DNA from: a virus
Taxonomy: Duplodnaviria > Heunggongvirae > Uroviricota > Caudoviricetes
DNA: 52,849 bases
Strand: one strand, 5' to 3'
Virus record (IMG/VR): IMGVR_UViG_3300045988_151019
Shown: piece after piece, positions 1-52,849 of the stretch
Position numbering within the stretch: the stretch's first letter is position 1
How the letters are laid out: every line of letters starts with the position of its first letter
Program-made: the position numbers and the translations under genes
The notes under the pieces: model-generated
Database searches by the model: none
Told to the model about the DNA's origin: nothing
The model's input: only the letters and a program-made list of their open reading frames with translations

Positions 1-518
1 CCATCCGAGATAACACCTTCGTAATACTCACGCTGCTCGTTGAGTTTTGATTTTGCGGCTTCCAGCGCCGCAACCAATTCGTCTACAGTTCCGGCAGCTT
101 GCAGTGCGTAATCGGTAATAGACATCTCATGATCAATTTCAGTACCGTTCTCATTAGTTGAGGTGATAGCAAAAAAATCAGAGTCGATTTCGTTATCAGC
201 TAAGTGGCGTAGCGTATCGGCAACAAGCTGACCGTTTTCGATTAACAGCTTCCCTACCGTTAGCGCAATATCCTCGTTCTCCTGGTCGCGAGATTTGATG
301 TATTGCTGGTTTCTTTCCCGTTCATCCAGTAGCGCCAGCACGGTTTCTGGTCCGGCCAGAATTTTGAAGGCGTTGAGCGCATCAATATCAACACCGCTAT
401 CTTTAAGTTCCTGCTCGCTTATCAGATCATCATCAACTGGCAACATTAACAGGCGTTCCATTGCCGGAATTGCACGCTCTGCCGCCTCACGCAGTGCCTG
501 ATAGTTAATTTTGGTCAT
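1..518 (-). CDS. Ea22-like modular phage protein, N-terminal part (gene runs off window start)
   Basis: ATG at 518-516, one nt after upstream stop; N-terminus MTKINYQALREAAE matches paralogue at 1783-2481; reading frame open to position 1. Confidence 0.45.
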   Translation of the reverse strand, partial: MTKINYQALREAAERAIPAMERLLMLPVDDDLISEQELKDSGVDIDALNAFKILAGPETVLALLDERERNQQYIKSRDQENEDIALTVGKLLIENGQLVADTLRHLADNEIDSDFFAITSTNENGTEIDHEMSITDYALQAAGTVDELVAALEAAKSKLNEQREYYEGVISD

Positions 519-519
519 A

Positions 520-819
520 TCACATCACCCTGAATCCGTTGCATTTACGTAAAAAATCGCAGATATAGCCCTTCATTTTTTCGTGCCAATCTCGATCATT
601 CCCATTGCACCAACCATCAGGTGGAGTCCAGTTTTCTATCAGAGCAGCCATTTTCTTTGCTTTCGCCGGAGTAGCTGTTGCGGTATCGCAGTAATGACGA
701 GTGTCAACCAACGTATCCATACCATCGATATCAAGTACGCAAAACCATGTGTGATTCGGCATTTCAACAGATGGTATTTGTTGCCCACGTCGACGTTTAT
801 CAATAAGACATACAGTCAC
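520..819 (-). CDS. hypothetical Cys-rich protein (99 aa)
   Basis: ORF track; GTG start overlaps upstream stop (GTGA), AGGAGG 7 nt upstream inside junction cassette. Confidence 0.4.
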   Translation of the reverse strand: MTVCLIDKRRRGQQIPSVEMPNHTWFCVLDIDGMDTLVDTRHYCDTATATPAKAKKMAALIENWTPPDGWCNGNDRDWHEKMKGYICDFLRKCNGFRVM

Positions 820-1499
820 TGGTTGCCTCCTTTGCGAAGCTGTTCAGCAATACTTACGCATATCTCTGCGCCTCTAATCAGCCCCGGAACGTTCTTGTTT
901 GGCCCAACTTCACCATCGACAAAATCAATCATCGCGTTACGAGCCATATCCACGCCCTGCGCACGCACTTCAGCCAGGAAAGCATCGGTGGCTGGCGTTT
1001 CCCGTGAACGGTAAGACCAAACAATGTCGTCTGTTTCACTGGGTTCTTCATGAGAGCAATTTGGGCAGACAGCAGTACAACCAGCATGATCTTCTATGAG
1101 CATCTTCAGCCACGAGTTCTCCTCCGCCAGCGTCACGCGACTGGCCTCCAGTTCTGCTACGCGCTGTTTTGCAGCATCCAGTTCAATCGACAATTTTTCC
1201 AACTGCTCTTGATGCTTCTTGTATTCCTGATATGCGTGCCAAGACTGACCTTTGCGCACACTATCAGTGATATCAGTAATCTGTTCTGGTGTTAGCGTGG
1301 TCAGTGGCTGTGATGGGAAAATAAGCACTTTCCCGGAATCCCAATCAAAACCAGCGTGAATTGACTGAACCTCAACTGAAGGTGTTGAACCAATGCTGCC
1401 AGGCGAATGAACAACGATTGTTACATCCATATCGCGACGATGGCTGTGGTTGTTGGACAAAATACGATTCACCAACTCAGAAAATTTGGAAAATTTCAT
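816..1499 (-). CDS. Ea22-like modular protein (227 aa)
   Basis: ORF track; C-terminal module ETPATDAFLAEVRAQG...IAEQLRKGGNQ shared with 1783-2481; coiled-coil middle; CxxC motif. Confidence 0.5.
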   Translation of the reverse strand: MKFSKFSELVNRILSNNHSHRRDMDVTIVVHSPGSIGSTPSVEVQSIHAGFDWDSGKVLIFPSQPLTTLTPEQITDITDSVRKGQSWHAYQEYKKHQEQLEKLSIELDAAKQRVAELEASRVTLAEENSWLKMLIEDHAGCTAVCPNCSHEEPSETDDIVWSYRSRETPATDAFLAEVRAQGVDMARNAMIDFVDGEVGPNKNVPGLIRGAEICVSIAEQLRKGGNQ

Positions 1500-1819
1500 G
1501 CTGATTCCCCTTTCTCTGCTCTCTCCTGTCGGAACATCACTATCATCAGGTCGCCTTTTGTCGCTATCCTGGCTGTTGTACCTGGTTCAATGCGGCTAAG
1601 CTCAAATGCGTCATAGAACGCTTCTAATGCCTTCTGGCGTAGTTCCTGTTTGCGCCGTTTTTTCCACTGTTTTAGGAAAATGGAACCCAGCCATCGCCAT
1701 GTACGGGACATGATGTAAAGCCAACCGAGAAGTGCCAGACCGGTATTTAGGAGCGTATCGATCGTTATTGTCGTGTCGATATTCACTGGCTGCTTCCTTT
1801 GCGAATCTGTTCCGCCCAT
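1496..1819 (-). CDS. small membrane protein (likely GTG start near 1786)
   Basis: ORF track; hydrophobic helix GLALLGWLYIM; ATGA overlap with downstream gene; SD-like AAGGAAG before GTG. Confidence 0.35.
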   Translation of the reverse strand: MGGTDSQRKQPVNIDTTITIDTLLNTGLALLGWLYIMSRTWRWLGSIFLKQWKKRRKQELRQKALEAFYDAFELSRIEPGTTARIATKGDLMIVMFRQERAEKGESA

Positions 1820-2481
1820 TCTTCAAGGGATTTCTCCGCATATTCACCAGACAGGCCATCAATCGGATGCGCTTCATTAGCCAACTCTTCTTTCGCTGAC
1901 AAAATCATGCGTGTAACGTCGAAAACTTCACGCAAAGACTTATTGATAAATCCGTGATTGAACGCAGCAGCAAGACGGCTGGCGGTATAGTTAATCCCCT
2001 CGTTGCGTGCTTCCGCACGAATTTCAGCCAGAAAAGCATCGGTAGCTGGAGTTTCGCTGTGGTGCAGGGCATCGTTGATAATCATTGCAGCAACTCCGGC
2101 CTGCCCTGCATCCGTGACCGACACATGCTCAAGAGTTACGGCCATTGCGTGTTTCAGCCCGGCGTTCTCTGCCACCAGCGCCGCGAGATTAGTCTCAAGC
2201 TCTGCAATTCGACACATAGCATCAATATTTGTGTCCTCCAGGCACTTAATTTCACCAAGCAGCTCCAGTGCAACCTTTGGGTTGAACGCGGCAACATGAC
2301 GAGCGTTGTTCTCTGCATTTTTCTGTCCATCAAAGCCGGTCCATTTGATAACGTCTTCACATCGTTCATCACCGGGCGTGTGCACCGCATAAGTACCAGT
2401 ATCCGTCGAAATAAATGCGACCCATTCGTCTGGTGTTGCCTTTTCTGCCGCCTCACGCAGTACCTGATAGTTAATTGTCAT
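1783..2481 (-). CDS. Ea22-like modular protein (about 232 aa)
   Basis: ORF track 1783-2490; ATG at 2481 overlaps upstream stop (ATGA); N-terminus MTINYQVLREAAEKATPDEW; C-terminus EQIRKGSSQ. Confidence 0.5.
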   Translation of the reverse strand: MTINYQVLREAAEKATPDEWVAFISTDTGTYAVHTPGDERCEDVIKWTGFDGQKNAENNARHVAAFNPKVALELLGEIKCLEDTNIDAMCRIAELETNLAALVAENAGLKHAMAVTLEHVSVTDAGQAGVAAMIINDALHHSETPATDAFLAEIRAEARNEGINYTASRLAAAFNHGFINKSLREVFDVTRMILSAKEELANEAHPIDGLSGEYAEKSLEEWAEQIRKGSSQ

Positions 2482-3158
2482 TCTCGCCATCCTTCACAGT
2501 TGTAATCACTACAGCCTTCAAAATCATATGGGCTGTACTGCCAGGTAATTTTTCCGCAATGCGGACAATTCCAACGCACCTTCCCGCTTCGCGACTTCTT
2601 TCTTCTGTTCTGCTTTTTCAACCAGTCAGGCATGACCAAACCTGCGCCCTGAACCATTGTTCTGCGGTTAAAGTTATTGATATTGAACGTCCGGCGCTTT
2701 GCTGAATCAGCAATGGAAAATGGCAACCAAACTATTCCTGGTTCGTTTTTGTTGGCGACGCTAAAGATGGTCGCTTTACTGAAGTCATCTGTTGGCAATC
2801 CACCGTGTTGAAGCCAGTAAACATCGTTGCCGTTCCAGCTACCTTTTTTGTAGGCCACATACGCAGTGCAATCTGACTCAATCAGGCTTTCTGTAGGGAT
2901 GTACTGGCAATCAACGTGCCACACAGCCATTGCATCCACGCTATCAGCGCAAACAGGCTGATCGATATCTCGTCCACAATTCCAGGCTTTTTGGGCTTCT
3001 TCCAGCGTGTAAACATGAGCGCGATCGATATCAGAACTGTAACCATTGCCGTTATGGCAATGGAATGAGGCGTTATTACCCACAGTTTCACGCAAGCACA
3101 TCATGTAAAAACGGTTACTCACTGGTTGCCTCCTTGGCGGAGTTGCGCTGCGATGCAT
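2478..3158 (-). CDS. zinc-ribbon protein (C-terminal CPHCG...CSDYNC); probable true start GTG at 3122
   Basis: ORF track; AGGAGG then GTG inside junction cassette; Cys/His-rich. Confidence 0.4.
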   Translation of the reverse strand: MHRSATPPRRQPVSNRFYMMCLRETVGNNASFHCHNGNGYSSDIDRAHVYTLEEAQKAWNCGRDIDQPVCADSVDAMAVWHVDCQYIPTESLIESDCTAYVAYKKGSWNGNDVYWLQHGGLPTDDFSKATIFSVANKNEPGIVWLPFSIADSAKRRTFNINNFNRRTMVQGAGLVMPDWLKKQNRRKKSRSGKVRWNCPHCGKITWQYSPYDFEGCSDYNCEGWRE

Positions 3159-3358
3159 GAAAAAAAAGACTCCCGAGTGTGACAGTTAAGAGCTGGTGCG
3201 AACGCCGCGTTAAGAACGGCGGCATCACAGCCGTCATCAATATAGAGCGCAATTTTTTTCTCCAGGCGCGCTTTGGCTTCCTGCAGCTGCATACCCCGGC
3301 ACGCACGCGGGATATAATCAGCAATTTGAGCGATAGCTTTTTCGTTCTGTTTAAACAT
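3119..3358 (-). CDS. small protein carrying the Ea22-like C-terminal tail (AAQLRQGGNQ); possible remnant module
   Basis: ORF track; third copy of junction cassette at its 3' end. Confidence 0.4.
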   Translation of the reverse strand: MFKQNEKAIAQIADYIPRACRGMQLQEAKARLEKKIALYIDDGCDAAVLNAAFAPALNCHTRESFFSCIAAQLRQGGNQ

Positions 3359-3554
3359 GCTTCACCTCGATAGGCTTGATGGTGTCTAACAGCAGTCGAC
3401 GGCGCGTATTTTCTGCAAAGTGGCGGCGTCCGGTATCTTTGTGGTAAAACTCATTTTTGCCGACGACCCACATCCGCTCTGTTTGGTGCAGTTTTTTTAC
3501 CTTCGGGCCATCTTTGGTGATCACGGTACCGGTATGGGTTTTTACGATTGTCAT
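3351..3554 (-). CDS. hypothetical small basic protein (67 aa)
   Basis: ORF track; ATGA overlap with upstream PAPS-reductase-like gene. Confidence 0.35.
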   Translation of the reverse strand: MTIVKTHTGTVITKDGPKVKKLHQTERMWVVGKNEFYHKDTGRRHFAENTRRRLLLDTIKPIEVKHV

Positions 3555-4429
3555 TCCACTACCTCTTCGAATTTCAACTCCAATTGGTCACCCCAGATTT
3601 CACATGATTCGGAACACGAACCAGTATCAAACCGCTTGGCCAGCACCATCGCCTGATACAAATTTCTGTAGTCACTGTCGGCATACATTCTGGCAATCCC
3701 GTCAAGCGTCAGGTGGCCACGGTACATAACGTCTTTACCTGTTCTGCGATGACCATCCCTGACGTGTTTGCCTGTAACCAGTTCATTAAAAACCCGCATC
3801 AGACCTGGTTCGTCTTTACATGCAAGCCCCAGCTTTTGCGTTGACTTTTTGATGCAAAAAACACAGTTCCCGAGGTGCTCCGGGATTTGCAAATCAAAAG
3901 GTTGTTTTCGCCACCACCGGATAACATCCGACTTATCAAAATCTGACAGTTCGGCAAGATACCGGACGCCCGGTTTCGGTTTCAGCCTACGGGGTTCGTC
4001 CGCACGAATACCGAGCCATGTGATGTAATTCCCTCGCCCAAAATGGTCATCGCAATATTTCGTGAAAGGGGTGAGTTTTAGCCTGTCGGTACAGAACGCG
4101 CCGCCGATGTATGGCGTACCGTACTTTTTAACCATGTCCATAAACGGTTTAAGCACCGGCATTCGCGTCTGAATATCCTTTGGTTCCCATTCCGTATAAC
4201 CATTTGGCTGCCCAAGTTCTGGATTTATATCGACCTGCAACACCGTTAGCGGTACGTTCCAGAACTTCACAACCTCACGAATAAAGCGATACGTCAGAGG
4301 ATGTTCACAGCCGGTATCCATAAAAATGAAATGGACGCTAGCGCCAGCTTTTCGCTGTGCTTCCATCAGATGAACGAGATAAGCCGATGTTCGTCCACCT
4401 GAAAAGCTGACGACTTGATGCATACTCAC
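3551..4429 (-). CDS. PAPS reductase-like (PP-loop ATP pyrophosphatase family) protein
   Basis: N-terminal SFSGGRTSAY PP-loop motif; C-terminal Cys cluster (NCVFC, CSESC); 292 aa. Confidence 0.7.
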   Translation of the reverse strand: MSMHQVVSFSGGRTSAYLVHLMEAQRKAGASVHFIFMDTGCEHPLTYRFIREVVKFWNVPLTVLQVDINPELGQPNGYTEWEPKDIQTRMPVLKPFMDMVKKYGTPYIGGAFCTDRLKLTPFTKYCDDHFGRGNYITWLGIRADEPRRLKPKPGVRYLAELSDFDKSDVIRWWRKQPFDLQIPEHLGNCVFCIKKSTQKLGLACKDEPGLMRVFNELVTGKHVRDGHRRTGKDVMYRGHLTLDGIARMYADSDYRNLYQAMVLAKRFDTGSCSESCEIWGDQLELKFEEVVE

Positions 4430-4432
4430 GGT

Positions 4433-5011
4433 TTATTCCTGAATGCGCTTAAACTCGATTACCCATACCAACGGGTTAGATAGCCAGTTATCCTGCCCGT
4501 AAATACTGCGCCAGATATCACCAAAACCAACGCGATAAACAGCTTCAGATGGCGTAATCTTGTACGTCGCCGGAGTTGCGCCTTCTGCTTTAGCATCTGC
4601 CTCGCTCATGTCATGCAGCCGTTCCACACGCACGTCGGTAATTTCCAGAAGAATGCGCGATGCCCAGCGCGGCATGTGAATTGATGGCGTCCACTTTTCT
4701 GATACTGGTTTATTACAAACCTCGACCGGAACCCGGTGCGTTTGTTCTGTCCAGGAGTTACGCACGCTTGCGCGATAAACCAGCGTTGCGACGTCCGTCG
4801 CTTTGCCATGTACCCGGTAGGTTTCGCGAACCCAAATACGATCGCCCGGTTGACCATATGGACAATGCTTAGCAAGCAACTCTGCGGCCACTGCCCGTCC
4901 ATAGAATTTTTCTTCAACAATCCTGCGAGTCTGTGTTTTATTCCCGCCAAGAATTGCCCGGACCATCTCATCGTTGAAAATCATGCCGCGCTCTTTCACT
5001 TCGCCTTTCAT
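4433..5011 (-). CDS. ASCH-domain protein
   Basis: ILGGNKTQTRR motif typical of ASCH/PUA-like fold; 4 nt after upstream gene; GGGGGA SD. Confidence 0.55.
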   Translation of the reverse strand: MKGEVKERGMIFNDEMVRAILGGNKTQTRRIVEEKFYGRAVAAELLAKHCPYGQPGDRIWVRETYRVHGKATDVATLVYRASVRNSWTEQTHRVPVEVCNKPVSEKWTPSIHMPRWASRILLEITDVRVERLHDMSEADAKAEGATPATYKITPSEAVYRVGFGDIWRSIYGQDNWLSNPLVWVIEFKRIQE

Positions 5012-5189
5012 GCATCCCCCTTACCCATGCGCGACGATGCCGCCAAAAGTGATAGAGAACAGCCAGAAATAGATCGCGGCCATAATGATTTTGAATGCCG
5101 TGTTCATATTTTCAGCTCCTGTGATTGATTGGATACATGCCGCGCCTTGCGGCATGTTTTTATTTTCACTTTCTCTGTTTTAAAAATCA

Positions 5190-5206
5190 AGATTTATTAG
5201 AGCAAT
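5190..5206 (-). promoter_or_regulatory. C1-repressor-type operator motif (plus strand AGATTTATTAGAGCAAT)
   Basis: 16/17 match to consensus ATTGCTCTAATAAATTT as I recall it; lies between two leftward genes. Confidence 0.55.
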
Positions 5207-5712
5207 TATTGTTGGTGGAGAAGCGCGTTTTCATACTCCCTGACCATTAACGTAAGTACGCCGTGACTCCTGAAAACACGCGCCACTTCAATCTTATCTT
5301 CCAGCGCGAACGCAATTTTACTTAGACCAATTTTCTTCAGGAGATCAATCTTTGCTGGACCATCATTTCTGTCATCGGTGGCAGGACGCATAGATAGCAA
5401 AGGCTCAGCCCCGTTTGTTACGTACTTCCGCAGCCAGGCTCGTGTTTTATCCCTTGCGATCTCACAGCGCCCGGTTACAAACCAGACCGTGTAAACGTTA
5501 AATAACTGGCGCACCATATCAATAACCGGAGTGATGGGAGTATCGGTGTCACAGGCGAGATTAAACTCGTTCCAGTCCTTTGTTAATGCACCTTTACCTG
5601 GTGGCGGAAGCAAATGCAGTCTGTCTTCAGTTGCCTCTGATATTGTTCCATCAATATCGACTATGACGATATACGGACGTTCCTGGTGTGCGTGTTTATT
5701 GAAAATACTCAA
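5206..5712 (-). CDS. HAD-superfamily phosphatase (possibly the P1 acid phosphatase Pap)
   Basis: Motif I VIVDIDGTI near N-terminus; 168 aa. Confidence 0.55.
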   Translation of the reverse strand: MSIFNKHAHQERPYIVIVDIDGTISEATEDRLHLLPPPGKGALTKDWNEFNLACDTDTPITPVIDMVRQLFNVYTVWFVTGRCEIARDKTRAWLRKYVTNGAEPLLSMRPATDDRNDGPAKIDLLKKIGLSKIAFALEDKIEVARVFRSHGVLTLMVREYENALLHQQ

Positions 5713-5784
5713 ATGCCCTCCTCATTGGACGAAAAAAATGCTGGTGGGCGCACTCCACCAGCATTAAAAGTGACACTGTAACTA

Positions 5785-7047
5785 TCAGCGGACGTAAATA
5801 GTGCCGCCGTTCTCTTTTTCCCATGCATCGCTACGTGCATAGCAAACATCGAGAAGTCTTCTTGCCGCTGTTTCCTCTAAACCCAATTCGACAACCAACT
5901 GCTCATGACGGCGGGTAACCACATCAAACAGGGTATGCAACCCTTTAGTTGCCAGATCATCAATGAATTCCGGTTCGAACGGCAGCTCTGTATCTGCCAA
6001 CATAACCTCTTGCGCCCACTCAACTCGACGGACCAATTCCGGGCGGCGGCTTTCCATCTCTTTACAGATCAATTCATGGAAGAACTCTACCCAACCTTCC
6101 GGCTGGAACTCGCGGAAAATTGCCAACGGCTGGAAGTTTGGCATCAACCATTCGTTGATACGGATATCAATGGCATAGCCCATGTCGCAGCAGAACTGAT
6201 AAGCAAAGTCCAGCTTAGAAACGATATAAGGACGCTCGTTATTGAACTCTTTAGGCGATGAGATCCCATAAGCCAGGAGGCGCGGGAAGAAGGAGATTTG
6301 CCCTAACGTCGGATGAAGTTTGCTTGCAGGGAAACGGCGCTCAGTAATGCCATACATTTCCTTCTTGAGCGTCGCAAATTTGGCATTCTCATTAACCAGC
6401 GCGGTAACCTCTGCTTTTTTATTAGCAAATGCCACGCGCGCTTCGCTTGCATCTTTAATAGTTTTTTTGAGCTGTTGGTTAAGGTCGGCGACCTGCTTAC
6501 GCAGTTCCTGTCGCTCGCTTTTAGCTTTGTTATAGCGTTTCTCAAGGTTAAAAGGATCAAGTTTCATGATCTCTTTATATTGAGATTTTAGCGTTGAAAT
6601 CTGTGAGTTCCGCAGTTCAACCATCGCGGTCATTTCATTGAGTTTTGTTTCCAGCTCAATGCTTATACGTTCGGCATTATCAGCACGCTGGTTGGCGTCA
6701 TGCGTCGCATCGTCGATCGCGTCCTGTTGCTGGCGTTTCAAATGTTCAATTTGTAGCTGAAGCTCTTCAATTTCTTTACCCTTCAGACCGAGATCCAACT
6801 GCATATTTTCAGCTGCATCTACCAGGGAGTTATGGCTATCAGCTTCTGCGTTATAAACATCAATAAGCTGTGCGTGAAGCATCTCCGCTGACTGAACCGC
6901 ATTATCAAAAAAACGCGCTGTGAGGTCATCACAACTAACGCGGCGTTGCGCGGCCCGGATGTTCTGGATAATGGCCGGGATACCGGCATTCAGGACGTCA
7001 GGGATAGATACATTTTCGATTGATTGGTTTTGTGCTGAAGTGATCAT
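5785..7047 (-). CDS. coiled-coil protein with C-terminal globular domain, function unknown
   Basis: ORF track 420 aa; heptad-rich residues 60-230; conserved-looking C-terminal half. Confidence 0.55.
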   Translation of the reverse strand: MITSAQNQSIENVSIPDVLNAGIPAIIQNIRAAQRRVSCDDLTARFFDNAVQSAEMLHAQLIDVYNAEADSHNSLVDAAENMQLDLGLKGKEIEELQLQIEHLKRQQQDAIDDATHDANQRADNAERISIELETKLNEMTAMVELRNSQISTLKSQYKEIMKLDPFNLEKRYNKAKSERQELRKQVADLNQQLKKTIKDASEARVAFANKKAEVTALVNENAKFATLKKEMYGITERRFPASKLHPTLGQISFFPRLLAYGISSPKEFNNERPYIVSKLDFAYQFCCDMGYAIDIRINEWLMPNFQPLAIFREFQPEGWVEFFHELICKEMESRRPELVRRVEWAQEVMLADTELPFEPEFIDDLATKGLHTLFDVVTRRHEQLVVELGLEETAARRLLDVCYARSDAWEKENGGTIYVR

Positions 7048-7048
7048 T

Positions 7049-7267
7049 TCAAAGTTCCGTATTAGCTTGTGCTTCGGTCATTTTTCCTAAGTATGAAGGA
7101 GGAAGGACTACGCAATTTGTATCCAGTCCCTCACCTATGGCAGCCTGTAAAATTCTGGCTAAGGTGAGTCTCTTGTTGCGATACCTGGTGATGACATGCC
7201 TGATACCGCCGGTCGGCGTAACAAAGGCGATCAGCCAGTAGTGATATTTCCGTCGGAATGGCCACAT
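7049..7267 (-). CDS. hypothetical small ORF downstream of operator pair
   Basis: ORF track only; stop 2 nt before next start. Confidence 0.25.
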   Translation of the reverse strand: MWPFRRKYHYWLIAFVTPTGGIRHVITRYRNKRLTLARILQAAIGEGLDTNCVVLPPSYLGKMTEAQANTEL

Positions 7268-7281
7268 AGTGCACCTTGTAG

Positions 7282-7298
7282 ATTGCTCTAATAAAAAA
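7282..7298 (+). promoter_or_regulatory. C1-type operator motif (ATTGCTCTAATAAAAAA)
   Basis: 14/17 consensus match; inverted partner at 7331-7347. Confidence 0.5.
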
Positions 7299-7320
7299 CG
7301 TGATGAGTGTACATCACGTT
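7297..7320. other. perfect palindrome AACGTGATG-agtgtac-CATCACGTT between two operators
   Basis: Read directly; flanked by A-run and T-run, so a possible bidirectional hairpin. Confidence 0.45.
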
Positions 7321-7330
7321 TTAAAAATAT

Positions 7331-7347
7331 GGAATTATTAGAGCAAT
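7331..7347 (-). promoter_or_regulatory. C1-type operator motif (plus strand GGAATTATTAGAGCAAT)
   Basis: Close consensus match in inverted orientation. Confidence 0.5.
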
Positions 7348-7348
7348 A

Positions 7349-8050
7349 TTATTCTGATTCTCGCTCAAAAAATGAGCTGATAAGGGGAAGCCAATCCTCT
7401 GACACTTCGCGAGGTCGCGGTTTGCCGTGGAAAAAGATTATTCGGCAGTCTTTTGGTAATGCCCCATTCCCCCTGGAGTAACGCGCGCTCGCATATTTTG
7501 AACCAGGTTCCACAACATCGGCCTTGTAACTTACAAACCATCCTGGATACAGATCCTGAAATGCTGGTGTATCATCGCCCATAACCTTTCGTAAGAACCC
7601 CTGGTCACCCCAGCACTCAGTAGTGACACAACGAGAAATCCAACCTTCCGGATCTTGCCAGAATGAACTCCAGATATGCGCTTTAACACTATTTGGTATC
7701 CACAGGGCACCGCTGCCACGATATTGTGGATGGTAAAAATCCCTAAGCATGGTGAAGCTGGTTGGTGGATGCTCTAGGATTGGGCGTATATCACCGGCAA
7801 TAACCGTGTCCAAATCCAGATAGAACAGATCATCGGTTATATCCGGTCGGAACAACTCGATTTTCGCCCACCAGCCACGGCACTTTTGCCACTGGTTGAT
7901 CAATGGGACAACTTTGACGCCAGGTACATGTAAACGCTTCAGGTCTGTCAGGCAAATAATTTCATAGCCTTTTGGCAGTTGATTAACCAGCCACTGCACA
8001 TCGGAAGCGTTATAGTCACCACCAGAGCGAAAAACTAAAGCAATCTTCAT
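7349..8050 (-). CDS. GT-A-like (family 8-like) glycosyltransferase candidate
   Basis: [19 protein letters not shown] resembles the GT8 YLDxD(I/V)xxDIxxL nucleotide-sugar motif; 233 aa. Confidence 0.4.
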
Positions 8051-8739
8051 GCTGCACCATCACCTTTCACTTTCATCAATGTCAGGTTTCCGCAAAATAC
8101 GGCACCAGTGTCGATATACTGCTGATTCCAGAATGTCTTCGGGCTTTTCACCGGAGTGTGACCAAAGATAAAACGATCTGCGCCAGAAATTTCGCCACCA
8201 ATATCATCCATCGAATCACTGATACGCTCGCGCGCCCAGACAACGTTGAAAAGCGGCACCTCCTTACCGAATTGGTATTCATTATCCGGATAGTCGGCAT
8301 GGGCTATAACGATAGTTTCTTGCCCGGTGTTCAACTCAATGATATAGGGCAGACGCTTTACCAGCTCCACCAGCGCCCTGGCTAATATTTCCTGATCAGT
8401 GTCCAGCATGAAGAACCATTGTCCGCCATTCATTAGCCAGTTATTCACGTTGCCATCAGGACTTAACGCATCGAGCATCAACCGCTCATGGTTCCCCATC
8501 ACTGCCCTGAACCAGGGCATCTGCAATAGTTCCAGACATTCGACATTTTCAGTACCGCGATCGATAAGGTCGCCGACCGATATCAGTAAATCCTGCGCCG
8601 GGTCAAAATCCACACGATGGAGTTCGGACATCAGTCTGGTGTAGCAACCATGCAGATCACCAACAACCCAGACATTCCTGTATTTGGTACCGTCGATACG
8701 GTGATAAATTGTGGGTGCCATCATGTATTCTTCAGCCAT
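8047..8739 (-). CDS. ppp: Ser/Thr protein phosphatase (lambda PPase / calcineurin-like metallophosphoesterase)
   Basis: GDLHGC, GDLIDRG and GNHE motifs; 230 aa. Confidence 0.8.
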
Positions 8740-9347
8740 TCTTTAAGAGTCATCTGCGGAATACCTCCCATTTTCCCGCATGAAACAACGTCAATCTGTT
8801 CACGCGCAGACTGGAATAACAAAGGCAGGTGACTTAGATTTTTTGGCGTGCCGCCGGAGTGAACGCGTAGTTCTTGCGTAGCGTCAACGCCCACCAGAGC
8901 TACATGTTTGAATCCGATATGGAAAGCCAGGTTCAGAGCACCATATGCACTATTGCCGCTGGCAATTTCATTCTCATCTTCGCAAAGGCCGAAATGTGCG
9001 GACCAGCGCCACGCCCACCACTCGGGAGAATTCGTATTTTTTGGCTCCATGCCGCGTTCAGCCACACGACGGAAGCACAGAACGCCATCTCTGACTTCAC
9101 GTTCTTTAACATCGGGTAGTGCCATGCAATAACAAACACCACGGCGACGGCGGCCACGACCAACGCGCCGCATATTGTCTGGCGATGGATCAAGTGTGAA
9201 AAAATAAGAAGCGCGGTTCAGCCAGTCGATGGCCCCATTGACCGCTATAATCGGCACTCCGCGCGGCGCAACAAAGTTTGCGGCGCTTGGGCCACTGCCG
9301 ACGATAATAACGCGATCACTGCCTCTAAATTTATTCTTGGGAAACAT
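8721..9347 (-). CDS. GSGPS-motif Rossmann protein, paralogue A (DUF115/MptE-like?)
   Basis: [34 protein letters not shown]; paralogous to 9245-9907. Confidence 0.5.
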
Positions 9348-21405: not shown

Positions 21406-23660
21406 ATTGCTATAACGTCATGAGCAACACCTCGAGTGTCCCCCTTACAAGACACAGAACGTCTGGCAAAAAGAGGTTCCACTCTGAAGCCACTGTCCTG
21501 ATAAAGTTCTCTGATGTTTGGCGCGCCACTGTTAGTAATGAGAACCTTTGCACCTCGGCGATGAGCATCCGTCAACAGAGACGCCAGGCGTTTTTGCTCT
21601 TCAAACTTAAAGTCATGACCGGAATAGTTCGTGAATCCCTCTGTATTTGGGAGCGGTTCATACGGCGGATCGCAAAAGATGACATCTCCTTCTCCGGCAG
21701 CTTCAATCACCGCAGCAAAATCACCACATACAAACTCAGAACGCCCTTCCGCACCAAGGAAGGCTACCATCTCCTGCAATGGGAAATACGGAGTTTTATA
21801 CTTCCCATAACCGACATTGAACTCACCGGCTTGGTTGTAACGCGTCAATCCGTTAAAACAATGTCGGTTCAGGAACAAAAACGCCGCTGCGCGATGTAAA
21901 TCATCATAGACTTGTTTGTTAAACGCATTCCGTACTGCCAGGTATCCTTCCTGCGTGTTGTAGTCCTGGAAGAAACGATGTGCCAGAGTGATAAGTGAAT
22001 GCGCCTCGCGTTGCAGAGTCTTGTAAAAGTTAATCAGGTCAGCATTCACATCATTTAGCAGATTTTCCTGGTATCCGGCATTCATGAAGACAGCTCCGCC
22101 ACCAACGAAAGGTTCAATCAGGCGCTTCCCTTCTGGCAAATAGCGAAAGATTTGTTCCAGAACACCAAATTTTCCACCAGCCCATTTGAATATGGACCGT
22201 TCGAATTCTGCCGCTGGTTTAACTTTTCGCTCTTTTGTTTCACTCCCTTCCTTCTGCCGACATGCAGCCTTGGCAATCCGATCGCCAATCCAGCGCATTA
22301 CTGGTATCGCCATACTATTGCCGATCGCTTTGTAACGCGGTCCGTCAGCTGCAAGCATTGCGGCCTCTTCTTCGCTTAAATCTGGATAGTGATTGTGCAG
22401 ATATGCCAGTTCATCTGAATTAACTTTTTTACGCTTTTCCGTAGGGATCAATGTATGCCCATCAGGAAAACCTTGAAGTCTCTCACATTCGACAGGGGTA
22501 AGACGGCGGACAGCTACTTCTTCGTTTCTTACTTCATAGCAAACAGCAGTTGGATTTTGAGCCATTAGAGATGGTGAAGTATTCTTAGTTGCTGCATGTT
22601 GTGTACCACTCATACGCTCAGGAAAAGCCAATGTAACAAGATGCTCATGGCTTTCTTGCTCACGCGCCCGCAATGTACCATGCCCTTCTGACCAAAAACC
22701 TGCTCCAGTGCTGCTAAAAACGGCAAGGTCAGTGGCATCTTTAAAGTCTCTTGCCTTTACTGTCGATGCGGTTTCATCGTCAATATATTCCCCAAATGCC
22801 GCCATCCTGAAACCGTTTACGGATTTCGTCGATTTCATACCGGGGGACATGCCAGCGTGTAGGCATGGATTTAGGCTTTCGCCACTGATTGCAGCGCCAT
22901 TTGCAGTAATGGCGGAAGCGATTTCCTTCTTTTTTCGGCTCGGCGCAATATTCCGGCGCACGCCTTCGAACTCAAAAAGTACCGTTGCGGGATCGAAGTC
23001 TGTTCGAGCACTTGCGACAACAAACACGCGTCGGCGTCGTTGTGCCACTCCGAAGTATTGGGCATCAAGGATTCTCCAGGCCACCTTTCGCTGCGGTCCA
23101 TAAATACAACCACACTGCGGCCACTTTGGAGCATGGCAACCGGTTTTGCCATCCCACCGCCAGAACGCGTTACTTTTTCCTGATTCAGGTCGATCACCTG
23201 GTTCAAATGGCGCATCTTCTCCAGCCAATCCGGCAAGGAAACATCCGAAGGCGTTATCTGCCGATGACAGGACTCCTGGGACATTTTCCCAGACGATAAC
23301 TGTCGGTTTGAGGAAGGACTCAGACCGTTTGTCGTCAATTGCATTTGCAAGCTCCACATACTTCAAAGTTAGCGCGCCGCGTTCATCATCAAGCCCACCA
23401 CGTAAGCCCGCGATACTGAATGCCTGACAAGGCGTACCCCCGACGAGCACATCAGGGGATTCGATTTCCCCAGCCAGGACTTTTTTGGCAAGTTTTGTCA
23501 TGTCGCCAAGGTTGGCGACATGGGGCCAGCGGTGCGCAAGAACGGCAGATGGAAAAGGCTCGATTTCAGCAAACCACGCCGGACGCATACCCAACGGTTC
23601 CCAGGCAATACTCGCGGCTTCAATTCCACTGCAAACAGATCCATAGCACAGCTCTTTCAC
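21396..23660 (-). CDS. dmt: bifunctional DNA methyltransferase: N-terminal C5-cytosine MTase fused to C-terminal Dam-like N6-adenine MTase
   Basis: 754 aa; N-terminal [17 protein letters not shown] motifs; C-terminal AGGK...GGGAVF and DPPY motifs. Confidence 0.9.
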
Positions 23661-24562
23661 TGCTTAGCCTCTCCACCAAGGGCATTTACCAGAGCATCAA
23701 CCAGGCACGAAATTTCACTGGTCAACAGGAAGAAATCTGCGTCCAGTCGCTGCGCAACATCTTCACTATCAATATCAGAGTTCTGCTCAAGCAATTCATC
23801 CGCAAATTTGACGCTGGTAAGGCTGAAGTTATGGTCCAGTGTAAATTTAATGCGGTTCTGCCAGTCGAGTGCCAACTTAGTAACGAGCTTGCCAGCTTCC
23901 AGGTGTGTGGAAATTTCATCGCTTCCCAAATCCTGCTTTTTCACTCGGGCAATACCGCCATCCTCAAGCACTGCCTTAAGTTCTGCCGCATCCCCCATTT
24001 GAAATCCCTGTGGAGCACTACCATCACGTACCCAGTCGGTCAGCGTTAATTCAATGGGATTTTCAACACTTAGGGGAACAACAGGAAGAGAACCCAGAGA
24101 TTTACGCATAAGCGCGAGCATATCCTCTGCCTGCCGCGCGCTGGCATTGATATAGATACGTTTAGTTGAACCGTCGTAGATCGCCTGGATAACAGAAAAC
24201 TTTGAAAAAGCCCGTGGCAGAAGAGAATGCAGAACTTCGTCTTTCAGGGAGTCCTTCTCTGTTTTCTTCAGTTTACGCGCTTGTTCTTGCTCGAGTTTTT
24301 CAATTTTTTCTTGAATAGCTCGCTGGATAACCGGCGGGGGAAGGATTTTTGTTTCGCGCTTTGCTTCAACAAGGATAAAACCATTTCCATGCATAGCGAT
24401 AACTTCGGAATTATCACCAAATGGAGATACAAAACCGAACTTGGCCATATCCTGACTACCGCATGGCGTGAAAAGGATCATTTTCTTTTTATCTTCTAAG
24501 TCGGTCAGATCCGCTTCACGAGAAAGTTTATAAATAGTAATGTTTTTCCAGTGCTTAAACAT
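23657..24562 (-). CDS. hrdC: RdgC-like recombination-associated protein (start [13 protein letters not shown])
   Basis: Near full-length similarity to E. coli RdgC as recalled ([31 protein letters not shown]); ORF track 23657-24676. Confidence 0.8.
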
Positions 24563-24839
24563 GTTGTAACCCTTGAATATCAACCACAGAAAGCTCGTTT
24601 TTGTAGAAAAAGGCCAGGTTGAGGCACCCCCTAGTTTGAGCGTATGAGCTGGGACCAATTTCGTTCTTCCAGACAAATGGCTTCAAATCCGTACGGCGAA
24701 GCATAAAAACGCGATTTGTTCCGCTCTGATTCCCAATGAGGCAAAAGCCTTCTTTCACCTTGATAGCCTGCAAGTTGTCGAGTTCACCGCTGGTTACACG
24801 GCTATCGAACTCTTTGCGGCTTATTAGCTCCATCTGCAT
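24555..24839 (-). CDS. hypothetical protein upstream of rdgC-like gene
   Basis: ORF track 24555-24911; GGAG 7 nt before ATG at 24839; stop overlaps hrdC start. Confidence 0.4.
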
Positions 24840-24910
24840 CTGACGACTCCAAACAAATACCCATTGAAGGGCGATGGCTGAATGGTACCGAAAACACGAC
24901 ATAAAAAACA

Positions 24911-24927
24911 ATATTTATTAGAGCAAT
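24911..24927 (-). promoter_or_regulatory. C1-type operator motif (plus strand ATATTTATTAGAGCAAT)
   Basis: 16/17 consensus match in divergent intergenic region. Confidence 0.55.
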
Positions 24928-25007
24928 CATGCAATAGTTAACACCATATAGACCACAAGTAACCTAAGTTAAAATAACGAAAACCAGAGCAAATAATTGG
25001 TGATGAC

Positions 25008-25292
25008 GTGGCAAGTATTGCAACAAAAGACAGCATTTGTTCGGGGCACGGAGGATTCCCATCCAGGCCTCCTGTAGAGAGTGAACCACTACTTAAAGTC
25101 AACGGAGTCGAAGTGTTAGTTGATGGTAAGCAATATGCACAGCATACCGATGGAAACAGTACGCACGGTGGGCAAGCTATATCAACCAGGGCATGGTTTA
25201 CCGTCAATGGTAAAGGGATCGTATGCGTTGGTGACCCTGTTTCATGCGGATCTACCGTAGCATCCGGAGACGGCCTGGTTCAGGTAAGTTAG
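25008..25292 (+). CDS. PAAR-like spike-tip protein candidate (GTG start)
   Basis: 94 aa; SGHGG, VNGVEVLVDG and VNGKGIVCVGDPVSCG motifs resemble PAAR repeats. Confidence 0.5.
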   Translation: MASIATKDSICSGHGGFPSRPPVESEPLLKVNGVEVLVDGKQYAQHTDGNSTHGGQAISTRAWFTVNGKGIVCVGDPVSCGSTVASGDGLVQVS

Positions 25293-25300
25293 GAGATATC

Positions 25301-26089
25301 ATGCTGGAAAAAGACTACCAGTTATCCGCATATAAAAAATTGGCCGCCGCCGGTGGGATGAAAACACCTGGTGCCATAACATCGGCACGAAACAGTGCTA
25401 ACACAGCAAAACTGCTTGCAGAAGAATTGACCGGATTAATTCTGGATACAATTGTCTATCCCGACACTATTACCAGCTATGTTTCAACGATCAGAACAAC
25501 CACAACCGGCTTAACGAACATTGGAGAACTGGCAACTAAGCACGCGGACCTGTTGGCTGGTTATGCAGATCTGTCAATGCTGCTTCAACTCGATATTGGT
25601 TGGGATGTTTACTGCCGTGCTAATGAGCGAGAAGTTTCAGAACTGCCGATCTCTATTGCCATTGGTGATGTGAATATTACTAAATCGCTTGAGGACGCTG
25701 TTAACGCGCTTAATACATCAAGTTTAGTCGCTGCTATGGGGGAGATTAACCAGACCCTTAACACTGGCTCAGGAAGCTCGTCAGGCTCTGGTTCAGGCGG
25801 CGGCACTGCCACTCCCCCACCAGCACTAACAGAAGAGCAAATTGAATCTCTGAAAGTAGCAACTGAACAGTTTGGGGTTGTTTTCAACCAGACAACAGCG
25901 CCCACAACTGCGTTACAACAGCAGTATGAACGAGCGAATGAAAGCGCCAACGTAGCCATAACTGCTTATAACCATGCTATCGGTACCGCTCTTGCGGAAG
26001 CATCAGCAAATAAGGTCAGCACAGCCAGCGCAGTTGCCGCTTTGGTTCCTGATTCTGTTCTTGATGAATTAAACAAAGCGGCACAGTAA
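25301..26089 (+). CDS. hypothetical protein with internal Gly/Ser linker (SGSSSGSGSGGG)
   Basis: ATG at 25301 with AGGAGA SD; ORF track frame 25244-26089. Confidence 0.45.
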   Translation: MLEKDYQLSAYKKLAAAGGMKTPGAITSARNSANTAKLLAEELTGLILDTIVYPDTITSYVSTIRTTTTGLTNIGELATKHADLLAGYADLSMLLQLDIGWDVYCRANEREVSELPISIAIGDVNITKSLEDAVNALNTSSLVAAMGEINQTLNTGSGSSSGSGSGGGTATPPPALTEEQIESLKVATEQFGVVFNQTTAPTTALQQQYERANESANVAITAYNHAIGTALAEASANKVSTASAVAALVPDSVLDELNKAAQ

Positions 26090-26128
26090 CAAAGGACTTC
26101 ATTGATAATTTTTCTTCAGGAGGAAGAC

Positions 26129-26551
26129 ATGTCATTCTTTTCTACGTTAAAAACAGCTTTGTCTTTGAAGGAGAAACTTGCTGCTACTGGTGTTCTTGTT
26201 CTGATTTGCGCACTTGTTGGTGCTGGGTTTGCATGGGAACGTCATCAGCTAAAGCAAGCCATGGAGAAAATTGGCAGTCTTGATCAGGCTGTTAAGGAAC
26301 GTGATAAGTCAATAATGGATCTTAACCAGACCATTGAGACGATGAACAAAGCAGAGCAACATTTTCACAGCCAGGAAGTGAAAAATGAATCAGAACAAGC
26401 CAAATATGCTGACAGGCAAATGGAACGAAAAGCTGAAGTTCAGAAACAACTGGTTGCGGCGGGTAATGTTCGCCAGCGCATTCCTGCTGACACTCAGCGG
26501 TTGCTCCGGGAGTCGATCAGCGAATTTAACGCCGACGCCGACAAAGGTTAA
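26129..26551 (+). CDS. Rz-like i-spanin candidate
   Basis: AGGAGGAAG SD then ATG; N-terminal TM helix ATGVLVLICALVGAGFAW; coiled-coil periplasmic domain. Confidence 0.5.
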   Translation: MSFFSTLKTALSLKEKLAATGVLVLICALVGAGFAWERHQLKQAMEKIGSLDQAVKERDKSIMDLNQTIETMNKAEQHFHSQEVKNESEQAKYADRQMERKAEVQKQLVAAGNVRQRIPADTQRLLRESISEFNADADKG

Positions 26552-26717
26552 CCACCCTGCCCCCAAAAGTGCATTTATGTGCAGAATGCCAGAGTTTAGC
26601 AGTGAATATTTTGATGATCTGCCAGCGTATATCCTCGATACAGAAACGATGCTGAAGGGGATTAACAGGAAGAATCGCAACGTTAATGATTACAACCGTG
26701 CTATCAGCGGTAACTAA
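26385..26717 (+). CDS. Rz1-like o-spanin lipoprotein candidate, overlapping the i-spanin in another frame
   Basis: Lipobox LTLSGC, Pro/Thr-rich stretch TPTPTKVNHPAPK, one extra Cys; start codon uncertain (26385, 26406 or 26466). Confidence 0.45.
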   Translation: MNQNKPNMLTGKWNEKLKFRNNWLRRVMFASAFLLTLSGCSGSRSANLTPTPTKVNHPAPKSAFMCRMPEFSSEYFDDLPAYILDTETMLKGINRKNRNVNDYNRAISGN

Positions 26718-26728
26718 AAGGAAAAACT

Positions 26729-27088
26729 ATGTCCGATATGGAAATTGAAAAAGAGATTCTGGCCAAAGGCAAAACAGCACCACGCCTGACTCCTGATCAC
26801 ATCGAGAGTGTGATTGCCGAAGAGCATTATTTCACAGCTTTTGACGGCATTCGCGCTGCGCACGAAGGCGTTCGTGAGGTGCTGTCTGTTCATCCCTCTA
26901 CGCGTAGCCTGACCATCTGTGTCTTGGTGCTGTGCAATGGATTCATTGTTACCGGGGAAAGCGCCTGTGCCAGCCCTGAAAATTTCGACGCGGAGATTGG
27001 CCGTAAGGTGGCCCGTAAGAACGCCATTGAGAAAATCTGGCCGCTGGAAGGTTATCTGCTGAAGCAAAAGCTCAGCGAGCAGATTTAA
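26729..27088 (+). CDS. hypothetical protein (119 aa)
   Basis: ORF track. Confidence 0.45.
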   Translation: MSDMEIEKEILAKGKTAPRLTPDHIESVIAEEHYFTAFDGIRAAHEGVREVLSVHPSTRSLTICVLVLCNGFIVTGESACASPENFDAEIGRKVARKNAIEKIWPLEGYLLKQKLSEQI

Positions 27089-27158
27089 TCAACTGTAGAA
27101 ATCGTAATATCAACACTCATGACTTTACTTTGGCAGGAAGCCACTAAGGACAAACAAC

Positions 27159-27560
27159 ATGTTTGCGGTTAAACAAGAAATAAACAACGCTACTTCTTTG
27201 TTCGAAATTGAGAGTATTACCGTTGGATATCCTGGGTCAGATCAATTTAAACAGGCGTTCGAGATTGCTGAAGAACTGGGTATCAAAACGCCTGATGCGA
27301 TTGAATATATCCCTGTTGCGTACGAAGATGAGGAGATGACAAAGGCAATCGGGGAAGAGCAAACTTTGAGTACAGAGCGTAAGGATGTACAGCGGGATGA
27401 CTGTATCGCCGTGATTTGCTCTGGGGTTGCTTCTGAAATGTTCCCCGACCTCCCTGCCATAGGAGGTGTTGGTTATCAATTCCTCTACAAAGGTGATACG
27501 TTACGCATCTATACAAGTAGTTTGTTGATCGAAGAAGTAGGTACGGAAAACGACAACTAA
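27159..27560 (+). CDS. hypothetical acidic protein (133 aa)
   Basis: ORF track. Confidence 0.45.
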   Translation: MFAVKQEINNATSLFEIESITVGYPGSDQFKQAFEIAEELGIKTPDAIEYIPVAYEDEEMTKAIGEEQTLSTERKDVQRDDCIAVICSGVASEMFPDLPAIGGVGYQFLYKGDTLRIYTSSLLIEEVGTENDN

Positions 27561-27609
27561 TTCGCTTCAACTCTTCACAGAAATCGGTCCTCAGTGGCCG
27601 GTTTTTCAC

Positions 27610-27687
27610 TTATCCACATTATCCACTGGGTAGATCCAATAATCAGGTCCATACAGATCCCAATTAGATCCATATAGATCCCTGATC
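27610..27687 (+). promoter_or_regulatory. plasmid origin oriR core: tandem DnaA boxes and five clustered GATC sites
   Basis: DnaA boxes TTATCCACA at 27610 and TTATCCACT at 27619; GATC at 27633, 27656, 27667, 27677, 27684. Confidence 0.8.
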
Positions 27688-27726
27688 GTTGCAGGCCGCG
27701 CCACGTCTGGCTTAGAAGTGTATCGC

Positions 27727-27828
27727 GATGTGTGCTGGAGGGAAAACGATGTGTGCTGGAGGGATAAAAATGTGTGCTGACGGGTTGCTAATGTGTGCTG
27801 GCGGGATATAGGATGTGTGCTGACGGGA
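27727..27828 (+). repeat. incC: five direct iterons (GATGTGTGCTGGAGGGA-type) upstream of repA
   Basis: Copies at 27727, 27748, 27768, 27788, 27812, about 21 bp apart. Confidence 0.85.
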
Positions 27829-27886
27829 AAGCCTGGGTAGTTATCACCACTTATAAAAACTATCCACACAATTCGGAAAAAGTAAT

Positions 27887-28747
27887 ATGAATCAATCATT
27901 TATCTCCGATATTCTTTACGCAGACATTGAAAGTAAGGCAAAAGAACTAACAGTTAATTCAAACAACACTGTGCAGCCTGTAGCGTTGATGCGCTTGGGG
28001 GTATTCGTGCCGAAGCCATCAAAGAGCAAAGGAGAAAGTAAAGAGATTGATGCCACCAAAGCGTTTTCCCAGCTGGAGATAGCTAAAGCCGAGGGTTACG
28101 ATGATATTAAAATCACCGGTCCTCGACTCGATATGGATACTGATTTCAAAACGTGGATCGGTGTCATCTACGCGTTCAGCAAATACGGCTTGTCCTCAAA
28201 CACCATCCAGTTATCGTTTCAGGAATTCGCTAAAGCCTGTGGTTTCCCCTCAAAACGTCTGGATGCGAAACTGCGTTTAACCATTCATGAATCACTTGGA
28301 CGCTTGCGTAACAAGGGTATCGCTTTTAAGCGCGGAAAAGATGCTAAAGGCGGCTATCAGACTGGTCTGCTGAAGGTCGGGCGTTTTGATGCTGACCTTG
28401 ATCTGATAGAGCTGGAGGCTGATTCGAAGTTGTGGGAGCTGTTCCAGCTTGATTATCGCGTTCTGTTGCAACACCACGCCTTGCGTGCCCTTCCGAAGAA
28501 AGAAGCTGCACAAGCCATTTACACTTTCATCGAAAGCCTTCCGCAGAACCCGTTGCCGCTATCGTTCGCGCGAATCCGTGAGCGCCTGGCTTTGCAGTCA
28601 GCTGTTGGCGAGCAAAACCGTATCATTAAGAAAGCGATAGAACAGCTTAAAACAATCGGCTATCTCGACTGTTCAATTGAGAAGAAAGGCCGGGAAAGTT
28701 TTGTAATCGTCCATTCTCGCAATCCAAAGCTGAAACTCCCCGAATAA
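27887..28747 (+). CDS. repA: iteron-binding plasmid replication initiator RepA
   Basis: 286 aa, flanked by iteron arrays on both sides; sequence matches my recollection of P1 RepA. Confidence 0.9.
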   Translation: MNQSFISDILYADIESKAKELTVNSNNTVQPVALMRLGVFVPKPSKSKGESKEIDATKAFSQLEIAKAEGYDDIKITGPRLDMDTDFKTWIGVIYAFSKYGLSSNTIQLSFQEFAKACGFPSKRLDAKLRLTIHESLGRLRNKGIAFKRGKDAKGGYQTGLLKVGRFDADLDLIELEADSKLWELFQLDYRVLLQHHALRALPKKEAAQAIYTFIESLPQNPLPLSFARIRERLALQSAVGEQNRIIKKAIEQLKTIGYLDCSIEKKGRESFVIVHSRNPKLKLPE

Positions 28748-29030
28748 GTGTGTGCTGGAGGGCAGCTGCATTCAAAAAATGTGTGCTGCCGGGAAGGCTT
28801 GTCCAATTTCCTGTTTTTGATGTGCGCTGGAGGGGGACGCCCCGCAGTTTGCCCAGATTTTCCCTCCAGCACACATCTGTCCATCAGTTTTTCCCTCCAG
28901 CGCACATGTAATTCTCTGTCTTTCCCTCCAGCACACATATTTGATACCAGCGATCCCTCCACAGCACATAATTCAATGCGACTTCCCTCTATCGCACATC
29001 TTAGACTTTTATTCTCCCTCCAGCACACAT
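28748..29030. repeat. incA: nine iterons downstream of repA (three forward, six inverted)
   Basis: Forward at 28748, 28778, 28819; inverted TCCCTCCAGCACACAT-type at 28861, 28892, 28922, 28954, 28984, 29012. Confidence 0.85.
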
Positions 29031-29304
29031 CGAAGCTGCCGGGCAAGCCGTTCTCACCAGTTGATAGAGAGTGAAGCCTGGCTGCCCGTTGAAGCAGGAA
29101 ATCACCAAAATGATTCAGGCTACAACCTGAACATAGAAGAAATCCGCGTCCTTTATACGTGGAGGATGCCAAAGCATGTTGTGACACACTTGGCAAAGGA
29201 GTAAACATGCAGAGAATGCTATGTACAAGCATCTACGCATACATTATTATTTTATGCAGCATTTTTAATTAAATTCAAAAATACAGCATAAAGGATGACT
29301 TTCG

Positions 29305-30501
29305 ATGAGTGATTCCAGCCAGCTTCACAAGGTTGCTCAAAGAGCAAACAGAATGCTCAATGTTCTGACTGAACAAGTACAGTTGCAAAAGGATGAGCTA
29401 CACGCGAACGAGTTTTACCAGGTCTATGCGAAAGCGGCACTGGCAAAATTGCCTCTACTGACTCGAGCGAACGTTGACTATGCCGTAAGTGAAATGGAAG
29501 AAAAGGGCTATGTTTTCGATAAACGCCCTGCTGGCTCTTCAATGAAATATGCGATGTCAATTCAGAACATCATTGACATATATGAACATCGCGGAGTGCC
29601 AAAATACCGGGATCGCTACAGCGAAGCGTATGTGATTTTCATCTCCAATCTTAAAGGCGGTGTGTCAAAAACTGTATCGACGGTTTCTCTGGCGCATGCA
29701 ATGCGTGCCCACCCTCATCTTCTGATGGAAGATTTAAGGATTCTGGTTATTGACCTTGATCCTCAATCTTCAGCAACGATGTTTTTAAGCCATAAACACT
29801 CTATTGGTATCGTAAACGCAACATCTGCACAGGCTATGTTGCAGAATGTAAGCCGTGAAGAGCTGTTAGAGGAGTTTATTGTTCCTTCTGTTGTACCTGG
29901 GGTTGACGTTATGCCTGCGTCGATTGACGATGCCTTTATTGCATCCGATTGGAGAGAGCTGTGCAATGAGCATCTACCGGGTCAGAACATCCATGCTGTC
30001 CTGAAAGAAAATGTGATTGATAAGCTGAAGAGCGATTATGACTTTATCCTCGTTGATAGTGGTCCTCACCTTGACGCCTTCCTGAAAAATGCTTTGGCCT
30101 CGGCCAATATACTGTTTACACCTCTGCCGCCAGCAACTGTCGATTTCCACTCATCGCTTAAATACGTTGCCCGCCTTCCTGAGTTGGTGAAACTCATTTC
30201 GGATGAAGGCTGCGAGTGCCAGCTTGCGACTAACATTGGTTTTATGTCCAAGTTGAGTAACAAGGCAGATCATAAGTATTGCCATAGCTTGGCTAAAGAA
30301 GTGTTCGGTGGGGATATGCTCGATGTCGTCCTCCCTCGCCTTGACGGTTTTGAACGTTGCGGCGAGTCTTTTGACACTGTTATTTCAGCTAACCCGGCAA
30401 CGTATGTTGGTAGTGCTGATGCATTGAAGAACGCGCGAATTGCCGCGGAAGATTTTGCTAAAGCAGTTTTTGACCGTATTGAATTTATCAGATCTAACTG
30501 A
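29305..30501 (+). CDS. parA: partition ATPase ParA (type Ia, with N-terminal DNA-binding extension)
   Basis: 398 aa; deviant Walker A KGGVSKT; Walker B ILVIDLDPQ. Confidence 0.9.
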   Translation: MSDSSQLHKVAQRANRMLNVLTEQVQLQKDELHANEFYQVYAKAALAKLPLLTRANVDYAVSEMEEKGYVFDKRPAGSSMKYAMSIQNIIDIYEHRGVPKYRDRYSEAYVIFISNLKGGVSKTVSTVSLAHAMRAHPHLLMEDLRILVIDLDPQSSATMFLSHKHSIGIVNATSAQAMLQNVSREELLEEFIVPSVVPGVDVMPASIDDAFIASDWRELCNEHLPGQNIHAVLKENVIDKLKSDYDFILVDSGPHLDAFLKNALASANILFTPLPPATVDFHSSLKYVARLPELVKLISDEGCECQLATNIGFMSKLSNKADHKYCHSLAKEVFGGDMLDVVLPRLDGFERCGESFDTVISANPATYVGSADALKNARIAAEDFAKAVFDRIEFIRSN

Positions 30502-30517
30502 GGAGTAAGAAACCCCC

Positions 30518-31519
30518 ATGTCAAAGAAAAACAGACCAACAATTGGGCGAACCCTTAATCCTTCAATATTAAGCGGATTTGATAGTTCTTCAGCCTCTGG
30601 CGATCGAGTCGAGCAGGTATTCAAGTTATCAACTGGTCGCCAGGCCACATTTATTGAAGAGGTAATACCTCCGAACCAGGTAGAAAGCGATACCTTTGTT
30701 GATCAGCATAACAACGGGCGTGACCAGGCATCTCTTACGCCAAAATCATTAAAAAGTATCCGAAGCACTATTAAGCATCAGCAATTTTACCCTGCAATAG
30801 GTGTTAGACGGGCTACAGGGAAAATTGAAATTTTGGATGGTTCCCGGCGTCGAGCTTCTGCCATCTTAGAGAACGTAGGGTTGCGGGTTTTAGTCACGGA
30901 CCAGGAGATCAGCGTTCAGGAAGCGCAAAATTTAGCGAAAGACGTTCAGACAGCATTGCAGCACAGCATTCGAGAAATAGGTCTGCGTTTGATGCGAATG
31001 AAAAATGATGGGATGAGTCAGAAGGATATTGCAGCCAAGGAAGGGCTGTCTCAGGCGAAAGTCACGCGTGCTCTCCAGGCAGCGAGTGCTCCGGAAGAAT
31101 TAGTCGCCCTTTTCCCTGTGCAGTCGGAATTAACCTTTTCGGACTACAAAACGCTTTGTGCTGTTGGCGACGAAATGGGGAACAAGAATTTAGAGTTTGA
31201 TCAGCTTATTCAAAACATATCCCCGGAAATAAACGACATCTTATCCATTGAAGAAATGGCCGAAGATGAAGTTAAAAATAAAATCCTGCGCTTGATAACA
31301 AAGGAAGCCTCACTACTCACGGATAAAGGTTCTAAAGATAAGTCCGTAGTTACTGAATTATGGAAATTTGAGGACAAGGATCGCTTTGCAAGGAAGCGCG
31401 TGAAAGGCCGTGCATTTTCTTATGAGTTTAATCGACTTTCAAAAGAGCTACAGGAAGAACTCGACAGGATGATTGGGCATATCCTTAGAAAGAGCCTCGA
31501 TAAAAAGCCGAAGCCTTAA
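30518..31519 (+). CDS. parB: centromere-binding partition protein ParB
   Basis: 333 aa; directly downstream of parA; ParB-family box (ILDGSRRRAS); parS follows. Confidence 0.9.
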   Translation: MSKKNRPTIGRTLNPSILSGFDSSSASGDRVEQVFKLSTGRQATFIEEVIPPNQVESDTFVDQHNNGRDQASLTPKSLKSIRSTIKHQQFYPAIGVRRATGKIEILDGSRRRASAILENVGLRVLVTDQEISVQEAQNLAKDVQTALQHSIREIGLRLMRMKNDGMSQKDIAAKEGLSQAKVTRALQAASAPEELVALFPVQSELTFSDYKTLCAVGDEMGNKNLEFDQLIQNISPEINDILSIEEMAEDEVKNKILRLITKEASLLTDKGSKDKSVVTELWKFEDKDRFARKRVKGRAFSYEFNRLSKELQEELDRMIGHILRKSLDKKPKP

Positions 31520-31522
31520 ACT

Positions 31523-31610
31523 TTCGCCATTCAAATTTCACTATTAACCTACTGTTTTTAAAGTAAATCACTCTAAAATTTCAAGGTGAAATCGCCACGA
31601 TTTCACCTTG
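31523..31610 (+). promoter_or_regulatory. parS centromere (box B hexamers TCGCCA and box A heptamers ATTTCAC/ATTTCAA around an A/T-rich bend site)
   Basis: TCGCCA at 31524; ATTTCAC at 31535; ATTTCAAGGTGAAATCGCCACGATTTCAC at 31577-31605. Confidence 0.7.
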
Positions 31611-31673
31611 GATTTTACCTTCCTCCCCTACTCCCGAAAAAAAATAAAAAAATTGCTTGTCACGAGAAAGTCA

Positions 31674-31694
31674 ACAAGTGACTTTCAATAAAAT
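31674..31694 (+). promoter_or_regulatory. late-promoter-like motif ACAAGTGACT-N5-TAAAAT, inside inverted repeat AGTCA-n5-TGACT
   Basis: Same architecture as 10994, 42525, 51082. Confidence 0.45.
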
Positions 31695-31746
31695 CTCTTC
31701 CGAAAAGGGATTCACACAAGTGCCTTGTGTTTAAGGAAGAGTAAAT

Positions 31747-33452
31747 TGAGTAACTTACGCGAATACCAGAATCGTATTGCAGATATCGCAAAACGCTCTA
31801 AAGCTGTGCTTGGCTGGGCAAGCACTGCGCAGTTCGGTACTGATAACCAATTCATTAAAGATGATGCCGCGCGTGCCGCATCTATCCTTGAAGCTGCACG
31901 TAAAGACCCAATTTTTGCGGGTATCTCTGATAATGCCACCGCTCAAATCGCTACAGCGTGGGCAAGTGCACTGGCTGACTACGCCGCAACACATAAATCT
32001 ATGCCACGTCCGGAAATTCTGGCCTCCTGCCATCAGACGCTGGAAAACTGCCTGATTGAGTCCACCCGCAATAGCATGGACGCCACCAATAAAGCGATGC
32101 TGGAATCAGTCGCGGCAGAGATGATGAGTGTTTCTGACGGGGTTATGCGTCTGCCTTTATTCTTGGCGATGATCCTGCCTGTTCAGTTGGGGGCAGCTAC
32201 CGCTGATGCGTGTACATTCATTCCGGTTACGCGTGACAAGTCCGAAATCTATGAAATCTTTAACGTAGCGGGTTCTTCTTTTGGCTCCTATGCTATTGGT
32301 GATGTTCTGGACATGCAATCCGTTGGCGTGTACAGCCAGTTGCGCCGCCGCTATGTGCTGGTTGCAAGCTCCGACGGCACCAGCAAAACTGCAACCTTCA
32401 AGATGGAAGATGTCGAAGGTCAGAATGTCCCGATTCGCAAAGGTCGCACAAACATCTACGTTAACCGTATTAAGTCTGTTGTTGATAACGGGTCCGGTAC
32501 TCTGCTTCACACATTCAATAACAAAGCAGGCGAACAAATCACTGTTACTTGCTCTTTGAATTACAACGTTGGTCAGATTGCCCTGTCGTTCTCCAAAGCG
32601 CCGGATAAAGGCACTGAGATCGCCATTGAGGCGGAGATCAATATAGAAGCAGCTCCTGAGCTGATCCCACTTATCAACCACGAAATGAAGAGTTACACCC
32701 TGTTCCCAAACCAGTTCGTCATCGCGGCTGAGCACACGGTACAGGCGGCGTATGAAGCACAGCGTGAATTTGGTCTGGATCTTGGCTCCCTACAGTTCCG
32801 CACCCTGAAGGAATACCTGTCCCATGAGCAAGATATGCTTCGTCTTCGTATCATGATTTGGCGAACTCTTGCGACCGACTCCTTTGATATTGCACTACCA
32901 GCTAACCAGACCTTTGATGTGTGGGCAACCATCATTCGAGGCAAATTCCAGACGGTATATCGCGGTATTATTGAGCGTGTTAAATCTTCTGGTGCGATGG
33001 GGATGTATGCCGGTGCTGATGCGGCATCTTTCTTCAAACAATTGCCGAAGGATTTCTTCCAGCCAGCAGAAGATTACATCCAGACCCCATACGTCCACTA
33101 CATTGGCACTCTGTTCGGCAACGTCAAAGTGTTCGAAGTACCAGAAGGTATTTGTACGAACCTGACCGCCGACGGTATCCAGTTCAGCCCAATGGATGTG
33201 CTGTGCTACGTCCGTGATGAAAATCCGGGCAAAGCGGGCTTCGTAACTGGTGATGCAGTCCCGGCTGTCCCATTCCAGCATCCGACCACCCCGGCACTAG
33301 TCAACCGAACCACTCTGTGGGGTTCGGCTATCAACGATATGCATCCACGCAACGGTGCTGACTACTTCACCCGTGTAACTCTGACTATGGCAAAAAATGG
33401 CGGAATTAACTTCCTGACCGGTAACACGATTGATGCTGGTGACTCTGAGTAA
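31747..33452 (+). CDS. putative major head protein precursor (TTG start after AAGGAAGAG; ORF track ATG at 31725)
   Basis: About 568 aa; helical N-terminal region could be a cleavable scaffold-like domain; followed by hairpin. Confidence 0.45.
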
Positions 33453-33478
33453 TCAGGGGAAGCTCTCCGTTTAACATA

Positions 33479-33497
33479 GCGCCCCCGCGCGGGGCGC
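33479..33497 (+). other. GC-rich hairpin GCGCCCC-cgcgc-GGGGCGC after head gene (no T-run)
   Basis: Read directly. Confidence 0.4.
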
Positions 33498-33512
33498 ATA
33501 ACAGGGAAAGTT

Positions 33513-35102
33513 ATGTCTCAATATTCAATTCAACAGTCATTAGGTAATGCATCCGGCGTCGCGGTTAGCCCGATCAATGCCGATGCGACGTTATCTACCG
33601 GTGTTGCATTAAATAGCAGCTTGTGGGCTGGTATTGGCGTATTTGCGCGTGGCAAGCCGTTTACTGTTCTTGCGGTTACTGAGTCCAATTACGAAGATGT
33701 TCTTGGCGAACCGCTGAAGCCGTCTTCCGGCTCACAGTTTGAACCAATTCGCCATGTGTACGAAGCTATTCAGCAAACGTCTGGTTATGTTGTCCGTGCT
33801 GTTCCGGATGATGCGAAGTTCCCGATTATTATGTTCGATGAATCAGGCGAACCGGCTAACAGTGCGTTGCCATACGGTTCTGAAATTGAACTTGATAGCG
33901 GCGAAGCCTTTGCTATCTACGTTGATGATGGTGATCCGTGTATTTCACCTACCCGTGAGTTAACCATCGAAACGGCAACAGCGGACAGCGCGGGTAATGA
34001 ACGCTTCCTCTTAAAACTGACCCAGACGACTTCGCTCGGTGTGGTAACGACCCTGGAGACACACACTGTGTCTTTGGCGGAAGAAGCGAAAGATGACATG
34101 GGCCGCTTGTGTTATCTGCCTACGGCTCTGGAAGCCCGTTCTAAATATCTGCGTGCGGTTGTTAATGAAGAGCTGATTTCTACAGCGAAAGTAACAAATA
34201 AAAAATCGGTGGCATTCACTGGCGGTACCAATGGCGATCAGTCGAAAATCTCAACCGCTGCTTACCTGCGTGCGGTTAAAGTGCTGAATAATGCGCCGTA
34301 CATGTACACCGCTGTTCTTGGCCTGGGCTGCTATGACAATGCGGCTATCACCGCATTAGGTAAAATCTGTGCAGATCGCCTGATTGATGGCTTCTTTGAT
34401 GTCAAACCGACATTAAGGTACGCAGAAGCACTAACAGCTGTTGAGGGTACCGGTTTACTTGGTACCGATTATGTAAGCTGTTCTGTCTATCACTACCCGT
34501 TCTCCTGCAAAGACAAATGGACCCAATCCCGTGTGGTCTTCGGTCTGTCTGGCGCGGCGTATGCGGCGAAAGCTCGTGGCGTCAAGAAAAACTCTGATGT
34601 CGGCGGTTGGCATTACTCACCGGCTGGTGAAGAACGTGCCGTCATTGCTCGTGCGTCAATTCAACCGCTGTATCCGGAAGATACCCCGGACGAAGAAGCA
34701 ATGGTCAAGGGCCGTCTCAATAAAGTATCTGTTGGCACCTCTGGCCAGATGATCATCGACGATGCTTTAACTTGCTGCACGCAGGATAACTATCTGCACT
34801 TCCAGCACGTCCCATCCCTGATGAATGCAATCAGTCGTTTCTTTGTCCAGTTAGCCCGACAGATGAAGCATAGCCCGGACGGTATTACTGCGGCTGGCCT
34901 GACTAAAGGGATGACCAAACTTTTAGATCGCTTTGTCGCCTCCGGCGCTCTGGTGGCTCCTCGTGATCCCGATGCTGACGGTACAGAACCGTATGTGCTG
35001 AAAGTTACGCAGGCGGAATTCGATAAATGGGAAGTAGTCTGGGCCTGCTGCCCGACTGGCGTAGCCCGTCGTATCCAGGGCGTACCGCTGCTTATTAAGT
35101 AA
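33513..35102 (+). CDS. contractile tail sheath protein candidate
   Basis: 529 aa; N-terminal GIGVFARGKPFTVLAVTESNYEDVLGEP resembles sheath N-domains; followed by tube-sized genes. Confidence 0.5.
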   Translation: MSQYSIQQSLGNASGVAVSPINADATLSTGVALNSSLWAGIGVFARGKPFTVLAVTESNYEDVLGEPLKPSSGSQFEPIRHVYEAIQQTSGYVVRAVPDDAKFPIIMFDESGEPANSALPYGSEIELDSGEAFAIYVDDGDPCISPTRELTIETATADSAGNERFLLKLTQTTSLGVVTTLETHTVSLAEEAKDDMGRLCYLPTALEARSKYLRAVVNEELISTAKVTNKKSVAFTGGTNGDQSKISTAAYLRAVKVLNNAPYMYTAVLGLGCYDNAAITALGKICADRLIDGFFDVKPTLRYAEALTAVEGTGLLGTDYVSCSVYHYPFSCKDKWTQSRVVFGLSGAAYAAKARGVKKNSDVGGWHYSPAGEERAVIARASIQPLYPEDTPDEEAMVKGRLNKVSVGTSGQMIIDDALTCCTQDNYLHFQHVPSLMNAISRFFVQLARQMKHSPDGITAAGLTKGMTKLLDRFVASGALVAPRDPDADGTEPYVLKVTQAEFDKWEVVWACCPTGVARRIQGVPLLIK

Positions 35103-35111
35103 GGGAATACA

Positions 35112-35927
35112 ATGAGCAAAAACTTTTTTCAATCCGGGGCATTTTTGGGGAATGGACTGTCCCGTTTCGCTTTGAACTCTGATCCTGTGCAGTTGATGGA
35201 GTCTGCCCGAGCAAGCGCCGAACCGCCAACAGATCCGGTTATTAATAATAATCCGGAACCGGCGGCACAGACTAACGATAACGTTCCATCTGCCCCGGCT
35301 CCAGAGCAAATCCTGGAAGGGAAAGACGGTAAAGAATGGACCGTCGAACAGGCGCACCAGATGATTCTGGAAGCTGCAAATCGAAGTGCTATGCAGAATG
35401 CGTTGAGTGATGCGGCCGACGCCGTTTTCTCCTGGGCTGATAGCGGTGATCTGACTTTCGACTCCCTTGATGGTTTCGTTCAGGCTATCGCTGGTATCTC
35501 TGATGACGACGACTCCGAAGTTACAGAAGAACAGGACGATGCCTATAACGAAGCATGGGCAAATGTTGCTGACTTCCTCGCAGCATGCGGTGTAGATGAT
35601 GACCTGATCGAAGCACTGGCTGACGATGAAGACGACGACGCTGCTGCTGATGTTGGTGCCTCTATCGCTGGTTTAGATAGCGACGACCGCGACGAACTGG
35701 AAGCGGCGTTTGTTGTTGCTGGCACTTCTGATGAAATGCTGACTGAAGCATTTAAGAAGGTTGTTCGTAACGGTGAGATCAAACTCATCCGTAAACGCCT
35801 GCGTAAAAAACGTCTGACTGCGGCTCAAAAATCGGCGCTGAAAAAAGCGCGTCGAAAAGCCCAGACCGGCGCGGCAAAACTTGCCCGCAAAAAGTCAATG
35901 AAACTGCGCCGTAAGCGCCTTGGCTAA
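35112..35927 (+). CDS. acidic protein with poly-basic C-terminal tail
   Basis: 271 aa; acidic core, last 45 aa about 50% K/R. Confidence 0.45.
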   Translation: MSKNFFQSGAFLGNGLSRFALNSDPVQLMESARASAEPPTDPVINNNPEPAAQTNDNVPSAPAPEQILEGKDGKEWTVEQAHQMILEAANRSAMQNALSDAADAVFSWADSGDLTFDSLDGFVQAIAGISDDDDSEVTEEQDDAYNEAWANVADFLAACGVDDDLIEALADDEDDDAAADVGASIAGLDSDDRDELEAAFVVAGTSDEMLTEAFKKVVRNGEIKLIRKRLRKKRLTAAQKSALKKARRKAQTGAAKLARKKSMKLRRKRLG

Positions 35928-35934
35928 AGGAGGA

Positions 35935-35952
35935 GGCCGGAGAACTCCGGCC
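35935..35952 (+). terminator. hairpin GGCCGGAG-aa-CTCCGGCC followed by TTT
   Basis: Read directly. Confidence 0.4.
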
Positions 35953-35962
35953 TTTAACTTGA

Positions 35963-36544
35963 ATGGCACCTATACCTTATGGGGTTTACAGCCAGGCTGA
36001 CGGTGTATCGCCATTTCTGAAAGTTACTTTAACGAACTCTCAGTACCAGGTTACCGGATATATCAGCCAGGGGGCAGCAATGAACATGGCCCAGAATTGG
36101 GAAGCGCCGTTTACCGGTATGTCCATGGGGTCTGTTGCTGGTGCTTTCAGTGGTTTTGCGCAGGTTGGTACTGAAACAACGTCGGTGGCCCGTTGGAACA
36201 GCTTAATGGTTTGGGAGGGGGGAACACCGCCGACTTTCACGCTGCCTGTAACTTTCATCGCTTTGTTTGACCCATTCACGGAGGTTTCAGGAGCTATCGC
36301 CGCATTGTCAGCGATGATTAGCCCGGAACTTAAAGATGCCAGCATTGGTGGTCGAATACCGGAGCGTGTGACGCTAAACATTGGTCGCCGGATCAACATC
36401 ATTGATGTCGCTATCCAGGACATAAGTTTCGATCTCGATGCGCCCAGGGACAGCAATGGGCATTTCCTGAAAAACACCGTCAACCTCCAGTTGACCGGTT
36501 CTTCGATATATAACAGCTCCGATATTGTTCGGGCGTTCCAGTAA
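35963..36544 (+). CDS. putative tail structural protein (193 aa)
   Basis: ORF track; Gly/Ala-rich. Confidence 0.45.
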   Translation: MAPIPYGVYSQADGVSPFLKVTLTNSQYQVTGYISQGAAMNMAQNWEAPFTGMSMGSVAGAFSGFAQVGTETTSVARWNSLMVWEGGTPPTFTLPVTFIALFDPFTEVSGAIAALSAMISPELKDASIGGRIPERVTLNIGRRINIIDVAIQDISFDLDAPRDSNGHFLKNTVNLQLTGSSIYNSSDIVRAFQ

Positions 36545-36555
36545 AAGGATTTTAT

Positions 36556-37065
36556 ATGGGGCACAATAACACTAAGGGAAACCGTAAATTTATTAAGGGC
36601 CGCTATACTGCCAACGCGGCCAAAGGCGAACGACTGGTATCTTCTGAATTCCAGCTCACTTTTGCAGGCCATGAAGATATCAGCGTACTGGTTCGCACGT
36701 CGCAAATTCCTGAAATGACCCGCGAGGATGTGGAGGACTATGGTCCGAATGGTGTGAAGTTCAACCAGCACGGTCCAATTCGAAACTCTGGGGAAATCCA
36801 GGTCCAGTGCGTGGAGACTATCGAAGGCGATATTCTTCAGTTCATTAAAGATCGCATTGCGGCGAAGGACTATGTTGATATCACGATGGCTGCGACCCCT
36901 GAATCCAAATCTTCCGGGGTTAACGCTGTGACAAAAGCTGCTACAACAATTGAAATGTTGGACTGCAAAATCTACAGTGATGCAATCGACTTTAGTACCG
37001 AAGATGTGACTGCCGCTGTGCGCCCGTCACTTCGTATCGTCTACAACTGGATTGAGTGGGATTAA
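36556..37065 (+). CDS. tail tube protein candidate
   Basis: 169 aa; size and C-terminal IVYNWIEWD resemble myovirus tube proteins. Confidence 0.45.
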   Translation: MGHNNTKGNRKFIKGRYTANAAKGERLVSSEFQLTFAGHEDISVLVRTSQIPEMTREDVEDYGPNGVKFNQHGPIRNSGEIQVQCVETIEGDILQFIKDRIAAKDYVDITMAATPESKSSGVNAVTKAATTIEMLDCKIYSDAIDFSTEDVTAAVRPSLRIVYNWIEWD

Positions 37066-37084
37066 GAGTCATCCCTTGTATTTT

Positions 37085-37107
37085 AAAGCTCCTTCGGGAG
37101 CTTTTTT
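37085..37107. terminator. bidirectional terminator AAAGCTCC-ttcg-GGAGCTTT + T-run
   Basis: Read directly; serves the convergent structural operon and hok mRNA. Confidence 0.55.
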
Positions 37108-37181
37108 ATTTGGAGAGGAAAGGGTGCATTGAGGATACCTGACACACGAAGAGTGGCGGAGATCTCTCCCCGCCAGGTCTC

Positions 37182-37337
37182 TTACCTTTCAGATTCGTAG
37201 GCTGTGAAGACAGTGACCTCCGTCTGGCTGGTTCGGATTCGTACCTCGCAGAGGTCTTTCCTCGTTACCAGTGCCGTCACAATGACGGTTAAACAGATGA
37301 CGATCAGAGCGATTAACATCGCTTTTTGCTGCTTCAT
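37182..37337 (-). CDS. hok: Hok/Gef-family type I toxin (51 aa)
   Basis: MKQQKAMLIALIVICLTVIVTALVTRKDLCEVRIRTSQTEVTVFTAYESER, near-identical to chromosomal HokC/Gef and HokD/RelF as I recall them. Confidence 0.85.
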   Translation of the reverse strand: MKQQKAMLIALIVICLTVIVTALVTRKDLCEVRIRTSQTEVTVFTAYESER

Positions 37338-37395
37338 AGCCTGCTTCTCCTTGACCTTTTGGTCGGTAAGAGGCTAATCTACGTATGCTAAGCAT
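37189..37395 (-). CDS. mok: Mok-like overlapping reading frame (modulation of killing)
   Basis: 68-aa ORF overlapping hok in another frame, as in hok/mok/sok loci. Confidence 0.5.
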   Translation of the reverse strand: MLSIRRLASYRPKGQGEAGYEAAKSDVNRSDRHLFNRHCDGTGNEERPLRGTNPNQPDGGHCLHSLRI

Positions 37396-37450
37396 AGATA
37401 TGGCCTCAGATTAATGTTAAGCGTCTTGCAGGACGCGTAATGTTATCTGG
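37349..37450 (+). ncRNA. putative Sok-like antisense RNA and its promoter (boundaries approximate)
   Basis: Plus-strand TTGACC-18 nt-TAATCT promoter at 37349-37377, antisense to the mok start region. Confidence 0.3.
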
Positions 37451-37518
37451 GGCTTTCTTCTATCTGCTTTTCGGGTAATGCCTGAAGCAGATAGCCTCAA
37501 GCACCCGCAACGATTGTA

Positions 37519-37764
37519 TCAATGTCTGGCTTTTTTTCTATAGAAATCACCTGGAAGGGTGAATATCCACATCAGAAGAAATGTTGCAGCAAACATGATC
37601 CCTAATGGCCAGACCGCGCCAAAGAAAATCCATACTAAGATCTTCTCTGCTTGTTCTTTGCGGTCGATATCGACAAGCATTTTTCGGCTGATCATGTATA
37701 CACAGAAGCCAATACAAACATATCCTGCAAAAGCGATCGCTAACTGTAAAAAATCAGATTGCAT
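37519..37764 (-). CDS. small two-helix membrane protein downstream of repL (start ATG at 37764)
   Basis: ORF track frame 37519-37845; two hydrophobic helices. Confidence 0.4.
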   Translation of the reverse strand: MQSDFLQLAIAFAGYVCIGFCVYMISRKMLVDIDRKEQAEKILVWIFFGAVWPLGIMFAATFLLMWIFTLPGDFYRKKARH

Positions 37765-37814
37765 CTCCGACCTCAAACTGAAAACGCCAGGTAACTCCAG
37801 ATTAGAGCAATCTA

Positions 37815-38660
37815 TCACCCTCTGAATCCTGCCGGTATACCCCATTGTTCGTTATCTTTATTTTTGGCTAAAACCGCATTAAGAGCTTCGTTTACCGTCA
37901 TGCAATGCGGCAGATTATCGAAGTTTGATACCCCGCCAATATCAGGAGAACGCTTGTTCTTCAGGTAAGCATATTTCCGCGCTGCCGCCTCTACTTTCTG
38001 CTTGAACTCATGTTTTTGTGCGCGTTTTTTGGATAACCGCAGATTGTCAGCCTTTGCTTTTGTCTCAGCGATCCATGAAGTCAATTTTTTGAGTCTGATC
38101 GTTCCGGCACCGCCGGAAACTGATCTTTTTGTTTTTTTAACTTGTGACTTCTTATTCTTTATTGCCACGTCATCCTGACATGGGGAGGGGGTATCATTTT
38201 GACATGGGGGTGTGGATAAAAAATTAAATAAAGCCAATGTCTTAGCGAGAACAGCTTTAACCTTGGTTGCCGCTGAAGAGATCTTTAATTTGCTTTCAAT
38301 CAGCGCATTTTTGGCTTGTTGTGCGAAGGCCAAAAAGGATGGTGTAAACCGGTACAGGTTAGCGCGACGTTCACGGTGATCGCCGATAACAATCTCTACA
38401 GATAGAATTCCTTTGTTTACAGCTTCACGGAATGCACGAACGACGGTTGATTGGCTATAACCAGTTTCTGCCGCGATCAGGCGGTGGGGCTTGTGAATGA
38501 AGTATTCACTGGTTGTTGCCGCGAGATTTGCACATTGCGACAGGATATGCCCGGCGCTACGGGATAGACCGGAGTGTGTTACAAAGAAGGCCAATTCATA
38601 GCCAGAAAAAGTAAAATCGCTCATCGTTATACAGCTCAGGAAAGTGACTTTAGCCAGCAT
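37815..38660 (-). CDS. repL: lytic (L-replicon) replication initiation protein RepL
   Basis: 281 aa; downstream of kilA in a C1-operator-controlled operon. Confidence 0.7.
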   Translation of the reverse strand: MLAKVTFLSCITMSDFTFSGYELAFFVTHSGLSRSAGHILSQCANLAATTSEYFIHKPHRLIAAETGYSQSTVVRAFREAVNKGILSVEIVIGDHRERRANLYRFTPSFLAFAQQAKNALIESKLKISSAATKVKAVLAKTLALFNFLSTPPCQNDTPSPCQDDVAIKNKKSQVKKTKRSVSGGAGTIRLKKLTSWIAETKAKADNLRLSKKRAQKHEFKQKVEAAARKYAYLKNKRSPDIGGVSNFDNLPHCMTVNEALNAVLAKNKDNEQWGIPAGFRG

Positions 38661-38689
38661 TACAATGCTGGTGGTTCTTACTACGTCTG

Positions 38690-39466
38690 TTAGCGCGTTG
38701 CCGCGACAGGTACCAGCACACCAGCATCAAGCAATCGCTTCATCAGCCACTGCTGACCTTTGCCGGTTATACGAGTCGTGAAAGAAATCCTGCTTCCATT
38801 GCTTGTATCGATCACGGTTTCTTTAAGGGTGAAATACCCACGGGATATGTATTCTTGTTTGGGGACGTTCCTGCGTTCACCGGTTGCGATCAGAATTCCG
38901 TTATCACGCAACCAGGTGAAGAGATAGTTTTGGCCCAGGCCGAGCACTTTGGCATAGTTGCCGATTAGAACCCCGCTGGCGGTAGCAACGCGTTCGGCGA
39001 ATTCGACTTTAGGTGCATCCATCAGCATTTTTTGCTCCAGCCGTTGCTTTTGCTCTGCCAGGTCAGCAGCCAAACGGAGAGCTTCTGGGAGGCTCTTCGG
39101 AATAGCAGGTTGTAATCTTCCGGCTCGATAGTCGATAAATGTCTGGTTTACCTTCAGCCGAAACGCGGGAGAAATCCAGCCTGCGTACTCCACTGCGAGC
39201 AATTCATGGGCAAAAGTGCCGCCGCCACGGCCTTCGAACGAAACTATGCAATTCTGCATAGTTTCTTTTTCAAGCTCTTCGATGAGCTGTTTGGCTGACA
39301 GCGTTCTTAGCCATTGAGCTGGCGCTTTATGGGCACCGAGTCCGCTCGCTCTGTGTAGAGCATTAAGGTTGTAACGGCCAGCGCGGTCGGTCGTAATTTC
39401 AACACCACAAATAACGGGCAGAGTGGTTGAAGGATCGACATTTTGATGAAGGTTTGATATATTCAT
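38690..39466 (-). CDS. kilA: KilA (KilA-N domain / antirepressor-like C-terminus)
   Basis: 258 aa; C-terminal half paralogous to ant C-terminus (LPEALRLAA-LAEQK...GKGQQWL). Confidence 0.7.
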   Translation of the reverse strand: MNISNLHQNVDPSTTLPVICGVEITTDRAGRYNLNALHRASGLGAHKAPAQWLRTLSAKQLIEELEKETMQNCIVSFEGRGGGTFAHELLAVEYAGWISPAFRLKVNQTFIDYRAGRLQPAIPKSLPEALRLAADLAEQKQRLEQKMLMDAPKVEFAERVATASGVLIGNYAKVLGLGQNYLFTWLRDNGILIATGERRNVPKQEYISRGYFTLKETVIDTSNGSRISFTTRITGKGQQWLMKRLLDAGVLVPVAATR

Positions 39467-39559
39467 ATCCGCATTGAATGTTTGTTGAATTTTTTCTCCA
39501 AATTTGCATCAACCTTCAATCACCAGCTCGAAATGGTGATTCTTTGCACTTAGAAAACG

Positions 39560-39576
39560 AAATTTATTAGAGCAAA
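39560..39576 (-). promoter_or_regulatory. C1-type operator motif (plus strand AAATTTATTAGAGCAAA) upstream of kilA-repL
   Basis: 16/17 consensus match. Confidence 0.55.
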
Positions 39577-39654
39577 TTTTTCTGACTCGATCCAGATCGG
39601 GTTGGACGATCTGCTCAGAAACCTGCCAGTTTGCTGGCAGGTTTTTTTCTTTTG

Positions 39655-40689
39655 TTAACCTATTGCTACTGGTTTTAACAAACCAGCATCAAGTAGCTTG
39701 CGAGTTAACCACTGCTGGCCTTTACCCGTTAATTGTGGCGTCAGCCGTATCTGATAGCCATTTTCATCATCCAGCACCACTTCTTTCACCGTGAAATACC
39801 CGGCGTTAATGTACTGCTGGCGCGGTACGTTTTTGCGCGCACCAAAAGCCATGAGAATGCCGTTCTGGCGCAACCATGAGAAAAGGGCGTTTTGCTTAAG
39901 TCCAACGACCTTTGCAAAGTTACCGATCAGGATTCCATTAGCCACTGATACCCGGTCGGCAAAATCGACTTTAGGTGCTGCGGCCACCAGCTGTTGTTCC
40001 AGATGCATTTTCTGTTCTGCCAACTCGGCAGCCAGGCGTAGGGCTTCTGGTAATGTTTGGGGGATCGATGGGGTAGGGGAGTTTGCCTGCTGTAATTCTT
40101 CCAGTTTGTCGATCAGCGAACGGCGGACCGCTTTTGACTCGCGCGCGGCAACTCGCAGGGCTTGTTTGTAGGTCATGGTTATAATATCTATTTCTGCGCC
40201 GTTTTTTTGACCTACGAAAATTTCGTAGGTTTCTCCTTCAAGCTCATCCTTAACTCTGGCAATGAAATCATTGTTGCGAACTGGTTTTTCGCTACATAAT
40301 TTCCGTGCCTCATTGACCATCTTCAACAATGTTTGGCTGTCGATTGTGTCTCCGGTGTTGGGGATGACATTCAGGGCTGGTGCTGGCGTAGCTGAAGCAA
40401 CAGGTGCTGGTTTTTCAACATTTAAATTATTACCGGTCATTCTATGTGCCTCCTTTCTCATTTCTGCTGCCACTGTTGCGTAACGTAGACGTCCTTGTTC
40501 AATCAAATAATCCCTGATCTCGGCTATCAGTAGCCTGTTGATCACAGCCTTATCTGTTCGGGTATAAAAACGCCTGGTTATCATGAAATAGTTGGCAATT
40601 GCGCCGGGGATCTCCCGTGTCGGCATACAGATTGTATGCAAGGCGATCGCTTCGGCTATTTCATTACGGGTGACGAGAGGTGTTTTCAT
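39655..40689 (-). CDS. ant: antirepressor Ant (Ant1 with in-frame Ant2)
   Basis: 344 aa; shares C-terminal module with KilA; ATGA-coupled to icd. Confidence 0.75.
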   Translation of the reverse strand: MKTPLVTRNEIAEAIALHTICMPTREIPGAIANYFMITRRFYTRTDKAVINRLLIAEIRDYLIEQGRLRYATVAAEMRKEAHRMTGNNLNVEKPAPVASATPAPALNVIPNTGDTIDSQTLLKMVNEARKLCSEKPVRNNDFIARVKDELEGETYEIFVGQKNGAEIDIITMTYKQALRVAARESKAVRRSLIDKLEELQQANSPTPSIPQTLPEALRLAAELAEQKMHLEQQLVAAAPKVDFADRVSVANGILIGNFAKVVGLKQNALFSWLRQNGILMAFGARKNVPRQQYINAGYFTVKEVVLDDENGYQIRLTPQLTGKGQQWLTRKLLDAGLLKPVAIG

Positions 40690-40907
40690 AAACCCCCCTG
40701 AACGTCGGCAGAGAAGGGGAGGCTCCAGTAACTAAGTGAATTGCGCGAGTTAGTTGAAAAACGGGCAGTAAAAATGCAGGGGCCATCAGGCAATTGAGAG
40801 CGTGCTTCGTCTTCTGTTGCAGCGATAACGAAGTGATAGTGGTGTTTTTTACAGGAATAGAAACGCCAGATGAATTCTTGGCGTGCGCAAGGATTGGCAT
40901 TAACCAT
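40686..40907 (-). CDS. icd: Icd-like small protein (cell-division interference), coupled to ant
   Basis: 73-aa ORF ending in ATGA overlap with ant start. Confidence 0.55.
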   Translation of the reverse strand: MVNANPCARQEFIWRFYSCKKHHYHFVIAATEDEARSQLPDGPCIFTARFSTNSRNSLSYWSLPFSADVQGGL

Positions 40908-40909
40908 AG

Positions 40910-41200
40910 TTACGGCCTCGTAAGTTGATAAACAACCTGCGACCCGCTGCTAAACAGGTGGCAGGACGTGACGGGGTTAGCAGACTGGCACTTACGAAAC
41001 CAGCAGGCCGAAGCCTCCCCATCACGCCCCACCATAATTCGGGCGTAACGTGGTTTACGGACACAAAAATACCGCAATATCGGAAATCTGCGGTTGTCCG
41101 CGTAAGTATTCAGGCTGCTAAACCCGGTCGCAGAATTTGCTACGACGGCGGAACTATAAGCCTGAACGATTAAAAGGTCAATATGATGCGAAAAGATAGC
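40910..41200 (-). ncRNA. immI leader region expected to hold the c4 antisense RNA and its target repeats (boundaries not resolved)
   Basis: No protein-coding signal; repeated GCTGCTAAAC at 40946 and 41113; sits between operator and icd. Confidence 0.3.
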
Positions 41201-41219
41201 ATTCGCGACTTAAAAATAC

Positions 41220-41236
41220 AAATTTATTAGAGCATT
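41220..41236 (-). promoter_or_regulatory. C1-type operator motif (plus strand AAATTTATTAGAGCATT)
   Basis: 16/17 consensus match. Confidence 0.55.
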
Positions 41237-41305
41237 GTGTGCTTAATAAATACACAATTGGATCTAATAACCTCTTTTTTTTAAAGGCGAAAATATGTAC
41301 CCTAA

Positions 41306-41980
41306 ATGAGTTATAAGGCAGGTGAGGTTATAATGAGAAAACTATTACTACCGTTATTATTTATGGCTGGGACTGTTAATGCAGCATCAAGCGTAAAGGA
41401 GATTTGTACCGATTATACGAAATACCTTGGGCACGTTTACGGCTTTGCTGTCAGTCAAGACGAATCCATGCGCAAGAAGTTACTGTCAGATATGAAACGC
41501 CTTAAACTTTCTGAAGCGATGGTGCAGCAAGAACTGTATAAAGTCGCAACCAACGAAAATGCTAAATATCAATATTCTCGCCTGTTAAATCCCGACGCAA
41601 ACGAGATCAATCGAAGCTCTTTCGATTATATGGTAAAGGCATGCGAAACCGCTCCTGATTTTGCTATTCCTAGCTGGGGTGTGCTGGTGGCGAGCAATGC
41701 CGTTAATAAAGAAGACGTTGGAAGAAATGGCATTGACTCAATCAGAAATGCCCCTGGAATGCGCCATCAAAACGTGCAGGGTACGCTTGAAGAGCGGGCC
41801 AGGGGGCCGGGTACAAACTCCCCAATGGGAAACCTCTCACCAGAGGAATTGCAAGAGTATAACCAACGGATGGAGCAGTATGAGAAAGCGGCACGCGAAC
41901 AAATGGAACAACAAAAGAACGGCTCACTTAATACCTTTCAGCAAGGTTTAAAAGCGCTTAATTTACCATATGAATGGTAA
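41306..41980 (+). CDS. secreted periplasmic protein, Sim (superinfection immunity)-like candidate; probable start MRKLLL at 41333
   Basis: Signal peptide MRKLLLPLLFMAGTVNA; about 24 kDa; AT-rich codon usage. Confidence 0.45.
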   Translation: MSYKAGEVIMRKLLLPLLFMAGTVNAASSVKEICTDYTKYLGHVYGFAVSQDESMRKKLLSDMKRLKLSEAMVQQELYKVATNENAKYQYSRLLNPDANEINRSSFDYMVKACETAPDFAIPSWGVLVASNAVNKEDVGRNGIDSIRNAPGMRHQNVQGTLEERARGPGTNSPMGNLSPEELQEYNQRMEQYEKAAREQMEQQKNGSLNTFQQGLKALNLPYEW

Positions 41981-42041
41981 ATATATTATGGATAACCAAT
42001 TAAAATATTGATAATCGTTAATCTCCAAAGGAGATAAATTA

Positions 42042-42518
42042 ATGCGCATCAAACGATTTTTTCTAATTCTTGCTTTGCTTACTCCATTTTCATCAATGGC
42101 AAATGTAAGCAAATGGTCAACCGGCGAGACTCATGGTGTTCGTTCTTATGCTGTTTCCAGCAAAGATAATTATACGCTTACATTTGAGTGCGATGTTGGA
42201 TTTAATAATACGGATCCCAATCAAGTAGGAACACGACTACTCACTCTCATGAAAACAGAACCTGGCGGTGAGTCATTTGATGCTAAAAAAGAACAAATAA
42301 CGCTGAAAGTTGGTGATGATGAATATCCTATAAGTTCTATCGGTTCCTCTGTGGGTGATAGTTACTGGTATGGTTTTTGGTCAGATACCCCTGATATGGA
42401 AGTAAAAACATTCGATGCATACGTAGACGGAAAAAAAATCGCAACATTTACGCTACGTAAGGCCGCAGAGCTTTTCAACGCGGCACCTGAAGATGGCTGC
42501 CTGAAGCGCGCAAAATGA
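42042..42518 (+). CDS. AT-rich secreted protein (158 aa), function unknown
   Basis: Signal peptide MRIKRFFLILALLTPFSSMA; visibly lower GC than neighbours. Confidence 0.5.
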   Translation: MRIKRFFLILALLTPFSSMANVSKWSTGETHGVRSYAVSSKDNYTLTFECDVGFNNTDPNQVGTRLLTLMKTEPGGESFDAKKEQITLKVGDDEYPISSIGSSVGDSYWYGFWSDTPDMEVKTFDAYVDGKKIATFTLRKAAELFNAAPEDGCLKRAK

Positions 42519-42524
42519 CCTGTC

Positions 42525-42545
42525 ACAAATGACTACTCGTAGAAT
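42525..42545 (+). promoter_or_regulatory. late-promoter-like motif ACAAATGACT-N5-TAGAAT, followed by 9-bp inverted repeat CGTAGAATC...GATTCTACG
   Basis: Same architecture as the other three sites. Confidence 0.45.
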
Positions 42546-42552
42546 CGGTTAA

Positions 42553-43143
<591 letters not shown>

Positions 43144-43153
43144 GGGGGCTGAT

Positions 43154-43765
43154 ATGGGGCTTAATGTTGCTTCAGTAAAGTCTTATGTATCTTCGGCATT
43201 AACGACGACATTATTTGGCTCCGGCGTTGGTGAGCGGGAAGTTGGCAAGCTGACGTCAATCATCATGAACAAAATGCTGTTCGCGCAAGGATGGCAGTTC
43301 TCTGTCGAAGTTGATGGTCTGGAGGGGGCAGACTTCTTTGCTAAAGACATTACCTACCACGATTACAGCATCGAATATGAAACGATTAAAATCGGCGGAG
43401 GGAATATCCTTCAGCCAACGGAGCGTTCGCCTGGGCAGATAACAATGATGGTCAGGGATACCGTTGATGGCCTCGTTTTGGACTGGTTTAAGACGGCAAA
43501 AAGTCGGGTGATCAATCCGGACGGTACCGGGAATATACCGTCTAAATATTTGCTCAATGTGCGTATTTATCGGTTGCTGTCCTCCGGTTTAACCAAACTG
43601 GAAAATGAGATGACGGTATTCCCGGTCACTACCGGCGATGTCACCTATGCGCGGGATCAGGTTACGGAATTTAAGTCATTCCCAATGACCTTCGCGTTGC
43701 ACAGCACGTTTAACCAATCCTCAAGTTCTTTAGCTTCCCTTCTGGGCTTTAGTTTTTCGCTTTAA
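43154..43765 (+). CDS. putative tail structural protein (203 aa)
   Basis: ORF track. Confidence 0.45.
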   Translation: MGLNVASVKSYVSSALTTTLFGSGVGEREVGKLTSIIMNKMLFAQGWQFSVEVDGLEGADFFAKDITYHDYSIEYETIKIGGGNILQPTERSPGQITMMVRDTVDGLVLDWFKTAKSRVINPDGTGNIPSKYLLNVRIYRLLSSGLTKLENEMTVFPVTTGDVTYARDQVTEFKSFPMTFALHSTFNQSSSSLASLLGFSFSL

Positions 43766-43779
43766 ATTAAGGAGCAAGG

Positions 43780-44661
43780 ATGCTTTTACCCCTTTTCCCG
43801 CTACCATCGCGGCCAACTGAATTAATCCAGTTCCGTCAGCCAAATATTGCTGATGCGATGCGTTTCAACTCGATAACACCGGAGGAACAAGAACAGCAGA
43901 CAACAGCGTATTTAAAAGCCTTGCTGGCTGAAGCTGCGAAACATGATCCACTGAAATGGACGGCACAGGACCGGATTACCGCGTTATGGTGGATATTTAC
44001 TGGCTCCCGCGAAACACCGATCGAGACATTTACCTACACCTGTAAACATTGCGGTAAAGAGCATTATTACGATTGCGATATGAATGCTCTGGCTGAAGAT
44101 ATCCAGGTCCTGGAAGTGGAACCGTTCATTGACGATATTGAGGTGTCTGTAGAGGGCGTGCCTTATCAATGGCGTATCGTGCCGCTTGATGGTTGGGCAA
44201 TGGAAATGCTGGAGATGCGCCGAGCAGCATTGCCACCTGAAGACGACGCGGAATTCAAAGAAGCGATCGTTGATTTGCGTTTTTGGGAATTCGCTTATCA
44301 GTGTGAACTTTATAACGATGTTAGCGGTACTCGTGAAGAGCAGGCTGAGCGTCGTTATGAAACGATCAAACGGATGGCCATTGATACTGAATTTATGAAG
44401 CTGGCGGCACACATCCGGCTGGCTCATGAAAAGCTCGAACATGGTTTACCGTGCTACATCGATAAAGGCGAAATGCGTCTTCGTCTCCCGCCGCACAAAT
44501 GCCCAAACCAGGATACAAAGGAGTCCACAGAGGGTGCGTATACCCGTCTGTGGGTGCCCTTTCGGGCTACCGACTTCATTCCACAGGTGGGGATTGAAAA
44601 GCTATCAGACCTTAGTGTCCAACCTGGTTTTGTATGGGGGTATACCGATTCAGGACGCTGA
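43780..44661 (+). CDS. putative tail assembly protein (293 aa)
   Basis: ORF track; AGGAGCAAGG SD. Confidence 0.45.
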   Translation: MLLPLFPLPSRPTELIQFRQPNIADAMRFNSITPEEQEQQTTAYLKALLAEAAKHDPLKWTAQDRITALWWIFTGSRETPIETFTYTCKHCGKEHYYDCDMNALAEDIQVLEVEPFIDDIEVSVEGVPYQWRIVPLDGWAMEMLEMRRAALPPEDDAEFKEAIVDLRFWEFAYQCELYNDVSGTREEQAERRYETIKRMAIDTEFMKLAAHIRLAHEKLEHGLPCYIDKGEMRLRLPPHKCPNQDTKESTEGAYTRLWVPFRATDFIPQVGIEKLSDLSVQPGFVWGYTDSGR

Positions 44662-44742
44662 AAGGCTTACTGAATCCTATGCGTTTTTCCTGTTGGAGAA
44701 ACTGGAAGAAAAACTTAAACCGAAACGGTAGGCGATAAGATC

Positions 44743-47700
44743 ATGGAAAGAAAAAACGCCAATATTGACGATGTTATAAGGACAGTTGAAACCGCCAGCG
44801 CGAAAGAGCTGGAAGAGCTTGCAGGTATTCGGGAAGCTGTTGAAGATTTGAAAGGGGAACGAGTTGCAACTGTTGATCCTGTCTCTCGCAGTGTGTCGGC
44901 ATTAAATCGCACAATCGAAAATTCACGTCCTGACTTTGTGACCAATGTGCCATCAGTGGACTCTATTGTTGACGCAATGAAACGGCTTAATTTAGGGGAC
45001 GTTTCTCGTATACGGGAGGACAAAGTCACTAACCGTGAACAGCAGGCTGCACCAACAGCGCACAATCCCCCAAATAGACGAAGAGAGGCAATAACAGAGG
45101 ATGTTAAAGCACAGCGGTTAGAAACGGTCAAACTCGCTCGTGATTTGAAAGGGGAACGCGTTGCAACGGTTGACCCAGTATCTCGCAGTGTGTCGGCATT
45201 AAATCGAACAATCGAAAATTCCCGGCCAGACTTTGTGGCCAATGCGCCATCAGTAGACCCTATTGTTGACGCAATGAAACGGCTTAATTTAGGGGACGTT
45301 TCTCGTGTAGTTCAGGAGGGCATTGCTCAACAGGAACAGCAGGCCAAATCAACTACACCAAAGGGTAAAAAAAGACGCAGGAAGGCTATATCAGAGGATA
45401 TAAAGGCACAACGGACCGAAGCAGCCGAACACGCTCGCGAAATGTTCGATCAAAAAGGCGGTGCGCAAAAAAGCCAAAACCAACGCGATGCGCGTGGTCG
45501 TTTTATTGGAAAGTCAGGGAGTAAGGCCGCAGCGGAAGATGCCCGTGCTGAACGTGCTGAAAAGGCCAGGCGCAAAGAGGATGATGAGCGTCTAAATGCT
45601 GAATCAGGTTTATTAAAAAAACTGTCAAAAGTAGCTGAAGGCATAGGTAACCCTTCAGAGACTCGTGCCGTCGATGCGTTAGGTTATGCCGTTGCTGGTC
45701 CATTGTGGGCAGCAGGGAAGGAGCTTGGCGGGATATCAAAAGAAGTTGGTAGATCGCTTAATGGCGCCAGAAAGTCTATTGCCGATGTGATTCGTGGCAA
45801 TGACGATAACAGCCGTAGAAAAGGTTTTTTTAGGCGTAAATCGCAAAATAGTGCCGATGTCGTTCAGGTTAACACCCAAAAACGGACGGTTCAGGAACTT
45901 CAGGAGCAGACCAGCGAAATTAAAGAGGGCAATGACAAGATTCTCAGCGCCCTTGATCAGATAGCCAAAAACACCGGGAAAAAGAAGGGCGGCTTGCTGT
46001 CCAAACTATTTAGCCTGTTAGGGAAGGGGGCCGGTGGCGTCGCGTCGTTGTTAATGGGGCGTGGCATGCTGAAAAAAGCTGGAGCACTCGCTTTTGGCGC
46101 TCTGGGGGCAAAGAAACTTGTAGGAATGCTACGCGGTGGTGGCAAGAAGACTATCGCCCATGAAGGTGGAGATTTGGCTGCCCGGGCAGCAGGTAAATTT
46201 GGATTAAAGGCAGTTGGTAAAGGGGCGTTACGCGCAATTCCCTTAGTCGGCACAGTGGCTGGAGGTATTTATGATGCGGTAACCGGTTGGAATGATACAG
46301 AAGCGCAACGTCGAGCGTTTGGGCTTAAATCAGGACAAGAGCCATCATTCCAGCAAAAAGCCGCTTATACGTTAGCCAATGTTCTTGATATGGGGGGACT
46401 GGTATCTGGTATTAGCAGCGCCATTGGTGAGGTTCTCAAATCACTTGGATTTGAGGATATCGGCAATATGTTGCAATCATTTTCGACGGAAAGTATTGCC
46501 CAGGCCATTGATAGTGGGATTACCAACTTAGAAACATATATTTCTAACCTTGGCGACACCATTTCTACCAAGTTCGAAGATTACACAGCAAAGATTGGTG
46601 ATGCTGTTTCAGCATGGTTTAGCGATACATCTAATAAGCTGCTTGAAAAGCTGGATGCCATCAAAGACTTCTTTACTGTTGATAACCTGAAACAGGTTTT
46701 CAGTGATGCAATTGATAGTGCAATTGATTTCATTAAGAACCCAGGGAAACACATTAAAGAGGCGGCTGGTAATATTTGGGATGGGGTTAAAAATTTACCT
46801 GGTAAAGCATTAGATGCAGCGGTTGATGCCGTTAAAAATACCCCTGCGGCAATGATTGTATCAAAAATACCCAATCCGATCGGCGAGGCTAATGCGAAAG
46901 AAATCACTCCGGAGTTAAAAGCTCCGGTTAATAGCCACCAGGAGACGTCTGATTCTAAAACTGAATCCGATGCCAAACAGAGTAATATTGCTACCCGCGT
47001 GATAAATGCGGCACTGGACACAGCGAAAGATAGCAATAAAACAGTTAAACAAACTGCCAATCAGATTATCAATGCAAATGCCGTAGAAACGGGCAATAGC
47101 GCGTTGCAGAAAATTGATAAAGCTATTGGTCAAAATAGCTCGTCATCATCGTCGCTTAATACCACTGGCACCAGGAATGACATTCAGAAAGCTGCGGATA
47201 CTTACAACAATGGCAACTTAGATGTAAAAGTCGGAAGTCTTGGCGCTGAAGGTAAGGCAAATCTCGATAAGTTGGCTCCGTATTTTGCCGAACTAGAGAA
47301 TAAATACGGTCTTCCAGAAGGCACTCTTTACGCGATTGCTGCAACTGAATCTGGTGGTAATCCGTATGCAAAATCCCAAACCGGTGCTCTGGGGATGTTT
47401 CAGTTCACGGGGATTGCTCGTGAAGAGACTGGCTTAGCTGAAGGTGAATCGTTTGATCCTGTGAAATCGGCAGAAGCTGCGGCTCTTCTCATGAGCAAGT
47501 ATCTTAAGCAAGCCAATGGAGACTTAAACGAGGCCATCACTGCATATAATGCTGGGTTTGGCACTATTAATAAGTGGAAAAAAGGCACCGGTGACTTATC
47601 GAAAGAAAACCGTGAGTACGCGATCAAGGTCAATACTCATCGTGCTCGCTATTTAGGTGGTGAAATCTATACACCTGGAGCAGGAGCACAGGGTGGGGCG

Positions 47701-48432
47701 CAATATGGAGTGAGGGGACCACTGCCTGATAACGCTGTTATCGATCAGTATACTGGCCTGGCGTTTACCCCTGGTGATAGCCCGTTTGAGAAAGGCGGTC
47801 TGGTCGACAAAATCGGCAATGCTGTTGGCGTTAACGATCTGGTCAACAAATTCATGAATGGCCGGGGGATGCGTCGGGAAGTCGTTCAGGGAACGCTAGA
47901 AGAACGTGCACGAGAGAAGGGGACCGCAACAGCAGCTGGCAATGTGTATGTTGATACTCCGATGCCAGTTGAAGAGGCGCGTCCGGTGGCCAACAACTCA
48001 AGTTACTTTGACCATCTCGGCGCACAAATGGGGATTGATGGACTATTCGATAAACTCCGCAACTCGCCGGGGATGCGGAAAAATAATGCGCCTGAACCAG
48101 CCTCCACGTCCCAGGTGACGACTGCCGCCAACGATTTGCAGCAACCAACCGGTCGTATGCAGATAGACGGGCAGGTTATTAGTGACCTTGGCGGTTCCGG
48201 TGCCAAGCCGACAATGCAGTTGGCTGATAATACCGTTTCACTTGATGGTGAAACGAAGCGGCTGTTTGCGCAGATGACCTCATTGCTTGCCAGGATTGAA
48301 GAGCACACCAAAGACTCGGCGAAAGGCCAGGGAACTGTCGTAAAGGTCAGCACGCCTCAGCCGGGCGTTATGCGCACGGTACCACTGTCAATTGATGATC
48401 CGTTGATGAATGACTACGCGAGAGTTGATTGA
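44743..48432 (+). CDS. sit: tape-measure-like injection protein with lytic transglycosylase domain (Sit)
   Basis: 1229 aa; Gly/Ala-rich central segment; SLT motif AIAATESGGNPYAKSQTGALGMFQFT...AYNAG; internal 297-bp tandem duplication. Confidence 0.8.
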   Translation: MERKNANIDDVIRTVETASAKELEELAGIREAVEDLKGERVATVDPVSRSVSALNRTIENSRPDFVTNVPSVDSIVDAMKRLNLGDVSRIREDKVTNREQQAAPTAHNPPNRRREAITEDVKAQRLETVKLARDLKGERVATVDPVSRSVSALNRTIENSRPDFVANAPSVDPIVDAMKRLNLGDVSRVVQEGIAQQEQQAKSTTPKGKKRRRKAISEDIKAQRTEAAEHAREMFDQKGGAQKSQNQRDARGRFIGKSGSKAAAEDARAERAEKARRKEDDERLNAESGLLKKLSKVAEGIGNPSETRAVDALGYAVAGPLWAAGKELGGISKEVGRSLNGARKSIADVIRGNDDNSRRKGFFRRKSQNSADVVQVNTQKRTVQELQEQTSEIKEGNDKILSALDQIAKNTGKKKGGLLSKLFSLLGKGAGGVASLLMGRGMLKKAGALAFGALGAKKLVGMLRGGGKKTIAHEGGDLAARAAGKFGLKAVGKGALRAIPLVGTVAGGIYDAVTGWNDTEAQRRAFGLKSGQEPSFQQKAAYTLANVLDMGGLVSGISSAIGEVLKSLGFEDIGNMLQSFSTESIAQAIDSGITNLETYISNLGDTISTKFEDYTAKIGDAVSAWFSDTSNKLLEKLDAIKDFFTVDNLKQVFSDAIDSAIDFIKNPGKHIKEAAGNIWDGVKNLPGKALDAAVDAVKNTPAAMIVSKIPNPIGEANAKEITPELKAPVNSHQETSDSKTESDAKQSNIATRVINAALDTAKDSNKTVKQTANQIINANAVETGNSALQKIDKAIGQNSSSSSSLNTTGTRNDIQKAADTYNNGNLDVKVGSLGAEGKANLDKLAPYFAELENKYGLPEGTLYAIAATESGGNPYAKSQTGALGMFQFTGIAREETGLAEGESFDPVKSAEAAALLMSKYLKQANGDLNEAITAYNAGFGTINKWKKGTGDLSKENREYAIKVNTHRARYLGGEIYTPGAGAQGGAQYGVRGPLPDNAVIDQYTGLAFTPGDSPFEKGGLVDKIGNAVGVNDLVNKFMNGRGMRREVVQGTLEERAREKGTATAAGNVYVDTPMPVEEARPVANNSSYFDHLGAQMGIDGLFDKLRNSPGMRKNNAPEPASTSQVTTAANDLQQPTGRMQIDGQVISDLGGSGAKPTMQLADNTVSLDGETKRLFAQMTSLLARIEEHTKDSAKGQGTVVKVSTPQPGVMRTVPLSIDDPLMNDYARVD
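44845..45438 (+). repeat. tandem direct duplication (2 x 297 bp) inside sit
   Basis: Units 44845-45141 and 45142-45438 encode DLKGERVATVDPVSRSVSALNRTIENSRPDFV...MKRLNLGDVSR twice. Confidence 0.8.
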
Positions 48433-48788
48433 TGGCCAACAATAACGAAATTGATCCTTTGCTGACGCTGGAGTTATCCGGCGTAAAAACGTATGAGTCC
48501 CAGGAGGAGGCCTGGGGCGCTCGTTTATATGAGTGGCTAAACACTTATCAGGGTGAGGTATACGGAGATCCGTCATGGGGCAATGTTTTACCGCTGTTTA
48601 AACACGAACCGACCAACTTGTCGCATGTTCAAATTGCGGTTGAGGCAATGCTGTTGCAAAAACTGACGGTAGATTTACCTGACATACCGATTTCTGGCTT
48701 GTCAGTAGCCGAGGGGGATGCTTTTGATAAGTTGAAAATATCCATTCGTATCAGGGATATAACTATCACACAGGACGTGGTGCTATGA
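48429..48788 (+). CDS. small baseplate protein candidate (119 aa)
   Basis: ORF track; ATGA-coupled to sit stop. Confidence 0.45.
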   Translation: MMANNNEIDPLLTLELSGVKTYESQEEAWGARLYEWLNTYQGEVYGDPSWGNVLPLFKHEPTNLSHVQIAVEAMLLQKLTVDLPDIPISGLSVAEGDAFDKLKISIRIRDITITQDVVL

Positions 48789-50218
48789 GTAAAACAACAC
48801 CGACTAAAGACAGTATTCGTGCAGAGTTTGAAGAGCTTGTCGAGAAAGATTCATTCTGGTCGAAGTTTGTCGGCTCTCAATTTGTCTCGATGCTGACATT
48901 GTTTATTACCCAGATTGTCTACAGGTGCTTTCAGTATGCCGATGCGGCGCTGGCTGAAGGCTTTATATCGACCGCGACGCGGCGTTCCTCTATCCTGGCA
49001 GCGGCAGAAACGAATAGTTACGTTGGTACCAAGCCAACACCGTCATCGGGGATGATTGAGATCACCGCCACAAGTGAAGATGCCCCAGCGGTAATCCCCA
49101 AAAATATGCCTTTAATATCTGACGACCAGTACCCTTACATGACTATGGATGTATGCAGGTTGGTTGACGGCACCGGTACGGTAGAAGTGGCACAGTTGGA
49201 AATCCAGGAGGTGACATATACCGTTACGGCAGCCAAAGAATTTCTGGAAGTCGTGTTATCAAAGGCTCTCACTGCTGTCTGCTATAAGCTGGAAGTATTC
49301 GTGACGACCGATGGTAAGACCACGCAGTGGTCTTCCAGCACTATGTTCCGGTTAGCCGGTAGTAAAAGCCAGGTCTACGTTGAGTTTTATAAGCCATCCG
49401 AGCAGTTGGGGGTTCGATTCGGTGATGGGCTAATTGGGCAAATACCGCCAGAAGGCTCGACCATTACACTTAAGGTATGGTGCACCAACGGAGATATAAC
49501 CCTGGTTGCTGGCCAAAACCTGACGCCTGTCGATTCTGCGGCTAATTTAGCTAATTTGATTTCAGTTAAGACAACGACACCCATAACCGCAGGTACCGAT
49601 GCCGAAACAACGGAGATCACACGTAATCGTGCACAATATTACCTTGCCTATGATGATCAGGTCGTATGGGGCGGGGACTATACGTATTTTTTGGTGCGTA
49701 ACATCCCGGGACTGTCCTGGGTAAAGGCATGGGGCGAAGGCCAGCAAGAGAAATTAGATGGTGCTTATAATGTTCGGAATATCAATAAGATATTTATTTC
49801 AGGATGGCATCCAAACAAAAGCCAGTCAGAGCTTGAAGAAGTGATCCTGGCTGCCTTTAAGAAGGTGCCGAATGAGTTGAACAAGAAATTCTCGTATAAA
49901 GAGGTCAGAAAACTCCCCTTTAAGATCACTATCACTGGGCGGATATCGGCAAGCCTGACCATTGAGAACGTGACTGATGAGCTGAAGTCGGCACTGGAAA
50001 CAAAATTTGGGCGTGACTCAACTTTCTTTGATCCGAACCGTGTCGGCAAGTACATCCTAATCAAGAAAAAAGACGTTTGGGCATTTATCGAAACGCTGGG
50101 TTATTTCCGCGACTTTTATCTGGAATTTGTCGAGTGGAATGAGTCCAACGGCTTTTACGATTTCGTTTATCTGGATACAGAAAACTCCACCTTTAATATT
50201 TCGTATGAGGAGGAGTGA
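48785..50218 (+). CDS. baseplate J-like protein candidate
   Basis: 477 aa; size and position between small baseplate gene and fibre-proximal genes. Confidence 0.45.
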   Translation: MSKTTPTKDSIRAEFEELVEKDSFWSKFVGSQFVSMLTLFITQIVYRCFQYADAALAEGFISTATRRSSILAAAETNSYVGTKPTPSSGMIEITATSEDAPAVIPKNMPLISDDQYPYMTMDVCRLVDGTGTVEVAQLEIQEVTYTVTAAKEFLEVVLSKALTAVCYKLEVFVTTDGKTTQWSSSTMFRLAGSKSQVYVEFYKPSEQLGVRFGDGLIGQIPPEGSTITLKVWCTNGDITLVAGQNLTPVDSAANLANLISVKTTTPITAGTDAETTEITRNRAQYYLAYDDQVVWGGDYTYFLVRNIPGLSWVKAWGEGQQEKLDGAYNVRNINKIFISGWHPNKSQSELEEVILAAFKKVPNELNKKFSYKEVRKLPFKITITGRISASLTIENVTDELKSALETKFGRDSTFFDPNRVGKYILIKKKDVWAFIETLGYFRDFYLEFVEWNESNGFYDFVYLDTENSTFNISYEEE

Positions 50219-51054
50219 TGCAGCGTTCCTGGTTTAATAACCGGCTTACATCAGCTAAGCAAAAGTCATTACTTTATAAATCATTGGCTGATTTGGTTCA
50301 GTCAATGATGGACACCTTTGTTGACCCATGGTTGGAGCGAATTACCAACCGGAAGTCTATTTTCTCCATGAGCAAGGAGGATCTGGAGACTAGAACAAAT
50401 GAACTTGGCCAGTTTTTTACTATCAGAACGTCGAATTCATCTTCCGTTCCGATGTTGTTACAACAGCGGTTTGATGAGATCCATTTTAAGGGTACTGAAC
50501 GCCCTATAAACCAGACAATTTATCGCGAATTTAACGGTATATCGGTTTTATGGGATCCAATATATGCTCCGGTGGACTTTGAACGTCATCCCTATGGCAC
50601 GGTCCTGATTCCAGAAAGCACACTGGAAACCACCGGCGGCACATTCGGCGAGATGTTTCTGACTTCCAGAGGAATGATCAGTATTCCCATAAACGACCTG
50701 GCCCGGACAATGGGTATTACTGGAACGATAGATCAGTCCGCAATTACAGAAGAAATTCTCAGAAAGTTTAATCAGTTCGTAAAGCCTCTACTGCCACTGC
50801 ATATAGTGTTTGATGGGCTTACGCTCTATTTGTCGGTTGTTGTAAATGAACAGGCCGACATGATCACTTTGAATGAGATTTCTGATACCGAAAAAGCATT
50901 CTGCTGGTTTGAAACTTCGGATACAACTTCGCTTACTGAAGTTACGTCGATTAACGCCCCGATCACTGCAACGCCGGGCGGCACTATTGTGAAAGCAACG
51001 CCTACGTTTGATCGCACCCGCGCAGATGATTTGCTGTTGGATAGCGATGCGTGA
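50215..51054 (+). CDS. putative baseplate/tail-fibre attachment protein (279 aa)
   Basis: ORF track; translationally coupled. Confidence 0.45.
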   Translation: MMQRSWFNNRLTSAKQKSLLYKSLADLVQSMMDTFVDPWLERITNRKSIFSMSKEDLETRTNELGQFFTIRTSNSSSVPMLLQQRFDEIHFKGTERPINQTIYREFNGISVLWDPIYAPVDFERHPYGTVLIPESTLETTGGTFGEMFLTSRGMISIPINDLARTMGITGTIDQSAITEEILRKFNQFVKPLLPLHIVFDGLTLYLSVVVNEQADMITLNEISDTEKAFCWFETSDTTSLTEVTSINAPITATPGGTIVKATPTFDRTRADDLLLDSDA

Positions 51055-51057
51055 CAA

Positions 51058-51082
51058 TCACCCCGTCCGCAGGGCGGGGTGA
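51058..51082 (+). other. hairpin CACCCCG...CGGGGTG between structural operons
   Basis: Read directly. Confidence 0.4.
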
Positions 51083-51102
51083 CAAGTTACTTATCTTACA
51101 AT
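51082..51102 (+). promoter_or_regulatory. late-promoter-like motif ACAAGTTACT-N5-TACAAT
   Basis: Same architecture as the other three sites; 30 nt upstream of the 51133 gene. Confidence 0.45.
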
Positions 51103-51132
51103 GAGGCTTCACAACATTGATTAGGGAAAATC

Positions 51133-51567
51133 ATGTCTGACGTCTCAACAAACCTCTATAAGAGTCAGTTGTTGGACTATTACTATCAGCGGCGCGCTGA
51201 ATCGTCCATTAACAAAGGCTCTCGATTTTTAATCAGCAAGGCCGTTTTCGGTACCAGTTCACTGGTTACTAAGAAAGGAGATGGCACTTATGAGATTGGA
51301 GAACTGCCAAAGGCTTTCGATCTGGCAGAACTGACCAGTCAATTTTGCACCATCAACCTCGTCCCAACCTACTCAGGCGGGATAATTACTGTCCGAATGG
51401 ACCTTGATCAAAGTCAGTTGCAGGAAGGGAAAAACTACCCATTCAACACTCTGGTTGTTCTGGATAACGAGAATAAGCCAATCGCCATTATTTGTGTCCA
51501 GGAAGACTCGCTGTATGTGGGCAAAACATATACCGCAGTTATGGCCATAAACTCGACTACAGCATAA
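51133..51567 (+). CDS. tail-fibre-associated protein (144 aa)
   Basis: ORF track; immediately upstream of tail fibre gene. Confidence 0.45.
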   Translation: MSDVSTNLYKSQLLDYYYQRRAESSINKGSRFLISKAVFGTSSLVTKKGDGTYEIGELPKAFDLAELTSQFCTINLVPTYSGGIITVRMDLDQSQLQEGKNYPFNTLVVLDNENKPIAIICVQEDSLYVGKTYTAVMAINSTTA

Positions 51568-51578
51568 GGATATGCTTG

Positions 51579-52849
51579 ATGAATGACGTTACAGTTGTTA
51601 CATCGGTTACTTACCCATCACCCGAGTCGTTGGCTCTGGTGGCTGATGTGCAATACCACGAACCATATCTGTCAGCCGCTCTAAACCGAAAATTCAGGGG
51701 AATTGTTGACCCGGGATTTTATGCTGGTTTCTTGCCTAAGCCTGGCGGTGGGATGAACCTGTTAATCACCTCAGCGGATGGAGATAAAACCGCTGGCGCG
51801 GCGTCAGTGGATATTGGTGAATTCTACCAGGTAACTATTCAGCATCGTAAGGATATCTCTCTTGCACTTAACGCAGGCAAGAAATATGCAATTGTGCTGA
51901 AGGGAAGATACCTTCTTGGAGAAGATACCTATCAGGTGAATACCGCGTCACATATTCATGCAGCTGAATTTGTTGCCAGAACCTATACCGATTCATATCA
52001 GTTAGGTGATGGGGAACTGCTGGTTTGTACGGTGAATATCCCTGCTGGCGTATCTACCATTACTCAAGAGATGATTGATACATCCGAGCGTATCAACCGC
52101 ACGATCGGCATTGATATTTCAGACTCTGTAACCAGTACCAGAAGTGATGTTGCTGCGAGTTCGCTGGCAGTTAAAAAAGCCTACGATCTGGCGAAAAGCA
52201 AGTATACGGCGCAGGATGCAAGCACAACGCAAAAGGGATTAGTTCAGCTCAGTAGTGCCACTAACAGTACGTCCGAAGTGCTGGCCGCCACACCGAAAGC
52301 TGTCAAGGCTGCATATGACCTGGCTAACGGGAAGTATACAGCCCAGGATGCAACCACGACACAAAAAGGGATAGTTCAGCTCAGTAGCGACACCAACAGC
52401 ACTTCTGAAACATTAGCTGCAACGCCAAAAGCAGTTAAAGCTGCATACGATCTAGCAGCCGGAAAGGCACCATCCAGTCATACACATCCCTGGAATCAGA
52501 TCACTGGTGTGCCAACAGCTTCATTGACAGCGAAAGGCATCACTCAGCTCAGTAGTGCCACTAACAGCACGTCTGAAGTGCTGGCCGCTACACCGAAAGC
52601 TGTCAAGGCTGCATATGATTTGGCTAATGGAAAGCAAGCGGCAGACGCTACGCTCACTGCTCTAGCGGCACTAGCTACCGCAGCAGATAAACTCCCTTAT
52701 TTCACAGGGGTTGATCGTGCCGCGTTAACTGCACTGACAAGTGTTGGACGTGCAATTCTTAGTAAGCCCAGTATTCAGAGCGTTCTTAATTACCTTGGTT
52801 TAGGGGAAGGCTCGGCGCTGCCCGTTGGCGTGCCCGTTCCGTGGCCCTT
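51579..52849 (+). CDS. S: tail fibre protein S, N-terminal constant part (continues beyond window end)
   Basis: AAGGA SD then ATG; open to window end; three repeats of TQKG(L/I)VQLSS-TNSTSE-LAATPKAVKAAYDLA typical of Mu/P1/T-even fibres. Confidence 0.75.
   Translation, partial: MNDVTVVTSVTYPSPESLALVADVQYHEPYLSAALNRKFRGIVDPGFYAGFLPKPGGGMNLLITSADGDKTAGAASVDIGEFYQVTIQHRKDISLALNAGKKYAIVLKGRYLLGEDTYQVNTASHIHAAEFVARTYTDSYQLGDGELLVCTVNIPAGVSTITQEMIDTSERINRTIGIDISDSVTSTRSDVAASSLAVKKAYDLAKSKYTAQDASTTQKGLVQLSSATNSTSEVLAATPKAVKAAYDLANGKYTAQDATTTQKGIVQLSSDTNSTSETLAATPKAVKAAYDLAAGKAPSSHTHPWNQITGVPTASLTAKGITQLSSATNSTSEVLAATPKAVKAAYDLANGKQAADATLTALAALATAADKLPYFTGVDRAALTALTSVGRAILSKPSIQSVLNYLGLGEGSALPVGVPVPWP
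52170..52640 (+). repeat. about 120-bp coding repeats within tail fibre gene
   Basis: Three near-identical units read directly. Confidence 0.7.

Follow-up and report, generated by a model that had tools for sequence, protein, structure and literature searches.

The leftward genes at the beginning of the viral sequence IMGVR_UViG_3300045988_151019 (the whole analysed stretch of 52,849 nt, referred to below as the window) share short terminal and internal stretches in different combinations, and the question raised by this locus is what these stretches are and how they came to be shared. A previous reading, made from the sequence alone, had described four of the genes as an array of Ea22-like paralogues with shuffled protein modules and unrelated central regions. 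The best overall explanation, which is considered probable, is that the conserved linkers are translation junctions and recombination points in a mosaic early operon.

Organization of the locus

The element is a P1-like phage-plasmid, an identity implied in that reading and upheld here, and every gene of the array lies on the minus strand (Table 1). The best explanation takes the region from 1 to 5200 as this phage-plasmid's early leftward operon, a variable and non-essential one whose gene pool also supplies the exo-xis/ea region in lambdoid phages. Gene A is cut at the edge of the window, with its C-terminus outside, and upstream of the array the F gene and the PAPS-reductase-like gene each overlap their downstream neighbour by 4 or 8 nt. 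The latter gene matches the PADLOC models SspD, DndC and BrxP. A scan for C1 operators found nine sites against 0.34 expected; the one listed in Table 1 is the equivalent of Op(hea) in the P7 annotation, and a C1-repressed promoter around 5190-5206 is the probable start of the operon, with this operator as its probable control point.

Table 1 Features of the array, its upstream genes and the operator, in window coordinates
Feature	Position	Strand	Description
Gene A	1-518	-	Ead/Ea22-like, 5' part, 172 codons, cut by window edge; Pfam PF13935, 6.9e-28
N-box of A	478-518	-	Start codon + INYQALREAAE; direct repeat of 2444-2476
Gene X (DUF7739)	520-819	-	Pfam PF24881, 1.5e-21; sister-plasmid PGAP annotation
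Tail box 1	816-851	-	IAEQLRKGGNQ-stop; AAGGAGG, 6-nt spacer, X GTG start overlapping TGA
Gene B	816-1499	-	Ea22-related hybrid; phrog_368, 8e-61; phrog_6026, 3.3e-54
TPATDAFLAE box of B	960-1001	-	88% identical to 2014-2055
Gene Y (DUF4752)	1496-1786	-	Predicted membrane protein; Pfam PF15944, 2.4e-42
Tail box 2	1783-1818	-	WAEQIRKGSSQ-stop; AAAGGAAG, spacer, Y GTG start overlapping TGA
Gene C	1783-2481	-	Complete Ead/Ea22-like gene; Pfam PF13935, 1.1e-23
TPATDAFLAE box of C	2014-2055	-	Direct repeat; 18 HSP ends
N-box of C	2444-2481	-	Direct repeat; with 478-510 brackets a 1,966-bp segment
Gene D (HK620 hkaG-like)	2478-3122	-	phrog_2457, 5e-119; hkaG label on matches; C-terminal Cys-rich motif
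Tail box 3	3119-3154	-	IAAQLRQGGNQ-stop; AAGGAGG, spacer, D GTG start overlapping TGA
Gene E	3119-3358	-	79 aa, phrog_1344; tail junction only in common
Gene F	3351-3554	-	Upstream gene, same operon
PAPS-reductase-like gene	3551-4423	-	Upstream gene, same operon
ASCH-domain gene	4433-5011	-	Upstream gene, same operon
P1 C1 repressor operator	5190-5206	-	ATTGCTCTAATAAATCT, 1 mismatch; overlaps a -10-like hexamer

Among 5,426 complete E. coli genomes, the 25-kb backbone occurs in 188 and pieces of the 3.56-kb region in 2,961, and the 3.56-kb arrangement (at least 80%) is found in seven, in agreement with the earlier description of the family as hypervariable.

Shared boxes and family membership

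Direct-repeat comparison of positions 1-3358 delimited an N-terminal box (478-510 and 2444-2476; 33 nt, 32/33 identical, 97%), a 42-nt TPATDAFLAE (TPATD) box in B and C, and a 36-nt 3' tail box with three copies, 81% identical to the reference copy and all placed exactly at stop codons. Under a binomial model that takes each base to match with p = 0.25 and counts about 6.5 million position pairs in 3.6 kb, the numbers expected by chance are about 1e-11, 1e-10 and 2e-5 per pair, respectively. At the protein level, A and C are 31.6% identical over 117 aa (E = 1.4e-4) and B and C 37.8% over 90 aa (E = 2.6e-7), and the similarity of B to E is confined to the last 11 aa, of which nine are identical. 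The similarities listed previously are thus present, at the coordinates given for them, in both DNA and protein. That they are chance or low-complexity matches, for which nothing speaks except the shortness of the boxes, was rejected as having next to no probability, given these expectations and the recurrence of the boxes at matching places in the genes of hundreds of loci.

A and C score 98.4 and 84.8 bits against Pfam Ead_Ea22 (PF13935, gathering cutoff 27), with matches spanning residues 3-172 and 2-154; B and E have no Pfam match at E <= 0.01, and DUF550, named earlier as a candidate family, is matched in Pfam by none of the ten proteins. B is tied to the family only through phrog_368, the PHROG to which C also belongs, and its identity to C. 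A and C are therefore Ead/Ea22-like and B is a related hybrid, and the description as an Ea22-like paralogue fails for E, which shares only its 11 terminal residues: E is not an Ea22 paralogue because the tail consists of a Shine-Dalgarno (SD) sequence and the start of the next gene and is borne by several unrelated families, and the label Ea22-like is unsuitable for it in annotation. The named homologues among the 5,351 of gene C are ead/Ea22-like.

The central regions, previously called unrelated, cannot be aligned in the segments between boxes, but the Pfam match covers A and C, and B and C share a coiled-coil region. C is composed of the N-box, a small N-domain, a helical centre, the TPATD box, a 75-aa variable C-segment and the tail; B has a phrog_6026-type N-domain without N-box, a long central helix, the TPATD box, a short variable C-segment and the tail. 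Structure prediction of these cores, as had been proposed, gave poor AlphaFold models. That of B (AF2, overall pLDDT 59.0) has a long central helix at 87-143 (pLDDT 76-89) and that of C (overall pLDDT 40.8) a low-confidence helix at 87-119, in both with small domains on either side. In protein alignments of C-type (A1) and B-type (A2) genes, alternative cassettes alternate with constant linkers, and one middle cassette occurs in both types alike. A, B and C are mosaics on one scaffold, and the shared "modules" are short conserved linkers between variable cassettes; the scaffold would run from an N-terminal helix through a small variable N-domain, a long central helix or coiled coil, the TPATDAFLAE helix and a variable C-segment to the tail.

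The tail box as a translation junction

The tail CGC AAA GGA GGC AAC CAG TGA is dual-coded, reading R-K-G-G-N-Q-stop in the upstream gene, while the same DNA supplies AAGGAGG, a 6-nt spacer and a GTG overlapping the TGA stop, with X, Y and D as the next genes; the junctions take the form aaggaggcaacca-GTG-A, with the variant aaaggaagcagcca. The start codons of X (GTG 819), Y (GTG 1786) and D (GTG 3122) lie within the tail boxes of B, C and E. For Y and D these starts are supported by PGAP and by PHROG profiles that begin at residue 12 and, with phrog_2457, residue 13 of longer ORFs, and the correct starts for annotation are the GTGs inside the upstream gene, not those of the longer ORFs. C starts at 2481 in an ATGA overlap with D. 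All eight consecutive junctions have a 4- or 8-nt overlap or a 1-nt gap, with a purine-rich SD-like stretch upstream of each, and the operon junctions have the geometry of coupled genes (start at or over the stop, SD 5-10 nt upstream inside the ORF).

A scan of viral contigs gave 124 instances of the tail. In this first set of loci, chosen by the tail box itself, the frames that start at the GTG have a median length of 161 aa, and at least 6 upstream tail-bearing families occur in many different pairings with 10 families of downstream genes. The tail is also found on the non-Ea22 genes E, u3, u5 and u6, and E-type genes in other phages bear it as well (cluster u4). An independent sample of 58 distinct genes was chosen by the TPATD box rather than the tail; GTGA or ATGA ends 51 of them, and these 51 all have an SD-like hexamer 6-11 nt upstream (6-8 nt in 48); in 47 of them the start leads into a frame of 50 aa or more. 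At the C-terminal end, 18 different tripeptides occur in this sample. The tail Gly codon is GGA in 147/148 genes against 25% in gene bodies, and the genes with GGA include all of the about 60 KGE-type tails, which lie outside the search pattern.

These figures bear on whether the N-terminus, the TPATDAFLAE stretch and the tail are protein modules kept by protein-level selection, for instance for oligomerisation, partner binding or as a C-terminal signal peptide, in a domain-shuffled host-interaction or anti-defence factor. Variation at wobble positions in the N-box and in [FI]-A-[AE]-Q-[LI], just upstream of the tail, is what peptide selection predicts, the scaffold is constant over thousands of homologues, and variable end domains with early expression suit a host-interaction role (PMC10834534). 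The residues after K-G are nevertheless free (18 tripeptides) where the SD, its spacing and the NTGA overlap are fixed, the Gly codon is nearly invariant, the tail sits on the unrelated genes named above, and similarity that ends at the boxes is left unexplained, so that this alternative is judged unlikely. The tail does not stand as a shared protein module, since its invariant part is the SD and overlapping start of the next gene and occurs in several unrelated families. The wobble variation indicates peptide selection on the linkers in addition, as real structural elements, probably terminal helices.

With the tail read as a translation junction, a ribosome ending the upstream gene could restart on X, Y or D by translational coupling, and the unrelated gene E would bear the same tail because it is a restart signal for the next gene; the junction sequences suggest that such coupling operates here. 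An R/K-G-E motif that has had no explanation stands at the C-terminus of every Ea22 protein (PMC7093339; PMC10834534), and the 3' end of lambda ea22 reads ATC AAA GGA GAG TGA. The "+GE" motif of lambda and Stx Ea22 may be explained by the same logic, as being for the most part the ribosome-binding site of the gene that follows rather than a motif of the protein; this offers a simple, testable account of the published puzzle of C-termini in R/K-G-E or R-K-G-G-N-Q. The design of Ea22 deletions and truncations is affected, as loss of the C-terminus would silence the downstream gene.

The boxes as mosaic breakpoints

The boxes cover 11% of the sequence, yet 115/166 HSP ends map to them or to positions no more than 10 nt away, an enrichment that is inflated by the phylogenetic non-independence of HSP ends and locus instances. 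The N-box of A accounts for 33 HSP ends, and the N-box is conserved in 84 distinct genes of viral loci. The TPATD box is a sharp-edged island of DNA conservation in 68 distinct genes, with third codon positions conserved at 0.72-0.93 over nine codons and background reached within 9 nt. Locus pairs with the same upstream and a different downstream sequence number 264, and the reverse 177, similarity stopping at the box edges. The sister plasmid L001 has replacement cassettes at 67-245 and at 851-1116 and retains the TPATD island, the tail box bounding a replacement; the A segment at about 67-245 is absent from both lambda and this plasmid. Exactly the stretch from one N-box to the other, 1,966 bp with C, Y, B and X, is missing from P7.

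Three Ea22-related genes in 2.5 kb and in the same orientation could be local paralogues formed by tandem duplication in the plasmid lineage, their ends being the slowest-evolving parts, and full and partial duplications are known in the exo-xis regions of Stx phages (PMC8614690). Uniform divergence, however, cannot account for a 33-nt box shared by A and C at 97% together with about 30% aa identity elsewhere. Every segment is matched at 93-100% identity in one or another lambdoid prophage, the matches stopping at the boxes, and few genomes (7 of 5,426) carry the arrangement as such. Tandem duplication is consequently held to be very unlikely, and the term paralogue array overstates duplication in situ.

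Recognition sites of a site-specific recombinase or cassette-capture system, comparable to integron attC or a shufflon, would also give sharp, short and widely conserved junctions with freely assorting flanks, and Clark et al. 2001 reportedly raised a site-specific alternative for the boundary sequences of HK620, which counts in its favour. Profile and annotation searches found no recombinase gene in the region, the boxes are without an inverted-repeat core, an RNA/DNA hairpin occurs at 2/3 junctions only and is not general, breakpoints are spread along the boxes rather than at one position, and coding and translation signals account fully for the box contents. Such a system is regarded as highly improbable.

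As short sequences conserved between unrelated flanks, the boxes have the defining property of lambdoid linkers. Work cited in PMC3029335 proposed that recombination is focused on short conserved sequences at boundaries, and lambda Red recombines diverged sequences (PMC2327257). Because conservation at the DNA level extends across otherwise unrelated flanks, it would be at the linkers that P1-like and lambdoid phages or prophages residing in the same cell exchange cassettes by homologous recombination, and an incoming cassette would automatically be in frame and translated. We infer that recombination, and not selection alone, maintains the boxes; their conservation could instead reflect recent common descent rather than use in crossover. 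The combination of tail and box pattern is known lambdoid/P1 mosaicism and not a new system. A stronger version, to which only a small probability is given, is that the junctions are selected "plug-and-play" linkers of a cassette-exchange system common to P1-like and lambdoid phages, in which a unit of about 20-70 nt (tail box, start codon, N-box) would keep a captured cassette in frame and coupled. If true, the accessory repertoire, possibly for host interaction or counter-defence, could turn over fast through a system integron-like in function and driven by general or phage recombinases. With a few short linkers as its junctions and recombination points, a mosaic operon of this kind would illustrate how temperate coliphages build their "dark-matter" accessory operons: domains and whole genes would pass between phage types as different as P1-like plasmids and lambdoid prophages and stay expressed.

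Predicted function

[quoted passage not shown]

Comparison with known systems

A and C pass the same Pfam model as lambda/Stx Ea22 and P22 Ead. A shares with the lambda ea22 product the MxxIN(Y/S)QALREAAE start, including the N-box, and the LLDERERNQQYIKxRDQENEDIALTVGKL coil (LLDERERNQQYIK...EDIALTVGKL). The plan may be tripartite as in lambda/Stx Ea22, with a central helix between a variable N-terminus and a variable domain at the C-terminus, the genes likewise lie in an early, non-essential, mosaic leftward operon, and the C-terminus also has an SD-containing K-G-x tail. In contrast to lambda, the operon belongs to a P1-like plasmid prophage under C1 control and not to a pL-driven exo-xis region, three family members are interleaved with unrelated small genes, neither B nor C has a C-segment related to the lambda C-terminal domain of solved structure (no PDB sequence match), and in B a phrog_6026-type domain replaces the N-box domain.

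Boundary or linker sequences in lambdoid mosaics reportedly go back to Susskind and Botstein's modular theory and to the work of Clark et al. 2001 on HK620, for which seven such sequences are said to have been described. Those are likewise short, conserved at module borders with unrelated flanks and proposed as foci of homologous recombination, and D, as an hkaG homologue, places the locus in the same gene pool as HK620. Here, however, several linkers are intragenic (N-box, LAAEN, TPATD and others) and shuffle domains, not only genes, the intergenic linker coincides with a translation-initiation signal, and exchange spans P1-like and lambdoid phages. Coupled genes of the trpB-trpA type likewise have an SD 6-8 nt upstream of a start overlapping the previous stop, and the whole operon is so built; the difference is that one junction of about 21 nt is reused on many unrelated gene pairs, as a portable linker.

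The P7 hea operon (upf86.8-upf88.3...) and the equivalent variable P1 region upstream of hot occupy the same place on the map, following pap and preceding hot and humD. The C1 operator is shared, as are the D-like and Ea22-like genes, and Upf88.3 of P7 is annotated as similar to P22 Ead. Compared with P7, the window adds the segment between the two N-boxes and carries the PAPS-reductase-like, F and E genes, which P7 lacks at this position.

Operon setting

Over its first 25 kb the window is 98-99% identical to P1-like plasmid prophages of E. coli, among them pOkiPb01715_3 (98% coverage), and it carries the P1 immI C4 antisense RNA with its targets (Rfam) and nine sites resembling operators of the P1 repressor C1, compared with 0.34 expected. 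Because of these matches, the guess of the sequence-only reading that this is a P1-like phage-plasmid proved right. The region studied lies between pap on its upstream side and hot on its downstream side, an interval that in P7 bears the annotation 'hea operon', under C1 control (Op(hea)), and contains Upf88.3, described as 'similar to Ead protein of P22'. The operator for C1 at 5190-5206 has one mismatch and overlaps a -10-like hexamer. From the PAPS-reductase-like gene to gene A, neighbouring genes overlap by 4 or 8 nt or stand 1 nt apart, each junction being preceded by purine-rich sequence, and the genes form a tightly packed, predicted polycistronic unit. In a genome-wide CRISPRi screen of P1, ppp, just upstream of this operon, was non-essential, as was lambda ea22 by CRISPRi (PMC10695390).

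Genes of the studied operon and their assignments
Gene	Position	Strand	Assignment
ASCH-domain gene	4433-5011	-	ASCH domain
PAPS-reductase-like gene	3551-4423	-	PAPS_reduct; also SspD/DndC/BrxP-like
F	3351-3554	-	phrog_1226
E	3119-3358	-	phrog_1344
D	2478-3122	-	phrog_2457, HK620 hkaG-like
C	1783-2481	-	Pfam Ead_Ea22, 1.1e-23
Y	1496-1786	-	DUF4752
B	816-1499	-	phrog_368 + phrog_6026; no Pfam match
X	520-819	-	DUF7739
A	1-518, cut by window edge	-	Pfam Ead_Ea22, 6.9e-28

The PAPS-reductase-like and ASCH-domain genes adjoin at the operon head (3551-5011, - strand), and the former resembles sulfur/modification enzymes of defence systems (PADLOC SspD 1.8e-13; BrxP and DndC weaker) and could serve the phage in modifying DNA or RNA or in counter-defence. 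The interval from the C1 operator to the ASCH-domain gene contains a small ORF (5021-5155, - strand); its product from the ATG at 5106, MNTAFKIIMAAIYFWLFSITFGGIVAHG, is likely a single-pass membrane peptide, and a terminator-like hairpin is found at 5135-5157 on the opposite strand. The C-terminus of the gene D product has a Cys-rich motif, CPHCGKITWQYSPYDFEGCSDYNCEGW, with the look of a zinc ribbon, and its P7 homologue is labelled 'putative tyrosine protein phosphatase', a label that no Pfam model supports. Elsewhere the window contains the sok antitoxin RNA of a hok/sok-type addiction module (114.9 bits), the immI C4 antisense RNA and the a1/b1 targets of the latter (37332-37506, 40954-41039, 41107-41159), and three phage-borne tRNA genes on the - strand (18491-18566, 20567-20642, 20645-20720). 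Two of these are Thr(UGU) and Asn(GUU); the third, with a CAU anticodon, is called Met by ARAGORN, and a lysidine-modified type is implied because its counterpart in the PGAP-annotated sister plasmid (L001) is annotated tRNA-Ile.

Segments shared among the small genes

Genes A, B, C and E had been described, from the sequence alone, as an Ea22-like paralogue array with shuffled modules. A direct-repeat search returned exactly the three similarities described: the N-box at gene starts (33 nt, 478-510 vs 2444-2476, 32/33 identical), the TPATDAFLAE (TPATD) box (42 nt, 960-1001 vs 2014-2055, 88%) and the tail box at gene 3' ends (36 nt, three copies at 816, 1783 and 3119, 81%). These lie far beyond chance (1e-11 to 2e-5 by our binomial estimate), and the shared termini and segments were thus borne out. 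Protein identity is 31.6% between A and C (117 aa aligned) and 37.8% between B and C (90 aa). The statement that the central regions are unrelated was too strong, since the Pfam domain is common to A and C over its whole length and the helical centre is common to B and C; it holds for the sequence between the boxes, which cannot be aligned. The membership of E did not stand, as only the last 11 residues are common to B and E, and by its sequence E is no relative of Ea22.

The tail box as probable start signal of the next gene

In coding orientation the sequence of the tail is CGC AAA GGA GGC AAC CAG TGA (R-K-G-G-N-Q-stop) and comprises AAGGAGG, 6 nt, and a GTG whose final two bases open the TGA stop. 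The three GTGs are the starts of X, Y and D, respectively; PGAP places the starts there in the sister plasmid, and the PHROG profiles of Y and D begin precisely at the tail-GTG residues. A scan of viral contigs with the 21-nt tail box gave at least 120 loci and 124 instances, in which the frame opened by the internal GTG has a median of 161 aa and six unrelated upstream families, four of them not Ea22-like, occur with 10 downstream gene families in many pairings. In 82 of 119 cases the gene that follows is itself Ea22-like, its product beginning M-S-E-I-N-Y-Q-A-L-R-E-A-A-E, and there the tail box and N-box run together as a contiguous conserved junction of ~70 nt.

Because this sample had been selected for the tail itself, a second was drawn by the TPATD box, comprising 58 distinct genes in newly retrieved loci. 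A GTGA or ATGA overlap is present at the end of 51 of the 58 genes; an SD-like (Shine-Dalgarno) hexamer lies 6-11 nt upstream in all 51 (6-8 nt in 48), and a frame of at least 50 aa is opened in 47. The overlap and SD are kept while the final three residues take 18 forms (GNQ, VRS, ADK, AAL and others), so conservation in the tail concerns the initiation signal and the spacing of that signal rather than the peptide.

The Gly of K-G is encoded by GGA in 147 of 148 tails (25% GGA within the gene bodies), a count that takes in all ~60 K-G-E-type tails (…ATT CGC ATC AAA GGA GAG TGA nATG…), which fall outside the search pattern. Lambda ea22 itself ends ATC AAA GGA GAG TGA, and all Ea22 proteins were reported by Dydecka et al. 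to end in R/K-G-E, a 'motif of unknown significance' (PMC7093339, section 13); its simplest reading would be the SD of the next cistron. In lambda the start codon downstream of ea22 appears to have been lost, with the SD-containing K-G-E tail left as a vestige. Past the ea22 stop, lambda (L124, NC_001416, 29820-29850) reads TGAGATCGG and relatives read TGA(T/G)ATG, some with a 7-codon ORF (MSRNTGL) at this position. Several non-Ea22 downstream cassette genes (d4, d3 and d7, loci L002-L121) also have tail-like ends (…KEGNQ, …SEQD and …SEQN before the stop), so the junction logic may extend along these operons. Coupling would predict at least a 5-10-fold loss at X, Y and D with an early stop in the upstream gene or a change of the AAGGAGG to AAAGGTGG type.

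A hairpin that sequesters the SD, by pairing of the anti-SD CUUC/CUCC of Leu-Arg codons with GGAG, was rejected as a general feature. A small one is possible at two of the three tail junctions (796-866 and 3099-3169, - strand; CUUCG or CUCCG with GGAG), and the Leu codon preceding the tail box is mostly CTT (~60 of 72 Leu codons, distinct instances). The B-X junction has a hairpin z of -2.48 and the other two a z of about 0, the pairing is absent at the C-Y junction, and it cannot form in families with TGG or TTG before the tail box. A programmed -1 frameshift at the tail, which would fuse the upstream and downstream proteins, was considered too, and no canonical slippery heptamer was seen.

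Protein structure and function

Lambda and Stx phages have an early, non-essential Ea22 that forms tetramers and promotes lysogeny; its variable N-terminus is followed by a central coiled coil and a C-terminal domain that is divergent (PMC7093339, PMC10834534, PMC8614690). AlphaFold2 gave an unusable model of C (23-sequence alignment, pLDDT 40.8) and, for B (pLDDT 59.0), confidence in the long central helix only (pLDDT 76-89). Both models were judged too poor for fold searches; published consensus between AlphaFold and RoseTTAFold for Ea22 is poor too (PMC8614690). A PDB sequence search with B and C gave no meaningful match, and NCBIfam had zero matches among the small genes. A segment of gene A of ~180 nt (67-245, - strand; …LIENGQLVADTLRHLADNEIDSDFFAITSTNENGTEIDHEMSITDYALQAAGTVDELVAAL…) sits within the conserved Ea22 coil and looks like a domain inserted into it, because it is missing in lambda Ea22 and the nearest sister plasmid.

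The proposal of protein modules held in part for the N-box and for the [FI]-A-[AE]-Q-[LI] stretch that immediately precedes the tail, where varying wobble positions indicate that selection acts on the peptide too, and failed for the last six codons; these two linkers are probably terminal helices of the scaffold. An anti-defence role, possible for Ea22-like genes, gained no support, since the sole PADLOC match among these genes was a marginal one of B to LmuB (E 0.0063) and literature searches on exo-xis/anti-defence, PF13935 and Ea22-like proteins yielded no functional lead. Tentatively, and at rather less than an even chance, the products might be oligomeric adaptors that show exchangeable end domains to host targets in the lysis-lysogeny or maintenance decision.

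Mosaic breakpoints at the boxes

When window 1-3700 was compared by local blastn with the retrieved lambdoid loci, the broadly conserved Ea22 coil block (236-356) being excluded, 115 of 166 ends of similarity segments fell within 10 nt of seven boxes that together cover 11% of the sequence; at boxes unused in locus selection the figure was 63 of 114. Other ends group at gene starts and at 1104-1149, 2153-2195 and 2251-2289, which correspond to two further conserved linkers (…LAAEN…, …NPKVALELL…). The TPATD box is an island of ~50 nt in which third positions of codons 1-9 are conserved (0.72-0.93) equally to first and second positions, and upstream of it conservation is at background within 9 nt. 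Close-homologue alignments of B-type and C-type genes (from 2,193 and 5,351 homologues) have constant linkers with alternative cassettes between them (two N-domain, three middle, at least six C-terminal and several tail variants), one middle cassette (ELARKAVQEFCDVVGD…) being common to both types.

Relative to the window, the sister plasmid has 67-245 and 851-1116 replaced, and in the latter replacement the tail box is the border and the inner TPATD island is kept. The segment order in P7 is window 246-338, N-box, 2445-3133, so that exactly 1,966 bp (C, Y, B and X) between the two 33-nt N-box repeats is absent. Of 5,426 complete E. coli genomes, 2,961 hold pieces of the 3.56-kb region (5,353 chromosomal and 668 plasmid places), and only seven hold at least 80% of the arrangement, compared with 188 that have the 25-kb backbone.

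Short conserved boundary sequences have been regarded as the places where homologous recombination concentrates in lambdoid mosaics, an idea cited in a passage of PMC3029335, and phage recombinases tolerate sequence divergence (PMC2327257), which would help exchange at the boxes. The box pattern matches this old idea. It reportedly goes back to the HK620 paper. Overall, the observation of the sequence-only reading was confirmed and its interpretation partly supported: these are genes of the Ead/Ea22 family in a mosaic accessory operon, a known kind of which the window is another instance, and what is clarified is that the shared tail is a predicted dual-coded coupling junction and the shared boxes are mosaic joints. 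Particular to this operon, relative to the lambdoid boundary-sequence idea, is that several linkers are intragenic, so that protein domains would be shuffled besides genes, and the intergenic linker is also a translation-initiation region, so that an exchanged cassette would be expressed automatically.

Follow-up and report, generated by a model that had tools for sequence, protein, structure and literature searches.

The window analyzed here, a 52,849-bp stretch of DNA, is a P1-like element (phage-plasmid). Its left part carries an accessory-gene operon in which every stop codon is overlapped by, or lies at most 3 nt from, the next start codon. Overlapping stop and start codons (ATGA or GTGA), together with a Shine-Dalgarno (SD) sequence located within the upstream coding sequence, are general characteristics of translationally coupled genes in bacterial and phage operons. 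At three junctions of the operon (J1, J2 and J3) a short sequence recurs, which we refer to as the cassette. The relevant features are as follows.

1..5011, minus strand: accessory-gene operon with cassettes, ten consecutive genes, continuing past the left end of the window
520..819, minus strand: J1 downstream gene, 99-aa DUF7739 protein, GTG start
816..845, minus strand: J1, GAACAGCTTCGCAAAGGAGGCAACCAGTGA; last 9 codons and TGA of the 227-aa gene, SD AAGGAGG
GTG 819-817, minus strand: J1 start codon, start of the DUF7739 gene, overlapping the TGA stop
816..1499, minus strand: J1 upstream gene, 227-aa protein, PHROG 368/6026, no Pfam match
1496..1786, minus strand: J2 downstream gene, 96-aa DUF4752 protein, GTG start
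1783..1812, minus strand: J2, GAACAGATTCGCAAAGGAAGCAGCCAGTGA; tail EQIRKGSSQ-stop of the Ead/Ea22-like gene, weaker SD AAGGAAG
GTG 1786-1784, minus strand: J2 start codon, start of the DUF4752 gene
1783..2481, minus strand: J2 upstream gene, 232-aa Ead/Ea22-like protein (PF13935)
2444..2481, minus strand: ATGACAATTAACTATCAGGTACTGCGTGAGGCGGCAGA, conserved Ead/Ea22-like 5' end; another short shared sequence besides the cassette, bordering the 214-aa module on its opposite side
2478..3122, minus strand: J3 downstream gene, 214-aa protein, PHROG 2457, homologue of P7 upf87.6
3119..3148, minus strand: J3, GCGCAACTCCGCCAAGGAGGCAACCAGTGA; tail AQLRQGGNQ-stop of the 79-aa gene, SD AAGGAGG
GTG 3122-3120, minus strand: J3 start codon, start of the 214-aa gene
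3119..3358, minus strand: J3 upstream gene, 79-aa protein, PHROG 1344
5190..5234, minus strand: C1-operator-like site (5190-5206), ATTGCTCTAATAAATCT, overlapping a promoter-like site (5234-5205)

The promoter-like site at 5234-5205 is the only one on the minus strand and lies upstream of the operon, away from every cassette. The overlapping C1-operator-like site is found in the position of P7 Op(hea), and this region is the probable repressor-controlled start of the operon. One weak terminator-like match exists on the minus strand, inside a PAPS-reductase-like gene and likewise away from all cassettes.

The original prediction had described a 30-bp sequence reused at three gene boundaries. A degenerate 27-mer derived from its consensus yielded exactly three matches in the 52,849-bp window (816-842, 1783-1809 and 3119-3145, plus strand) and was matched in 0 of 100 dinucleotide-preserving shuffles of the window. 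The three copies are thus real and not alignment noise, and a chance or low-complexity origin is ruled out. Of the three predicted positions, 1783 was exact while 813 and 3114 were off by 3 and 5 nt, respectively; the copies occupy 816-845, 1783-1812 and 3119-3148 (plus-strand coordinates), all three at gene boundaries. An independent repeat search grouped the same copies into one 36-nt family (816-851, 1783-1818 and 3119-3154) with 81% identity to the reference copy. No similarity among the three junctions was seen outside these ca. 30-36 nt, and it ends abruptly ca. 30 nt upstream of the stop codon. Exact identity between copies extends over at most 17 nt (J1/J3), 11 nt (J1/J2) and 7 nt (J2/J3). 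A second recurrent junction cassette, found in related loci, ATTCGCATCAAAGGAGAGTGATATG (tail IRIKGE-stop), is absent from the window.

Read on the minus strand, the cassette encodes the tails EQLRKGGNQ-stop (J1), EQIRKGSSQ-stop (J2) and AQLRQGGNQ-stop (J3). A common ending of the three proteins had been proposed and is present, the quoted form EQLRKGGNQ being that of J1 only. An SD-like AAGGAGG (J1 and J3) or AAGGAAG (J2) lies 6 nt before the GTG, and GTGA overlaps the TGA in all three cases. All three copies thereby have the layout of translationally coupled overlapping junctions (SD-to-start spacing of 5-9 nt, start overlapping the stop). The weakened SD of J2 indicates that the cassette tolerates change. 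The proposed SD and overlapping GTG start can be read directly from the sequence, and the RefSeq/PGAP annotation of the 100%-identical E. coli plasmid NZ_CP149562.1 contains the same genes with the same three GTG starts. SDs of the [A/G]AAGG type, likewise located in the final codons of the preceding gene, are present at further operon junctions (AAAGGGGAATCAGCATGA, GAAGGATGGCGAGAATGA), and the 232-aa gene starts with an ATG at 2481 that overlaps the 214-aa stop codon (ATGA). A 97%-identical 33-nt copy of the conserved Ead/Ea22-like 5' end is located at 478-510, inside an Ead-like gene starting at 518.

The three upstream proteins had been considered otherwise different, which holds for the 79-aa protein: it is not a member of PF13935 (Ead/Ea22-like) and is unrelated to the 227-aa and 232-aa proteins apart from the 12-residue tail. 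The latter two are mosaic relatives. The 232-aa protein scores 84.7 bits against PF13935 (gathering cut-off 27) and is therefore a family member; the 227-aa protein has no Pfam match and shares PHROG 368 and a local BLASTP match (E 6e-8) with the 232-aa protein, its relationship to Ead/Ea22-like proteins running through a coiled-coil/ETPATDAFLAE segment.

The cassette core CGCAAAGGAGGCAACCAGTGA is found in at least 120 IMG/VR loci, where it connects at least 5 unrelated upstream protein groups (at least 15 C-terminal modules) with at least 11 downstream gene families. In a set of 134 junctions, including the three of the window, 5 BLASTP-unrelated upstream groups are joined to 11 downstream groups. 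Single-linkage BLASTP lumps the mosaic Ead/Ea22-like proteins, which make up 99 of the 134 upstream partners, and the figure of 5 groups understates module diversity; upstream modules were therefore told apart by the 20 residues before the tail. The RKGGNQ-stop tail occurs in 35 distinct upstream and 57 distinct downstream contexts, counts that carry an ascertainment bias since related loci were gathered via the cassette itself. Many upstream proteins share a slightly longer end motif, FA-x-QLRKGGNQ, and the tail also ends unrelated proteins of 79, 55, 77 and 175 aa. Variation in the 5' 12 nt of the cassette follows the upstream module, whereas the 3' 18 nt are the same everywhere. Among homologues of the downstream genes, similarity begins exactly at the GTG, regardless of the upstream neighbor; the DUF7739 gene, for example, is preceded by at least three other upstream modules in other phages.

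Outside of P1-like elements, the core of ca. 21 nt recurs at a great number of junctions in the corresponding accessory arrays of E. coli lambdoid prophages. Among these, the cassette is carried by HK620 at the hkaH/hkaG junction (position 3507) and by the Stx phage PA2, whose array lies directly downstream of recT-like and exonuclease genes. The first 14 kb of 933W contain no copy. A GTDB scan with one genome per species returned 15 matches, 14 in unrelated MAG lineages and one in Escherichia. The 14 are about as many as expected by chance (ca. 17, estimated by hand from pattern degeneracy and database size), and the element is therefore confined to Escherichia-type prophages and plasmids. 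Parts of the region match 3,400 of 5,426 complete E. coli genomes.

To distinguish conservation of DNA from conservation of peptide, 120 IMG/VR loci were scanned with a codon-degenerate [R/S]KGGNQ-stop pattern. The canonical 21-mer accounted for 77 loci, ca. 35 were variants and ca. 8 were unrelated chance matches. All variants were single-base changes except for one two-base change, and they affected the Arg codon (CGT 15, CGA 4, AGC 7), the second Gly (GGT 5, GGA 1), Gln (CAA 3) and Asn (AAT 1, in one AGC locus). None of the ca. 112 true junctions was changed in A-GGA-GG, even at synonymous sites, although the copies are related by descent and the invariant SD is not a set of independent observations. 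In 19 cases the same bases are read in another frame, giving ..EATSEQD-stop or ..ATSERN-stop tails, and P7 upf87.4 uses the cassette bases in this way (..EATSEQD-stop). Non-synonymous variants tolerated in the tail include N>S, N>K, R>S, K>Q and G>S. These results support the view that the conserved entity is DNA and not peptide, the ..LRKGGNQ tail being a by-product because K-G-G is AAA-GGA-GGC read in frame. This is what the original prediction had suggested: instead of tail motifs lacking a conserved nucleotide cassette, the scan recovered almost exclusively a single nucleotide version.

A functional C-terminal peptide, i.e. a degradation, localization or partner-binding tag of a common Ead/Ea22-type domain whose DNA identity reflects recent ancestry, would fit the mosaic relationship of the 227-aa and 232-aa proteins, the predominance of the Ead/Ea22-like group among upstream partners and the longer common FA-x-QLRKGGNQ motif. 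We nevertheless consider it very improbable: proteins unrelated to this group have the tail too, the same nucleotides are kept in a different frame where they specify a different peptide, residues are free to vary (N/S/K, K/Q, G/S, R/S) while synonymous sites of the SD are invariant, and similarity between copies breaks off abruptly ca. 30 nt upstream of the stop. Conservation at the peptide level is ruled out by the codon-degenerate scan and the alternative-frame tails. Still less probable is a structured or site-specific element such as an RNA hairpin, an attC-like site or a sequence acted upon by a dedicated recombinase or homing enzyme. The cassette is a short, sharply bounded and highly conserved sequence beside exchangeable genes and superficially resembles gene-cassette systems in this respect, but folding of the three 100-nt junctions was no better than that of shuffles (z = -1.29, 0.07 and 0.33) and revealed no common structure. 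Further, the element contains no inverted repeat, a recombinase gene accompanies neither the array of the window nor those of annotated relatives, and no promoter-like or terminator-like site is located in or beside any cassette.

Comparison with related phages placed homology breakpoints at the cassettes. In BLAST searches, homology to Ro157c2YLVW is interrupted between 2476 and 3118, the P7 match spans 2445-3133 and that of PA2 begins at 3115; breakpoints relative to these three phages thus fall at 3115-3133, i.e. at J3. Breakpoints relative to 813R1 also lie in the cassette, and the ends of HSPs from all 123 loci cluster at the three cassettes. The 214-aa gene is present in the window and in P7 and absent from Ro157c2YLVW, 813R1 and PA2, in which the cassette joins the 79-aa gene directly to an Ead/Ea22-like gene. 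J3 accordingly combines the upstream side of the Ro157c2YLVW/PA2 junction with the downstream side of the P7 junction. In Ro157c2YLVW the J2 junction is identical; in 813R1 the J2 upstream module is joined to the J1 downstream gene. Across 170 related loci, the upstream and downstream flanks of the window were adjacent at 3 of 54 cassette junctions vs 39 of 63 other operon junctions, a contrast subject to the ascertainment bias noted above; some reassortment was also seen at non-cassette junctions of the operon (K2 3 of 12, K5 7 of 20). These observations put exchange points within the cassette or at its edge, as had been proposed for the module boundaries. The proposed cassette exchange of small downstream genes is supported by the recombinant combinations, though exchange is not limited to small genes. 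Mosaic breakpoints at gene boundaries are also expected from illegitimate recombination followed by selection.

We further determined the length of exact identity available for recombination. When junctions whose outer flanks are unrelated (upstream -80..-31 and downstream +31..+80, counted from the 15-nt core) were compared in pairs, the exact run in common had a median length of 20 nt; 34% of pairs shared at least 23 nt and about two-thirds fewer than 23 nt. Minimal pairing lengths of 23-27 bp for Red-beta and 31-34 bp for RecA have been published (PMC3945230). The exact runs among the three copies of the window (7-17 nt) are shorter than these minimal efficient pairing lengths; sharing only 17, 11 and 7 nt, these particular copies would rarely exchange with each other.

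We consider it likely that the cassette, set inside the last codons of the upstream gene and with AAGGAGG as a strong SD, is where translation of the downstream gene is initiated, and that it is an exchange point as well. Judging from sequence and annotation, ribosomes ending one gene would restart on the next (translational coupling). The core would at the same time represent an identity patch for recombination, with RecA or phage annealing proteins of the Red-beta/RecT type as the most plausible agents. Any upstream module could there be joined to any downstream gene without disturbing either reading frame or the coupling. With the SD and start under selection, the patch would remain identical and, in turn, recombinogenic. 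The operon of the window may have been assembled by such exchanges. A possible example is the 214-aa gene, which is flanked by the cassette core and the conserved Ead/Ea22-like 5' end and is present or absent between exactly those two flanks in related phages. From the recombinant combinations and the shared exact runs as compared with published pairing lengths, we infer that homologous recombination may act at the cassette, which probably not only marks an exchange point but also serves as one.

It is rather unlikely that the cassette is a translation-initiation region only, without a role as recombination substrate, and that the mosaicism results from illegitimate recombination and selection for intact genes. 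The shared sequence would then reflect selection for one optimal SD, spacer and start, or hitch-hiking with a moving downstream gene. The latter is excluded for any one partner, given the 11 or more unrelated genes downstream and the 15 or more unrelated modules upstream of the core. Selection for initiation would account for the invariant bases being exactly the SD and agrees with the [A/G]AAGG-type SDs in last codons and the partial reassortment at other operon junctions, yet SD function needs no identical CAACCA spacer, no GTG over ATG and no CGC AAA, and the canonical 21-mer is nonetheless found in 77 of ca. 112 junctions. Illegitimate recombination is a standard alternative model in the literature (PMC3233612) and would be consistent with the mere 7-17 nt shared exactly by the window copies; against this stand the variants of the 5' part, which stay with the upstream module as expected for crossovers within the cassette, and a flank linkage far lower at the cassette than at other junctions. 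Starting from the preferred reading of an initiation region that doubles as exchange point, one might go further and view the cassette as a standard connector kept partly for promoting exchange. Accessory genes between the universal SD/GTGA core and the conserved Ead/Ea22-like 5' end would then be moved by phage annealing proteins from lambdoid prophages to P1-like plasmids and back. Such a gene-cassette system would work without a recombinase and automatically preserve frame and translational coupling, perhaps with excised circles as intermediates, as in PeSLs. The spacer, the GTG and the upstream CGC-AAA are conserved to a greater extent than an SD requires, which fits such a connector and is no demonstration of it; we regard this extension as doubtful.

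Several known systems resemble the cassette. With lambdoid boundary or linker sequences, for which the modular-evolution model was put forward by Susskind and Botstein in 1978 and evidence from HK620 reported by Clark et al. in 2001 (as cited in PMC3233612), it shares short length, conservation between unrelated flanks, coinciding mosaic breakpoints and occurrence in lambdoid phages, where it lies in the early-left accessory region and is carried by HK620 itself. It differs in that three copies are found in one operon of a P1-like phage-plasmid and not in a lambdoid phage. Ordinary coupled junctions have the same layout (SD AAGGAGG, 6-nt spacer, GTG over TGA), in which the ten operon genes are chained; these are, however, specific to a gene pair whereas here the same 21-nt sequence is found between dozens of unrelated gene pairs. 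PeSL cassettes of T4-type phages consist of an intergenic early promoter and a stem-loop terminator, and their copies recombine, shuffling the genes in between (Arbiol et al. 2010, PMC2839356); excised circles have been shown for PeSLs. Both are small repeated expression signals in a hyperplastic region rich in non-essential genes; unlike PeSLs, the present cassette is a translation signal inside coding sequence, without promoter or stable structure. A PeSL-type regulatory cassette is ruled out by the lack of promoter-like or terminator-like sites, folding similar to shuffles and the coding location, and an integron attC-type site by the lack of structure, inverted repeat and, in annotated arrays, integrase. 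The ea22 genes in the exo-xis region of lambda and Stx phages, described in passages of PMC10834534 as having mosaic C-terminal protein domains, belong to the same family (PF13935) and the same kind of region, and these domains correspond to the many upstream modules found here. The mosaicism in those passages concerns protein domains, and they do not mention a shared nucleotide junction or a coupling role. For this particular sequence, a full-text search that did not cover Clark et al. 2001 returned only general statements.

In conclusion, the cassette joins the known class of lambdoid boundary or linker sequences; the idea is old and no new kind of mechanism is revealed. What is added to this class is the independence from reading frame and the division of the cassette into a 5' part tied to the upstream module and a 3' part common to all junctions. 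Since the modular-evolution model was proposed, there has been a long debate about homologous exchange at boundary sequences vs illegitimate recombination and selection, and clear, countable examples of boundary sequences are few. The present cassette is a well-defined and abundant case; its core supplies the next gene with SD and start and thus has a functional reason for staying identical. In annotation, a GTG start that overlaps TGA should be expected at such junctions, and KGGNQ or EATSEQD tails should be treated as linker-encoded and not functional. The cassette also shows that accessory genes move between lambdoid prophages and P1-like phage-plasmids, and it represents a concrete locus at which both models of mosaicism can be separated experimentally.

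The window represents a P1-like phage-plasmid. Its best matches were P7, SJ46, RCS47, Ro157c2YLVW and E. coli plasmids of 92-98 kb, tRNA genes of P1 type are present, and seven C1-operator-like sites were detected compared with 0.02 expected by chance. The junction cassettes characterized here belong to a ten-gene minus-strand operon extending from 5011 to the window's left end, in which each stop codon is overlapped by the next start or lies at most 3 nt from it. The only sigma-70-like promoter match on the minus strand of positions 1-5800 is located directly upstream of this accessory operon and overlaps a C1-operator-like site, at the same position as the annotated Op(hea) operator of P7. 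As shuffles of the same 5.8 kb yielded 7.5 +/- 2.5 promoter matches versus this single one, promoter-like sequences appear to be depleted inside the tightly packed operon.

Operator-like sites and tRNA genes in the window
5190-5234, minus strand: C1-operator-like site ATTGCTCTAATAAATCT overlapping the sigma-70-like promoter match, 1 mismatch to the consensus used
10955, 21378, 21389, 24911, 39560 and 41220: six other C1-operator-like sites
18491-18566, minus strand: tRNA gene, anticodon CAT
20567-20642, minus strand: tRNA gene, anticodon TGT
20645-20720, minus strand: tRNA gene, anticodon GTT

A large part of the operon is ca. 93% identical to the region that adjoins the recombination genes in Stx2 lambdoid phages, PA2 among them, and its gene families (Ead/Ea22, DUF4752, DUF7739, PAPS-reductase-like and ASCH-like) are those found in the accessory arrays of lambdoid phages. 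Of the 5,426 complete genomes of E. coli, 3,400 match some portion of the 5.25-kb region, but only six records contain at least 80% of it in one place. The components are common while the arrangement found in the window is rare. Identity with otherwise 100% identical E. coli plasmids ends within the leftmost Ead/Ea22-like gene, at position 322. In plasmid NZ_CP149562.1 (L186 1461-1697), this gene is an annotated pseudogene that lacks its C-terminus and is followed by a DUF551 fragment. This break is probably a further, intragenic mosaic joint. Where the PAPS-reductase-like gene starts is ambiguous: its first start codon in frame is a GTG at 4429, 1 nt beyond the TAA that ends the ASCH-like gene, whereas PGAP uses 4423 in the identical plasmid.

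Scanning the window with a degenerate 27-nt pattern derived from the originally noted consensus returned exactly three matches (plus-strand positions 816, 1783 and 3119) while 100 dinucleotide-preserving shuffles gave none, and a repeat search grouped the three sites into one 36-nt family of 81% identity. The copies, here called J1 to J3, are thus not alignment noise; the original prediction had placed the middle copy correctly and the other two 3 and 5 nt away from their scan positions.

Cassette junctions, upstream gene followed by downstream gene
816-845 (J1), minus strand: 227-aa gene (816..1499) to DUF7739 gene (520..819); copy GAACAGCTTCGCAAAGGAGGCAACCAGTGA
1783-1812 (J2), minus strand: Ead/Ea22-like 232-aa gene (1783..2481) to DUF4752 gene (1496..1786); copy GAACAGATTCGCAAAGGAAGCAGCCAGTGA
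3119-3148 (J3), minus strand: 79-aa gene (3119..3358) to 214-aa gene (2478..3122); copy GCGCAACTCCGCCAAGGAGGCAACCAGTGA

At all three boundaries, the predicted combination of a C-terminal tail (EQLRKGGNQ*, EQIRKGSSQ* and AQLRQGGNQ* for J1 to J3), a Shine-Dalgarno (SD)-like sequence and an overlapping start can be read directly. The SD-like sequence (AAGGAGG in J1 and J3, AAGGAAG in J2) lies 6 nt ahead of a GTG which overlaps the TGA stop of the upstream gene. The NCBI annotation of an E. coli plasmid 100% identical over 322-5250 contains identical gene calls and uses the same three GTG starts. Comparison of the three junctions revealed no similarity outside ca. 30-36 nt, and exact runs between the copies measure 17, 11 and 7 nt. 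Of the upstream proteins, those of 227 and 232 aa have PHROG 368 in common as well as an internal segment (coiled-coil/ETPATDAFLAE, E 6e-8); the sole likeness of the 79-aa protein to either is the tail. Within the two larger proteins, ETPATDAFLAE(V/I)RA is encoded by a 42-nt repeat of 88% identity (960-1001 and 2014-2055), an internal block marking a mosaic joint at the domain level in Ead/Ea22-like proteins.

To separate nucleotide from peptide conservation, we used the back-translated tail MGNAARGGNGGNAAYCARTGA, with all synonymous codons allowed, as a pattern for scanning IMG/VR. The exact nucleotide pattern had already identified 77 of the 120 loci listed, and ca. 8 of the 43 new ones lay in unrelated contexts and are probably chance matches. 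The remaining ca. 35 were single-base variants, one carrying two changes. Substitutions occurred at the Arg (CGT 15, CGA 4, AGC 7), second Gly (GGT 5, GGA 1), Gln (CAA 3) and Asn (AAT 1) sites, the CAA variants converting GTGA into ATGA and the AAT variant residing in one of the AGC loci. Glycine has four codons, of which GGA is one. No variant affected A-GGA-GG among these ca. 35 loci, which as junction copies are related by descent and therefore not independent observations. In 19 cases, the upstream gene reads the same nucleotides in another frame, yielding tails ending in EATSEQD* or ATSERN*, and upf87.4 of P7 (L122 3835-3859) crosses the cassette core in a different frame with its stop 4 nt further on. 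Such readings apparently result from indels of 1-2 nt directly ahead of the core. Tail residues also vary freely (N/S/K, K/Q, G/S and R/S). The synonymous-codon scan, which did not uncover the tail apart from a conserved nucleotide cassette, the second reading frame and the residue variation all support the proposal that the shared tail is a linker by-product; the conserved entity is the nucleotide sequence, above all its SD part.

The exact pattern CGCMAAGGARGCARCCAGTGA occurs at at least 120 loci in IMG/VR. Among the matches listed and the window, at least 134 cassette junctions were found, with upstream ORFs from at least five BLASTP-unrelated groups (mosaic Ead/Ea22-like 99, 55-aa 24, 79-aa 6 and two singletons) and downstream ORFs starting at the cassette GTG from at least 11 (Ead/Ea22-like, DUF7739, DUF4752, the 214-aa protein and seven others). 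When the upstream ORFs are classified by the 20 residues ahead of the tail, many different combinations emerge, linking no fewer than 15 C-terminal modules with at least 12 N-termini. The 5' 12 nt of the cassette track the upstream module (GCCCAGCTTCGC with EWLVDFA, GAACAGATTCGC with SLEEWA, GCGATGTGGCGC with NKYLN, others likewise) while the 3' 18 nt, AAAGGAGGCAACCAGTGA, are constant throughout the matches listed. When bacterial species were scanned with one genome each, the genuine cassette was found in Escherichia only, 14 other matches in unrelated lineages being close to the chance number by a hand estimate. Another junction cassette that recurs, ATTCGCATCAAAGGAGAGTGATATG (tail IRIKGE*, SD AAGGAG), occurs 66 times in IMG/VR loci L001-L166 in 18 upstream and 36 downstream contexts, and was absent when searched for in the window. 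More than one kind of connector is therefore in use in such arrays.

Boundaries between modules fall at the cassette. In local BLAST against the window, homology to Ro157c2YLVW covers 1117-2476 and resumes at 3118, that to P7 spans 2445-3133 and that to PA2 begins at 3115, thus defining the 214-aa gene as a module. It is flanked by the cassette core on one side and by the conserved 5' end of an Ead/Ea22-like gene on the other.

478-510 and 2444-2476: 33-nt Ead/Ea22-like 5'-end repeat, 97% identity, encoding MT(K)INYQ(A/V)LREAAE

This 33-nt sequence opens the Ead-like genes of P7, Ro157c2YLVW, PA2 and HK620 regardless of the preceding gene and so behaves as a second boundary sequence. The gene orders are [79 aa]-cassette-[Ead] in Ro157c2YLVW, 813R1 and PA2, [79 aa]-cassette-[214 aa]-[Ead] in the window and [upf87.4]-core-[214 aa]-[Ead] in P7. 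In 813R1, the upstream module of J2 (EEWAEQIRKG) is fused to the downstream gene of J1 (DUF7739), the switch lying within the cassette. We further counted how often the window's pairs of 150-nt flanks, taken at every operon junction, are adjacent in 170 related loci. Flanks were adjacent in 3 of 54 upstream occurrences for the three cassette junctions and in 39 of 63 for the other operon junctions, a contrast biased by the collection of these loci via the cassette. Among the non-cassette junctions, the proportion was highest (100%) at 3351 and 3551 and lowest (25-35%) at the pair located ahead of Ead-like genes.

Ribosomes stopping at the TGA would reinitiate at the overlapping GTG, aided by the strong SD, and the common core may provide the homology used for exchange. 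The window's own copies have only short stretches of exact identity (17, 11 and 7 nt). In the population, the exact run common to junction pairs whose outer flanks are unrelated (-80 to -31 upstream and +31 to +80 downstream of the 15-nt core) has a median length of 20 nt, with at least 23 nt in 34% and at least 31 nt in 11%. According to published values, efficient pairing requires segments of at least 23-27 bp with Red-beta and 31-34 bp with RecA (PMC3945230); for RecET, even shorter matches can suffice at low frequency (PMC2327257). The arrays of lambdoid phages are situated directly downstream of recT/bet and exo genes. Together, these shared lengths and this location make homologous or short-homology exchange at the cassette plausible. 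The main rival, formulated as an alternative to the boundary-sequence model (PMC3233612), is illegitimate recombination with selection, the cassette being merely an initiation region. This would account for the invariant SD but does not easily explain why spacer and flanking codons are identical, why a single core has numerous unrelated partners both upstream and downstream, or why the 5' part is linked to the upstream module. Folding of the junctions was no better than that of shuffled controls, leaving an RNA structure at the cassette unsupported, as is a site-specific recombination site, no recombinase being associated with the array in the window or its annotated relatives.

In conclusion, the observation is real, its interpretation as a coupling/recombination linker is essentially right, and the cassette belongs to an already known kind of element. 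PMC3233612 credits the HK620 evidence for the boundary-sequence model to Clark et al. 2001, and HK620, a classical lambdoid phage, itself carries the present cassette at its hkaH/hkaG junction. For the ea22 genes of Stx phages, mosaicism is described at the protein level in PMC10834534. Among other phage groups, the closest functional counterpart is PeSL, a promoter/terminator cassette mediating modular shuffling in T4-like phages (PMC2839356). PeSL is a transcriptional signal whereas the present cassette is translational and so falls outside its definition; no terminator-like sites were found at the cassettes, and the lone minus-strand promoter-like site lies upstream of the operon. Our analysis adds a sharply defined and very abundant example of such elements, documents it in a P1-like element, and provides evidence for an incidental nature of the peptide tail.

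What the first reader, a model, noticed from the sequence alone, without database searches (positions are those of the whole stretch)
3551..5712. PAPS-reductase-like, ASCH and HAD-phosphatase genes form a candidate nucleic-acid modification module
Three consecutive leftward genes encode a PP-loop PAPS-reductase/DndC-like enzyme with a C-terminal Cys cluster, an ASCH domain protein (fold associated with modified-nucleotide recognition), and a small HAD phosphatase. The HAD gene is followed by a C1-type operator. The combination suggests an adenylation/thiolation-type chemistry acting on DNA, RNA or tRNA with a reader/eraser partner. I know of no described function for this trio in P1-like phages.
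Basis: inference. Interest (0 to 1): 0.55.

Follow-up and report, generated by a model that had tools for sequence, protein, structure and literature searches.

The report
P1 accessory genes, not one module
The three genes are real and their domains check out, but they are a mosaic junction of two P1-type transcription units (P1's pap, a pmgT-family ASCH gene and a borrowed lambda-type ninC gene), not a dedicated three-gene nucleic-acid modification system.

Summary
All three leftward ORFs sit exactly where stated. The window is an IncY P1-like phage-plasmid.

- **5206-5712:** P1 Pap (98% identical), a stand-alone T4-Pnk-type HAD 3'-phosphatase domain.
- **5190-5206:** the C1 operator is P1's Op88/OpmgT. 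It controls the next operon, so pap lies upstream of the promoter that drives the other two genes.
- **4433-5011:** a PmgT-family protein. It misses Pfam's ASCH threshold, but it aligns along its whole length with the ASCH enzyme YqfB, and all four YqfB catalytic residues are conserved.
- **3551-4429:** an 80%-identical ortholog of lambda NinC. This is a PP-loop, PAPS-reductase-fold protein with six invariant cysteines. It is not CysH and not DndC.

DNA comparison shows that ninC is cargo recombined into a chimeric pmgT gene. About 10% of pap-bearing plasmids carry it. Outside this lineage the families rarely co-occur. NinC-like genes normally sit in nin regions, and PmgT-like genes sit in early-left regions. 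Pap-like genes appear only on P1 backbones.

The one functional lead is that NinC-like domains are repeatedly fused to DNA methyltransferases.

Interest is low to moderate.

The parts
5206..5712 (-). pap: stand-alone HAD 3'-phosphatase domain of the T4 Pnk / PNKP type (motif I D19-I-D21-G-T23). It is part of the P1 backbone and the last gene before the C1-controlled pmgT promoter.
   Evidence: PF25109 E=7.8e-12, 46 bits against a cut-off of 27.6. PHROG 415 and 505 'polynucleotide kinase'; the PHROG 505 match covers only profile positions 156-292 of 295, the phosphatase part. 164 of 168 residues identical to P1 Pap. Present in 655 plasmid records.
5737..5765 (-). Terminator-like hairpin plus T-run between pmgS and pap.
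   Evidence: 11-bp stem with 6 G-C pairs, followed by TTTTTCG. Consensus scan only.
5190..5206 (-). C1 repressor operator, the homologue of P1 Op88/OpmgT and P7 Op(hea). It overlaps the pap stop codon.
   Evidence: 16 of 17 match to ATTGCTCTAATAAATTT. Its position corresponds to the annotated P1 and P7 operators (coordinate offset).
5162..5205 (-). Predicted sigma-70 promoters P1pmgT (-35 TTGATT at 5190-5185, -10 GAAAAT at 5167-5162) and P2pmgT. They overlap the operator and start the early accessory operon.
   Evidence: Transferred from the P1 annotation through 98.6%-identical DNA. Sequence read. No transcript data.
5021..5107 (-). Small hydrophobic leader ORF (MNTAFKIIMAAIYFWLFSITFGGIVAHG) with an AGGAG ribosome-binding site upstream. 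The longer 44-aa reading starts at 5155.
   Evidence: SJ46 annotates a 'membrane protein' under the matching stretch. It is not annotated in P1.
4433..5011 (-). pmgT-family gene encoding an ASCH-fold protein. It carries the YqfB-type octapeptide G23-N-K25-T-Q-T28-R-R30 plus E143. The gene is chimeric: its 5' part is P7/P1-like and its 3' part comes from another phage-plasmid lineage.
   Evidence: 43% identical to P1 PmgT and 84% to P7 Upf86.8. PHROG 874, E=1.8e-83. More than 31,000 cluster representatives at E<=1e-10. ASCH evidence. Invariant residues. Chimerism.
4577..4687 (.). Left recombination interval inside the pmgT-like gene. It is shared by both the P7-like and the L011/L012-like parents.
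   Evidence: blastn: window 4577-9000 matches P7 at 98.6%, and window 3548-4687 matches L011/L012 at 97.7%.
3551..4429 (-). ninC-type gene: PP-loop ATP-pyrophosphatase fold of the PAPS-reductase clade. It has six invariant cysteines and a disordered tail (266-292) carrying C272 and C276. It starts 3 nt after the pmgT-like stop codon.
   Evidence: 80% identical to lambda NinC over residues 3-287. 92.5% nucleotide identity to Stx-phage early-left DNA.
3351..3554 (-). 67-aa ORF of unknown function. Its start overlaps the ninC stop. It travels with ninC in Stx phages.
   Evidence: PHROG 1226, E=3e-42. Lies inside the 3115-4428 block shared with Stx phages.
3119..3358 (-). 79-aa ORF of unknown function. 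It is the last gene of the imported block. The right breakpoint lies at about 3115-3133.
   Evidence: PHROG 1344, E=1.1e-52. Block limits.
2478..3158 (-). Homologue of P7 Upf87.6. The operon continues here and P7-like DNA resumes at 2445-3133.
   Evidence: PHROG 2457, E=5e-119. 98.3% nucleotide identity to P7.

Best explanation
The 2.2-kb span is the junction of two C1-repressed transcription units of a P1-like (IncY) phage-plasmid. It is not a dedicated three-gene system.

- **pap (shown).** A P1 backbone gene lying upstream of the C1-controlled pmgT promoter. It encodes only the HAD 3'-phosphatase half of a T4-Pnk-like enzyme. I infer that it removes 3'-phosphate or 2',3'-cyclic phosphate from broken RNA or DNA ends.
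- **Operator and promoters (shown by homology).** The C1 operator Op88/OpmgT and its overlapping sigma-70 promoters follow pap. When C1 repression is lifted they start a tightly packed early accessory operon.
- **First genes of that operon.** A small hydrophobic leader ORF comes first. It is followed by a pmgT-family ASCH protein that keeps the Lys/Thr/Arg/Glu catalytic set of the N4-acetylcytidine amidohydrolase YqfB. I infer that it hydrolyses an N-acylated base, most likely ac4C on tRNA or as a free nucleoside.
- **ninC (shown).** The next gene is an 80% ortholog of lambda NinC. It was imported, together with two small ORFs, by recombination inside the pmgT homologue of another phage-plasmid.
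- **NinC chemistry (inferred).** NinC is an ATP-using PP-loop enzyme with a cysteine-rich, probably metal- or sulfur-handling C-terminal half. Relatives are repeatedly fused to C5-cytosine and N6-adenine DNA methyltransferases. I therefore think it most likely acts on DNA as an accessory modification or anti-restriction function.

The three proteins probably work independently. They sit side by side because this is the variable cargo slot of P1-like phages.
For: **Identity and context**
- P1/P7/SJ46 synteny and annotation, and an IncY plasmid record with the same arrangement.
- Operator and the promoters annotated in P1, mapped through 98.6%-identical DNA.

**Mosaic structure**
- Window 4577-9000 matches P7. 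Window 4920-9000 matches P1.
- Window 3548-4687 matches L011/L012 at 97.7%. This is a roughly 93-kb plasmid lineage with no C1 operator in the 12.9 kb held.
- Window 3115-4428 matches Stx phages at 92.5%. Window 2445-3133 matches P7 again.

**Frequency**
- The ninC allele is in about 65 plasmid records. pap is in 655.

**Co-occurrence**
- The PmgT-like/NinC-like adjacency is found only with the >=98%-identical ninC allele, in 12 of 80 loci.
- It is found in 1 of 80 diverse PmgT-like loci.
- It is found in 2 of 52 species-level loci and 0 of 60 loci of a second lineage. Pap-like genes are in 0 of those 112.
- The usual NinC neighbours are NinB (44 of 111 loci), NinG, NinE/F and the replication proteins O and P.
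- PmgT-like genes are in 17 of 75 exonuclease (early-left) loci and 0 of 75 NinG loci. NinC-like genes show the reverse, 0 of 75 and 10 of 75.

**Protein assignments**
- ASCH catalytic alignment: with PMC6972931. All 19 tested ASCH proteins deacetylate tRNA ac4C (bioRxiv 10.64898/2026.02.27.708502).
- NinC fold and motifs. Its N-terminal half matches the SspD model at E=1.8e-13.
- Fusions: Dcm-NinC-D12 Dam, Dcm-NinC-PF05869 Dam and NinC-PF05869 Dam.
- pap, pmgT and lambda ninC are dispensable in CRISPRi screens (PMC10695390).
Against: - No transcript data. Read-through from pap into the pmgT operon is possible, and no minus-strand terminator was found between them.
- The ASCH and ninC genes are 3 nt apart and probably translationally coupled. 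The same junction exists in a second plasmid lineage.
- In two Xenorhabdus prophages a NinC-like and a PmgT-like gene lie within 2.5 kb of each other. An occasional functional link between those two cannot be excluded.
- The loci sampled per search are the 80 best matches, not a random or phylogenetically corrected sample.
- Every biochemical activity named here is inferred.
- The fusions to methyltransferases could reflect the 'polyvalent protein' habit of joining unrelated counter-defence domains, rather than shared chemistry.
Confidence: 0.7

Rival explanations
1. The three genes cooperate in one nucleic-acid modification pathway. NinC adenylates or thiolates a base or the backbone, the ASCH protein reads or erases the mark, and Pap trims a phosphate intermediate.
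For: The genes are contiguous on one strand. ASCH and ninC are 3 nt apart. All three domains belong to families that act on nucleic acids. The ASCH-ninC pair recurs in a second plasmid lineage and, loosely, in two Xenorhabdus prophages.
Against: The operator and promoter separate pap from the other two genes. The DNA is a three-source mosaic. pap is roughly ten times more widespread than ninC. P1 and P7 lack ninC, and lambda and Stx phages lack the other two. Co-occurrence is 2 of 112, 0 of 112 and 1 of 80 outside the near-identical allele. The two families normally sit in different operons of lambdoid prophages.
Confidence: 0.08
2. A two-gene tRNA-directed pair. NinC acts like the PP-loop tRNA enzymes (TilS, TtcA, TtuA) on a cytidine or uridine, and the ASCH protein removes N4-acetyl from C34 of tRNA-Met. 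Together they retune host or phage tRNAs or protect them from anticodon nucleases. Pap heals cleaved tRNA ends independently.
For: ASCH proteins deacetylate tRNA ac4C. The catalytic residues are conserved. Foldseek also lists TtuA, NcsA, TilS and the [4Fe-4S] form of LarE as structural relatives of NinC. The phage carries tRNA genes, including one with a CAT anticodon. Pap resembles the healing domain of T4 Pnk and Pnkp1.
Against: The structural matches to tRNA enzymes are weaker than those to CysH and APS reductase. The TilS model scores E=0.0033, 16 bits against a cut-off of 606. No tRNA-binding domain was detected. NinC fusions are with DNA methyltransferases, not RNA enzymes. The two families rarely co-occur.
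Confidence: 0.1
3. The ninC-like gene is an auxiliary metabolic gene: a true PAPS reductase that boosts host sulfate assimilation during infection.
For: Database name and Pfam family. CysH is the best structural match.
Against: Only 18-20% identical to CysH, over about 180 of 292 residues. The NCBIfam CysH equivalog scores 21.9 bits against a cut-off of 154. The sequence keeps a glycine-rich PP-loop (SGGRTS), where V. vulnificus CysH has SSSFGIQA. It ends in SCSESCE, not the ECGLH motif that I recall from the literature as the CysH catalytic tail (for the sequence). Six extra invariant cysteines. Fusions to DNA methyltransferases.
Confidence: 0.04
4. NinC works with the nin-region recombination proteins (NinB/Orf, NinG/Rap) in DNA recombination or replication restart. 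In the P1-like plasmid it is a bystander separated from its partners.
For: NinB is the immediate upstream neighbour in 44 of 111 loci, and NinG is nearby in 31. One Vibrio phage record names the protein 'putative NinC recombination protein'.
Against: Synteny in lambdoid nin regions is ancestral gene order, not proof of shared function. ninC moves without ninB in Stx phages and in this window. No recombination-type domain was detected.
Confidence: 0.08

Closest known systems
Phage lambda NinC (Orf290)
   Same: 80% amino-acid identity over residues 3-287. Same length class, the same PP-loop and the same six cysteines as the rest of the family.
   Different: Here it is not in a nin region next to NinB. 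It lies in the C1-controlled accessory operon of a P1-like plasmid, directly after a pmgT-family gene. Lambda NinC has no assigned function: it is called 'poorly understood' (PMC3224144) and is non-essential (PMC10695390).
P1 PmgT / P7 Upf86.8 (first gene of the Op88-controlled pmgT/'hea' operon)
   Same: Same position behind the same operator. 84% identical to Upf86.8 and 43% to PmgT, with an identical N-terminus.
   Different: Shorter than P1 PmgT (192 aa against 309 aa). Its 3' third comes from another lineage. The name 'putative morphogenetic function' in P1 is not backed by any test I could find, and the gene is dispensable.
E. coli YqfB and other ASCH-domain ac4C amidohydrolases / tRNA ac4C erasers
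   Same: Collinear alignment over all 103 YqfB residues. The threonine-type octapeptide (G-x-K-T-x-T-x-R) and the acid residue are conserved. Their roles in YqfB were shown by mutagenesis (PMC6972931).
   Different: About twice as long, with three insertions that carry their own invariant motifs (CPYGxPGD, PSIHMPRWASR). Below Pfam's ASCH threshold. Structural matches are weak. Substrate unknown.
SspD / DndC / BrxP (PAPS-reductase-family ATP pyrophosphatases of DNA phosphorothioation systems)
   Same: Same superfamily. The N-terminal 145 residues match the SspD model at E=1.8e-13. Cysteine-rich. Linked to DNA modification through gene fusions.
   Different: Far below the DndC equivalog cut-off, 17.8 bits against 290.4. 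The SspD match covers only half of the profile. No cysteine desulfurase, DndD/E or SspB/C partners are nearby. No evidence of phosphorothioate.
T4 polynucleotide kinase-phosphatase / Pnkp1 phosphatase domain; P1 Pap
   Same: HAD_PNKP domain with a DxDGT motif. 98% identical to P1 Pap.
   Different: No kinase domain, so it cannot be the bifunctional enzyme that some records name it. No RNA ligase partner was seen in the region.
Phage multi-domain DNA methyltransferase fusions (P1 Dmt-like Dcm+Dam; 'polyvalent' counter-defence proteins)
   Same: NinC-like domains occur inside such fusions: Dcm-NinC-Dam in Mixta and Sodalis, and NinC-Dam in Providencia, Erwinia and a Vibrio phage.
   Different: The window's NinC stands alone. 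The phage's own Dcm+D12 Dam gene is 17 kb away, at 21399-23663.

Membership tests
PP-loop ATP pyrophosphatase / PAPS-reductase family (PF01507) | Profile match above the curated threshold | tested here: met
   PF01507: 37.7 bits against a cut-off of 22.5, E=2.8e-9, but only residues 6-72.
PP-loop ATP pyrophosphatase / PAPS-reductase family (PF01507) | Glycine-rich PP-loop (SGGxxS) after strand 1, and the Rossmann-like fold | tested here: met
   S8-F-S-G-G-R-T-S15 is invariant or nearly so. The AF2 model has pLDDT 85.8. Foldseek top hits are CysH and APS reductase with probability 1.0.
Assimilatory PAPS reductase CysH | Equivalog-level sequence match | tested here: not met
   NF002537: 21.9 bits against a cut-off of 154. 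18-20% identity in structural alignments.
Assimilatory PAPS reductase CysH | C-terminal catalytic Cys in an ECGLH-type tail (motif recalled from the literature, not checked here) | tested here: not met
   The tail reads ...DTGSCSESCEIWG. It has a mobile Cys-bearing tail (pLDDT <50 for 266-292) but a different motif.
DndC (DNA phosphorothioation) | Equivalog match and dndA/D/E partner genes | tested here: not met
   TIGR03183: 17.8 bits against a cut-off of 290.4. PADLOC DndC E about 5e-4. No partner genes in the window region or in related loci.
SspD (single-strand DNA phosphorothioation) | Full-length profile match and sspABC partner genes | tested here: inconclusive
   The PADLOC SspD model scores E=1.8e-13, but only residues 5-148 against profile positions 2-121 of 277. 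No ssp partner genes were seen.
Lambda NinC orthologous group | High full-length identity to lambda NinC | tested here: met
   80.0% over residues 3-287 of the query, next to NinB in the lambda record.
ASCH domain (PF04266) | Profile match above the curated threshold | tested here: not met
   15.3 bits against a cut-off of 21.2, E=0.034. 35 of 61 relatives give sub-threshold hits, best E=0.0011.
ASCH domain (PF04266) | Conserved octapeptide G-x-K-[TE]-x-[TE]-x-R near the N-terminus | tested here: met
   G23-N-K25-T26-Q27-T28-R29-R30. K25, T28, R29 and R30 are invariant in 60 sequences. The motif classes GKTR and GKER are described in bioRxiv 10.64898/2026.02.27.708502.
ASCH domain (PF04266) | Beta-barrel fold collinear with a solved ASCH protein | tested here: inconclusive
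YqfB-type N4-acylcytidine amidohydrolase | Catalytic Lys/Thr/Arg plus Glu present | tested here: met
   K25, T28, R30 and E143 align with K21, T24, R26 and E74. Mutagenesis of the YqfB residues is in PMC6972931.
YqfB-type N4-acylcytidine amidohydrolase | Hydrolysis of ac4C or a related amide | not testable with these tools
   Needs an enzyme assay.
HAD phosphatase, PNKP type (PF25109); P1 Pap | Profile match above threshold, DxDGT nucleophile motif, orthology to Pap | tested here: met
   46 bits against a cut-off of 27.6. V-D19-I-D21-G-T23 in the sequence. 98% identical to P1 Pap.
Bifunctional polynucleotide 5'-kinase/3'-phosphatase (T4 Pnk) | P-loop kinase domain | tested here: not met
   The protein has 168 aa and matches only the phosphatase part of PHROG 505 (profile positions 156-292 of 295).
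P1 C1 operator | 17-bp asymmetric consensus at a position homologous to a mapped operator | tested here: met
   16 of 17 at 5190-5206(-). Homologous to Op88/OpmgT and Op(hea).
Single functional module of the three genes | One transcription unit | tested here: not met
   The operator and the annotated promoters lie between pap and the ASCH gene. This rests on homology and is not an RNA measurement.
Single functional module of the three genes | Conserved co-occurrence across lineages | tested here: not met
   figures are given in the report.

The most novel reading that the evidence does not exclude
The NinC family, lambda NinC included, may be an ATP-dependent, cysteine/iron-sulfur DNA-modifying enzyme. 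It would install a non-methyl mark, for example a sulfur-containing one, alongside phage methyltransferases to evade restriction. The very large PmgT/ASCH family (more than 31,000 sequence clusters) may be phage-encoded erasers of N-acyl base marks such as tRNA ac4C. In this P1 variant the two would be co-expressed from one C1-controlled promoter and could act as a writer/eraser pair.
Probability: 0.12. Interest if true: 0.7.

Novelty: new member of a known kind. Interest (0 to 1): 0.3.

Why it matters
As a module, it does not matter much. It is one of many cargo combinations in the variable early operon of P1-like phage-plasmids, and annotated plasmid records already contain it.

Two by-products are worth keeping:
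- **PmgT family.** PmgT is the conserved first gene behind Op88 in P1-like phages and belongs to a huge phage family with no assigned function. It carries the full catalytic set of the ac4C amidohydrolase YqfB. That makes a simple enzyme test possible.
- **NinC family.** I found no assigned function for lambda NinC in the searchable literature. It belongs to a family repeatedly fused to DNA methyltransferases. That points to a DNA-directed, counter-restriction role that can be tested by nucleoside mass spectrometry and plating on restricting hosts.

Tried and rejected
- **First searches on the ASCH candidate.** Pfam, NCBIfam and PDB sequence searches gave nothing. The first homology search returned only near-identical proteins with no Pfam domains. 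I switched to the 50%-clustered library.
- **Fold searches on the ASCH model.** They were weak. The afdb50 library was not available. A single-sequence hhalign with default settings aligned only residues 121-150. A lower alignment threshold plus shuffled controls gave the full-length alignment.
- **Methyltransferase neighbourhood, rejected.** I noticed PF05869 Dam genes near both NinC-like loci (17 of 52 and 12 of 60) and PmgT-like loci (13 of 78), and took this as a possible three-way link. Control loci centred on an exonuclease and on NinG had Dam within 6 kb in 39% and 53% of cases. Proximity is therefore background, and only the fusions are kept as evidence.
- **NinC cysteines.** I tried to map the six cysteines onto the Fe-S ligands of APS reductase. 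The Fe-S idea stays an inference.
- **Literature.** The 'PmgT' search was swamped by unrelated acronyms. The P1 genome paper is not held. One search failed because a term was too short. No paper assigning a function to NinC-type phage proteins was found. A 2024 paper states that these proteins 'deserve further investigation' (PMC11437467).
- **Other checks.** The defence-system library gave no hit for the ASCH protein, Pap or the small ORFs. Rfam found no RNA family inside 2400-7100.

Full report
**What is there**

The window is a P1-like phage-plasmid. The stretch around the finding matches P7, SJ46 and P1 at 98%. It also matches many E. coli plasmids of 90-100 kb, and the one record I opened is typed IncY. 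Nine C1-operator-like sites occur in the window against 0.34 expected by chance. Rfam finds the P1-type C4 antisense RNA and three tRNAs.

**The HAD gene is P1 pap**

- Its product is 164 of 168 residues identical to P1 Pap.
- It passes Pfam's threshold for the PNKP-type HAD phosphatase domain: PF25109, 46 bits against a cut-off of 27.6.
- It has the DxDGT nucleophile motif (VDIDGT, residues 18-23).
- It matches only the phosphatase part of the T4-Pnk-like PHROG 505. It is therefore a phosphatase without a kinase domain.
- Its closest solved relative by sequence is the phosphatase domain of the RNA-repair enzyme Pnkp1.
- It is a backbone gene, present in 655 plasmid records. It is dispensable in P1 (PMC10695390).

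**The operator belongs to the next operon**

ATTGCTCTAATAAATCT at 5190-5206(-) matches the C1 operator consensus at 16 of 17 positions and overlaps the pap stop codon. The DNA from 4920 to 9000 is 98.6% identical to P1. On that alignment the site corresponds exactly to Op88/OpmgT. The P1 annotation links this operator with two sigma-70 promoters reading into pmgT. P7 annotates the same site as Op(hea), 'predicted to regulate expression of hea operon'.

Transferred to the window, the -35 box is TTGATT (5190-5185) and the -10 box is GAAAAT (5167-5162). So pap lies upstream of the promoter that drives the other two genes. It follows pmgR and pmgS on the same strand, with a terminator-like hairpin between pmgS and pap. 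A 28-aa hydrophobic ORF with a good ribosome-binding site lies in the leader between the promoter and the ASCH gene.

**The middle gene is a pmgT-family ASCH protein**

Family placement:
- 84% identical to P7 Upf86.8 and 43% to P1 PmgT, with the same first 33 residues.
- The family is very large: 31,455 cluster representatives at E<=1e-10. PHROGs lists it as function unknown.

Standard tests do not call it ASCH:
- Pfam gives nothing at E<0.01.
- The PDB sequence search gives no hit.
- The AF2 model is mediocre, with pLDDT 70.5.

Three further results make the assignment sound:
1. ASCH is the only Pfam family that recurs among relatives, in 35 of 61.
2. The profile aligns collinearly with all 103 residues of YqfB. 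I checked my recalled YqfB sequence and it is identical to 1TE7. The score is 25.4, against 11.7 +/- 2.6 (maximum 19.6) for 60 shuffles.
3. That alignment puts YqfB K21, T24, R26 and E74 on K25, T28, R30 and E143. The first three are invariant and E143 is at least 90% conserved in the family.

In YqfB the first three residues are essential, and E74 is the proposed acid (PMC6972931). A 2026 preprint reports that all 19 ASCH proteins tested remove ac4C from tRNA. It distinguishes the threonine-type (GKTR) octapeptide found here from the GKER type.

The protein also has three insertions with their own invariant motifs. It is therefore a distinct ASCH subfamily whose substrate is unknown.

**The left gene is a lambda-type ninC**

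- It passes PF01507.
- Its model is confident (pLDDT 85.8). Its best structural matches are CysH and APS reductase, followed by the [4Fe-4S] form of LarE, CysD, GMP synthase and TtuA.
- It is 80% identical to lambda NinC and 96% identical to a gene in the early-left region of Stx phages.
- The family has a canonical PP-loop and six invariant cysteines: C113, C126, C189, C192, C272 and C276. The last two lie in a disordered C-terminal tail.
- It is not CysH (21.9 bits against a cut-off of 154) and not DndC (17.8 against 290.4).
- Among defence-system models its N-terminal half is closest to SspD, E=1.8e-13.
- I found no paper that assigns a function. Lambda NinC is called 'poorly understood' and is non-essential. 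A 2024 paper says phage PAPS-reductase homologues 'deserve further investigation'.

**The region is a mosaic (blastn)**

| Window segment | Best match | Identity |
|---|---|---|
| 4577-9000 | P7 | 98.6% |
| 4920-9000 | P1 | 98.6% |
| 3548-4687 | L011/L012, a different roughly 93-kb plasmid lineage | 97.7% |
| 3115-4428 | Stx phages | 92.5% |
| 2445-3133 | P7 again | 98.3% |

- In the L011/L012 lineage a 55%-identical PmgT-like gene precedes the same ninC. That lineage has no pap within 6 kb and no C1 operator in the 12.9 kb held.
- The pmgT-like gene in the window is therefore chimeric, with a crossover between 4577 and 4687.
- ninC and two small ORFs (67 and 79 aa) replace the roughly 380 bp that P7 has at this place.
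- The ninC allele occurs in about 65 plasmid records, roughly a tenth of those that carry pap. None of the P1-like records in the phage collection has it.

**Do the families travel together?**

I fetched loci around relatives and scanned them with profiles built from my alignments.

| Locus set | Result |
|---|---|
| 80 closest NinC-like viral loci | 12 have a PmgT-like gene; all 12 carry the >=98%-identical ninC allele; 8 of them also have pap |
| 80 diverse PmgT-like loci (39-84% identical) | 1 has a NinC-like gene |
| 52 species-level genome loci | 2 have a PmgT-like gene; 0 have a Pap-like gene |
| 60 loci of a second NinC lineage | 0 have a PmgT-like gene; 0 have a Pap-like gene |

- The usual NinC neighbours are the classical nin genes: NinB in 44 of 111 loci, plus NinG, NinE/F and the replication proteins O and P.
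- PmgT-like genes usually lie near the integrase and the exonuclease.
- In control loci, PmgT-like genes occur in 17 of 75 exonuclease loci and 0 of 75 NinG loci.
- NinC-like genes show the reverse pattern, 0 of 75 and 10 of 75.
- In lambdoid prophages the two families therefore normally belong to different early operons.

**A lead that did not survive, and one that did**

PF05869 Dam genes lie near many NinC-like and PmgT-like genes. They are even more frequent near control genes, at 39% and 53%. Proximity therefore means nothing here.

What remains is gene fusion, verified with Pfam:
- Dcm-NinC-D12 Dam in Mixta (1099 aa).
- Dcm-NinC-PF05869 Dam in Sodalis (1031 aa).
- NinC-PF05869 Dam in Providencia, Erwinia relatives and Vibrio phage 44E38.1.

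Three architectures with two unrelated adenine-methylase families argue that NinC-like domains work on DNA, or at least in the same counter-restriction setting as phage orphan methylases.

**How it most likely works**

- **Shown.** Gene identities, the operator, the mosaic structure, the rarity of ninC, and the lack of conserved co-occurrence.
- **Inferred from homology to annotated P1.** Loss of C1 repression fires PpmgT. This transcribes the leader ORF, the ASCH gene, ninC, the two small ORFs, the Upf87.6 homologue and the Ead/Ea22-like genes as one tightly packed early operon. Stops and starts overlap or lie 3 nt apart.
- **Inferred from family knowledge.** Pap removes 3'-terminal phosphates from nucleic acids. 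The ASCH protein hydrolyses an N-acyl base such as ac4C. NinC uses ATP and its cysteines to modify DNA.

I put 0.7 on the overall reading that these are independent accessory functions placed side by side in a cargo slot. I put about 0.4 on the DNA-directed role of NinC and about 0.5 on an amidohydrolase role for the ASCH protein.

**Verdict**

The parts are orthologues of named genes (pap, pmgT, ninC), and annotated plasmid records already contain this exact arrangement. It is a new member of a known kind, of low to moderate interest. The useful outputs are two testable hypotheses, one for PmgT and one for NinC, both of which lack an assigned function.

Noticed in passing
window 5021-5107 (-), longer reading to 5155: A 28-aa strongly hydrophobic ORF (MNTAFKIIMAAIYFWLFSITFGGIVAHG) with an AGGAG ribosome-binding site lies in the leader of the C1-controlled pmgT-type operon. 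The DNA is shared with P1, where it is not annotated. SJ46 annotates a 'membrane protein' under the matching stretch.
   Followed up: partly
L197:4402-7698 (Mixta tenebrionis); L201:4438-7530 (Sodalis sp. RH21); L206, L207, L203: Large single ORFs fuse a C5-cytosine methylase, a NinC-like PAPS-reductase domain and an N6-adenine methylase. The adenine methylase is D12 class in one and PF05869 in the other. Shorter NinC-Dam fusions occur in Providencia and Erwiniaceae. All were confirmed by Pfam.
   Followed up: yes
L165, L167, L170, L171, L172, L174 (GTDB species-representative genomes): Contigs of about 48.4-48.5 kb, or fragments, hold an identical NinC 80% like the window's. Where the contig title states coverage it is low. 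They appear in assemblies of Pseudomonas, Oceanobacillus, Neobacillus, Shewanella and a Chromatiales MAG. They look like phage lambda contamination of those assemblies.
   Followed up: partly
window 7349-8050 (-): The PmgQ homologue ('putative morphogenetic function' in P1) matches PHROG 1962, annotated as glycosyltransferase, at E=2.5e-128.
   Followed up: no
window 21399-23663 (-): A long ORF matches both a C5-cytosine methylase and a D12-class Dam. It looks like the P1 Dmt-type double methyltransferase, so the phage already has its own methylases 17 kb from ninC.
   Followed up: no
window 18491-18566, 20567-20642, 20645-20720 (-): Three tRNA genes: Met-type with a CAT anticodon, Thr (TGT) and Asn (GTT). 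The CAT-anticodon tRNA is of interest if the ASCH protein really acts on ac4C34. That link is speculation only.
   Followed up: no
window 37332-37506 (-); 40954-41039 (-); 41107-41159 (-): Rfam finds a sok antitoxin RNA (hok/sok-type addiction module), the C4 antisense RNA of the P1 immunity region, and its a1/b1 target sites.
   Followed up: no
window 5737-5765 (-): A terminator-like hairpin (11-bp stem plus T-run) lies between pmgS and pap. pap may therefore be expressed only by read-through or from an unmapped promoter.
   Followed up: no
L012:4299-5294 and plasmids such as CP058021.1: In the second phage-plasmid lineage that carries the PmgT-like/ninC pair, an HNH/DUF968 endonuclease gene directly precedes the PmgT-like gene and a NinI-like phosphatase gene precedes that. 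No C1 operator occurs in the 12.9 kb held.
   Followed up: partly
L187 and L223 (Xenorhabdus prophages): NinC-like, PmgT-like and PF05869 Dam genes lie in a row on one strand within about 3.5 kb. These are the only loci outside the window's lineage where the first two are close. Given the high background of Dam genes, this may be chance.
   Followed up: partly

What the first reader, a model, noticed from the sequence alone, without database searches (positions are those of the whole stretch)
5190..41236. Network of at least nine C1-operator-like 17-mers, including an inverted pair around a perfect palindrome
Matches to ATTGCTCTAATAAATTT occur at 5190, 7282, 7331 (inverted), 10955, 21389 (perfect), 24911, 39560 and 41220, with a half-site at 37801. 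The pair at 7282/7331 brackets the palindrome AACGTGATGagtgtacCATCACGTT, and the perfect site overlaps the dmt stop just ahead of the tRNA-ban unit. Most of the accessory enzyme genes would therefore be under direct lysogenic repressor control, with a possible looping or roadblock arrangement at 7.3 kb.
Basis: partly seen in the sequence, partly recalled or inferred. Interest (0 to 1): 0.4.

Follow-up and report, generated by a model that had tools for sequence, protein, structure and literature searches.

The report
Known phage P1 repressor operator network
The repeated 17-base motifs are the long-known binding sites of the phage P1 C1 lysogeny repressor, sitting where the P1 reference genome already annotates them, so the finding is correct but ordinary.

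Summary
The window is a P1-like phage-plasmid, about 95-100% identical to P1 in blocks and in reverse orientation.

Chance is excluded: 9 matches against 0.34 expected. A matrix built only from P1 operators outside the window ranks the ten full sites 1-10. The network is also conserved position by position in Cronobacter phage JK004, which is 70-77% identical.

The palindrome between Op86a and Op86b is best read as an RNA hairpin followed by a U6 tract on the coding strand, that is, an intrinsic terminator after pmgQ. Its U-tract is the A-rich tail of Op86b. Pairing is kept through two compensatory double changes and through G.U changes that are valid on that strand only. The same fusion of terminator and operator tail recurs at an unrelated JK004 locus.

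Looping at 7.3 kb is untested. A roadblock role for Op86b is plausible.

Verdict: already known, low interest.

The parts
5190..5206 (-). C1 operator Op88 / OpmgT (ATTGCTCTAATAAATCT). It overlaps the -35 hexamers of the predicted promoters P2pmgT and P1pmgT.
   Evidence: Exact copy of the P1 site at 84293-84309. The promoter hexamers are intact. A positional equivalent exists in JK004 at 64882-64898.
7282..7298 (+). C1 operator Op86b / OpmgRb (ATTGCTCTAATAAAAAA). It is inverted relative to pmgR and ends 15 bp upstream of the pmgR ATG. Its A6 tail is the U-tract of the hairpin on the - strand.
   Evidence: Exact copy of the P1 site at 82201-82217. 16 of 17 bases are conserved in JK004 and in S. 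arizonae plasmid CP053320. It carries only 1 variant site among 27 haplotypes.
7293..7322 (-). RNA hairpin plus U6 tract: 5' arm 7322-7312, loop 7311-7306, 3' arm 7305-7295, and six consecutive U at 7298-7293, of which four also form the base of the stem. Read as the intrinsic terminator after pmgQ (stop codon at 7349-7351).
   Evidence: Folding energy -13.4 kcal/mol, z-score -5.7. All 11 pairs stay paired in 3 lineages, with 2 double compensatory changes and 3 G.U changes. In JK004 the fold is stable only on this strand (-14.0 against -5.8). The simple terminator scan missed it.
7331..7347 (-). C1 operator Op86a / OpmgRa (ATTGCTCTAATAATTCC). It begins directly after the pmgQ stop codon (one base between) and overlaps the -35 of the predicted promoter PpmgR.
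   Evidence: Exact copy of the P1 site at 82152-82168. It is also annotated in P7. The first 15 bases (ATTGCTCTAATAATT) are conserved in JK004 and CP053320.
10048..10064 (+). C1 operator Op83 / Oppp (TATGCACTAATTAATTT), just downstream of the predicted promoter PpmgN.
   Evidence: It differs from the P1 site at 79435-79451 at one base. It ranks 10th in the independent matrix scan, score 16.9. A positional equivalent exists in JK004 at 69155-69171.
10955..10971 (+). C1 operator Op82 / O26 (ATTGCACTAATAATTTT), in the divergent gene 26 / pmgL control region.
   Evidence: Exact copy of the P1 site at 78528-78544. The flanks are 100% identical to P1.
21378..21394 (+). C1 operator Op72b / Obanb (ATTACACTAATAAATTT), the second half of the bivalent ban operator.
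   Evidence: Exact copy of the P1 site at 68678-68694. It overlaps Op72a by 6 bp.
21389..21405 (-). C1 operator Op72a / Obana, a perfect match to the consensus. It overlaps the dmt stop codon and the -35 of P1ban.
24911..24927 (-). C1 operator Op68 / Odmt (ATTGCTCTAATAAATAT), abutting the -35 of Pdmt (uhr-hrdC-dmt operon).
   Evidence: Exact copy of the P1 site at 65145-65161. A positional equivalent exists in JK004 at 24822-24838.
37795..37811 (-). Op55 / Orlf remnant (ATTGCTCTAAT|CTGGAG). Only the 11-base left part is kept. Homology to P1 ends exactly after it, directly downstream of the repL stop codon.
   Evidence: The matrix score of 8.6 is at background level. This is the majority allele in the family, found in 64 of the 77 loci that carry the 11-mer.
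39560..39576 (-). C1 operator Op53 / OrepL (TTTGCTCTAATAAATTT). It contains the -10 of PkilA and controls kilA-repL, the lytic replicon.
   Evidence: Exact copy of the P1 site at 49810-49826.
41220..41236 (-). C1 operator Op51 / Oc4 (AATGCTCTAATAAATTT), abutting the -35 of P2c4 (c4-icd-ant immunity operon).
   Evidence: Exact copy of the P1 site at 48140-48156. Rfam finds the C4 RNA and its a1b1 targets just downstream.

Best explanation
These are the operators of the phage P1 C1 lysogeny repressor, in a P1-like phage-plasmid. C1 is encoded outside this window. It binds each asymmetric 17-mer, and most of the sites overlap or abut a sigma-70 promoter. In the prophage this silences the lytic replicon (Op53), the c4-icd-ant operon (Op51), the dmt operon (Op68), the tRNA-ban unit (bivalent Op72ab), the pmgN-ppp-pmgQ operon (Op83), pmgR-pmgS-pap (Op86a/b), the gene 26/pmgL region (Op82) and the variable cargo operon behind Op88.

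At 7.3 kb the two convergent operators flank an intrinsic terminator that ends the pmgQ transcript. Op86a covers the -35 of the predicted pmgR promoter. Op86b lies on the terminator's U-tract, 15 bp ahead of the pmgR start codon, where bound C1 would block initiation or read-through into pmgR, an essential head-completion gene.

Shown here: the sequences, their identity with annotated operators, their conservation, and hairpin covariation. Inferred: C1 occupancy in this element, terminator activity, and the roadblock role.
For: Nine matches with up to 3 mismatches against 0.34 expected. One-to-one identity with the annotated P1 operators Op51, 53, 68, 72a, 72b, 82, 86a, 86b and 88; Op83 differs at one base and Op55 is truncated. 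The same pair is annotated in P7. A matrix built from 7 operators outside the window ranks the ten sites 1-10, with scores of 16.9-25.7; the maximum score per shuffled sequence averaged 14.6. All annotated promoter hexamers are intact. JK004, at 70-77% nucleotide identity, has operator-like sites at the equivalent positions of Op88, Op86a/b, Op83 and Op68, upstream of ban, and at Op94, Op99 and Op2. Among 27 close-relative haplotypes of the Op86 segment, only 3 variant sites fall in the 34 operator bases, against 35 in 24 flanking bases. The consensus and the count of 22 operators are confirmed in PMC8546580. The citation for Op21/68/88 is in PMC1934351. For the hairpin: energy -13.4 kcal/mol with z-score -5.7, 100% pairing in 3 lineages with 2 compensatory doubles, strand-specific stability in JK004, and an invariant U6 tract. 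A GC-rich hairpin plus T7 fused to an operator tail recurs at JK004 13242-13258. pmgR is essential (PMC9024508).
Against: c1 and coi are absent from the window, so a cognate repressor is assumed from family membership. No binding data exist for this element. Whether Op86a/b, Op83, Op82 and Op55 were ever footprinted I could not establish, because the P1 genome paper is not held. PpmgR is only a predicted promoter: it matches 7 of 12 consensus positions, the stringent scan finds no promoter in 7100-7500, and its -10 is not conserved in JK004. The generic terminator scan does not call the hairpin. The covariation rests on three lineages, and 60 of 500 shuffles reach the observed score. Four single variants among close relatives break a stem pair. 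The Op55 remnant scores at background and may not bind C1.
Confidence: 0.93

Rival explanations
1. The Op86a/Op86b pair works mainly through C1-C1 contact: a small DNA loop or cooperative binding across 49 bp that clamps the pmgR promoter. On this view the palindrome is incidental or serves only as a flexible spacer.
For: The 32-bp spacing between the two operators is invariant in all lineages examined. C1-mediated looping between Op99 sites has been reported for P1 (my recollection of Heinzel et al. 1994, J Biol Chem; not retrievable here). The two sites are convergent, like the halves of the bivalent operators Op72ab and Op99ab.
Against: The spacer is not neutral. Its substitutions are compensatory, and the G.U changes are valid on one strand only, which indicates selection at the RNA level. 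A centre-to-centre distance of 49 bp is about 4.7 helical turns, so the sites are not in phase. A fixed spacing is equally required by a conserved hairpin. A lone operator fused to a terminator, with no partner site nearby, occurs in JK004.
Confidence: 0.15
2. The palindrome AAAACGTGATG-N6-CATCACGTTTT is a DNA binding site for a dimeric regulator other than C1, from the host or the phage.
For: It is a perfect 11-bp inverted repeat with a 6-bp centre in the window and in P1.
Against: In JK004 the DNA symmetry is lost at three positions, yet RNA pairing on the - strand is retained. Two arm positions changed on both sides, so no specific recognition sequence is conserved.
Confidence: 0.04
3. The 17-mers are chance or compositional matches in AT-rich intergenic DNA and have no regulatory role.
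For: The operator sequence resembles promoter elements (TTGCTC, TAATAA), which are common in intergenic DNA.
Against: There are 9 matches against 0.34 expected. The sites are identical to curated operators. They are conserved at equivalent positions while flanks drift to about 70% identity. Variation within the operators is depleted.
Confidence: 0.01

Closest known systems
Bacteriophage P1/P7 C1 repressor operators (Op sites; Oc4, OrepL, Orlf, Odmt, Obanab, O26, Oppp, OpmgRa/b and OpmgT in GenBank AF234172)
   Same: Same 17-bp asymmetric consensus, same positions, same neighbouring promoters and genes. Nine sites are base-for-base identical to P1.
   Different: Op83 differs at its first base. 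Op55 keeps only its 11-base left part and is followed by a hok/sok cassette instead of rlfA/rlfB. The operon behind Op88 carries different cargo. These are known variable regions of P1-like phage-plasmids (PMC9603915).
Bivalent C1 operators Op72ab (ban) and Op99ab (c1)
   Same: Op86a and Op86b are convergent (tail to tail), like the two halves of a bivalent operator. Op72ab itself is present at 21378-21405.
   Different: In bivalent operators the two 17-mers overlap by 6 bp, giving 11 bp centre to centre. Op86a and Op86b are separated by 32 bp that encode a conserved hairpin.
Mycobacteriophage L5/L1 repressor 'stoperators': multiple asymmetric operators that also stop transcript elongation
   Same: Many dispersed asymmetric sites for a single repressor. 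A site placed within a transcription unit rather than at a promoter (Op86b on a terminator U-tract, Op83 downstream of PpmgN) would act on elongating polymerase (PMC1934351, for the L5 property).
   Different: The repressor family and motif (13 bp, GGTGGMTGTCAAG) are unrelated. An elongation block by P1 C1 at Op86b is only inferred here.
Rho-independent (intrinsic) terminators
   Same: The hairpin at 7295-7322(-) has an 11-bp stem, a 6-nt loop and a U6 tract just after a stop codon.
   Different: The stem is AT-rich, with 4 G-C pairs out of 11 in the window. The U-tract doubles as the tail of a repressor operator. It was not called by the simple scan.

Membership tests
P1-type C1 repressor operator | Asymmetric 17-bp match to ATTGCTCTAATAAATTT, with the left part (TGC.CTAAT) essentially invariant | tested here: met
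   Ten sites have 0-4 mismatches, and an independent matrix gives them ranks 1-10. The Op55 remnant keeps only the left 11 bases and scores at background.
P1-type C1 repressor operator | Positional correspondence with operators defined in P1/P7 | tested here: met
   One-to-one mapping onto the protein_bind features of AF234172. P7 annotates the same pair at pmgR.
P1-type C1 repressor operator | Overlap with, or close proximity to, a promoter of the controlled operon | tested here: met
   All promoter hexamers annotated in P1 around Op88, 86a, 83, 82, 72, 68, 53 and 51 are intact in the window. Several of these promoters, including PpmgR, are only predictions, and the stringent scan finds none in 7100-7500.
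P1-type C1 repressor operator | A cognate C1 repressor encoded by the same element | tested here: inconclusive
   tblastn with P1 C1 and Coi finds nothing in the window. By synteny the immC region lies beyond the window's low-coordinate end, since window position 1 corresponds to roughly P1 89.5 kb and c1 is at 93.2-94.1 kb. JK004 does carry a c1 homologue next to Op99-like sites.
P1-type C1 repressor operator | Physical binding by C1 and repression in vivo | not testable with these tools
   This needs EMSA, footprinting, ChIP or reporter assays.
Bivalent C1 operator (applied to the 7282/7331 pair) | Two inverted 17-mers overlapping by 6 bp | tested here: not met
   Op86a and Op86b are 32 bp apart. 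The feature is met by Op72ab at 21378-21405.
Intrinsic terminator (hairpin 7295-7322, - strand) | A stable stem-loop followed immediately by a U-tract, downstream of a stop codon on the same strand | tested here: met
   Energy -13.4 kcal/mol, U6 tract, and the pmgQ stop codon 27 nt upstream of the stem. The generic scan did not call it, probably because the maximally extended stem uses up four of the U residues.
Intrinsic terminator (hairpin 7295-7322, - strand) | Pairing maintained by covariation on the transcribed strand | tested here: met
   All 33 cells are paired in 3 lineages, with 2 double changes and 3 G.U changes. Slid controls give 36-73% paired. In JK004 the fold is stable on the - strand only. 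Power is low because there are only 3 sequences.
Intrinsic terminator (hairpin 7295-7322, - strand) | Transcript 3' ends at the U-tract | not testable with these tools
   This needs Term-seq or in vitro transcription.
C1-mediated DNA loop (as reported for Op99 sites) | Simultaneous C1 occupancy of two separated operators with helical-phase dependence | not testable with these tools
   Only the spacing can be read: 49 bp centre to centre, invariant.

The most novel reading that the evidence does not exclude
Op86b is not just a second promoter operator. It is built into an intrinsic terminator, with its A6 tail serving as the terminator's U-tract, so that bound C1 turns a moderate, leaky terminator into a tight stop in the lysogen, and loss of C1 lets late or early read-through from the pmgN-pmgQ operon reach the essential pmgR. 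This would be a repressor-gated terminator, akin to the mycobacteriophage 'stoperators'. The same fusion at an unrelated JK004 locus suggests a reusable design in the P1 family.
Probability: 0.22. Interest if true: 0.35.

Novelty: already known. Interest (0 to 1): 0.1.

Why it matters
The finding matters little in itself. It re-identifies the C1 operator regulon of phage P1, which was mapped in the late 1980s and is annotated base by base in the reference genome. Its practical value is annotation transfer. It shows that this P1-like phage-plasmid keeps the full operator set even though five cargo regions have been swapped, so the swapped cargo behind Op88 is predicted to be prophage-silent. 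The region after the truncated Op55, now a hok/sok cassette, probably escapes C1 control. The one modestly new point is that the palindrome between Op86a and Op86b behaves as a strand-specific RNA hairpin whose U-tract is the operator's own tail. That gives a concrete, testable model for why pmgR has two operators.

Tried and rejected
1. Łobocka et al. 2004 (PMC523184) is not held. Searches for Op names and for C1 looping found nothing specific on Op86. I therefore could not establish whether Op86a/b were ever footprinted or whether a terminator is listed there.
2. My first matrix included Omat on the strand given in the record, which is the wrong strand. I redid it.
3. The generic promoter and terminator scan of 7100-7500 found nothing. 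For the terminator I judge this to be an artefact of the scan's stem-extension rule. For PpmgR it is a real caution.
4. The genome-contig scan with PmgS returned only two loci, both 99% identical. The 80 viral-contig loci kept were all at least 99% identical at protein level, so diverged relatives had to come from the annotated phage and plasmid collections. Only three lineages were available for covariation.
5. I considered whether operators act as recombination junctions for cargo exchange. The Op55 junction falls exactly after the 11-mer, and upstream and downstream alleles occur in three of the four possible combinations. However, only 3 of about 13 homology breakpoints lie within 250 bp of an operator (4956, 37801, 41472). 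By my rough estimate that is not beyond chance, and operators sit at operon boundaries anyway. I left this as a note.
6. Extra operator-like 17-mers at 1044-1060(-), 16834-16850(+) and 21406-21422(+) score at or below the maximum scores seen in shuffled sequence and violate invariant positions. I rejected them as operators.


Full report
IDENTITY OF THE WINDOW. A 7-kb piece of the window matches phage P1 at 99% identity on the reverse strand, and 18 of the 21 matching phage records cover at least 80% of the piece. A full comparison shows P1-homologous blocks at window 4956-18575, 19672-26721, 27595-37107, 37801-41472 and 42525-52267, at 95.7-99.2% identity. These are interrupted by segments with no P1 match at 1-4955, 18576-19671, 26722-27594, 37108-37800 and 41473-42524. 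The interruptions coincide with the published 'highly variable regions' of P1-like phage-plasmids: pmgT-to-humD, tciABC, repA-upfA, rlfAB and simABC (PMC9603915). The window is therefore an ordinary member of the P1 phage-plasmid family.

THE OBSERVATION. A scan for ATTGCTCTAATAAATTT allowing up to 3 mismatches finds 9 sites where 0.34 are expected; none of 100 shuffles had more than 2. The ninth, at 21378-21394(+), overlaps the perfect site by 6 bp. The 'half-site at 37801' is ATTGCTCTAAT at 37811-37801 on the - strand. The arms are 11 bp, AAAACGTGATG and CATCACGTTTT, around a 6-bp centre.

WHAT THE SITES ARE. The deposited P1 record AF234172 annotates 11 'phage repressor C1' binding sites in the stretch equivalent to the window. 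Extracting those 17-mers and searching for them in the window gives exact copies for nine:
- Op51/Oc4 = 41220-41236(-)
- Op53/OrepL = 39560-39576(-)
- Op68/Odmt = 24911-24927(-)
- Op72a = 21389-21405(-)
- Op72b = 21378-21394(+)
- Op82/O26 = 10955-10971(+)
- Op86a = 7331-7347(-)
- Op86b = 7282-7298(+)
- Op88/OpmgT = 5190-5206(-)
Op83/Oppp is present at 10048-10064(+) with one base changed. Op55/Orlf survives only as its first 11 bases, and P1 homology ends exactly there. The P7 record annotates the same two C1 sites at the pmgR position. Every promoter hexamer that the P1 record places on or beside these operators is unchanged in the window.

INDEPENDENT TESTS. To avoid circularity I built a weight matrix from seven P1 operators that lie outside the window's range: Olpa, Oc1a, Oc1c, Oc1d, Oc1e, Oref and Omat. 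Its ten best hits in the window are exactly the ten full operators, with scores of 16.9-25.7. In 200 Markov-shuffled sequences the maximum score averaged 14.6, with a 95th percentile of 18.3. Ten window sites score 13 or more, against 1.5 expected. The Op55 remnant scores 8.6, which is background.

As a phylogenetic footprint I scanned the whole genome of Cronobacter phage JK004, whose alignable DNA is only 70-77% identical to the window. It carries about 20 operator-like sites. Those whose flanks align to the window or to P1 fall at the equivalents of Op88, Op86a, Op86b, Op83, Op68, upstream of ban, Op94, the Op99 cluster next to a c1 homologue, and the ref region. Among 80 near-identical relatives, which give 27 haplotypes of the Op86 segment, only 3 variant sites fall in the 34 operator bases, against 35 in the 24 flanking bases.

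THE 7.3-KB ARRANGEMENT. On the coding (window -) strand the order is:
- pmgQ stop codon (7351-7349)
- Op86a (7347-7331)
- 8 bases
- hairpin: 5' arm 7322-7312, loop 7311-7306, 3' arm 7305-7295
- six consecutive U (7298-7293)
- the rest of Op86b (down to 7282)
- a Shine-Dalgarno-like AAGGTG
- pmgR ATG (7267)
The U-tract of the hairpin is thus the complement of Op86b's unusual AAAAAA tail, which accounts for that operator's three mismatches to the consensus.

In JK004 and in a Salmonella arizonae plasmid (CP053320) both operator cores and the 32-bp spacing are unchanged, while the flanks diverge. The stem stays fully paired in all three lineages. One G-C pair became A-U, one A-U pair became G-C, and three further changes give G.U pairs. 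Sliding the 3' partners by 1-3 columns drops pairing to 36-73%. With only three sequences the shuffle control is not significant: 60 of 500 shuffles reach the observed score. I therefore treat this as supportive rather than as proof.

The G.U changes are informative about strand. The JK004 hairpin folds at -14.0 kcal/mol on the - strand but only -5.8 on the + strand, and only the - strand keeps a U-run after the stem. Among close relatives, 9 of 13 haplotype-level stem variants keep pairing as G.U on the - strand and 4 break one pair. The simple terminator scan does not report the element. The likely reason is that when the stem is extended through the four A-U pairs, too few U residues remain in the tail window.

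I conclude, at about 70% confidence, that the palindrome is an intrinsic terminator, or at least a structured RNA element, at the end of the pmgN-ppp-pmgQ transcript. The predicted PpmgR promoter (-35 TTGCTC inside Op86a, -10 TAAAAC at 7323-7318) would start transcription inside the hairpin, so its own transcripts would escape termination. However, this promoter is weak and only predicted, and its -10 is not conserved in JK004.

A second example strengthens the design argument. At JK004 13242-13258, a locus not homologous to Op86, an operator with the same A-rich tail (ATTGCTCTAATAAAAAA) is directly preceded on the opposite strand by a GC-rich hairpin (CCCCGGC-cact-GCTGGGG) and T7.

MECHANISM. 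Shown here: the sequences are the P1 operators and are under purifying selection. Established elsewhere: C1 binds such 17-mers, and the corepressor Lxc strengthens binding (PMC8546580). Op68 controls the P1 Dam methylase (citation in PMC1934351). Inferred: in this element C1, supplied from outside the window, represses the same operons as in P1.

At pmgR, Op86a would occlude the promoter. Op86b, sitting on the terminator's U-tract and 15 bp before the start codon, would block residual initiation or read-through. pmgR is essential for head completion (PMC9024508), so tight silencing in the lysogen is plausible. 'Looping' is neither supported nor excluded: the 49-bp centre-to-centre distance is about 4.7 helical turns, and the invariant spacing is explained equally well by the hairpin.

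COMPARISON WITH WHAT IS KNOWN, AND NOVELTY. This is the P1/P7 C1 operator regulon itself, not merely something that resembles it. All sequence-level defining features are met. Repressor binding cannot be tested here, and the repressor gene lies outside the window. The Op86 pair is not a bivalent operator in the Op72ab sense, because the two sites are 32 bp apart rather than overlapping by 6 bp. The nearest functional analogy for an operator acting on elongating polymerase is the mycobacteriophage L5 'stoperator' system (PMC1934351). The finding is already known. The only mildly new element is the strand-specific hairpin whose U-tract doubles as an operator tail. I could not check whether the P1 genome paper already lists a terminator there. 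The deposited record shows no terminator feature in this region.

VERDICT. Novelty: already known. Interest: 0.1.

Noticed in passing
window 37122-37518 (- strand); sok at 37332-37506: P1's rlfA/rlfB genes downstream of Op55 are replaced by a hok/mok/sok-type type I toxin-antitoxin cassette. Rfam gives sok 114.9 bits, and the cassette is 86-90% identical to hokW/mokW of lambdoid and Stx phages. It sits behind the truncated operator and so probably escapes C1 control.
   Followed up: partly
window 37795-37811 and loci L091-L170: Only two alleles follow the Op55 11-mer ATTGCTCTAAT in the 77 IMG/VR relatives (of 80 loci examined) that carry it. CTGGAG... is the window type (64 loci) and TATAAC... 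is the P1 type (13 loci). The sequences diverge exactly at the end of the 11-mer, and upstream and downstream alleles occur in three of the four possible combinations. This hints at recombination within or at the operator.
   Followed up: partly
window 1-4955 (- strand ORFs 3551-4429, 1783-2490, 1496-1819): The operon behind Op88 carries non-P1 cargo: a PAPS-reductase-domain protein, an Ead/Ea22-like protein and a DUF4752 protein. Homology to P1 pmgT ends about 55 bp into the gene, at window 4956.
   Followed up: partly
window 5134-5169: A strong hairpin (CATGCCGC-N5-GCGGCATG, about -16 to -18 kcal/mol) lies 20-60 bp downstream of Op88, in the leader of the pmgT-like operon. It has a long T-run (TTTTTATTTT) only on the + strand, which is antisense to the operon, so it looks like a terminator against incoming antisense transcription.
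   Followed up: no
window 41306-41980 (+) and 42042-42518 (+): The simABC superimmunity genes are replaced by two ORFs. The first has a weak PTP-like phytase match, just below the Pfam cutoff. Its JK004 homologue lies next to the terminator-operator fusion at JK004 13242-13258.
   Followed up: no
L089 (JK004) 29881-29925: In JK004 the ban gene is preceded by two direct operator-like sites 28 bp apart and about 80 bp upstream of the gene. P1 instead has an overlapping inverted bivalent operator about 2.6 kb upstream. So C1 control of ban is kept while the architecture and the tRNA/tci insert differ.
   Followed up: no
L004 (P1 AF234172) 2628-2645: The record gives Omat (Op2b) on the - strand, but the operator-like sequence CATGCACTAATAAATAT reads on the + strand. 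This is an apparent strand slip in the deposited annotation.
   Followed up: partly
window 21406-21422 (+), 16834-16850 (+), 1044-1060 (-): These are sub-threshold operator-like 17-mers. The first is created by window-specific substitutions immediately upstream of Op72a and forms a short inverted repeat with it (TAGCAAT|ATTGCTC). All three violate invariant positions and score at or below shuffle maxima.
   Followed up: partly
window 18494-18566, 20570-20642, 20648-20720 (-); 40954-41039 and 41107-41159 (-): Rfam confirms three tRNAs in the ban operon, and the C4 antisense RNA with its a1b1 target region downstream of Op51, as in P1.
   Followed up: no

What the first reader, a model, noticed from the sequence alone, without database searches (positions are those of the whole stretch)
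26129..26717. Overlapping Rz/Rz1-like spanin pair located beside the plasmid origin
An N-terminal-TM coiled-coil protein (26129-26551) has a lipoprotein ORF with lipobox LSGC and a Pro/Thr-rich stretch embedded in its +1 frame and extending beyond its stop. This is the overlapped spanin architecture, here separated from any holin or endolysin within the window.
Basis: partly seen in the sequence, partly recalled or inferred. Interest (0 to 1): 0.4.

Follow-up and report, generated by a model that had tools for sequence, protein, structure and literature searches.

The report
Phage P1 spanin genes ppfA/mlp

Summary
The window is a P1-like phage-plasmid. ORF 26129-26551 is P1 ppfA (139/140 aa identical). 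The +1-frame ORF 26385-26717 is P1 mlp (107/110 aa identical). The two overlap by 167 nt.

P1 gp064/gp063 are listed as an "overlapped" two-component spanin in the Kongari 2018 spanin table. A 2022 P1 lysis paper says they lie in an operon unlinked to lyz and lydA/B, and credits Summer 2007 for identifying them.

- **Anatomy:** an N-terminal membrane helix followed by a long helical domain in PpfA, and a lipobox LSGC (Cys40, Ser at +2) in Mlp.
- **The mlp frame is truly coding:** in four ~60%-identical relatives, changed codons in the mlp-only part are 80 synonymous against 42 non-synonymous.
- **Homology to the phage P2 pair LysB/LysC:** shared PHROGs, and Mlp vs LysC gives BLASTP E 4e-8.
- **Location:** no holin or endolysin lies in the window, and the plasmid origin iterons start about 1 kb downstream.

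One small refinement concerns the start codon. Constraint on the mlp frame begins only at codon 24. That codon is a conserved start (TTG 26454; ATG in the relatives) and aligns with Met1 of LysC.

Spanin function has not been tested experimentally.

The parts
26129..26551 (+). i-spanin gene (P1 ppfA orthologue), 140 aa
   Evidence: 139/140 aa identical to P1 PpfA. phrog_89 'Rz-like spanin' E 1.2e-25 over residues 21-139, the same PHROG as P2 LysB.
26118..26123 (+). Shine-Dalgarno AGGAGG of ppfA
   Evidence: Read from the sequence. The same site is given for P1 in Kongari Table S1.
26177..26236 (+). N-terminal transmembrane segment of PpfA (about residues 17-36), preceded by K8, K14 and K16
   Evidence: Kyte-Doolittle 19-residue maximum 2.35 at residues 17-35. 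Helical in the AF2 model. The N-in/C-out topology is inferred from the positive-inside rule.
26385..26717 (+). o-spanin gene as annotated (P1 mlp orthologue), 110 aa, +1 frame, 167-nt overlap with ppfA
   Evidence: 107/110 aa identical to P1 Mlp. phrog_30284 E 3e-76 and phrog_456 E 1.3e-5. BLASTP to P2 LysC 37% identity, E 4e-8. In the mlp-only part, changed codons are 80 synonymous vs 42 non-synonymous in this frame.
26373..26378 (+). Shine-Dalgarno-like AGGAAG, 6 nt before ATG 26385
   Evidence: It is AGGAGG in the four relatives, but it also encodes the conserved Q-E-V of PpfA.
26454..26456 (+). Alternative start of the o-spanin (TTG, Mlp codon 24). It would give a 17-residue signal peptide, fM-RRVMFASAFLLTLSG|C.
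   Evidence: ATG at the same position in all four relatives. It aligns with Met1 of P2 LysC. Mlp codons 1-23 show no constraint: 1 synonymous vs 64 non-synonymous changed codons. No Shine-Dalgarno is visible upstream.
26493..26504 (+). Lipobox L37-S38-G39-C40. Cys40 would be the lipidated first residue of the mature protein. Ser at +2 predicts outer-membrane sorting.
   Evidence: Variants in relatives are LSAC, LNGC and LNAC.
26580..26582 (+). Cys66 of Mlp, the only periplasmic cysteine of the pair (candidate for an intermolecular disulfide)
   Evidence: Conserved in all four relatives and aligned with a Cys of P2 LysC. Kongari Table S1 counts 1 periplasmic Cys in the o-spanin and 0 in the i-spanin.
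25008..26089 (+). Context: upfC (PAAR spike tip, 25008-25292) and upfB (25244-26089), co-directional and directly upstream. Probably the same transcription unit.
   Evidence: P1 annotation. PAAR hit. UpfC and UpfB are baseplate spike/tripod proteins in the P1 virion cryo-EM study (PMC12810830). No + strand terminator-like site between them and ppfA.

Best explanation
The two ORFs are the two-component spanin of a P1-like phage-plasmid.

PpfA (i-spanin) would be anchored in the inner membrane by one N-terminal helix and would project a roughly 104-residue, mostly helical domain into the periplasm.

Mlp (o-spanin) would be exported, lipidated on Cys40, cleaved by signal peptidase II and sorted by Lol to the inner leaflet of the outer membrane.

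The two periplasmic domains would bind each other and form a bridge across the periplasm that is caged by the peptidoglycan. Once the holins LydA/C/D and the SAR endolysin Lyz, encoded elsewhere on the genome, have degraded the wall, the complexes would be free to move and would destroy the outer membrane. By the model worked out for lambda Rz/Rz1, this happens by fusing it with the inner membrane. That is the last step of lysis.

Shown here: gene anatomy, both frames coding, orthology to P1 ppfA/mlp, and distant homology to P2 LysB/LysC.

Inferred: topology, lipidation, complex formation, timing of expression (probably by read-through from the virion genes upfC and upfB just upstream) and the membrane-fusion step.
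For: - Near-identity to P1 PpfA and Mlp.
- P1 gp064/gp063 are listed as an overlapped two-component spanin in PMC6139136 Table S1. They are named as the P1 spanin genes in PMC9025707, which cites Summer 2007.
- Both proteins hit 'Rz-like spanin' PHROGs. These are the same PHROGs that P2 LysB (phrog_89) and LysC (phrog_456, phrog_30284) hit. In P2 those genes follow the holin and endolysin genes directly.
- Mlp vs LysC: BLASTP E 4e-8, with the signal peptide, the Pro-rich stretch and the internal Cys aligned.
- Sub-threshold NCBIfam hits point the same way: phage_LysB and P2_Rz1.
- Membrane helix, lipobox and Ser at +2. Helical model with a break at residues 111-119.
- Both frames are conserved. 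The +1 ORF is intact and of equal length in four relatives from Cronobacter, Salmonella and Klebsiella plasmid prophages. Nucleotide identity is 77-80% in the overlap against 60-62% in the ppfA-only part. Changed codons in the mlp-only part are 80 synonymous vs 42 non-synonymous in the mlp frame, against 9 vs 127 in the ppfA frame.
Against: - No experiment has shown spanin activity for PpfA/Mlp (PMC9025707).
- CRISPRi knock-down of mlp or ppfA did not abolish P1 plaque formation: EOP about 0.2 and about 1.2, both scored non-essential (PMC10695390). Spanin defects are known to be mild on plates or in shaken cultures.
- The genes are not next to any holin or endolysin gene.
- The P1 reference annotation shows no late promoter upstream, only two weak predicted sigma-70 promoters.
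- No Pfam Rz or Rz1 hit.
- The PpfA-LysB relationship rests on the PHROG profile alone. BLASTP gives E 57 and hhalign probability 1%.
- The NCBIfam scores are far below the curated cut-offs.
Confidence: 0.85

Rival explanations
1. Only ppfA is a gene. The +1-frame lipoprotein ORF is a chance open frame.
For: Alternative-frame ORFs of about 100 aa are common here. Gene callers usually do not call mlp. Mlp codons 1-23 show no constraint.
Against: Downstream of the ppfA stop, substitutions fall on mlp third positions: 104 of 171 differences, with changed codons 80 synonymous vs 42 non-synonymous. The ORF is intact with the same end in all relatives. Mlp is homologous to P2 LysC. Only 2 of 209 ORFs in the window carry a lipoprotein signal.
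Confidence: 0.02
2. The pair is an envelope protein pair expressed from the plasmid prophage, for example for exclusion, serum resistance or envelope remodelling (like Bor or Cor), rather than a lysis device. Its position next to oriR/repA and away from the lysis genes would reflect that role.
For: It is unlinked to the lysis genes. Only sigma-70-type promoters are predicted in the P1 record, and no late promoter. Knock-down is tolerated. The position next to rep/par is conserved in all relatives.
Against: It is homologous to the P2 lysis-cassette pair LysB/LysC. The architecture is exactly that of an overlapped spanin. The genes directly upstream and co-directional, upfC and upfB, are virion baseplate proteins and therefore late functions. 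The predicted sigma-70 promoters are weak: the simple scan found none between upfB and ppfA.
Confidence: 0.06
3. The pair is a redundant or decaying spanin that no longer contributes to lysis. P1 would break the outer membrane by other means or by shear.
For: Non-essential in CRISPRi. The databases hold many frameshifted PpfA-Mlp fusion ORFs.
Against: Both frames are under purifying selection across about 40% protein divergence. Both frames are intact in this window and in P1, P7 and SJ46-type phages. The fusion junctions sit in short homopolymer runs, which is typical of sequencing errors.
Confidence: 0.05

Closest known systems
Phage P1 PpfA (gp064) / Mlp (gp063), the 'P1' family of overlapped two-component spanins (Summer 2007; Kongari 2018 Table S1)
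   Same: Orthologous: 139/140 and 107/110 aa identical. Same 167-nt overlap, same Shine-Dalgarno sites, same neighbours upfC-upfB upstream and oriR-repA downstream.
   Different: One substitution in PpfA (I45M) and three in Mlp (S7N, V32A, M91K), none in the lipobox. Downstream, an extra Phage_gp49_66 gene is inserted and UpfA is only 54% identical.
Phage P2 LysB / LysC (the model overlapped spanin pair)
   Same: Same overlapped +1 architecture and similar sizes (141 and 96 aa). Same PHROGs (89; 456 and 30284). Mlp vs LysC 37% identity over 68 aa, E 4e-8, with the internal Cys conserved.
   Different: P2 lysB/lysC lie in the lysis cassette, directly after holin Y, endolysin K and lysA; the P1-type pair is unlinked. 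PpfA and LysB are not alignable pairwise. NCBIfam scores are below the family cut-offs. The annotated Mlp has a 23-residue N-terminal extension that LysC lacks.
Phage lambda Rz / Rz1
   Same: Same functional class and same predicted topology: type II inner-membrane protein plus outer-membrane lipoprotein, with the lipoprotein gene in the +1 frame.
   Different: In lambda, Rz1 is fully embedded in Rz and the pair follows S and R. There is no detectable sequence relationship: no Pfam Rz or Rz1 hit and the best-matching PHROGs differ (13 and 3198); only a weak hit to phrog_214 is common to PpfA and lambda Rz. By the count in Kongari Table S1, PpfA has no periplasmic cysteine. From my own knowledge, lambda Rz has two.

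Membership tests
Two-component spanin (functional class; criteria of Summer 2007 / Kongari 2018) | i-spanin with a single N-terminal transmembrane domain, N-in/C-out | tested here: met
   Hydropathy maximum 2.35 at residues 17-35, no other hydrophobic segment, Lys8/14/16 on the N-terminal side. The orientation itself is inferred.
Two-component spanin (functional class; criteria of Summer 2007 / Kongari 2018) | Periplasmic domain of the i-spanin mostly alpha-helical or coiled-coil, with two helices separated by a linker | tested here: met
   AF2 model: helices 13-110 and 120-137 with a break at 111-119, mean pLDDT 67.6. Heptad a/d enrichment reached by 7 of 500 shuffles (a crude test).
Two-component spanin (functional class; criteria of Summer 2007 / Kongari 2018) | o-spanin with a lipoprotein signal (lipobox Cys) and no inner-membrane retention residue (Asp) at +2 | tested here: met
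   LSGC with Cys40, then Ser-Gly. Kongari Table S1 reports LipoP cleavage at residue 39 for P1 Mlp, no Prosite hit, and the remark 'too long signal sequence'.
Two-component spanin (functional class; criteria of Summer 2007 / Kongari 2018) | Small, proline-rich mature o-spanin | tested here: met
   Mature protein of 71 aa with 6 Pro. 7 of the first 22 residues are Pro or Thr.
Two-component spanin (functional class; criteria of Summer 2007 / Kongari 2018) | o-spanin gene embedded in, overlapping or directly following the i-spanin gene | tested here: met
   +1 frame, 167-nt overlap, extends 166 nt beyond the ppfA stop: the 'overlapped' class.
Two-component spanin (functional class; criteria of Summer 2007 / Kongari 2018) | Physical complex of the two periplasmic domains that spans the periplasm | not testable with these tools
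   Needs pull-down or cross-linking. The structure tool takes single chains only.
Two-component spanin (functional class; criteria of Summer 2007 / Kongari 2018) | Required for outer-membrane disruption at lysis; complements lambda Rz/Rz1 nulls | not testable with these tools
   [quoted passage not shown] CRISPRi knock-downs were scored non-essential for plaques.
Two-component spanin (functional class; criteria of Summer 2007 / Kongari 2018) | Location in a lysis cassette next to holin and endolysin genes (usual, but not defining) | tested here: not met
   No lyz or lydA-E homologue in the 52.8-kb window and none in the non-P1 stretches. This is a known P1 trait.
P1 PpfA/Mlp orthologous group | High full-length identity and conserved synteny | tested here: met
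   99% and 97% identity. The order upfC-upfB-ppfA-mlp ... oriR-repA-parA is kept.
P2 LysB / LysC sequence families (NCBIfam TIGR03495, NF038368; PHROG 89, 456) | Score above the curated NCBIfam cut-offs | tested here: not met
   19.0 bits against a cut-off of 92.75, and 14.9 against 27.
P2 LysB / LysC sequence families (NCBIfam TIGR03495, NF038368; PHROG 89, 456) | Significant match to the broader PHROG profiles that contain LysB and LysC | tested here: met
   PpfA to phrog_89 E 1.2e-25. Mlp to phrog_456 E 1.3e-5. LysB and LysC hit the same PHROGs. Mlp vs LysC BLASTP E 4e-8.
Lambda Rz (Pfam PF03245) / Rz1 (Pfam PF06085; accession numbers from my own knowledge) | Match to the Pfam models | tested here: not met
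   No such hit at E up to 1. Lambda Rz and Rz1 best match other PHROGs, 13 and 3198; phrog_214 is a weak hit shared by PpfA and lambda Rz.

The most novel reading that the evidence does not exclude
The P1-type spanin pair lies away from the lysis cassette, has no annotated late promoter and tolerates knock-down. It might therefore be expressed on a different schedule, for example at a low level from the plasmid prophage, and serve an envelope function other than, or in addition to, terminal lysis.

A smaller reading that the evidence does not exclude: the real o-spanin starts at the conserved TTG/ATG at codon 24 (26454), and the annotated 39-residue signal peptide is an annotation artefact.
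Probability: 0.05. Interest if true: 0.45.

Novelty: already known. Interest (0 to 1): 0.08.

Why it matters
It matters little beyond correct annotation. The case shows that overlapped o-spanin genes are still routinely missed or truncated by automatic gene callers. The closest record, ON470617, annotates no mlp. MH422554 calls only a 46-aa fragment 'Rz1'. In the protein collection, the mlp search returned 28 clusters against 76 for ppfA. The start-codon observation and the lack of any experimental test of P1 spanin function are small, tractable gaps for people who work on P1 lysis.

Tried and rejected
- **Pfam:** only sub-threshold coiled-coil noise for PpfA and nothing for Mlp.
- **PpfA vs P2 LysB:** pairwise BLASTP (E 57) and hhalign of a 19-sequence PpfA alignment against LysB (probability 1%) are both non-significant. 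The alignment is shallow (Neff 1.6). The i-spanin link to LysB therefore rests on phrog_89 only.
- **PDB sequence search for both proteins:** nothing meaningful.
- **Rfam on 24500-28000:** no RNA family.
- **Promoter and terminator scan:** counts do not exceed the shuffles. No promoter-like site between upfB and ppfA, and one just upstream of upfC at 24969-24997.
- **P1 late-promoter motif:** I tried to derive it from the reference annotation but retrieved only one pair, LP26/LPpmgL. That is too few for a scan, so the promoter serving ppfA-mlp stays undetermined.
- **The P1 genome paper (Lobocka 2004):** not held in the library.
- **Homologue searches:** both returned only the P1-like clade, down to about 59% identity. 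No intermediate towards P2 was recovered.
- **Antisense ORF 26390-26680:** rejected as a gene, because it carries an internal stop in all four relatives.
- **Not used:** fold search on the PpfA model, because a single long helix gives meaningless matches.

Full report
**What is in the sequence**

ORF 26129-26551 (+) encodes 140 aa and is preceded by AGGAGG at 26118-26123. ORF 26385-26717 (+) encodes 110 aa in the +1 frame. It overlaps the first ORF by 167 nt and runs 166 nt beyond its stop.

The first protein has one strongly hydrophobic segment, residues 17-35 (Kyte-Doolittle 2.35). Three lysines lie on its N-terminal side. The rest of the protein is charged and free of cysteine.

An AlphaFold2 model built from 19 homologues shows helices 13-110 and 120-137 with a break at 111-119. 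Confidence is modest, mean pLDDT 67.6. A crude heptad test gave an a/d hydrophobic enrichment that 7 of 500 shuffles reached.

The second protein has the lipobox L-S-G-C with Cys40, followed by Ser. Its mature part is 71 residues and begins with a Pro/Thr-rich stretch.

**Identity of the window and of the genes**

Megablast places the region in P1-like phages of the genus Punavirus. The window as a whole is collinear with P1 from about bplA/sit to pmgT.

The two proteins are 139/140 and 107/110 identical to P1 PpfA (gp064) and Mlp (gp063). RefSeq calls mlp an 'Rz-like spanin', and other records call the pair Rz and Rz1.

The spanin survey of Kongari et al. 2018 lists P1 gp064/gp063 as an overlapped two-component spanin in its own 'P1' family. 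It gives the same start sites and adds the remark 'Too long signal sequence' (PMC6139136 Table S1).

Bednarek et al. [quoted passage not shown] 2007) and have not been verified experimentally (PMC9025707). That paper swaps the i- and o- labels.

**Is the embedded frame really coding?**

ORF length alone proves nothing here. I fetched four relatives with about 60% PpfA identity, from Cronobacter-, Salmonella- and Klebsiella-type plasmid prophages. All keep the gene order PAAR(upfC)-upfB-ppfA-...-rep-par.

In all four the +1 ORF is open and ends at the same relative position. All carry a lipobox-like motif: LSAC, LNGC or LNAC.

| Segment | Nucleotide identity to the window |
|---|---|
| ppfA-only | 60-62% |
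| overlap | 77-80% |
| mlp-only | 70-78% |

In the mlp-only part, 104 of 171 differences fall on mlp third positions. Changed codons there are 80 synonymous vs 42 non-synonymous in the mlp frame, against 9 vs 127 in the ppfA frame. The four relatives are close to each other (81-90% identity), so this amounts to roughly one or two independent comparisons. The signal is nevertheless unambiguous.

Only 2 of 209 ORFs of at least 60 codons in the window have a lipoprotein-signal-like N-terminus. The other one is antisense to a real gene. The antisense ORF 26390-26680 is broken in all relatives.

**Start of the o-spanin**

Two starts are possible.

- **ATG 26385.** It has AGGAAG 6 nt upstream (AGGAGG in the relatives). 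That sequence also encodes the conserved Q-E-V of PpfA.
- **TTG 26454 (codon 24).** It is ATG in all four relatives and aligns with Met1 of P2 LysC. It would give a canonical 17-residue signal peptide. No Shine-Dalgarno is visible upstream.

Codons 1-23 of the annotated Mlp show no constraint in their own frame: 1 synonymous vs 64 non-synonymous changed codons and 29% amino-acid identity. From codon 24 onward, identity is 65-74%.

Either start gives the same mature lipoprotein. I cannot decide between them. The P1 record's own note also reports homology for 'aa 24-90'. That is the range of my LysC alignment.

**Relationship to known spanins**

- PpfA hits phrog_89 (E 1.2e-25). Mlp hits phrog_30284 (E 3e-76) and phrog_456 (E 1.3e-5). 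All are labelled Rz-like spanin.
- P2 LysB hits phrog_89. P2 LysC hits phrog_456 and phrog_30284. Lambda Rz and Rz1 best match other PHROGs, 13 and 3198; PpfA and lambda Rz share only a weak hit to phrog_214.
- Mlp and LysC align at 37% identity over 68 residues (E 4e-8), including the internal Cys.
- In P2 these genes directly follow the holin, endolysin and lysA genes. This supplies the functional link that the P1 locus itself lacks.
- NCBIfam gives only sub-threshold hits, though to exactly these two families: phage_LysB and P2_Rz1.
- PpfA and LysB are not alignable pairwise or by hhalign.
- Pfam has no Rz or Rz1 hit, and no solved structure is related.

**Surroundings**

Upstream and co-directional lie upfC (PAAR, 25008-25292) and upfB (25244-26089). 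A 2026 cryo-EM study places UpfC and UpfB at the tip of the P1 tail spike (PMC12810830). They are therefore late virion proteins.

Only 39 nt separate upfB from ppfA, and no terminator-like site lies between them. Co-transcription with late genes is plausible but inferred. The P1 record annotates only two weak sigma-70 promoters for ppfA and no late promoter.

Downstream of mlp lie a Phage_gp49_66-family ORF (26729-27088), which the P1 reference lacks, and a 54%-identical UpfA homologue (27159-27560). Then come five 21-nt-spaced RepA iterons (27727-27827), repA (27887-28747) and the incA iterons.

No P1 lysis gene and no lysis-category PHROG is found anywhere else in the window.

**Mechanism and confidence**

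By analogy with lambda Rz/Rz1, the pair should form a bridge across the periplasm that is released once the endolysin has degraded the wall. It would then disrupt the outer membrane. The lambda model is established knowledge, cited in PMC9025707 and PMC6139136.

The main evidence against full confidence is the absence of any functional test. CRISPRi also scored both genes as non-essential for plaques (PMC10695390). That result is compatible with the known mildness of spanin defects under such conditions.

I put 0.85 on a working spanin, a few percent each on a prophage-expressed envelope function and on a redundant relic, and almost nothing on a chance ORF.

**Verdict**

The feature is already known, and interest is low.

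Noticed in passing
window 26729-27088 and 27159-27560: Between mlp and oriR the window has two ORFs where the P1 reference has only upfA. One is a Phage_gp49_66-family protein (Pfam E 1e-33). The other is a UpfA homologue only 54% identical to P1 UpfA. At DNA level only vB_EcoM-813R1 matches this stretch. The ~60% relatives L005, L006 and L008 also carry the gp49_66 gene.
   Followed up: partly
database proteins P0003, P0010, P0017, P0019, P0028, P0039, P0046, P0041 (equivalent to window 26385-26551): There are at least eight distinct PpfA-Mlp 'fusion' ORFs: seven of 195 aa and one (P0041) of 193 aa. The ppfA frame switches into the mlp frame at six different points. The 195-aa ORFs each fit loss of one base in the overlap. 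The three junctions whose DNA context I read in the window lie at short homopolymer runs: A5 at 26381-26385, GGG near 26507, AAAGG near 26541. These are probably sequencing or assembly errors, possibly decay in defective prophages.
   Followed up: partly
L002 (ON470617.2) and L003 (MH422554.1), the equivalents of window 26385-26717: Automatic annotation mishandles the o-spanin. The closest record annotates no mlp at all. Another calls only the C-terminal 46 aa (starting at the internal Met65) 'outer membrane lipoprotein Rz1'. The gene calls in the four relatives either omit it or call the same 46-aa piece.
   Followed up: yes
window 24910-24927 (- strand): A C1-repressor operator (ATTGCTCTAATAAATAT, the P1 Odmt/Op68 site) lies about 80 nt upstream of upfC, in the divergent region between uhr-hrdC-dmt and upfC. 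A sigma-70-like site on the + strand at 24969-24997 lies just before upfC. Which promoter drives upfC-upfB-ppfA-mlp is not established.
   Followed up: partly
window 1-4919: The largest stretch with no nucleotide match to P1 (OP279344). It holds minus-strand ORFs, including a phosphoadenosine-phosphosulfate-reductase-like protein (3551-4429, phrog_424, E 4e-93) and two paralogous phrog_368 proteins (816-1499 and 1783-2490).
   Followed up: no
window 18594-19262 (-) and 19402-19638 (-): Another non-P1 stretch encodes a protein that matches a PHROG labelled 'lipoprotein' (phrog_200, E 2e-89) and a small membrane protein (phrog_1130). My crude lipobox screen did not flag the first one.
   Followed up: no
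window 29548-31574: The partition module differs from P1. parA is only about 65% identical at DNA level. parB (30518-31519) has no nucleotide match to P1 but is a clear ParB (phrog_1146). This suggests a different partition or incompatibility specificity.
   Followed up: no
window 26390-26680 (-): A 96-aa antisense ORF inside the spanin overlap is a chance frame. It carries an internal stop in all four relatives.
   Followed up: yes

Follow-up and report, generated by a model that had tools for sequence, protein, structure and literature searches.

The minus strand between positions 37085 and 37540 of the window, as we call the whole stretch of 52,849 nucleotides that was analysed, holds a complete hok/mok/sok type I toxin-antitoxin locus of the hokW/hokD lineage, carried by a P1-like phage-plasmid. 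Its features, from the promoter to the 3' end of the toxin mRNA, are as follows.

37540 to 37513, minus strand: hok/mok mRNA promoter, sigma-70-like, TAGAAA and TACAAT separated by 16 nt, with a TG extension (promoter scan).
37085-37506, minus strand: inferred full-length hok mRNA, about 400-420 nt (fold; putative 3' end).
37495-37506, minus strand: tac, the 5' end of the mRNA, GGGUGCUUGAGG (pairs with 37122-37134 in the minimum free energy, or MFE, fold).
37387-37457, plus strand: Sok antisense RNA, about 71 nt (alignment to the annotated 71-nt sokW of phage 933W).
37189-37395, minus strand: mok frame, 68 aa (ORF list; GAGG Shine-Dalgarno sequence 8 nt upstream of the ATG).
37351-37380, plus strand: predicted sok promoter, -35 TTGACC at 37351-37356, 18-nt spacer, -10 TAATCT at 37375-37380 (by eye).
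37365-37372, minus strand: ucb box within the conserved AGCCUCUUACC motif (pairs with 37179-37186).
37182-37337, minus strand: hok toxin gene, 51 aa, MKQQKAMLIALIVICLTVIVTALVTRKDLCEVRIRTSQTEVTVFTAYESER (ORF list, Pfam, PHROG, alignment to HokW).
37179-37186, minus strand: dcb box, overlapping the hok stop codon (fold; helix 8).
37155-37175, minus strand: GC-rich hairpin between the hok stop and fbi, GGCGGGGAGAGAUCUCCGCC (fold; helix 18).
37122-37134, minus strand: fbi, CCUCAAUGCACCC, the fold-back partner of tac (fold; helix 1 of the alignment).
37085-37104, no strand assigned: hairpin terminator of bplB, likely also a weak 3' end for hok (plus-strand terminator scan).

The 51-aa Hok/Gef toxin frame that the sequence-only reading had recognised was borne out by profile searches. 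The Pfam model HOK_GEF (PF01848) matched over its full length (model positions 1-42 of 42) with 73.1 bits against a cut-off of 22 (E = 1.3e-20), and PHROG 251, "MokW-like host killing", matched with E = 4e-31; the NCBIfam Hok models scored under their cut-offs on the same peptide. Members of the family are hydrophobic Hok/Gef peptides of about 50 aa with an N-terminal transmembrane helix and a TRKxLCE motif, and the Hok of the window fits this description. Its TRKDLCEV stretch is invariant across 29 aligned homologues, and an alignment with HokW of phage 933W showed 46 of the 51 residues to be identical. The scores of these tools rule out that the hok/mok/sok match arose by chance. RefSeq names the window-type gene "type I toxin-antitoxin system toxin HokD", and in the Punavirus P1 record MH422554 the same gene is labelled MokW; the HokD label fits the peptide, not the regulatory architecture. 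By analogy with the 90%-identical HokW and its sokW, Hok would be expected to be toxic and Sok protective, with a stable mRNA and an unstable Sok. The hok region was also encountered on two very short non-enterobacterial contigs, one of 275 bp from Acinetobacter idrijaensis (98.9% identical to window positions 37051-37325, the end of bplB included) and one of 431 bp from Xanthomonas pisi, both of which are likely assembly contamination.

The hok promoter lies 7 nt upstream of the first base of the Rfam model, and transcription would start at the G at 37506. Rfam model RF01794 ("sok") matched positions 37332-37506 as a full model with 114.9 bits (gathering score 59, E = 1.7e-25), a higher score than the 87.2 bits of the R1-type IncFII locus. 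This match lies on the hok-sense strand, where it covers the 175 nt between 37506 and the start codon of hok, and it marks the leader in which sok is embedded, i.e., the region rather than the Sok strand. The Sok gene itself was placed by alignment: the 71-nt sokW of 933W aligns to 37391-37456 with 92.5% identity, which was extrapolated to 37387-37457. The RNA is complementary to the ribosome-binding site and start codon of mok, and it is predicted to form a long hairpin at about 37402-37454 (-26.6 to -32 kcal/mol) followed by a short U-rich stretch (CUUUCUUCU). A cis-encoded antisense RNA of about 65-70 nt directed against the mok initiation region, which is a feature of the family, was in this way identified from sequence. 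Of the antisense promoter put forward earlier as plausible, the gene that it would serve stands; the promoter hexamers were found by eye only, at a position that agrees with the 5' end of the annotated sokW, and the automatic stringent promoter scan of the window did not call them. A terminator had also been claimed, and the hairpin at 37085-37104 is indeed present; for bplB, on the plus strand, it is a clear terminator, whereas for hok it is only a weak one. It is the only hairpin after fbi, so that the hok mRNA would meet the bplB terminator in reverse, and its U tract as read on the minus strand is only UUU. At 37410-37445, within the Sok hairpin, the hokW/hokD lineage (the window included) carries about 18 extra nt (GCGUCCUGCAAGACGC plus flanks), giving a longer Sok/target hairpin; the extension is absent from the short-leader lineages (e.g., loci L021-L026, Photorhabdus, and Erwinia) and from the Rfam consensus.

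The overlapping Mok frame of the earlier reading was likewise confirmed. The mok frame, +1 relative to hok, opens 58 nt ahead of the hok ATG and closes 7 nt short of the stop codon of hok; having its own ribosome-binding site and spanning the hok start, it shows the translational coupling arrangement of the family. The mok start codon of the window aligns with the mok start in 28 other hok loci. Across the 29 aligned loci, mok was found in frame with hok in 20 (including 933W), in the +1 frame in 3, and as a 19-aa form that ends at the hok start in 6. The +1 loci are those of the window and a Kluyvera P1-like element, each with 68 aa, and a third with 55 aa. In the R1-type IncFII locus that was fetched for comparison, mok is in frame with hok; R1 itself presumably has the +1 arrangement. 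A one-base difference in the GGTCAAGG stretch sets the mok frame of the window apart from that of the hokW locus. Since the mok frame varies across the family, the frame is not a defining feature, and the +1 arrangement is not evidence of decay.

Folding the mRNA in search of tac and fbi, as had been proposed by the sequence-only reading, returned the expected closure. The mRNA from 37506 to 37085 has an MFE of -164.9 kcal/mol (z = -8.78 compared with dinucleotide shuffles), and in this fold tac and fbi form 12 bp, the molecule being closed by its first 12 nt. Conservation of the structure was assessed with 47 hok loci from Escherichia, Shigella, Kluyvera, Citrobacter, Photorhabdus, Pantoea, Erwinia, and others, 36 of which were tested for tac-fbi pairing and 29 of which were aligned. 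Of the 36 loci, 34 had a tac-fbi duplex of -17.9 kcal/mol or lower; the partner of tac invariably lay 340-385 nt further downstream, and the duplex contained compensated changes, e.g., GGGUGC/GCACCC to GGGCGC/GCGCCC. When the MFE structure of the window was mapped onto the 29 homologues, 85.7% of cells were paired, as against 39-45% with the partners slid by 1-3 columns, a control that somewhat favours the structure since the latter was derived from one of the aligned sequences. Changes on both sides were found in 43 pairs of this 29-sequence alignment, and the covariation score was 0.170 compared with 0.06-0.09 for the slid controls; none of 500 shuffles reached 0.170. Among the individual helices, tac-fbi (helix 1) was 91% paired over the 29 loci, with U-A changed to C-G in 9 sequences and other two-sided changes, ucb-dcb (helix 8) was 90.9% paired, and the GC-rich hairpin (helix 18) was 87.7% paired, 4 of its pairs having changed at both positions. 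For tac-fbi, the Sok hairpin, and the 3' GC hairpin, the two-sided changes are free of the bias of the slid control. The sequence and RNA-structure elements of the locus are, in sum, present and conserved. MFE folding of 3'-truncated mRNAs gave a local 5' hairpin, not the tac-ucb switch of the R1 model. The GC-rich hairpin at 37155-37175 also nearly matches the 10-bp target duplication (GGATCTCTCC) made by IS186B in pSvP1 (PMC6906374), and the exact 10-mer occurs in the Kluyvera P1-like relative; an insertion in this hairpin would sever fbi from hok.

The element that carries the locus is a P1-like phage-plasmid (Punavirus). Its repL is 98-99% identical to those of P1 and P7, and its gene order is that of P1, with c4 RNA, icd/ant, kilA, and repL followed by bplB, pmgG, and genes 21 and 22, which are convergent. 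Rfam searches found the C4 antisense RNA with its a1/b1 target and three tRNA genes (window positions 18494-20720 and 40954-41159), as expected of a P1-like genome, and C1-operator matches with up to 3 mismatches numbered 9 compared with 0.34 expected. One full-length relative, which shares a 1-kb region with the window at 100% identity, is a plasmid of 96.5 kb that carries repA, parAB, and phd/doc. In that relative, phd/doc lies just outside the span of the window, by colinearity about 3 kb beyond the window start, and a tblastn search of the window with Phd and Doc sequences gave no match. The flanks of the hok cassette are colinear with P1, and the segment between them comprises the following features.

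37108-37800, no strand assigned: segment in place of rlfA-rlfB-pmgF of P1 and P7 (boundaries of P1/P7 homology).
37519-37764, minus strand: ORF81, an 81-aa predicted membrane protein (PHROG 3772; 81 aa in RefSeq; two hydrophobic segments).
37795-37811, minus strand: remnant of the C1 operator Orlf, with the 11-nt core ATTGCTCTAAT (37811-37801) retained (comparison with P1).

That canonical P1 has no hok at this position had been supposed in the sequence-only reading, together with a suggestion to compare the P1 and P7 references, and the comparison agreed with it: both phages hold rlfA-rlfB-pmgF between repL and bplB. P1 homology breaks off at 37107, immediately beyond the bplB terminator, and is picked up again at 37801, the window having 693 bp for 1826 bp of P1. 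The suggestion of a variable accessory insertion was correct in so far as the region is variable, but the event was an allelic replacement rather than a simple insertion. Published comparisons count rlfA-rlfB-pmgF among eight regions that vary in P1-like plasmids (PMC9603915), a further report likewise describes it as variable (PMC6906374), and its replacement has already been noted in print. The replacing segment consists of two parts, the hok/sok unit (37122-37518), which is 87-91% identical to the hok loci of Rac and Stx phages, and ORF81. The latter matched PHROG 3772, a family of unassigned function, over residues 1-81 of 81 (E = 5e-54), and searches of Pfam and NCBIfam gave nothing significant. 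ORF81 occurs only in P1-like phages, always directly after repL in alleles that are not of the P1 type; the 108-aa version given in the ORF list is lengthened at its upstream end and runs into repL.

The right junction of the replacement falls inside Orlf, the last 6 nt of which differ from P1. The remnant is not among the 9 C1-operator matches with up to 3 mismatches, and P1's own Orlf fits the C1 consensus just one position better; as judged from its sequence, the hok/sok-ORF81 cassette may still be under C1 control. An ORF81 promoter at the remnant was considered and rejected, as a -10-like TCTAAT was found with no convincing -35 by eye. A search for a mobile-element signature around the cassette gave only short two-copy repeats and no composition break. 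Neither flanking repeats nor composition offered evidence of transposition, and we assume that the cassette arose by homologous or illegitimate replacement. The hok/sok unit is bracketed at 37120-37129 and 37555-37564 by a direct repeat of 10 nt, AAGGGTG[C/A]AT, which may have served as microhomology in the replacement or may be there by chance.

Nor is the hok form an unusual accessory, as the distribution of alleles shows. Among the 507 PLSDB plasmids with a P1-type repL, the bplB-hok/sok-ORF81-repL allele was the commonest (206 plasmids), compared with 99 plasmids that have the P1-type rlfA-rlfB-pmgF allele and at least 83 that have a third allele, typified by phage 673R5. Of 5426 complete E. 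coli genomes, 188 have the hok arrangement, as do six phage records, one of them "Punavirus P1" MH422554. The arrangement is intact at 99% identity or more in the 206 plasmids and 188 E. coli genomes, a near-total conservation that, among plasmids that are themselves about 99% identical, carries little weight as a sign of selection. The locus is already known at the level of annotation, since hundreds of sequenced plasmid records carry it. Its discovery value is little, the family being a textbook one and the exact locus annotated already.

The sibling alleles (673R5, RCS47, and the more diverged SJ46) keep the hok promoter, leader, sok, and mok start, equivalent to window positions 37369-37634. 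RF01794 matched the leaders of 673R5 (89.7 bits; locus L005, 3429-3603) and RCS47 (68.5 bits; locus L004, 3430-3603) over a stretch equivalent to about 37369-37506 of the window; SJ46, which keeps 37369-37634 at 81% identity, gave no Rfam match that passed the threshold. In the sibling alleles the sequence starting at the hok ATG, with the toxin gene and fbi, is swapped for an oppositely oriented 210-aa ORF; a profile search of this ORF yielded no more than a GNAT hint below threshold. The Sok region of the window recurs with 100% identity in 673R5, but the -35 there has been replaced. A toxin-less leader is understandable only as a remnant, and the hok allele is therefore probably ancestral to the toxin-less siblings. 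The orphan sok of these alleles looks like an antitoxin alone and might possibly act as an anti-addiction device; the sok-only alleles offer a cheap, testable lead on anti-addiction between competing phage-plasmids.

In the paradigm of the family, hok/sok of plasmid R1, the mRNA is stable and locks itself, it is activated by 3' trimming, and a labile antisense RNA blocks mok, with participation of RNase III. We take the molecular mechanism of the window locus from this paradigm, by analogy but with high confidence; transcription, RNA processing, toxicity, and biological role at this locus are inferred. The weak constitutive promoter at 37540-37513 would give rise to a stable mRNA of about 400 nt, in which tac at the 5' end would be locked to fbi at the 3' end, so that neither ribosomes nor Sok could act on the full-length molecule. 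Slow 3' trimming would remove fbi, upon which the mRNA would refold and expose the mok ribosome-binding site. While the cell keeps the plasmid, Sok, a short-lived RNA of 71 nt, would pair with the mok site and block translation of mok, and hence of the coupled hok, and the duplex of Sok and mRNA would be cut by RNase III. If the plasmid were lost, or sok transcription stopped, Sok would decay first, and Hok would be made, insert into the inner membrane, and kill the cell.

Sequence by itself does not decide among post-segregational killing, abortive infection, and lysis as the role of this locus, and the candidate roles are not mutually exclusive. We rank addiction first, an aid to lysis as the serious rival, and defence and an inert passenger as minor alternatives. 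Taken as a whole, the locus is best explained as a complete hok/mok/sok module whose likeliest role is post-segregational killing that stabilises a low-copy plasmid prophage, most likely alongside phd/doc; we put the probability of this reading at roughly 0.8. The setting of the full-length relative, with repA, parAB, and phd/doc, is one in which such modules stabilise inheritance, and it counts in favour of addiction. Counting against it, relatives that already have partition genes and phd/doc are not obviously in need of a second addiction module, and the closest tested homologue, hokW-sokW, was shown to accelerate lysis and double phage release upon induction rather than to confer stability. 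Weighing on the explanation as a whole are the weak minus-strand terminator after fbi, the local 5' hairpin formed by truncated mRNAs in place of the tac-ucb switch, and the shift of the mok frame relative to hokW. A literature search for a functional study of hok/sok in a P1-like element found none, and one for hokW/sokW found the Sp5 study only.

These results from the homologue are the ground for the serious rival, in which the same module would serve as a helper of lysis and release: induction would remove Sok, Hok would precede holin and endolysin and damage the membrane, and progeny would be released earlier or in larger number. Such a function was shown experimentally for hokW-sokW in prophage Sp5, where induction makes sokW disappear, HokW is present about 1 h ahead of endolysin, and deletion halves phage release (PMC8621323). 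The 933W copy of that locus, which bears the sokW annotation, is 87.6% identical to the locus of the window. In addition, the C1-repressed kilA-repL unit and ORF81 immediately precede hok in the same orientation, and hok converges with sok; therefore, read-through upon induction could suppress sok. However, the experimental support comes by analogy from outside P1-like elements, and the idea of read-through is purely inferential, with a weak terminator-like site detected by the scan inside ORF81. P1 moreover has an elaborate lysis control of its own (lydA-E, lyz), and canonical P1 and P7 manage without hok. We regard the helper function as a tentative possibility, clearly less probable than addiction. 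A broader version would have the cassette wired both into the lysis-lysogeny switch, with read-through from kilA-repL-ORF81 silencing Sok and freeing Hok as an early lysis aid, and into plasmid competition, with sok-only alleles displacing incompatible hok-bearing relatives unkilled; this combination appears improbable to us.

A defence by abortive infection is, in our estimate, a little less credible still. Here a superinfecting lytic phage would stop host transcription, Sok would decay, and Hok would kill the cell before the invader matured. R1 hok/sok modestly excludes T4, with a loss of 42% in plating efficiency and of about 85% in plaque size (summarised in PMC8621323), and it is in variable regions like the repL-bplB site that accessory cargo gathers in P1-like plasmids (PMC9603915). 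However, the effect on T4 was modest and was obtained from a high-copy plasmid, whereas P1-like plasmids are about single-copy, and nothing in the hok/sok locus is specific to defence. The weakest alternative is that the locus is now without function, a selfish or decaying passenger comparable to several of the chromosomal hok loci in E. coli K-12. Siblings without the hok gene persist at the same site in at least 83 plasmids and the toxin is therefore dispensable for the element, but all the parts that regulation and toxicity require are intact in the window and the allele is the commonest, so that we consider this reading very unlikely.

The distribution of the locus has practical consequences. 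The laboratory reference P1 represents a minority type at the repL-bplB site, and about 40% of sequenced P1-like plasmids have a second, RNA-based addiction or lysis module adjoining the lytic replicon. Work on the engineering, stability, induction, or displacement of P1-like phage-plasmids must reckon with the hok/sok module, which matters the more because these elements also carry resistance genes.

The nearest known system is hokW-mokW-sokW of the lambdoid Stx phages (933W, Sp5/VT2-Sakai), with 87.6% nucleotide identity over 37122-37509. In Sp5 it is a working type I toxin-antitoxin system, in which the toxic, inner-membrane HokW is neutralised by sokW RNA, partly via RNase III and Hfq (PMC8621323). 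It shares with the window a 71-nt Sok with the extended hairpin and the layout of tac, fbi, ucb, and dcb. However, its host is an integrated lambdoid prophage whereas that of the window is a plasmid prophage, the flanking genes are unrelated, and mokW is in frame with hokW whereas the mok of the window is shifted to +1 by the 1-nt difference.

The hok/mok/sok system of R1 (the parB locus), the paradigm of the family, has the same parts in the same order as the window. The R1-type IncFII locus has a tac of GGCGCUUGAGGC and an fbi AAGCGCC near its 3' end; its mok and hok start at nt 112 and 169 of the mRNA, compared with 112 and 170 in the window. Both loci match RF01794, although their mRNAs have only about 52% nucleotide identity; at the protein level, HokW is about 44% identical to R1 Hok (PMC8621323). 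The two also differ in that the Sok hairpin of the window is about 18 nt longer than the R1 type and in that R1 has a strong terminator hairpin after fbi, whereas the nearest hairpin in the window is the bplB terminator read backwards.

Two chromosomal E. coli loci (L011 and L014) encode a Hok that probably corresponds to HokD of the K-12 Qin prophage (relF), whose sequence it matches; this peptide differs from the Hok of the window at 4 of 51 residues. The K-12 hokD is reported by Pedersen and Gerdes (1999) to have neither mok nor sok nor the fold-back elements, as relBE lies upstream; the locus of the window has them all. Finally, phd/doc, the classical addiction module of P1, has the same presumed job as hok/sok, i.e., the killing of plasmid-free segregants, but it is a type II protein-protein system with neither sequence nor mechanistic kinship to hok/sok.
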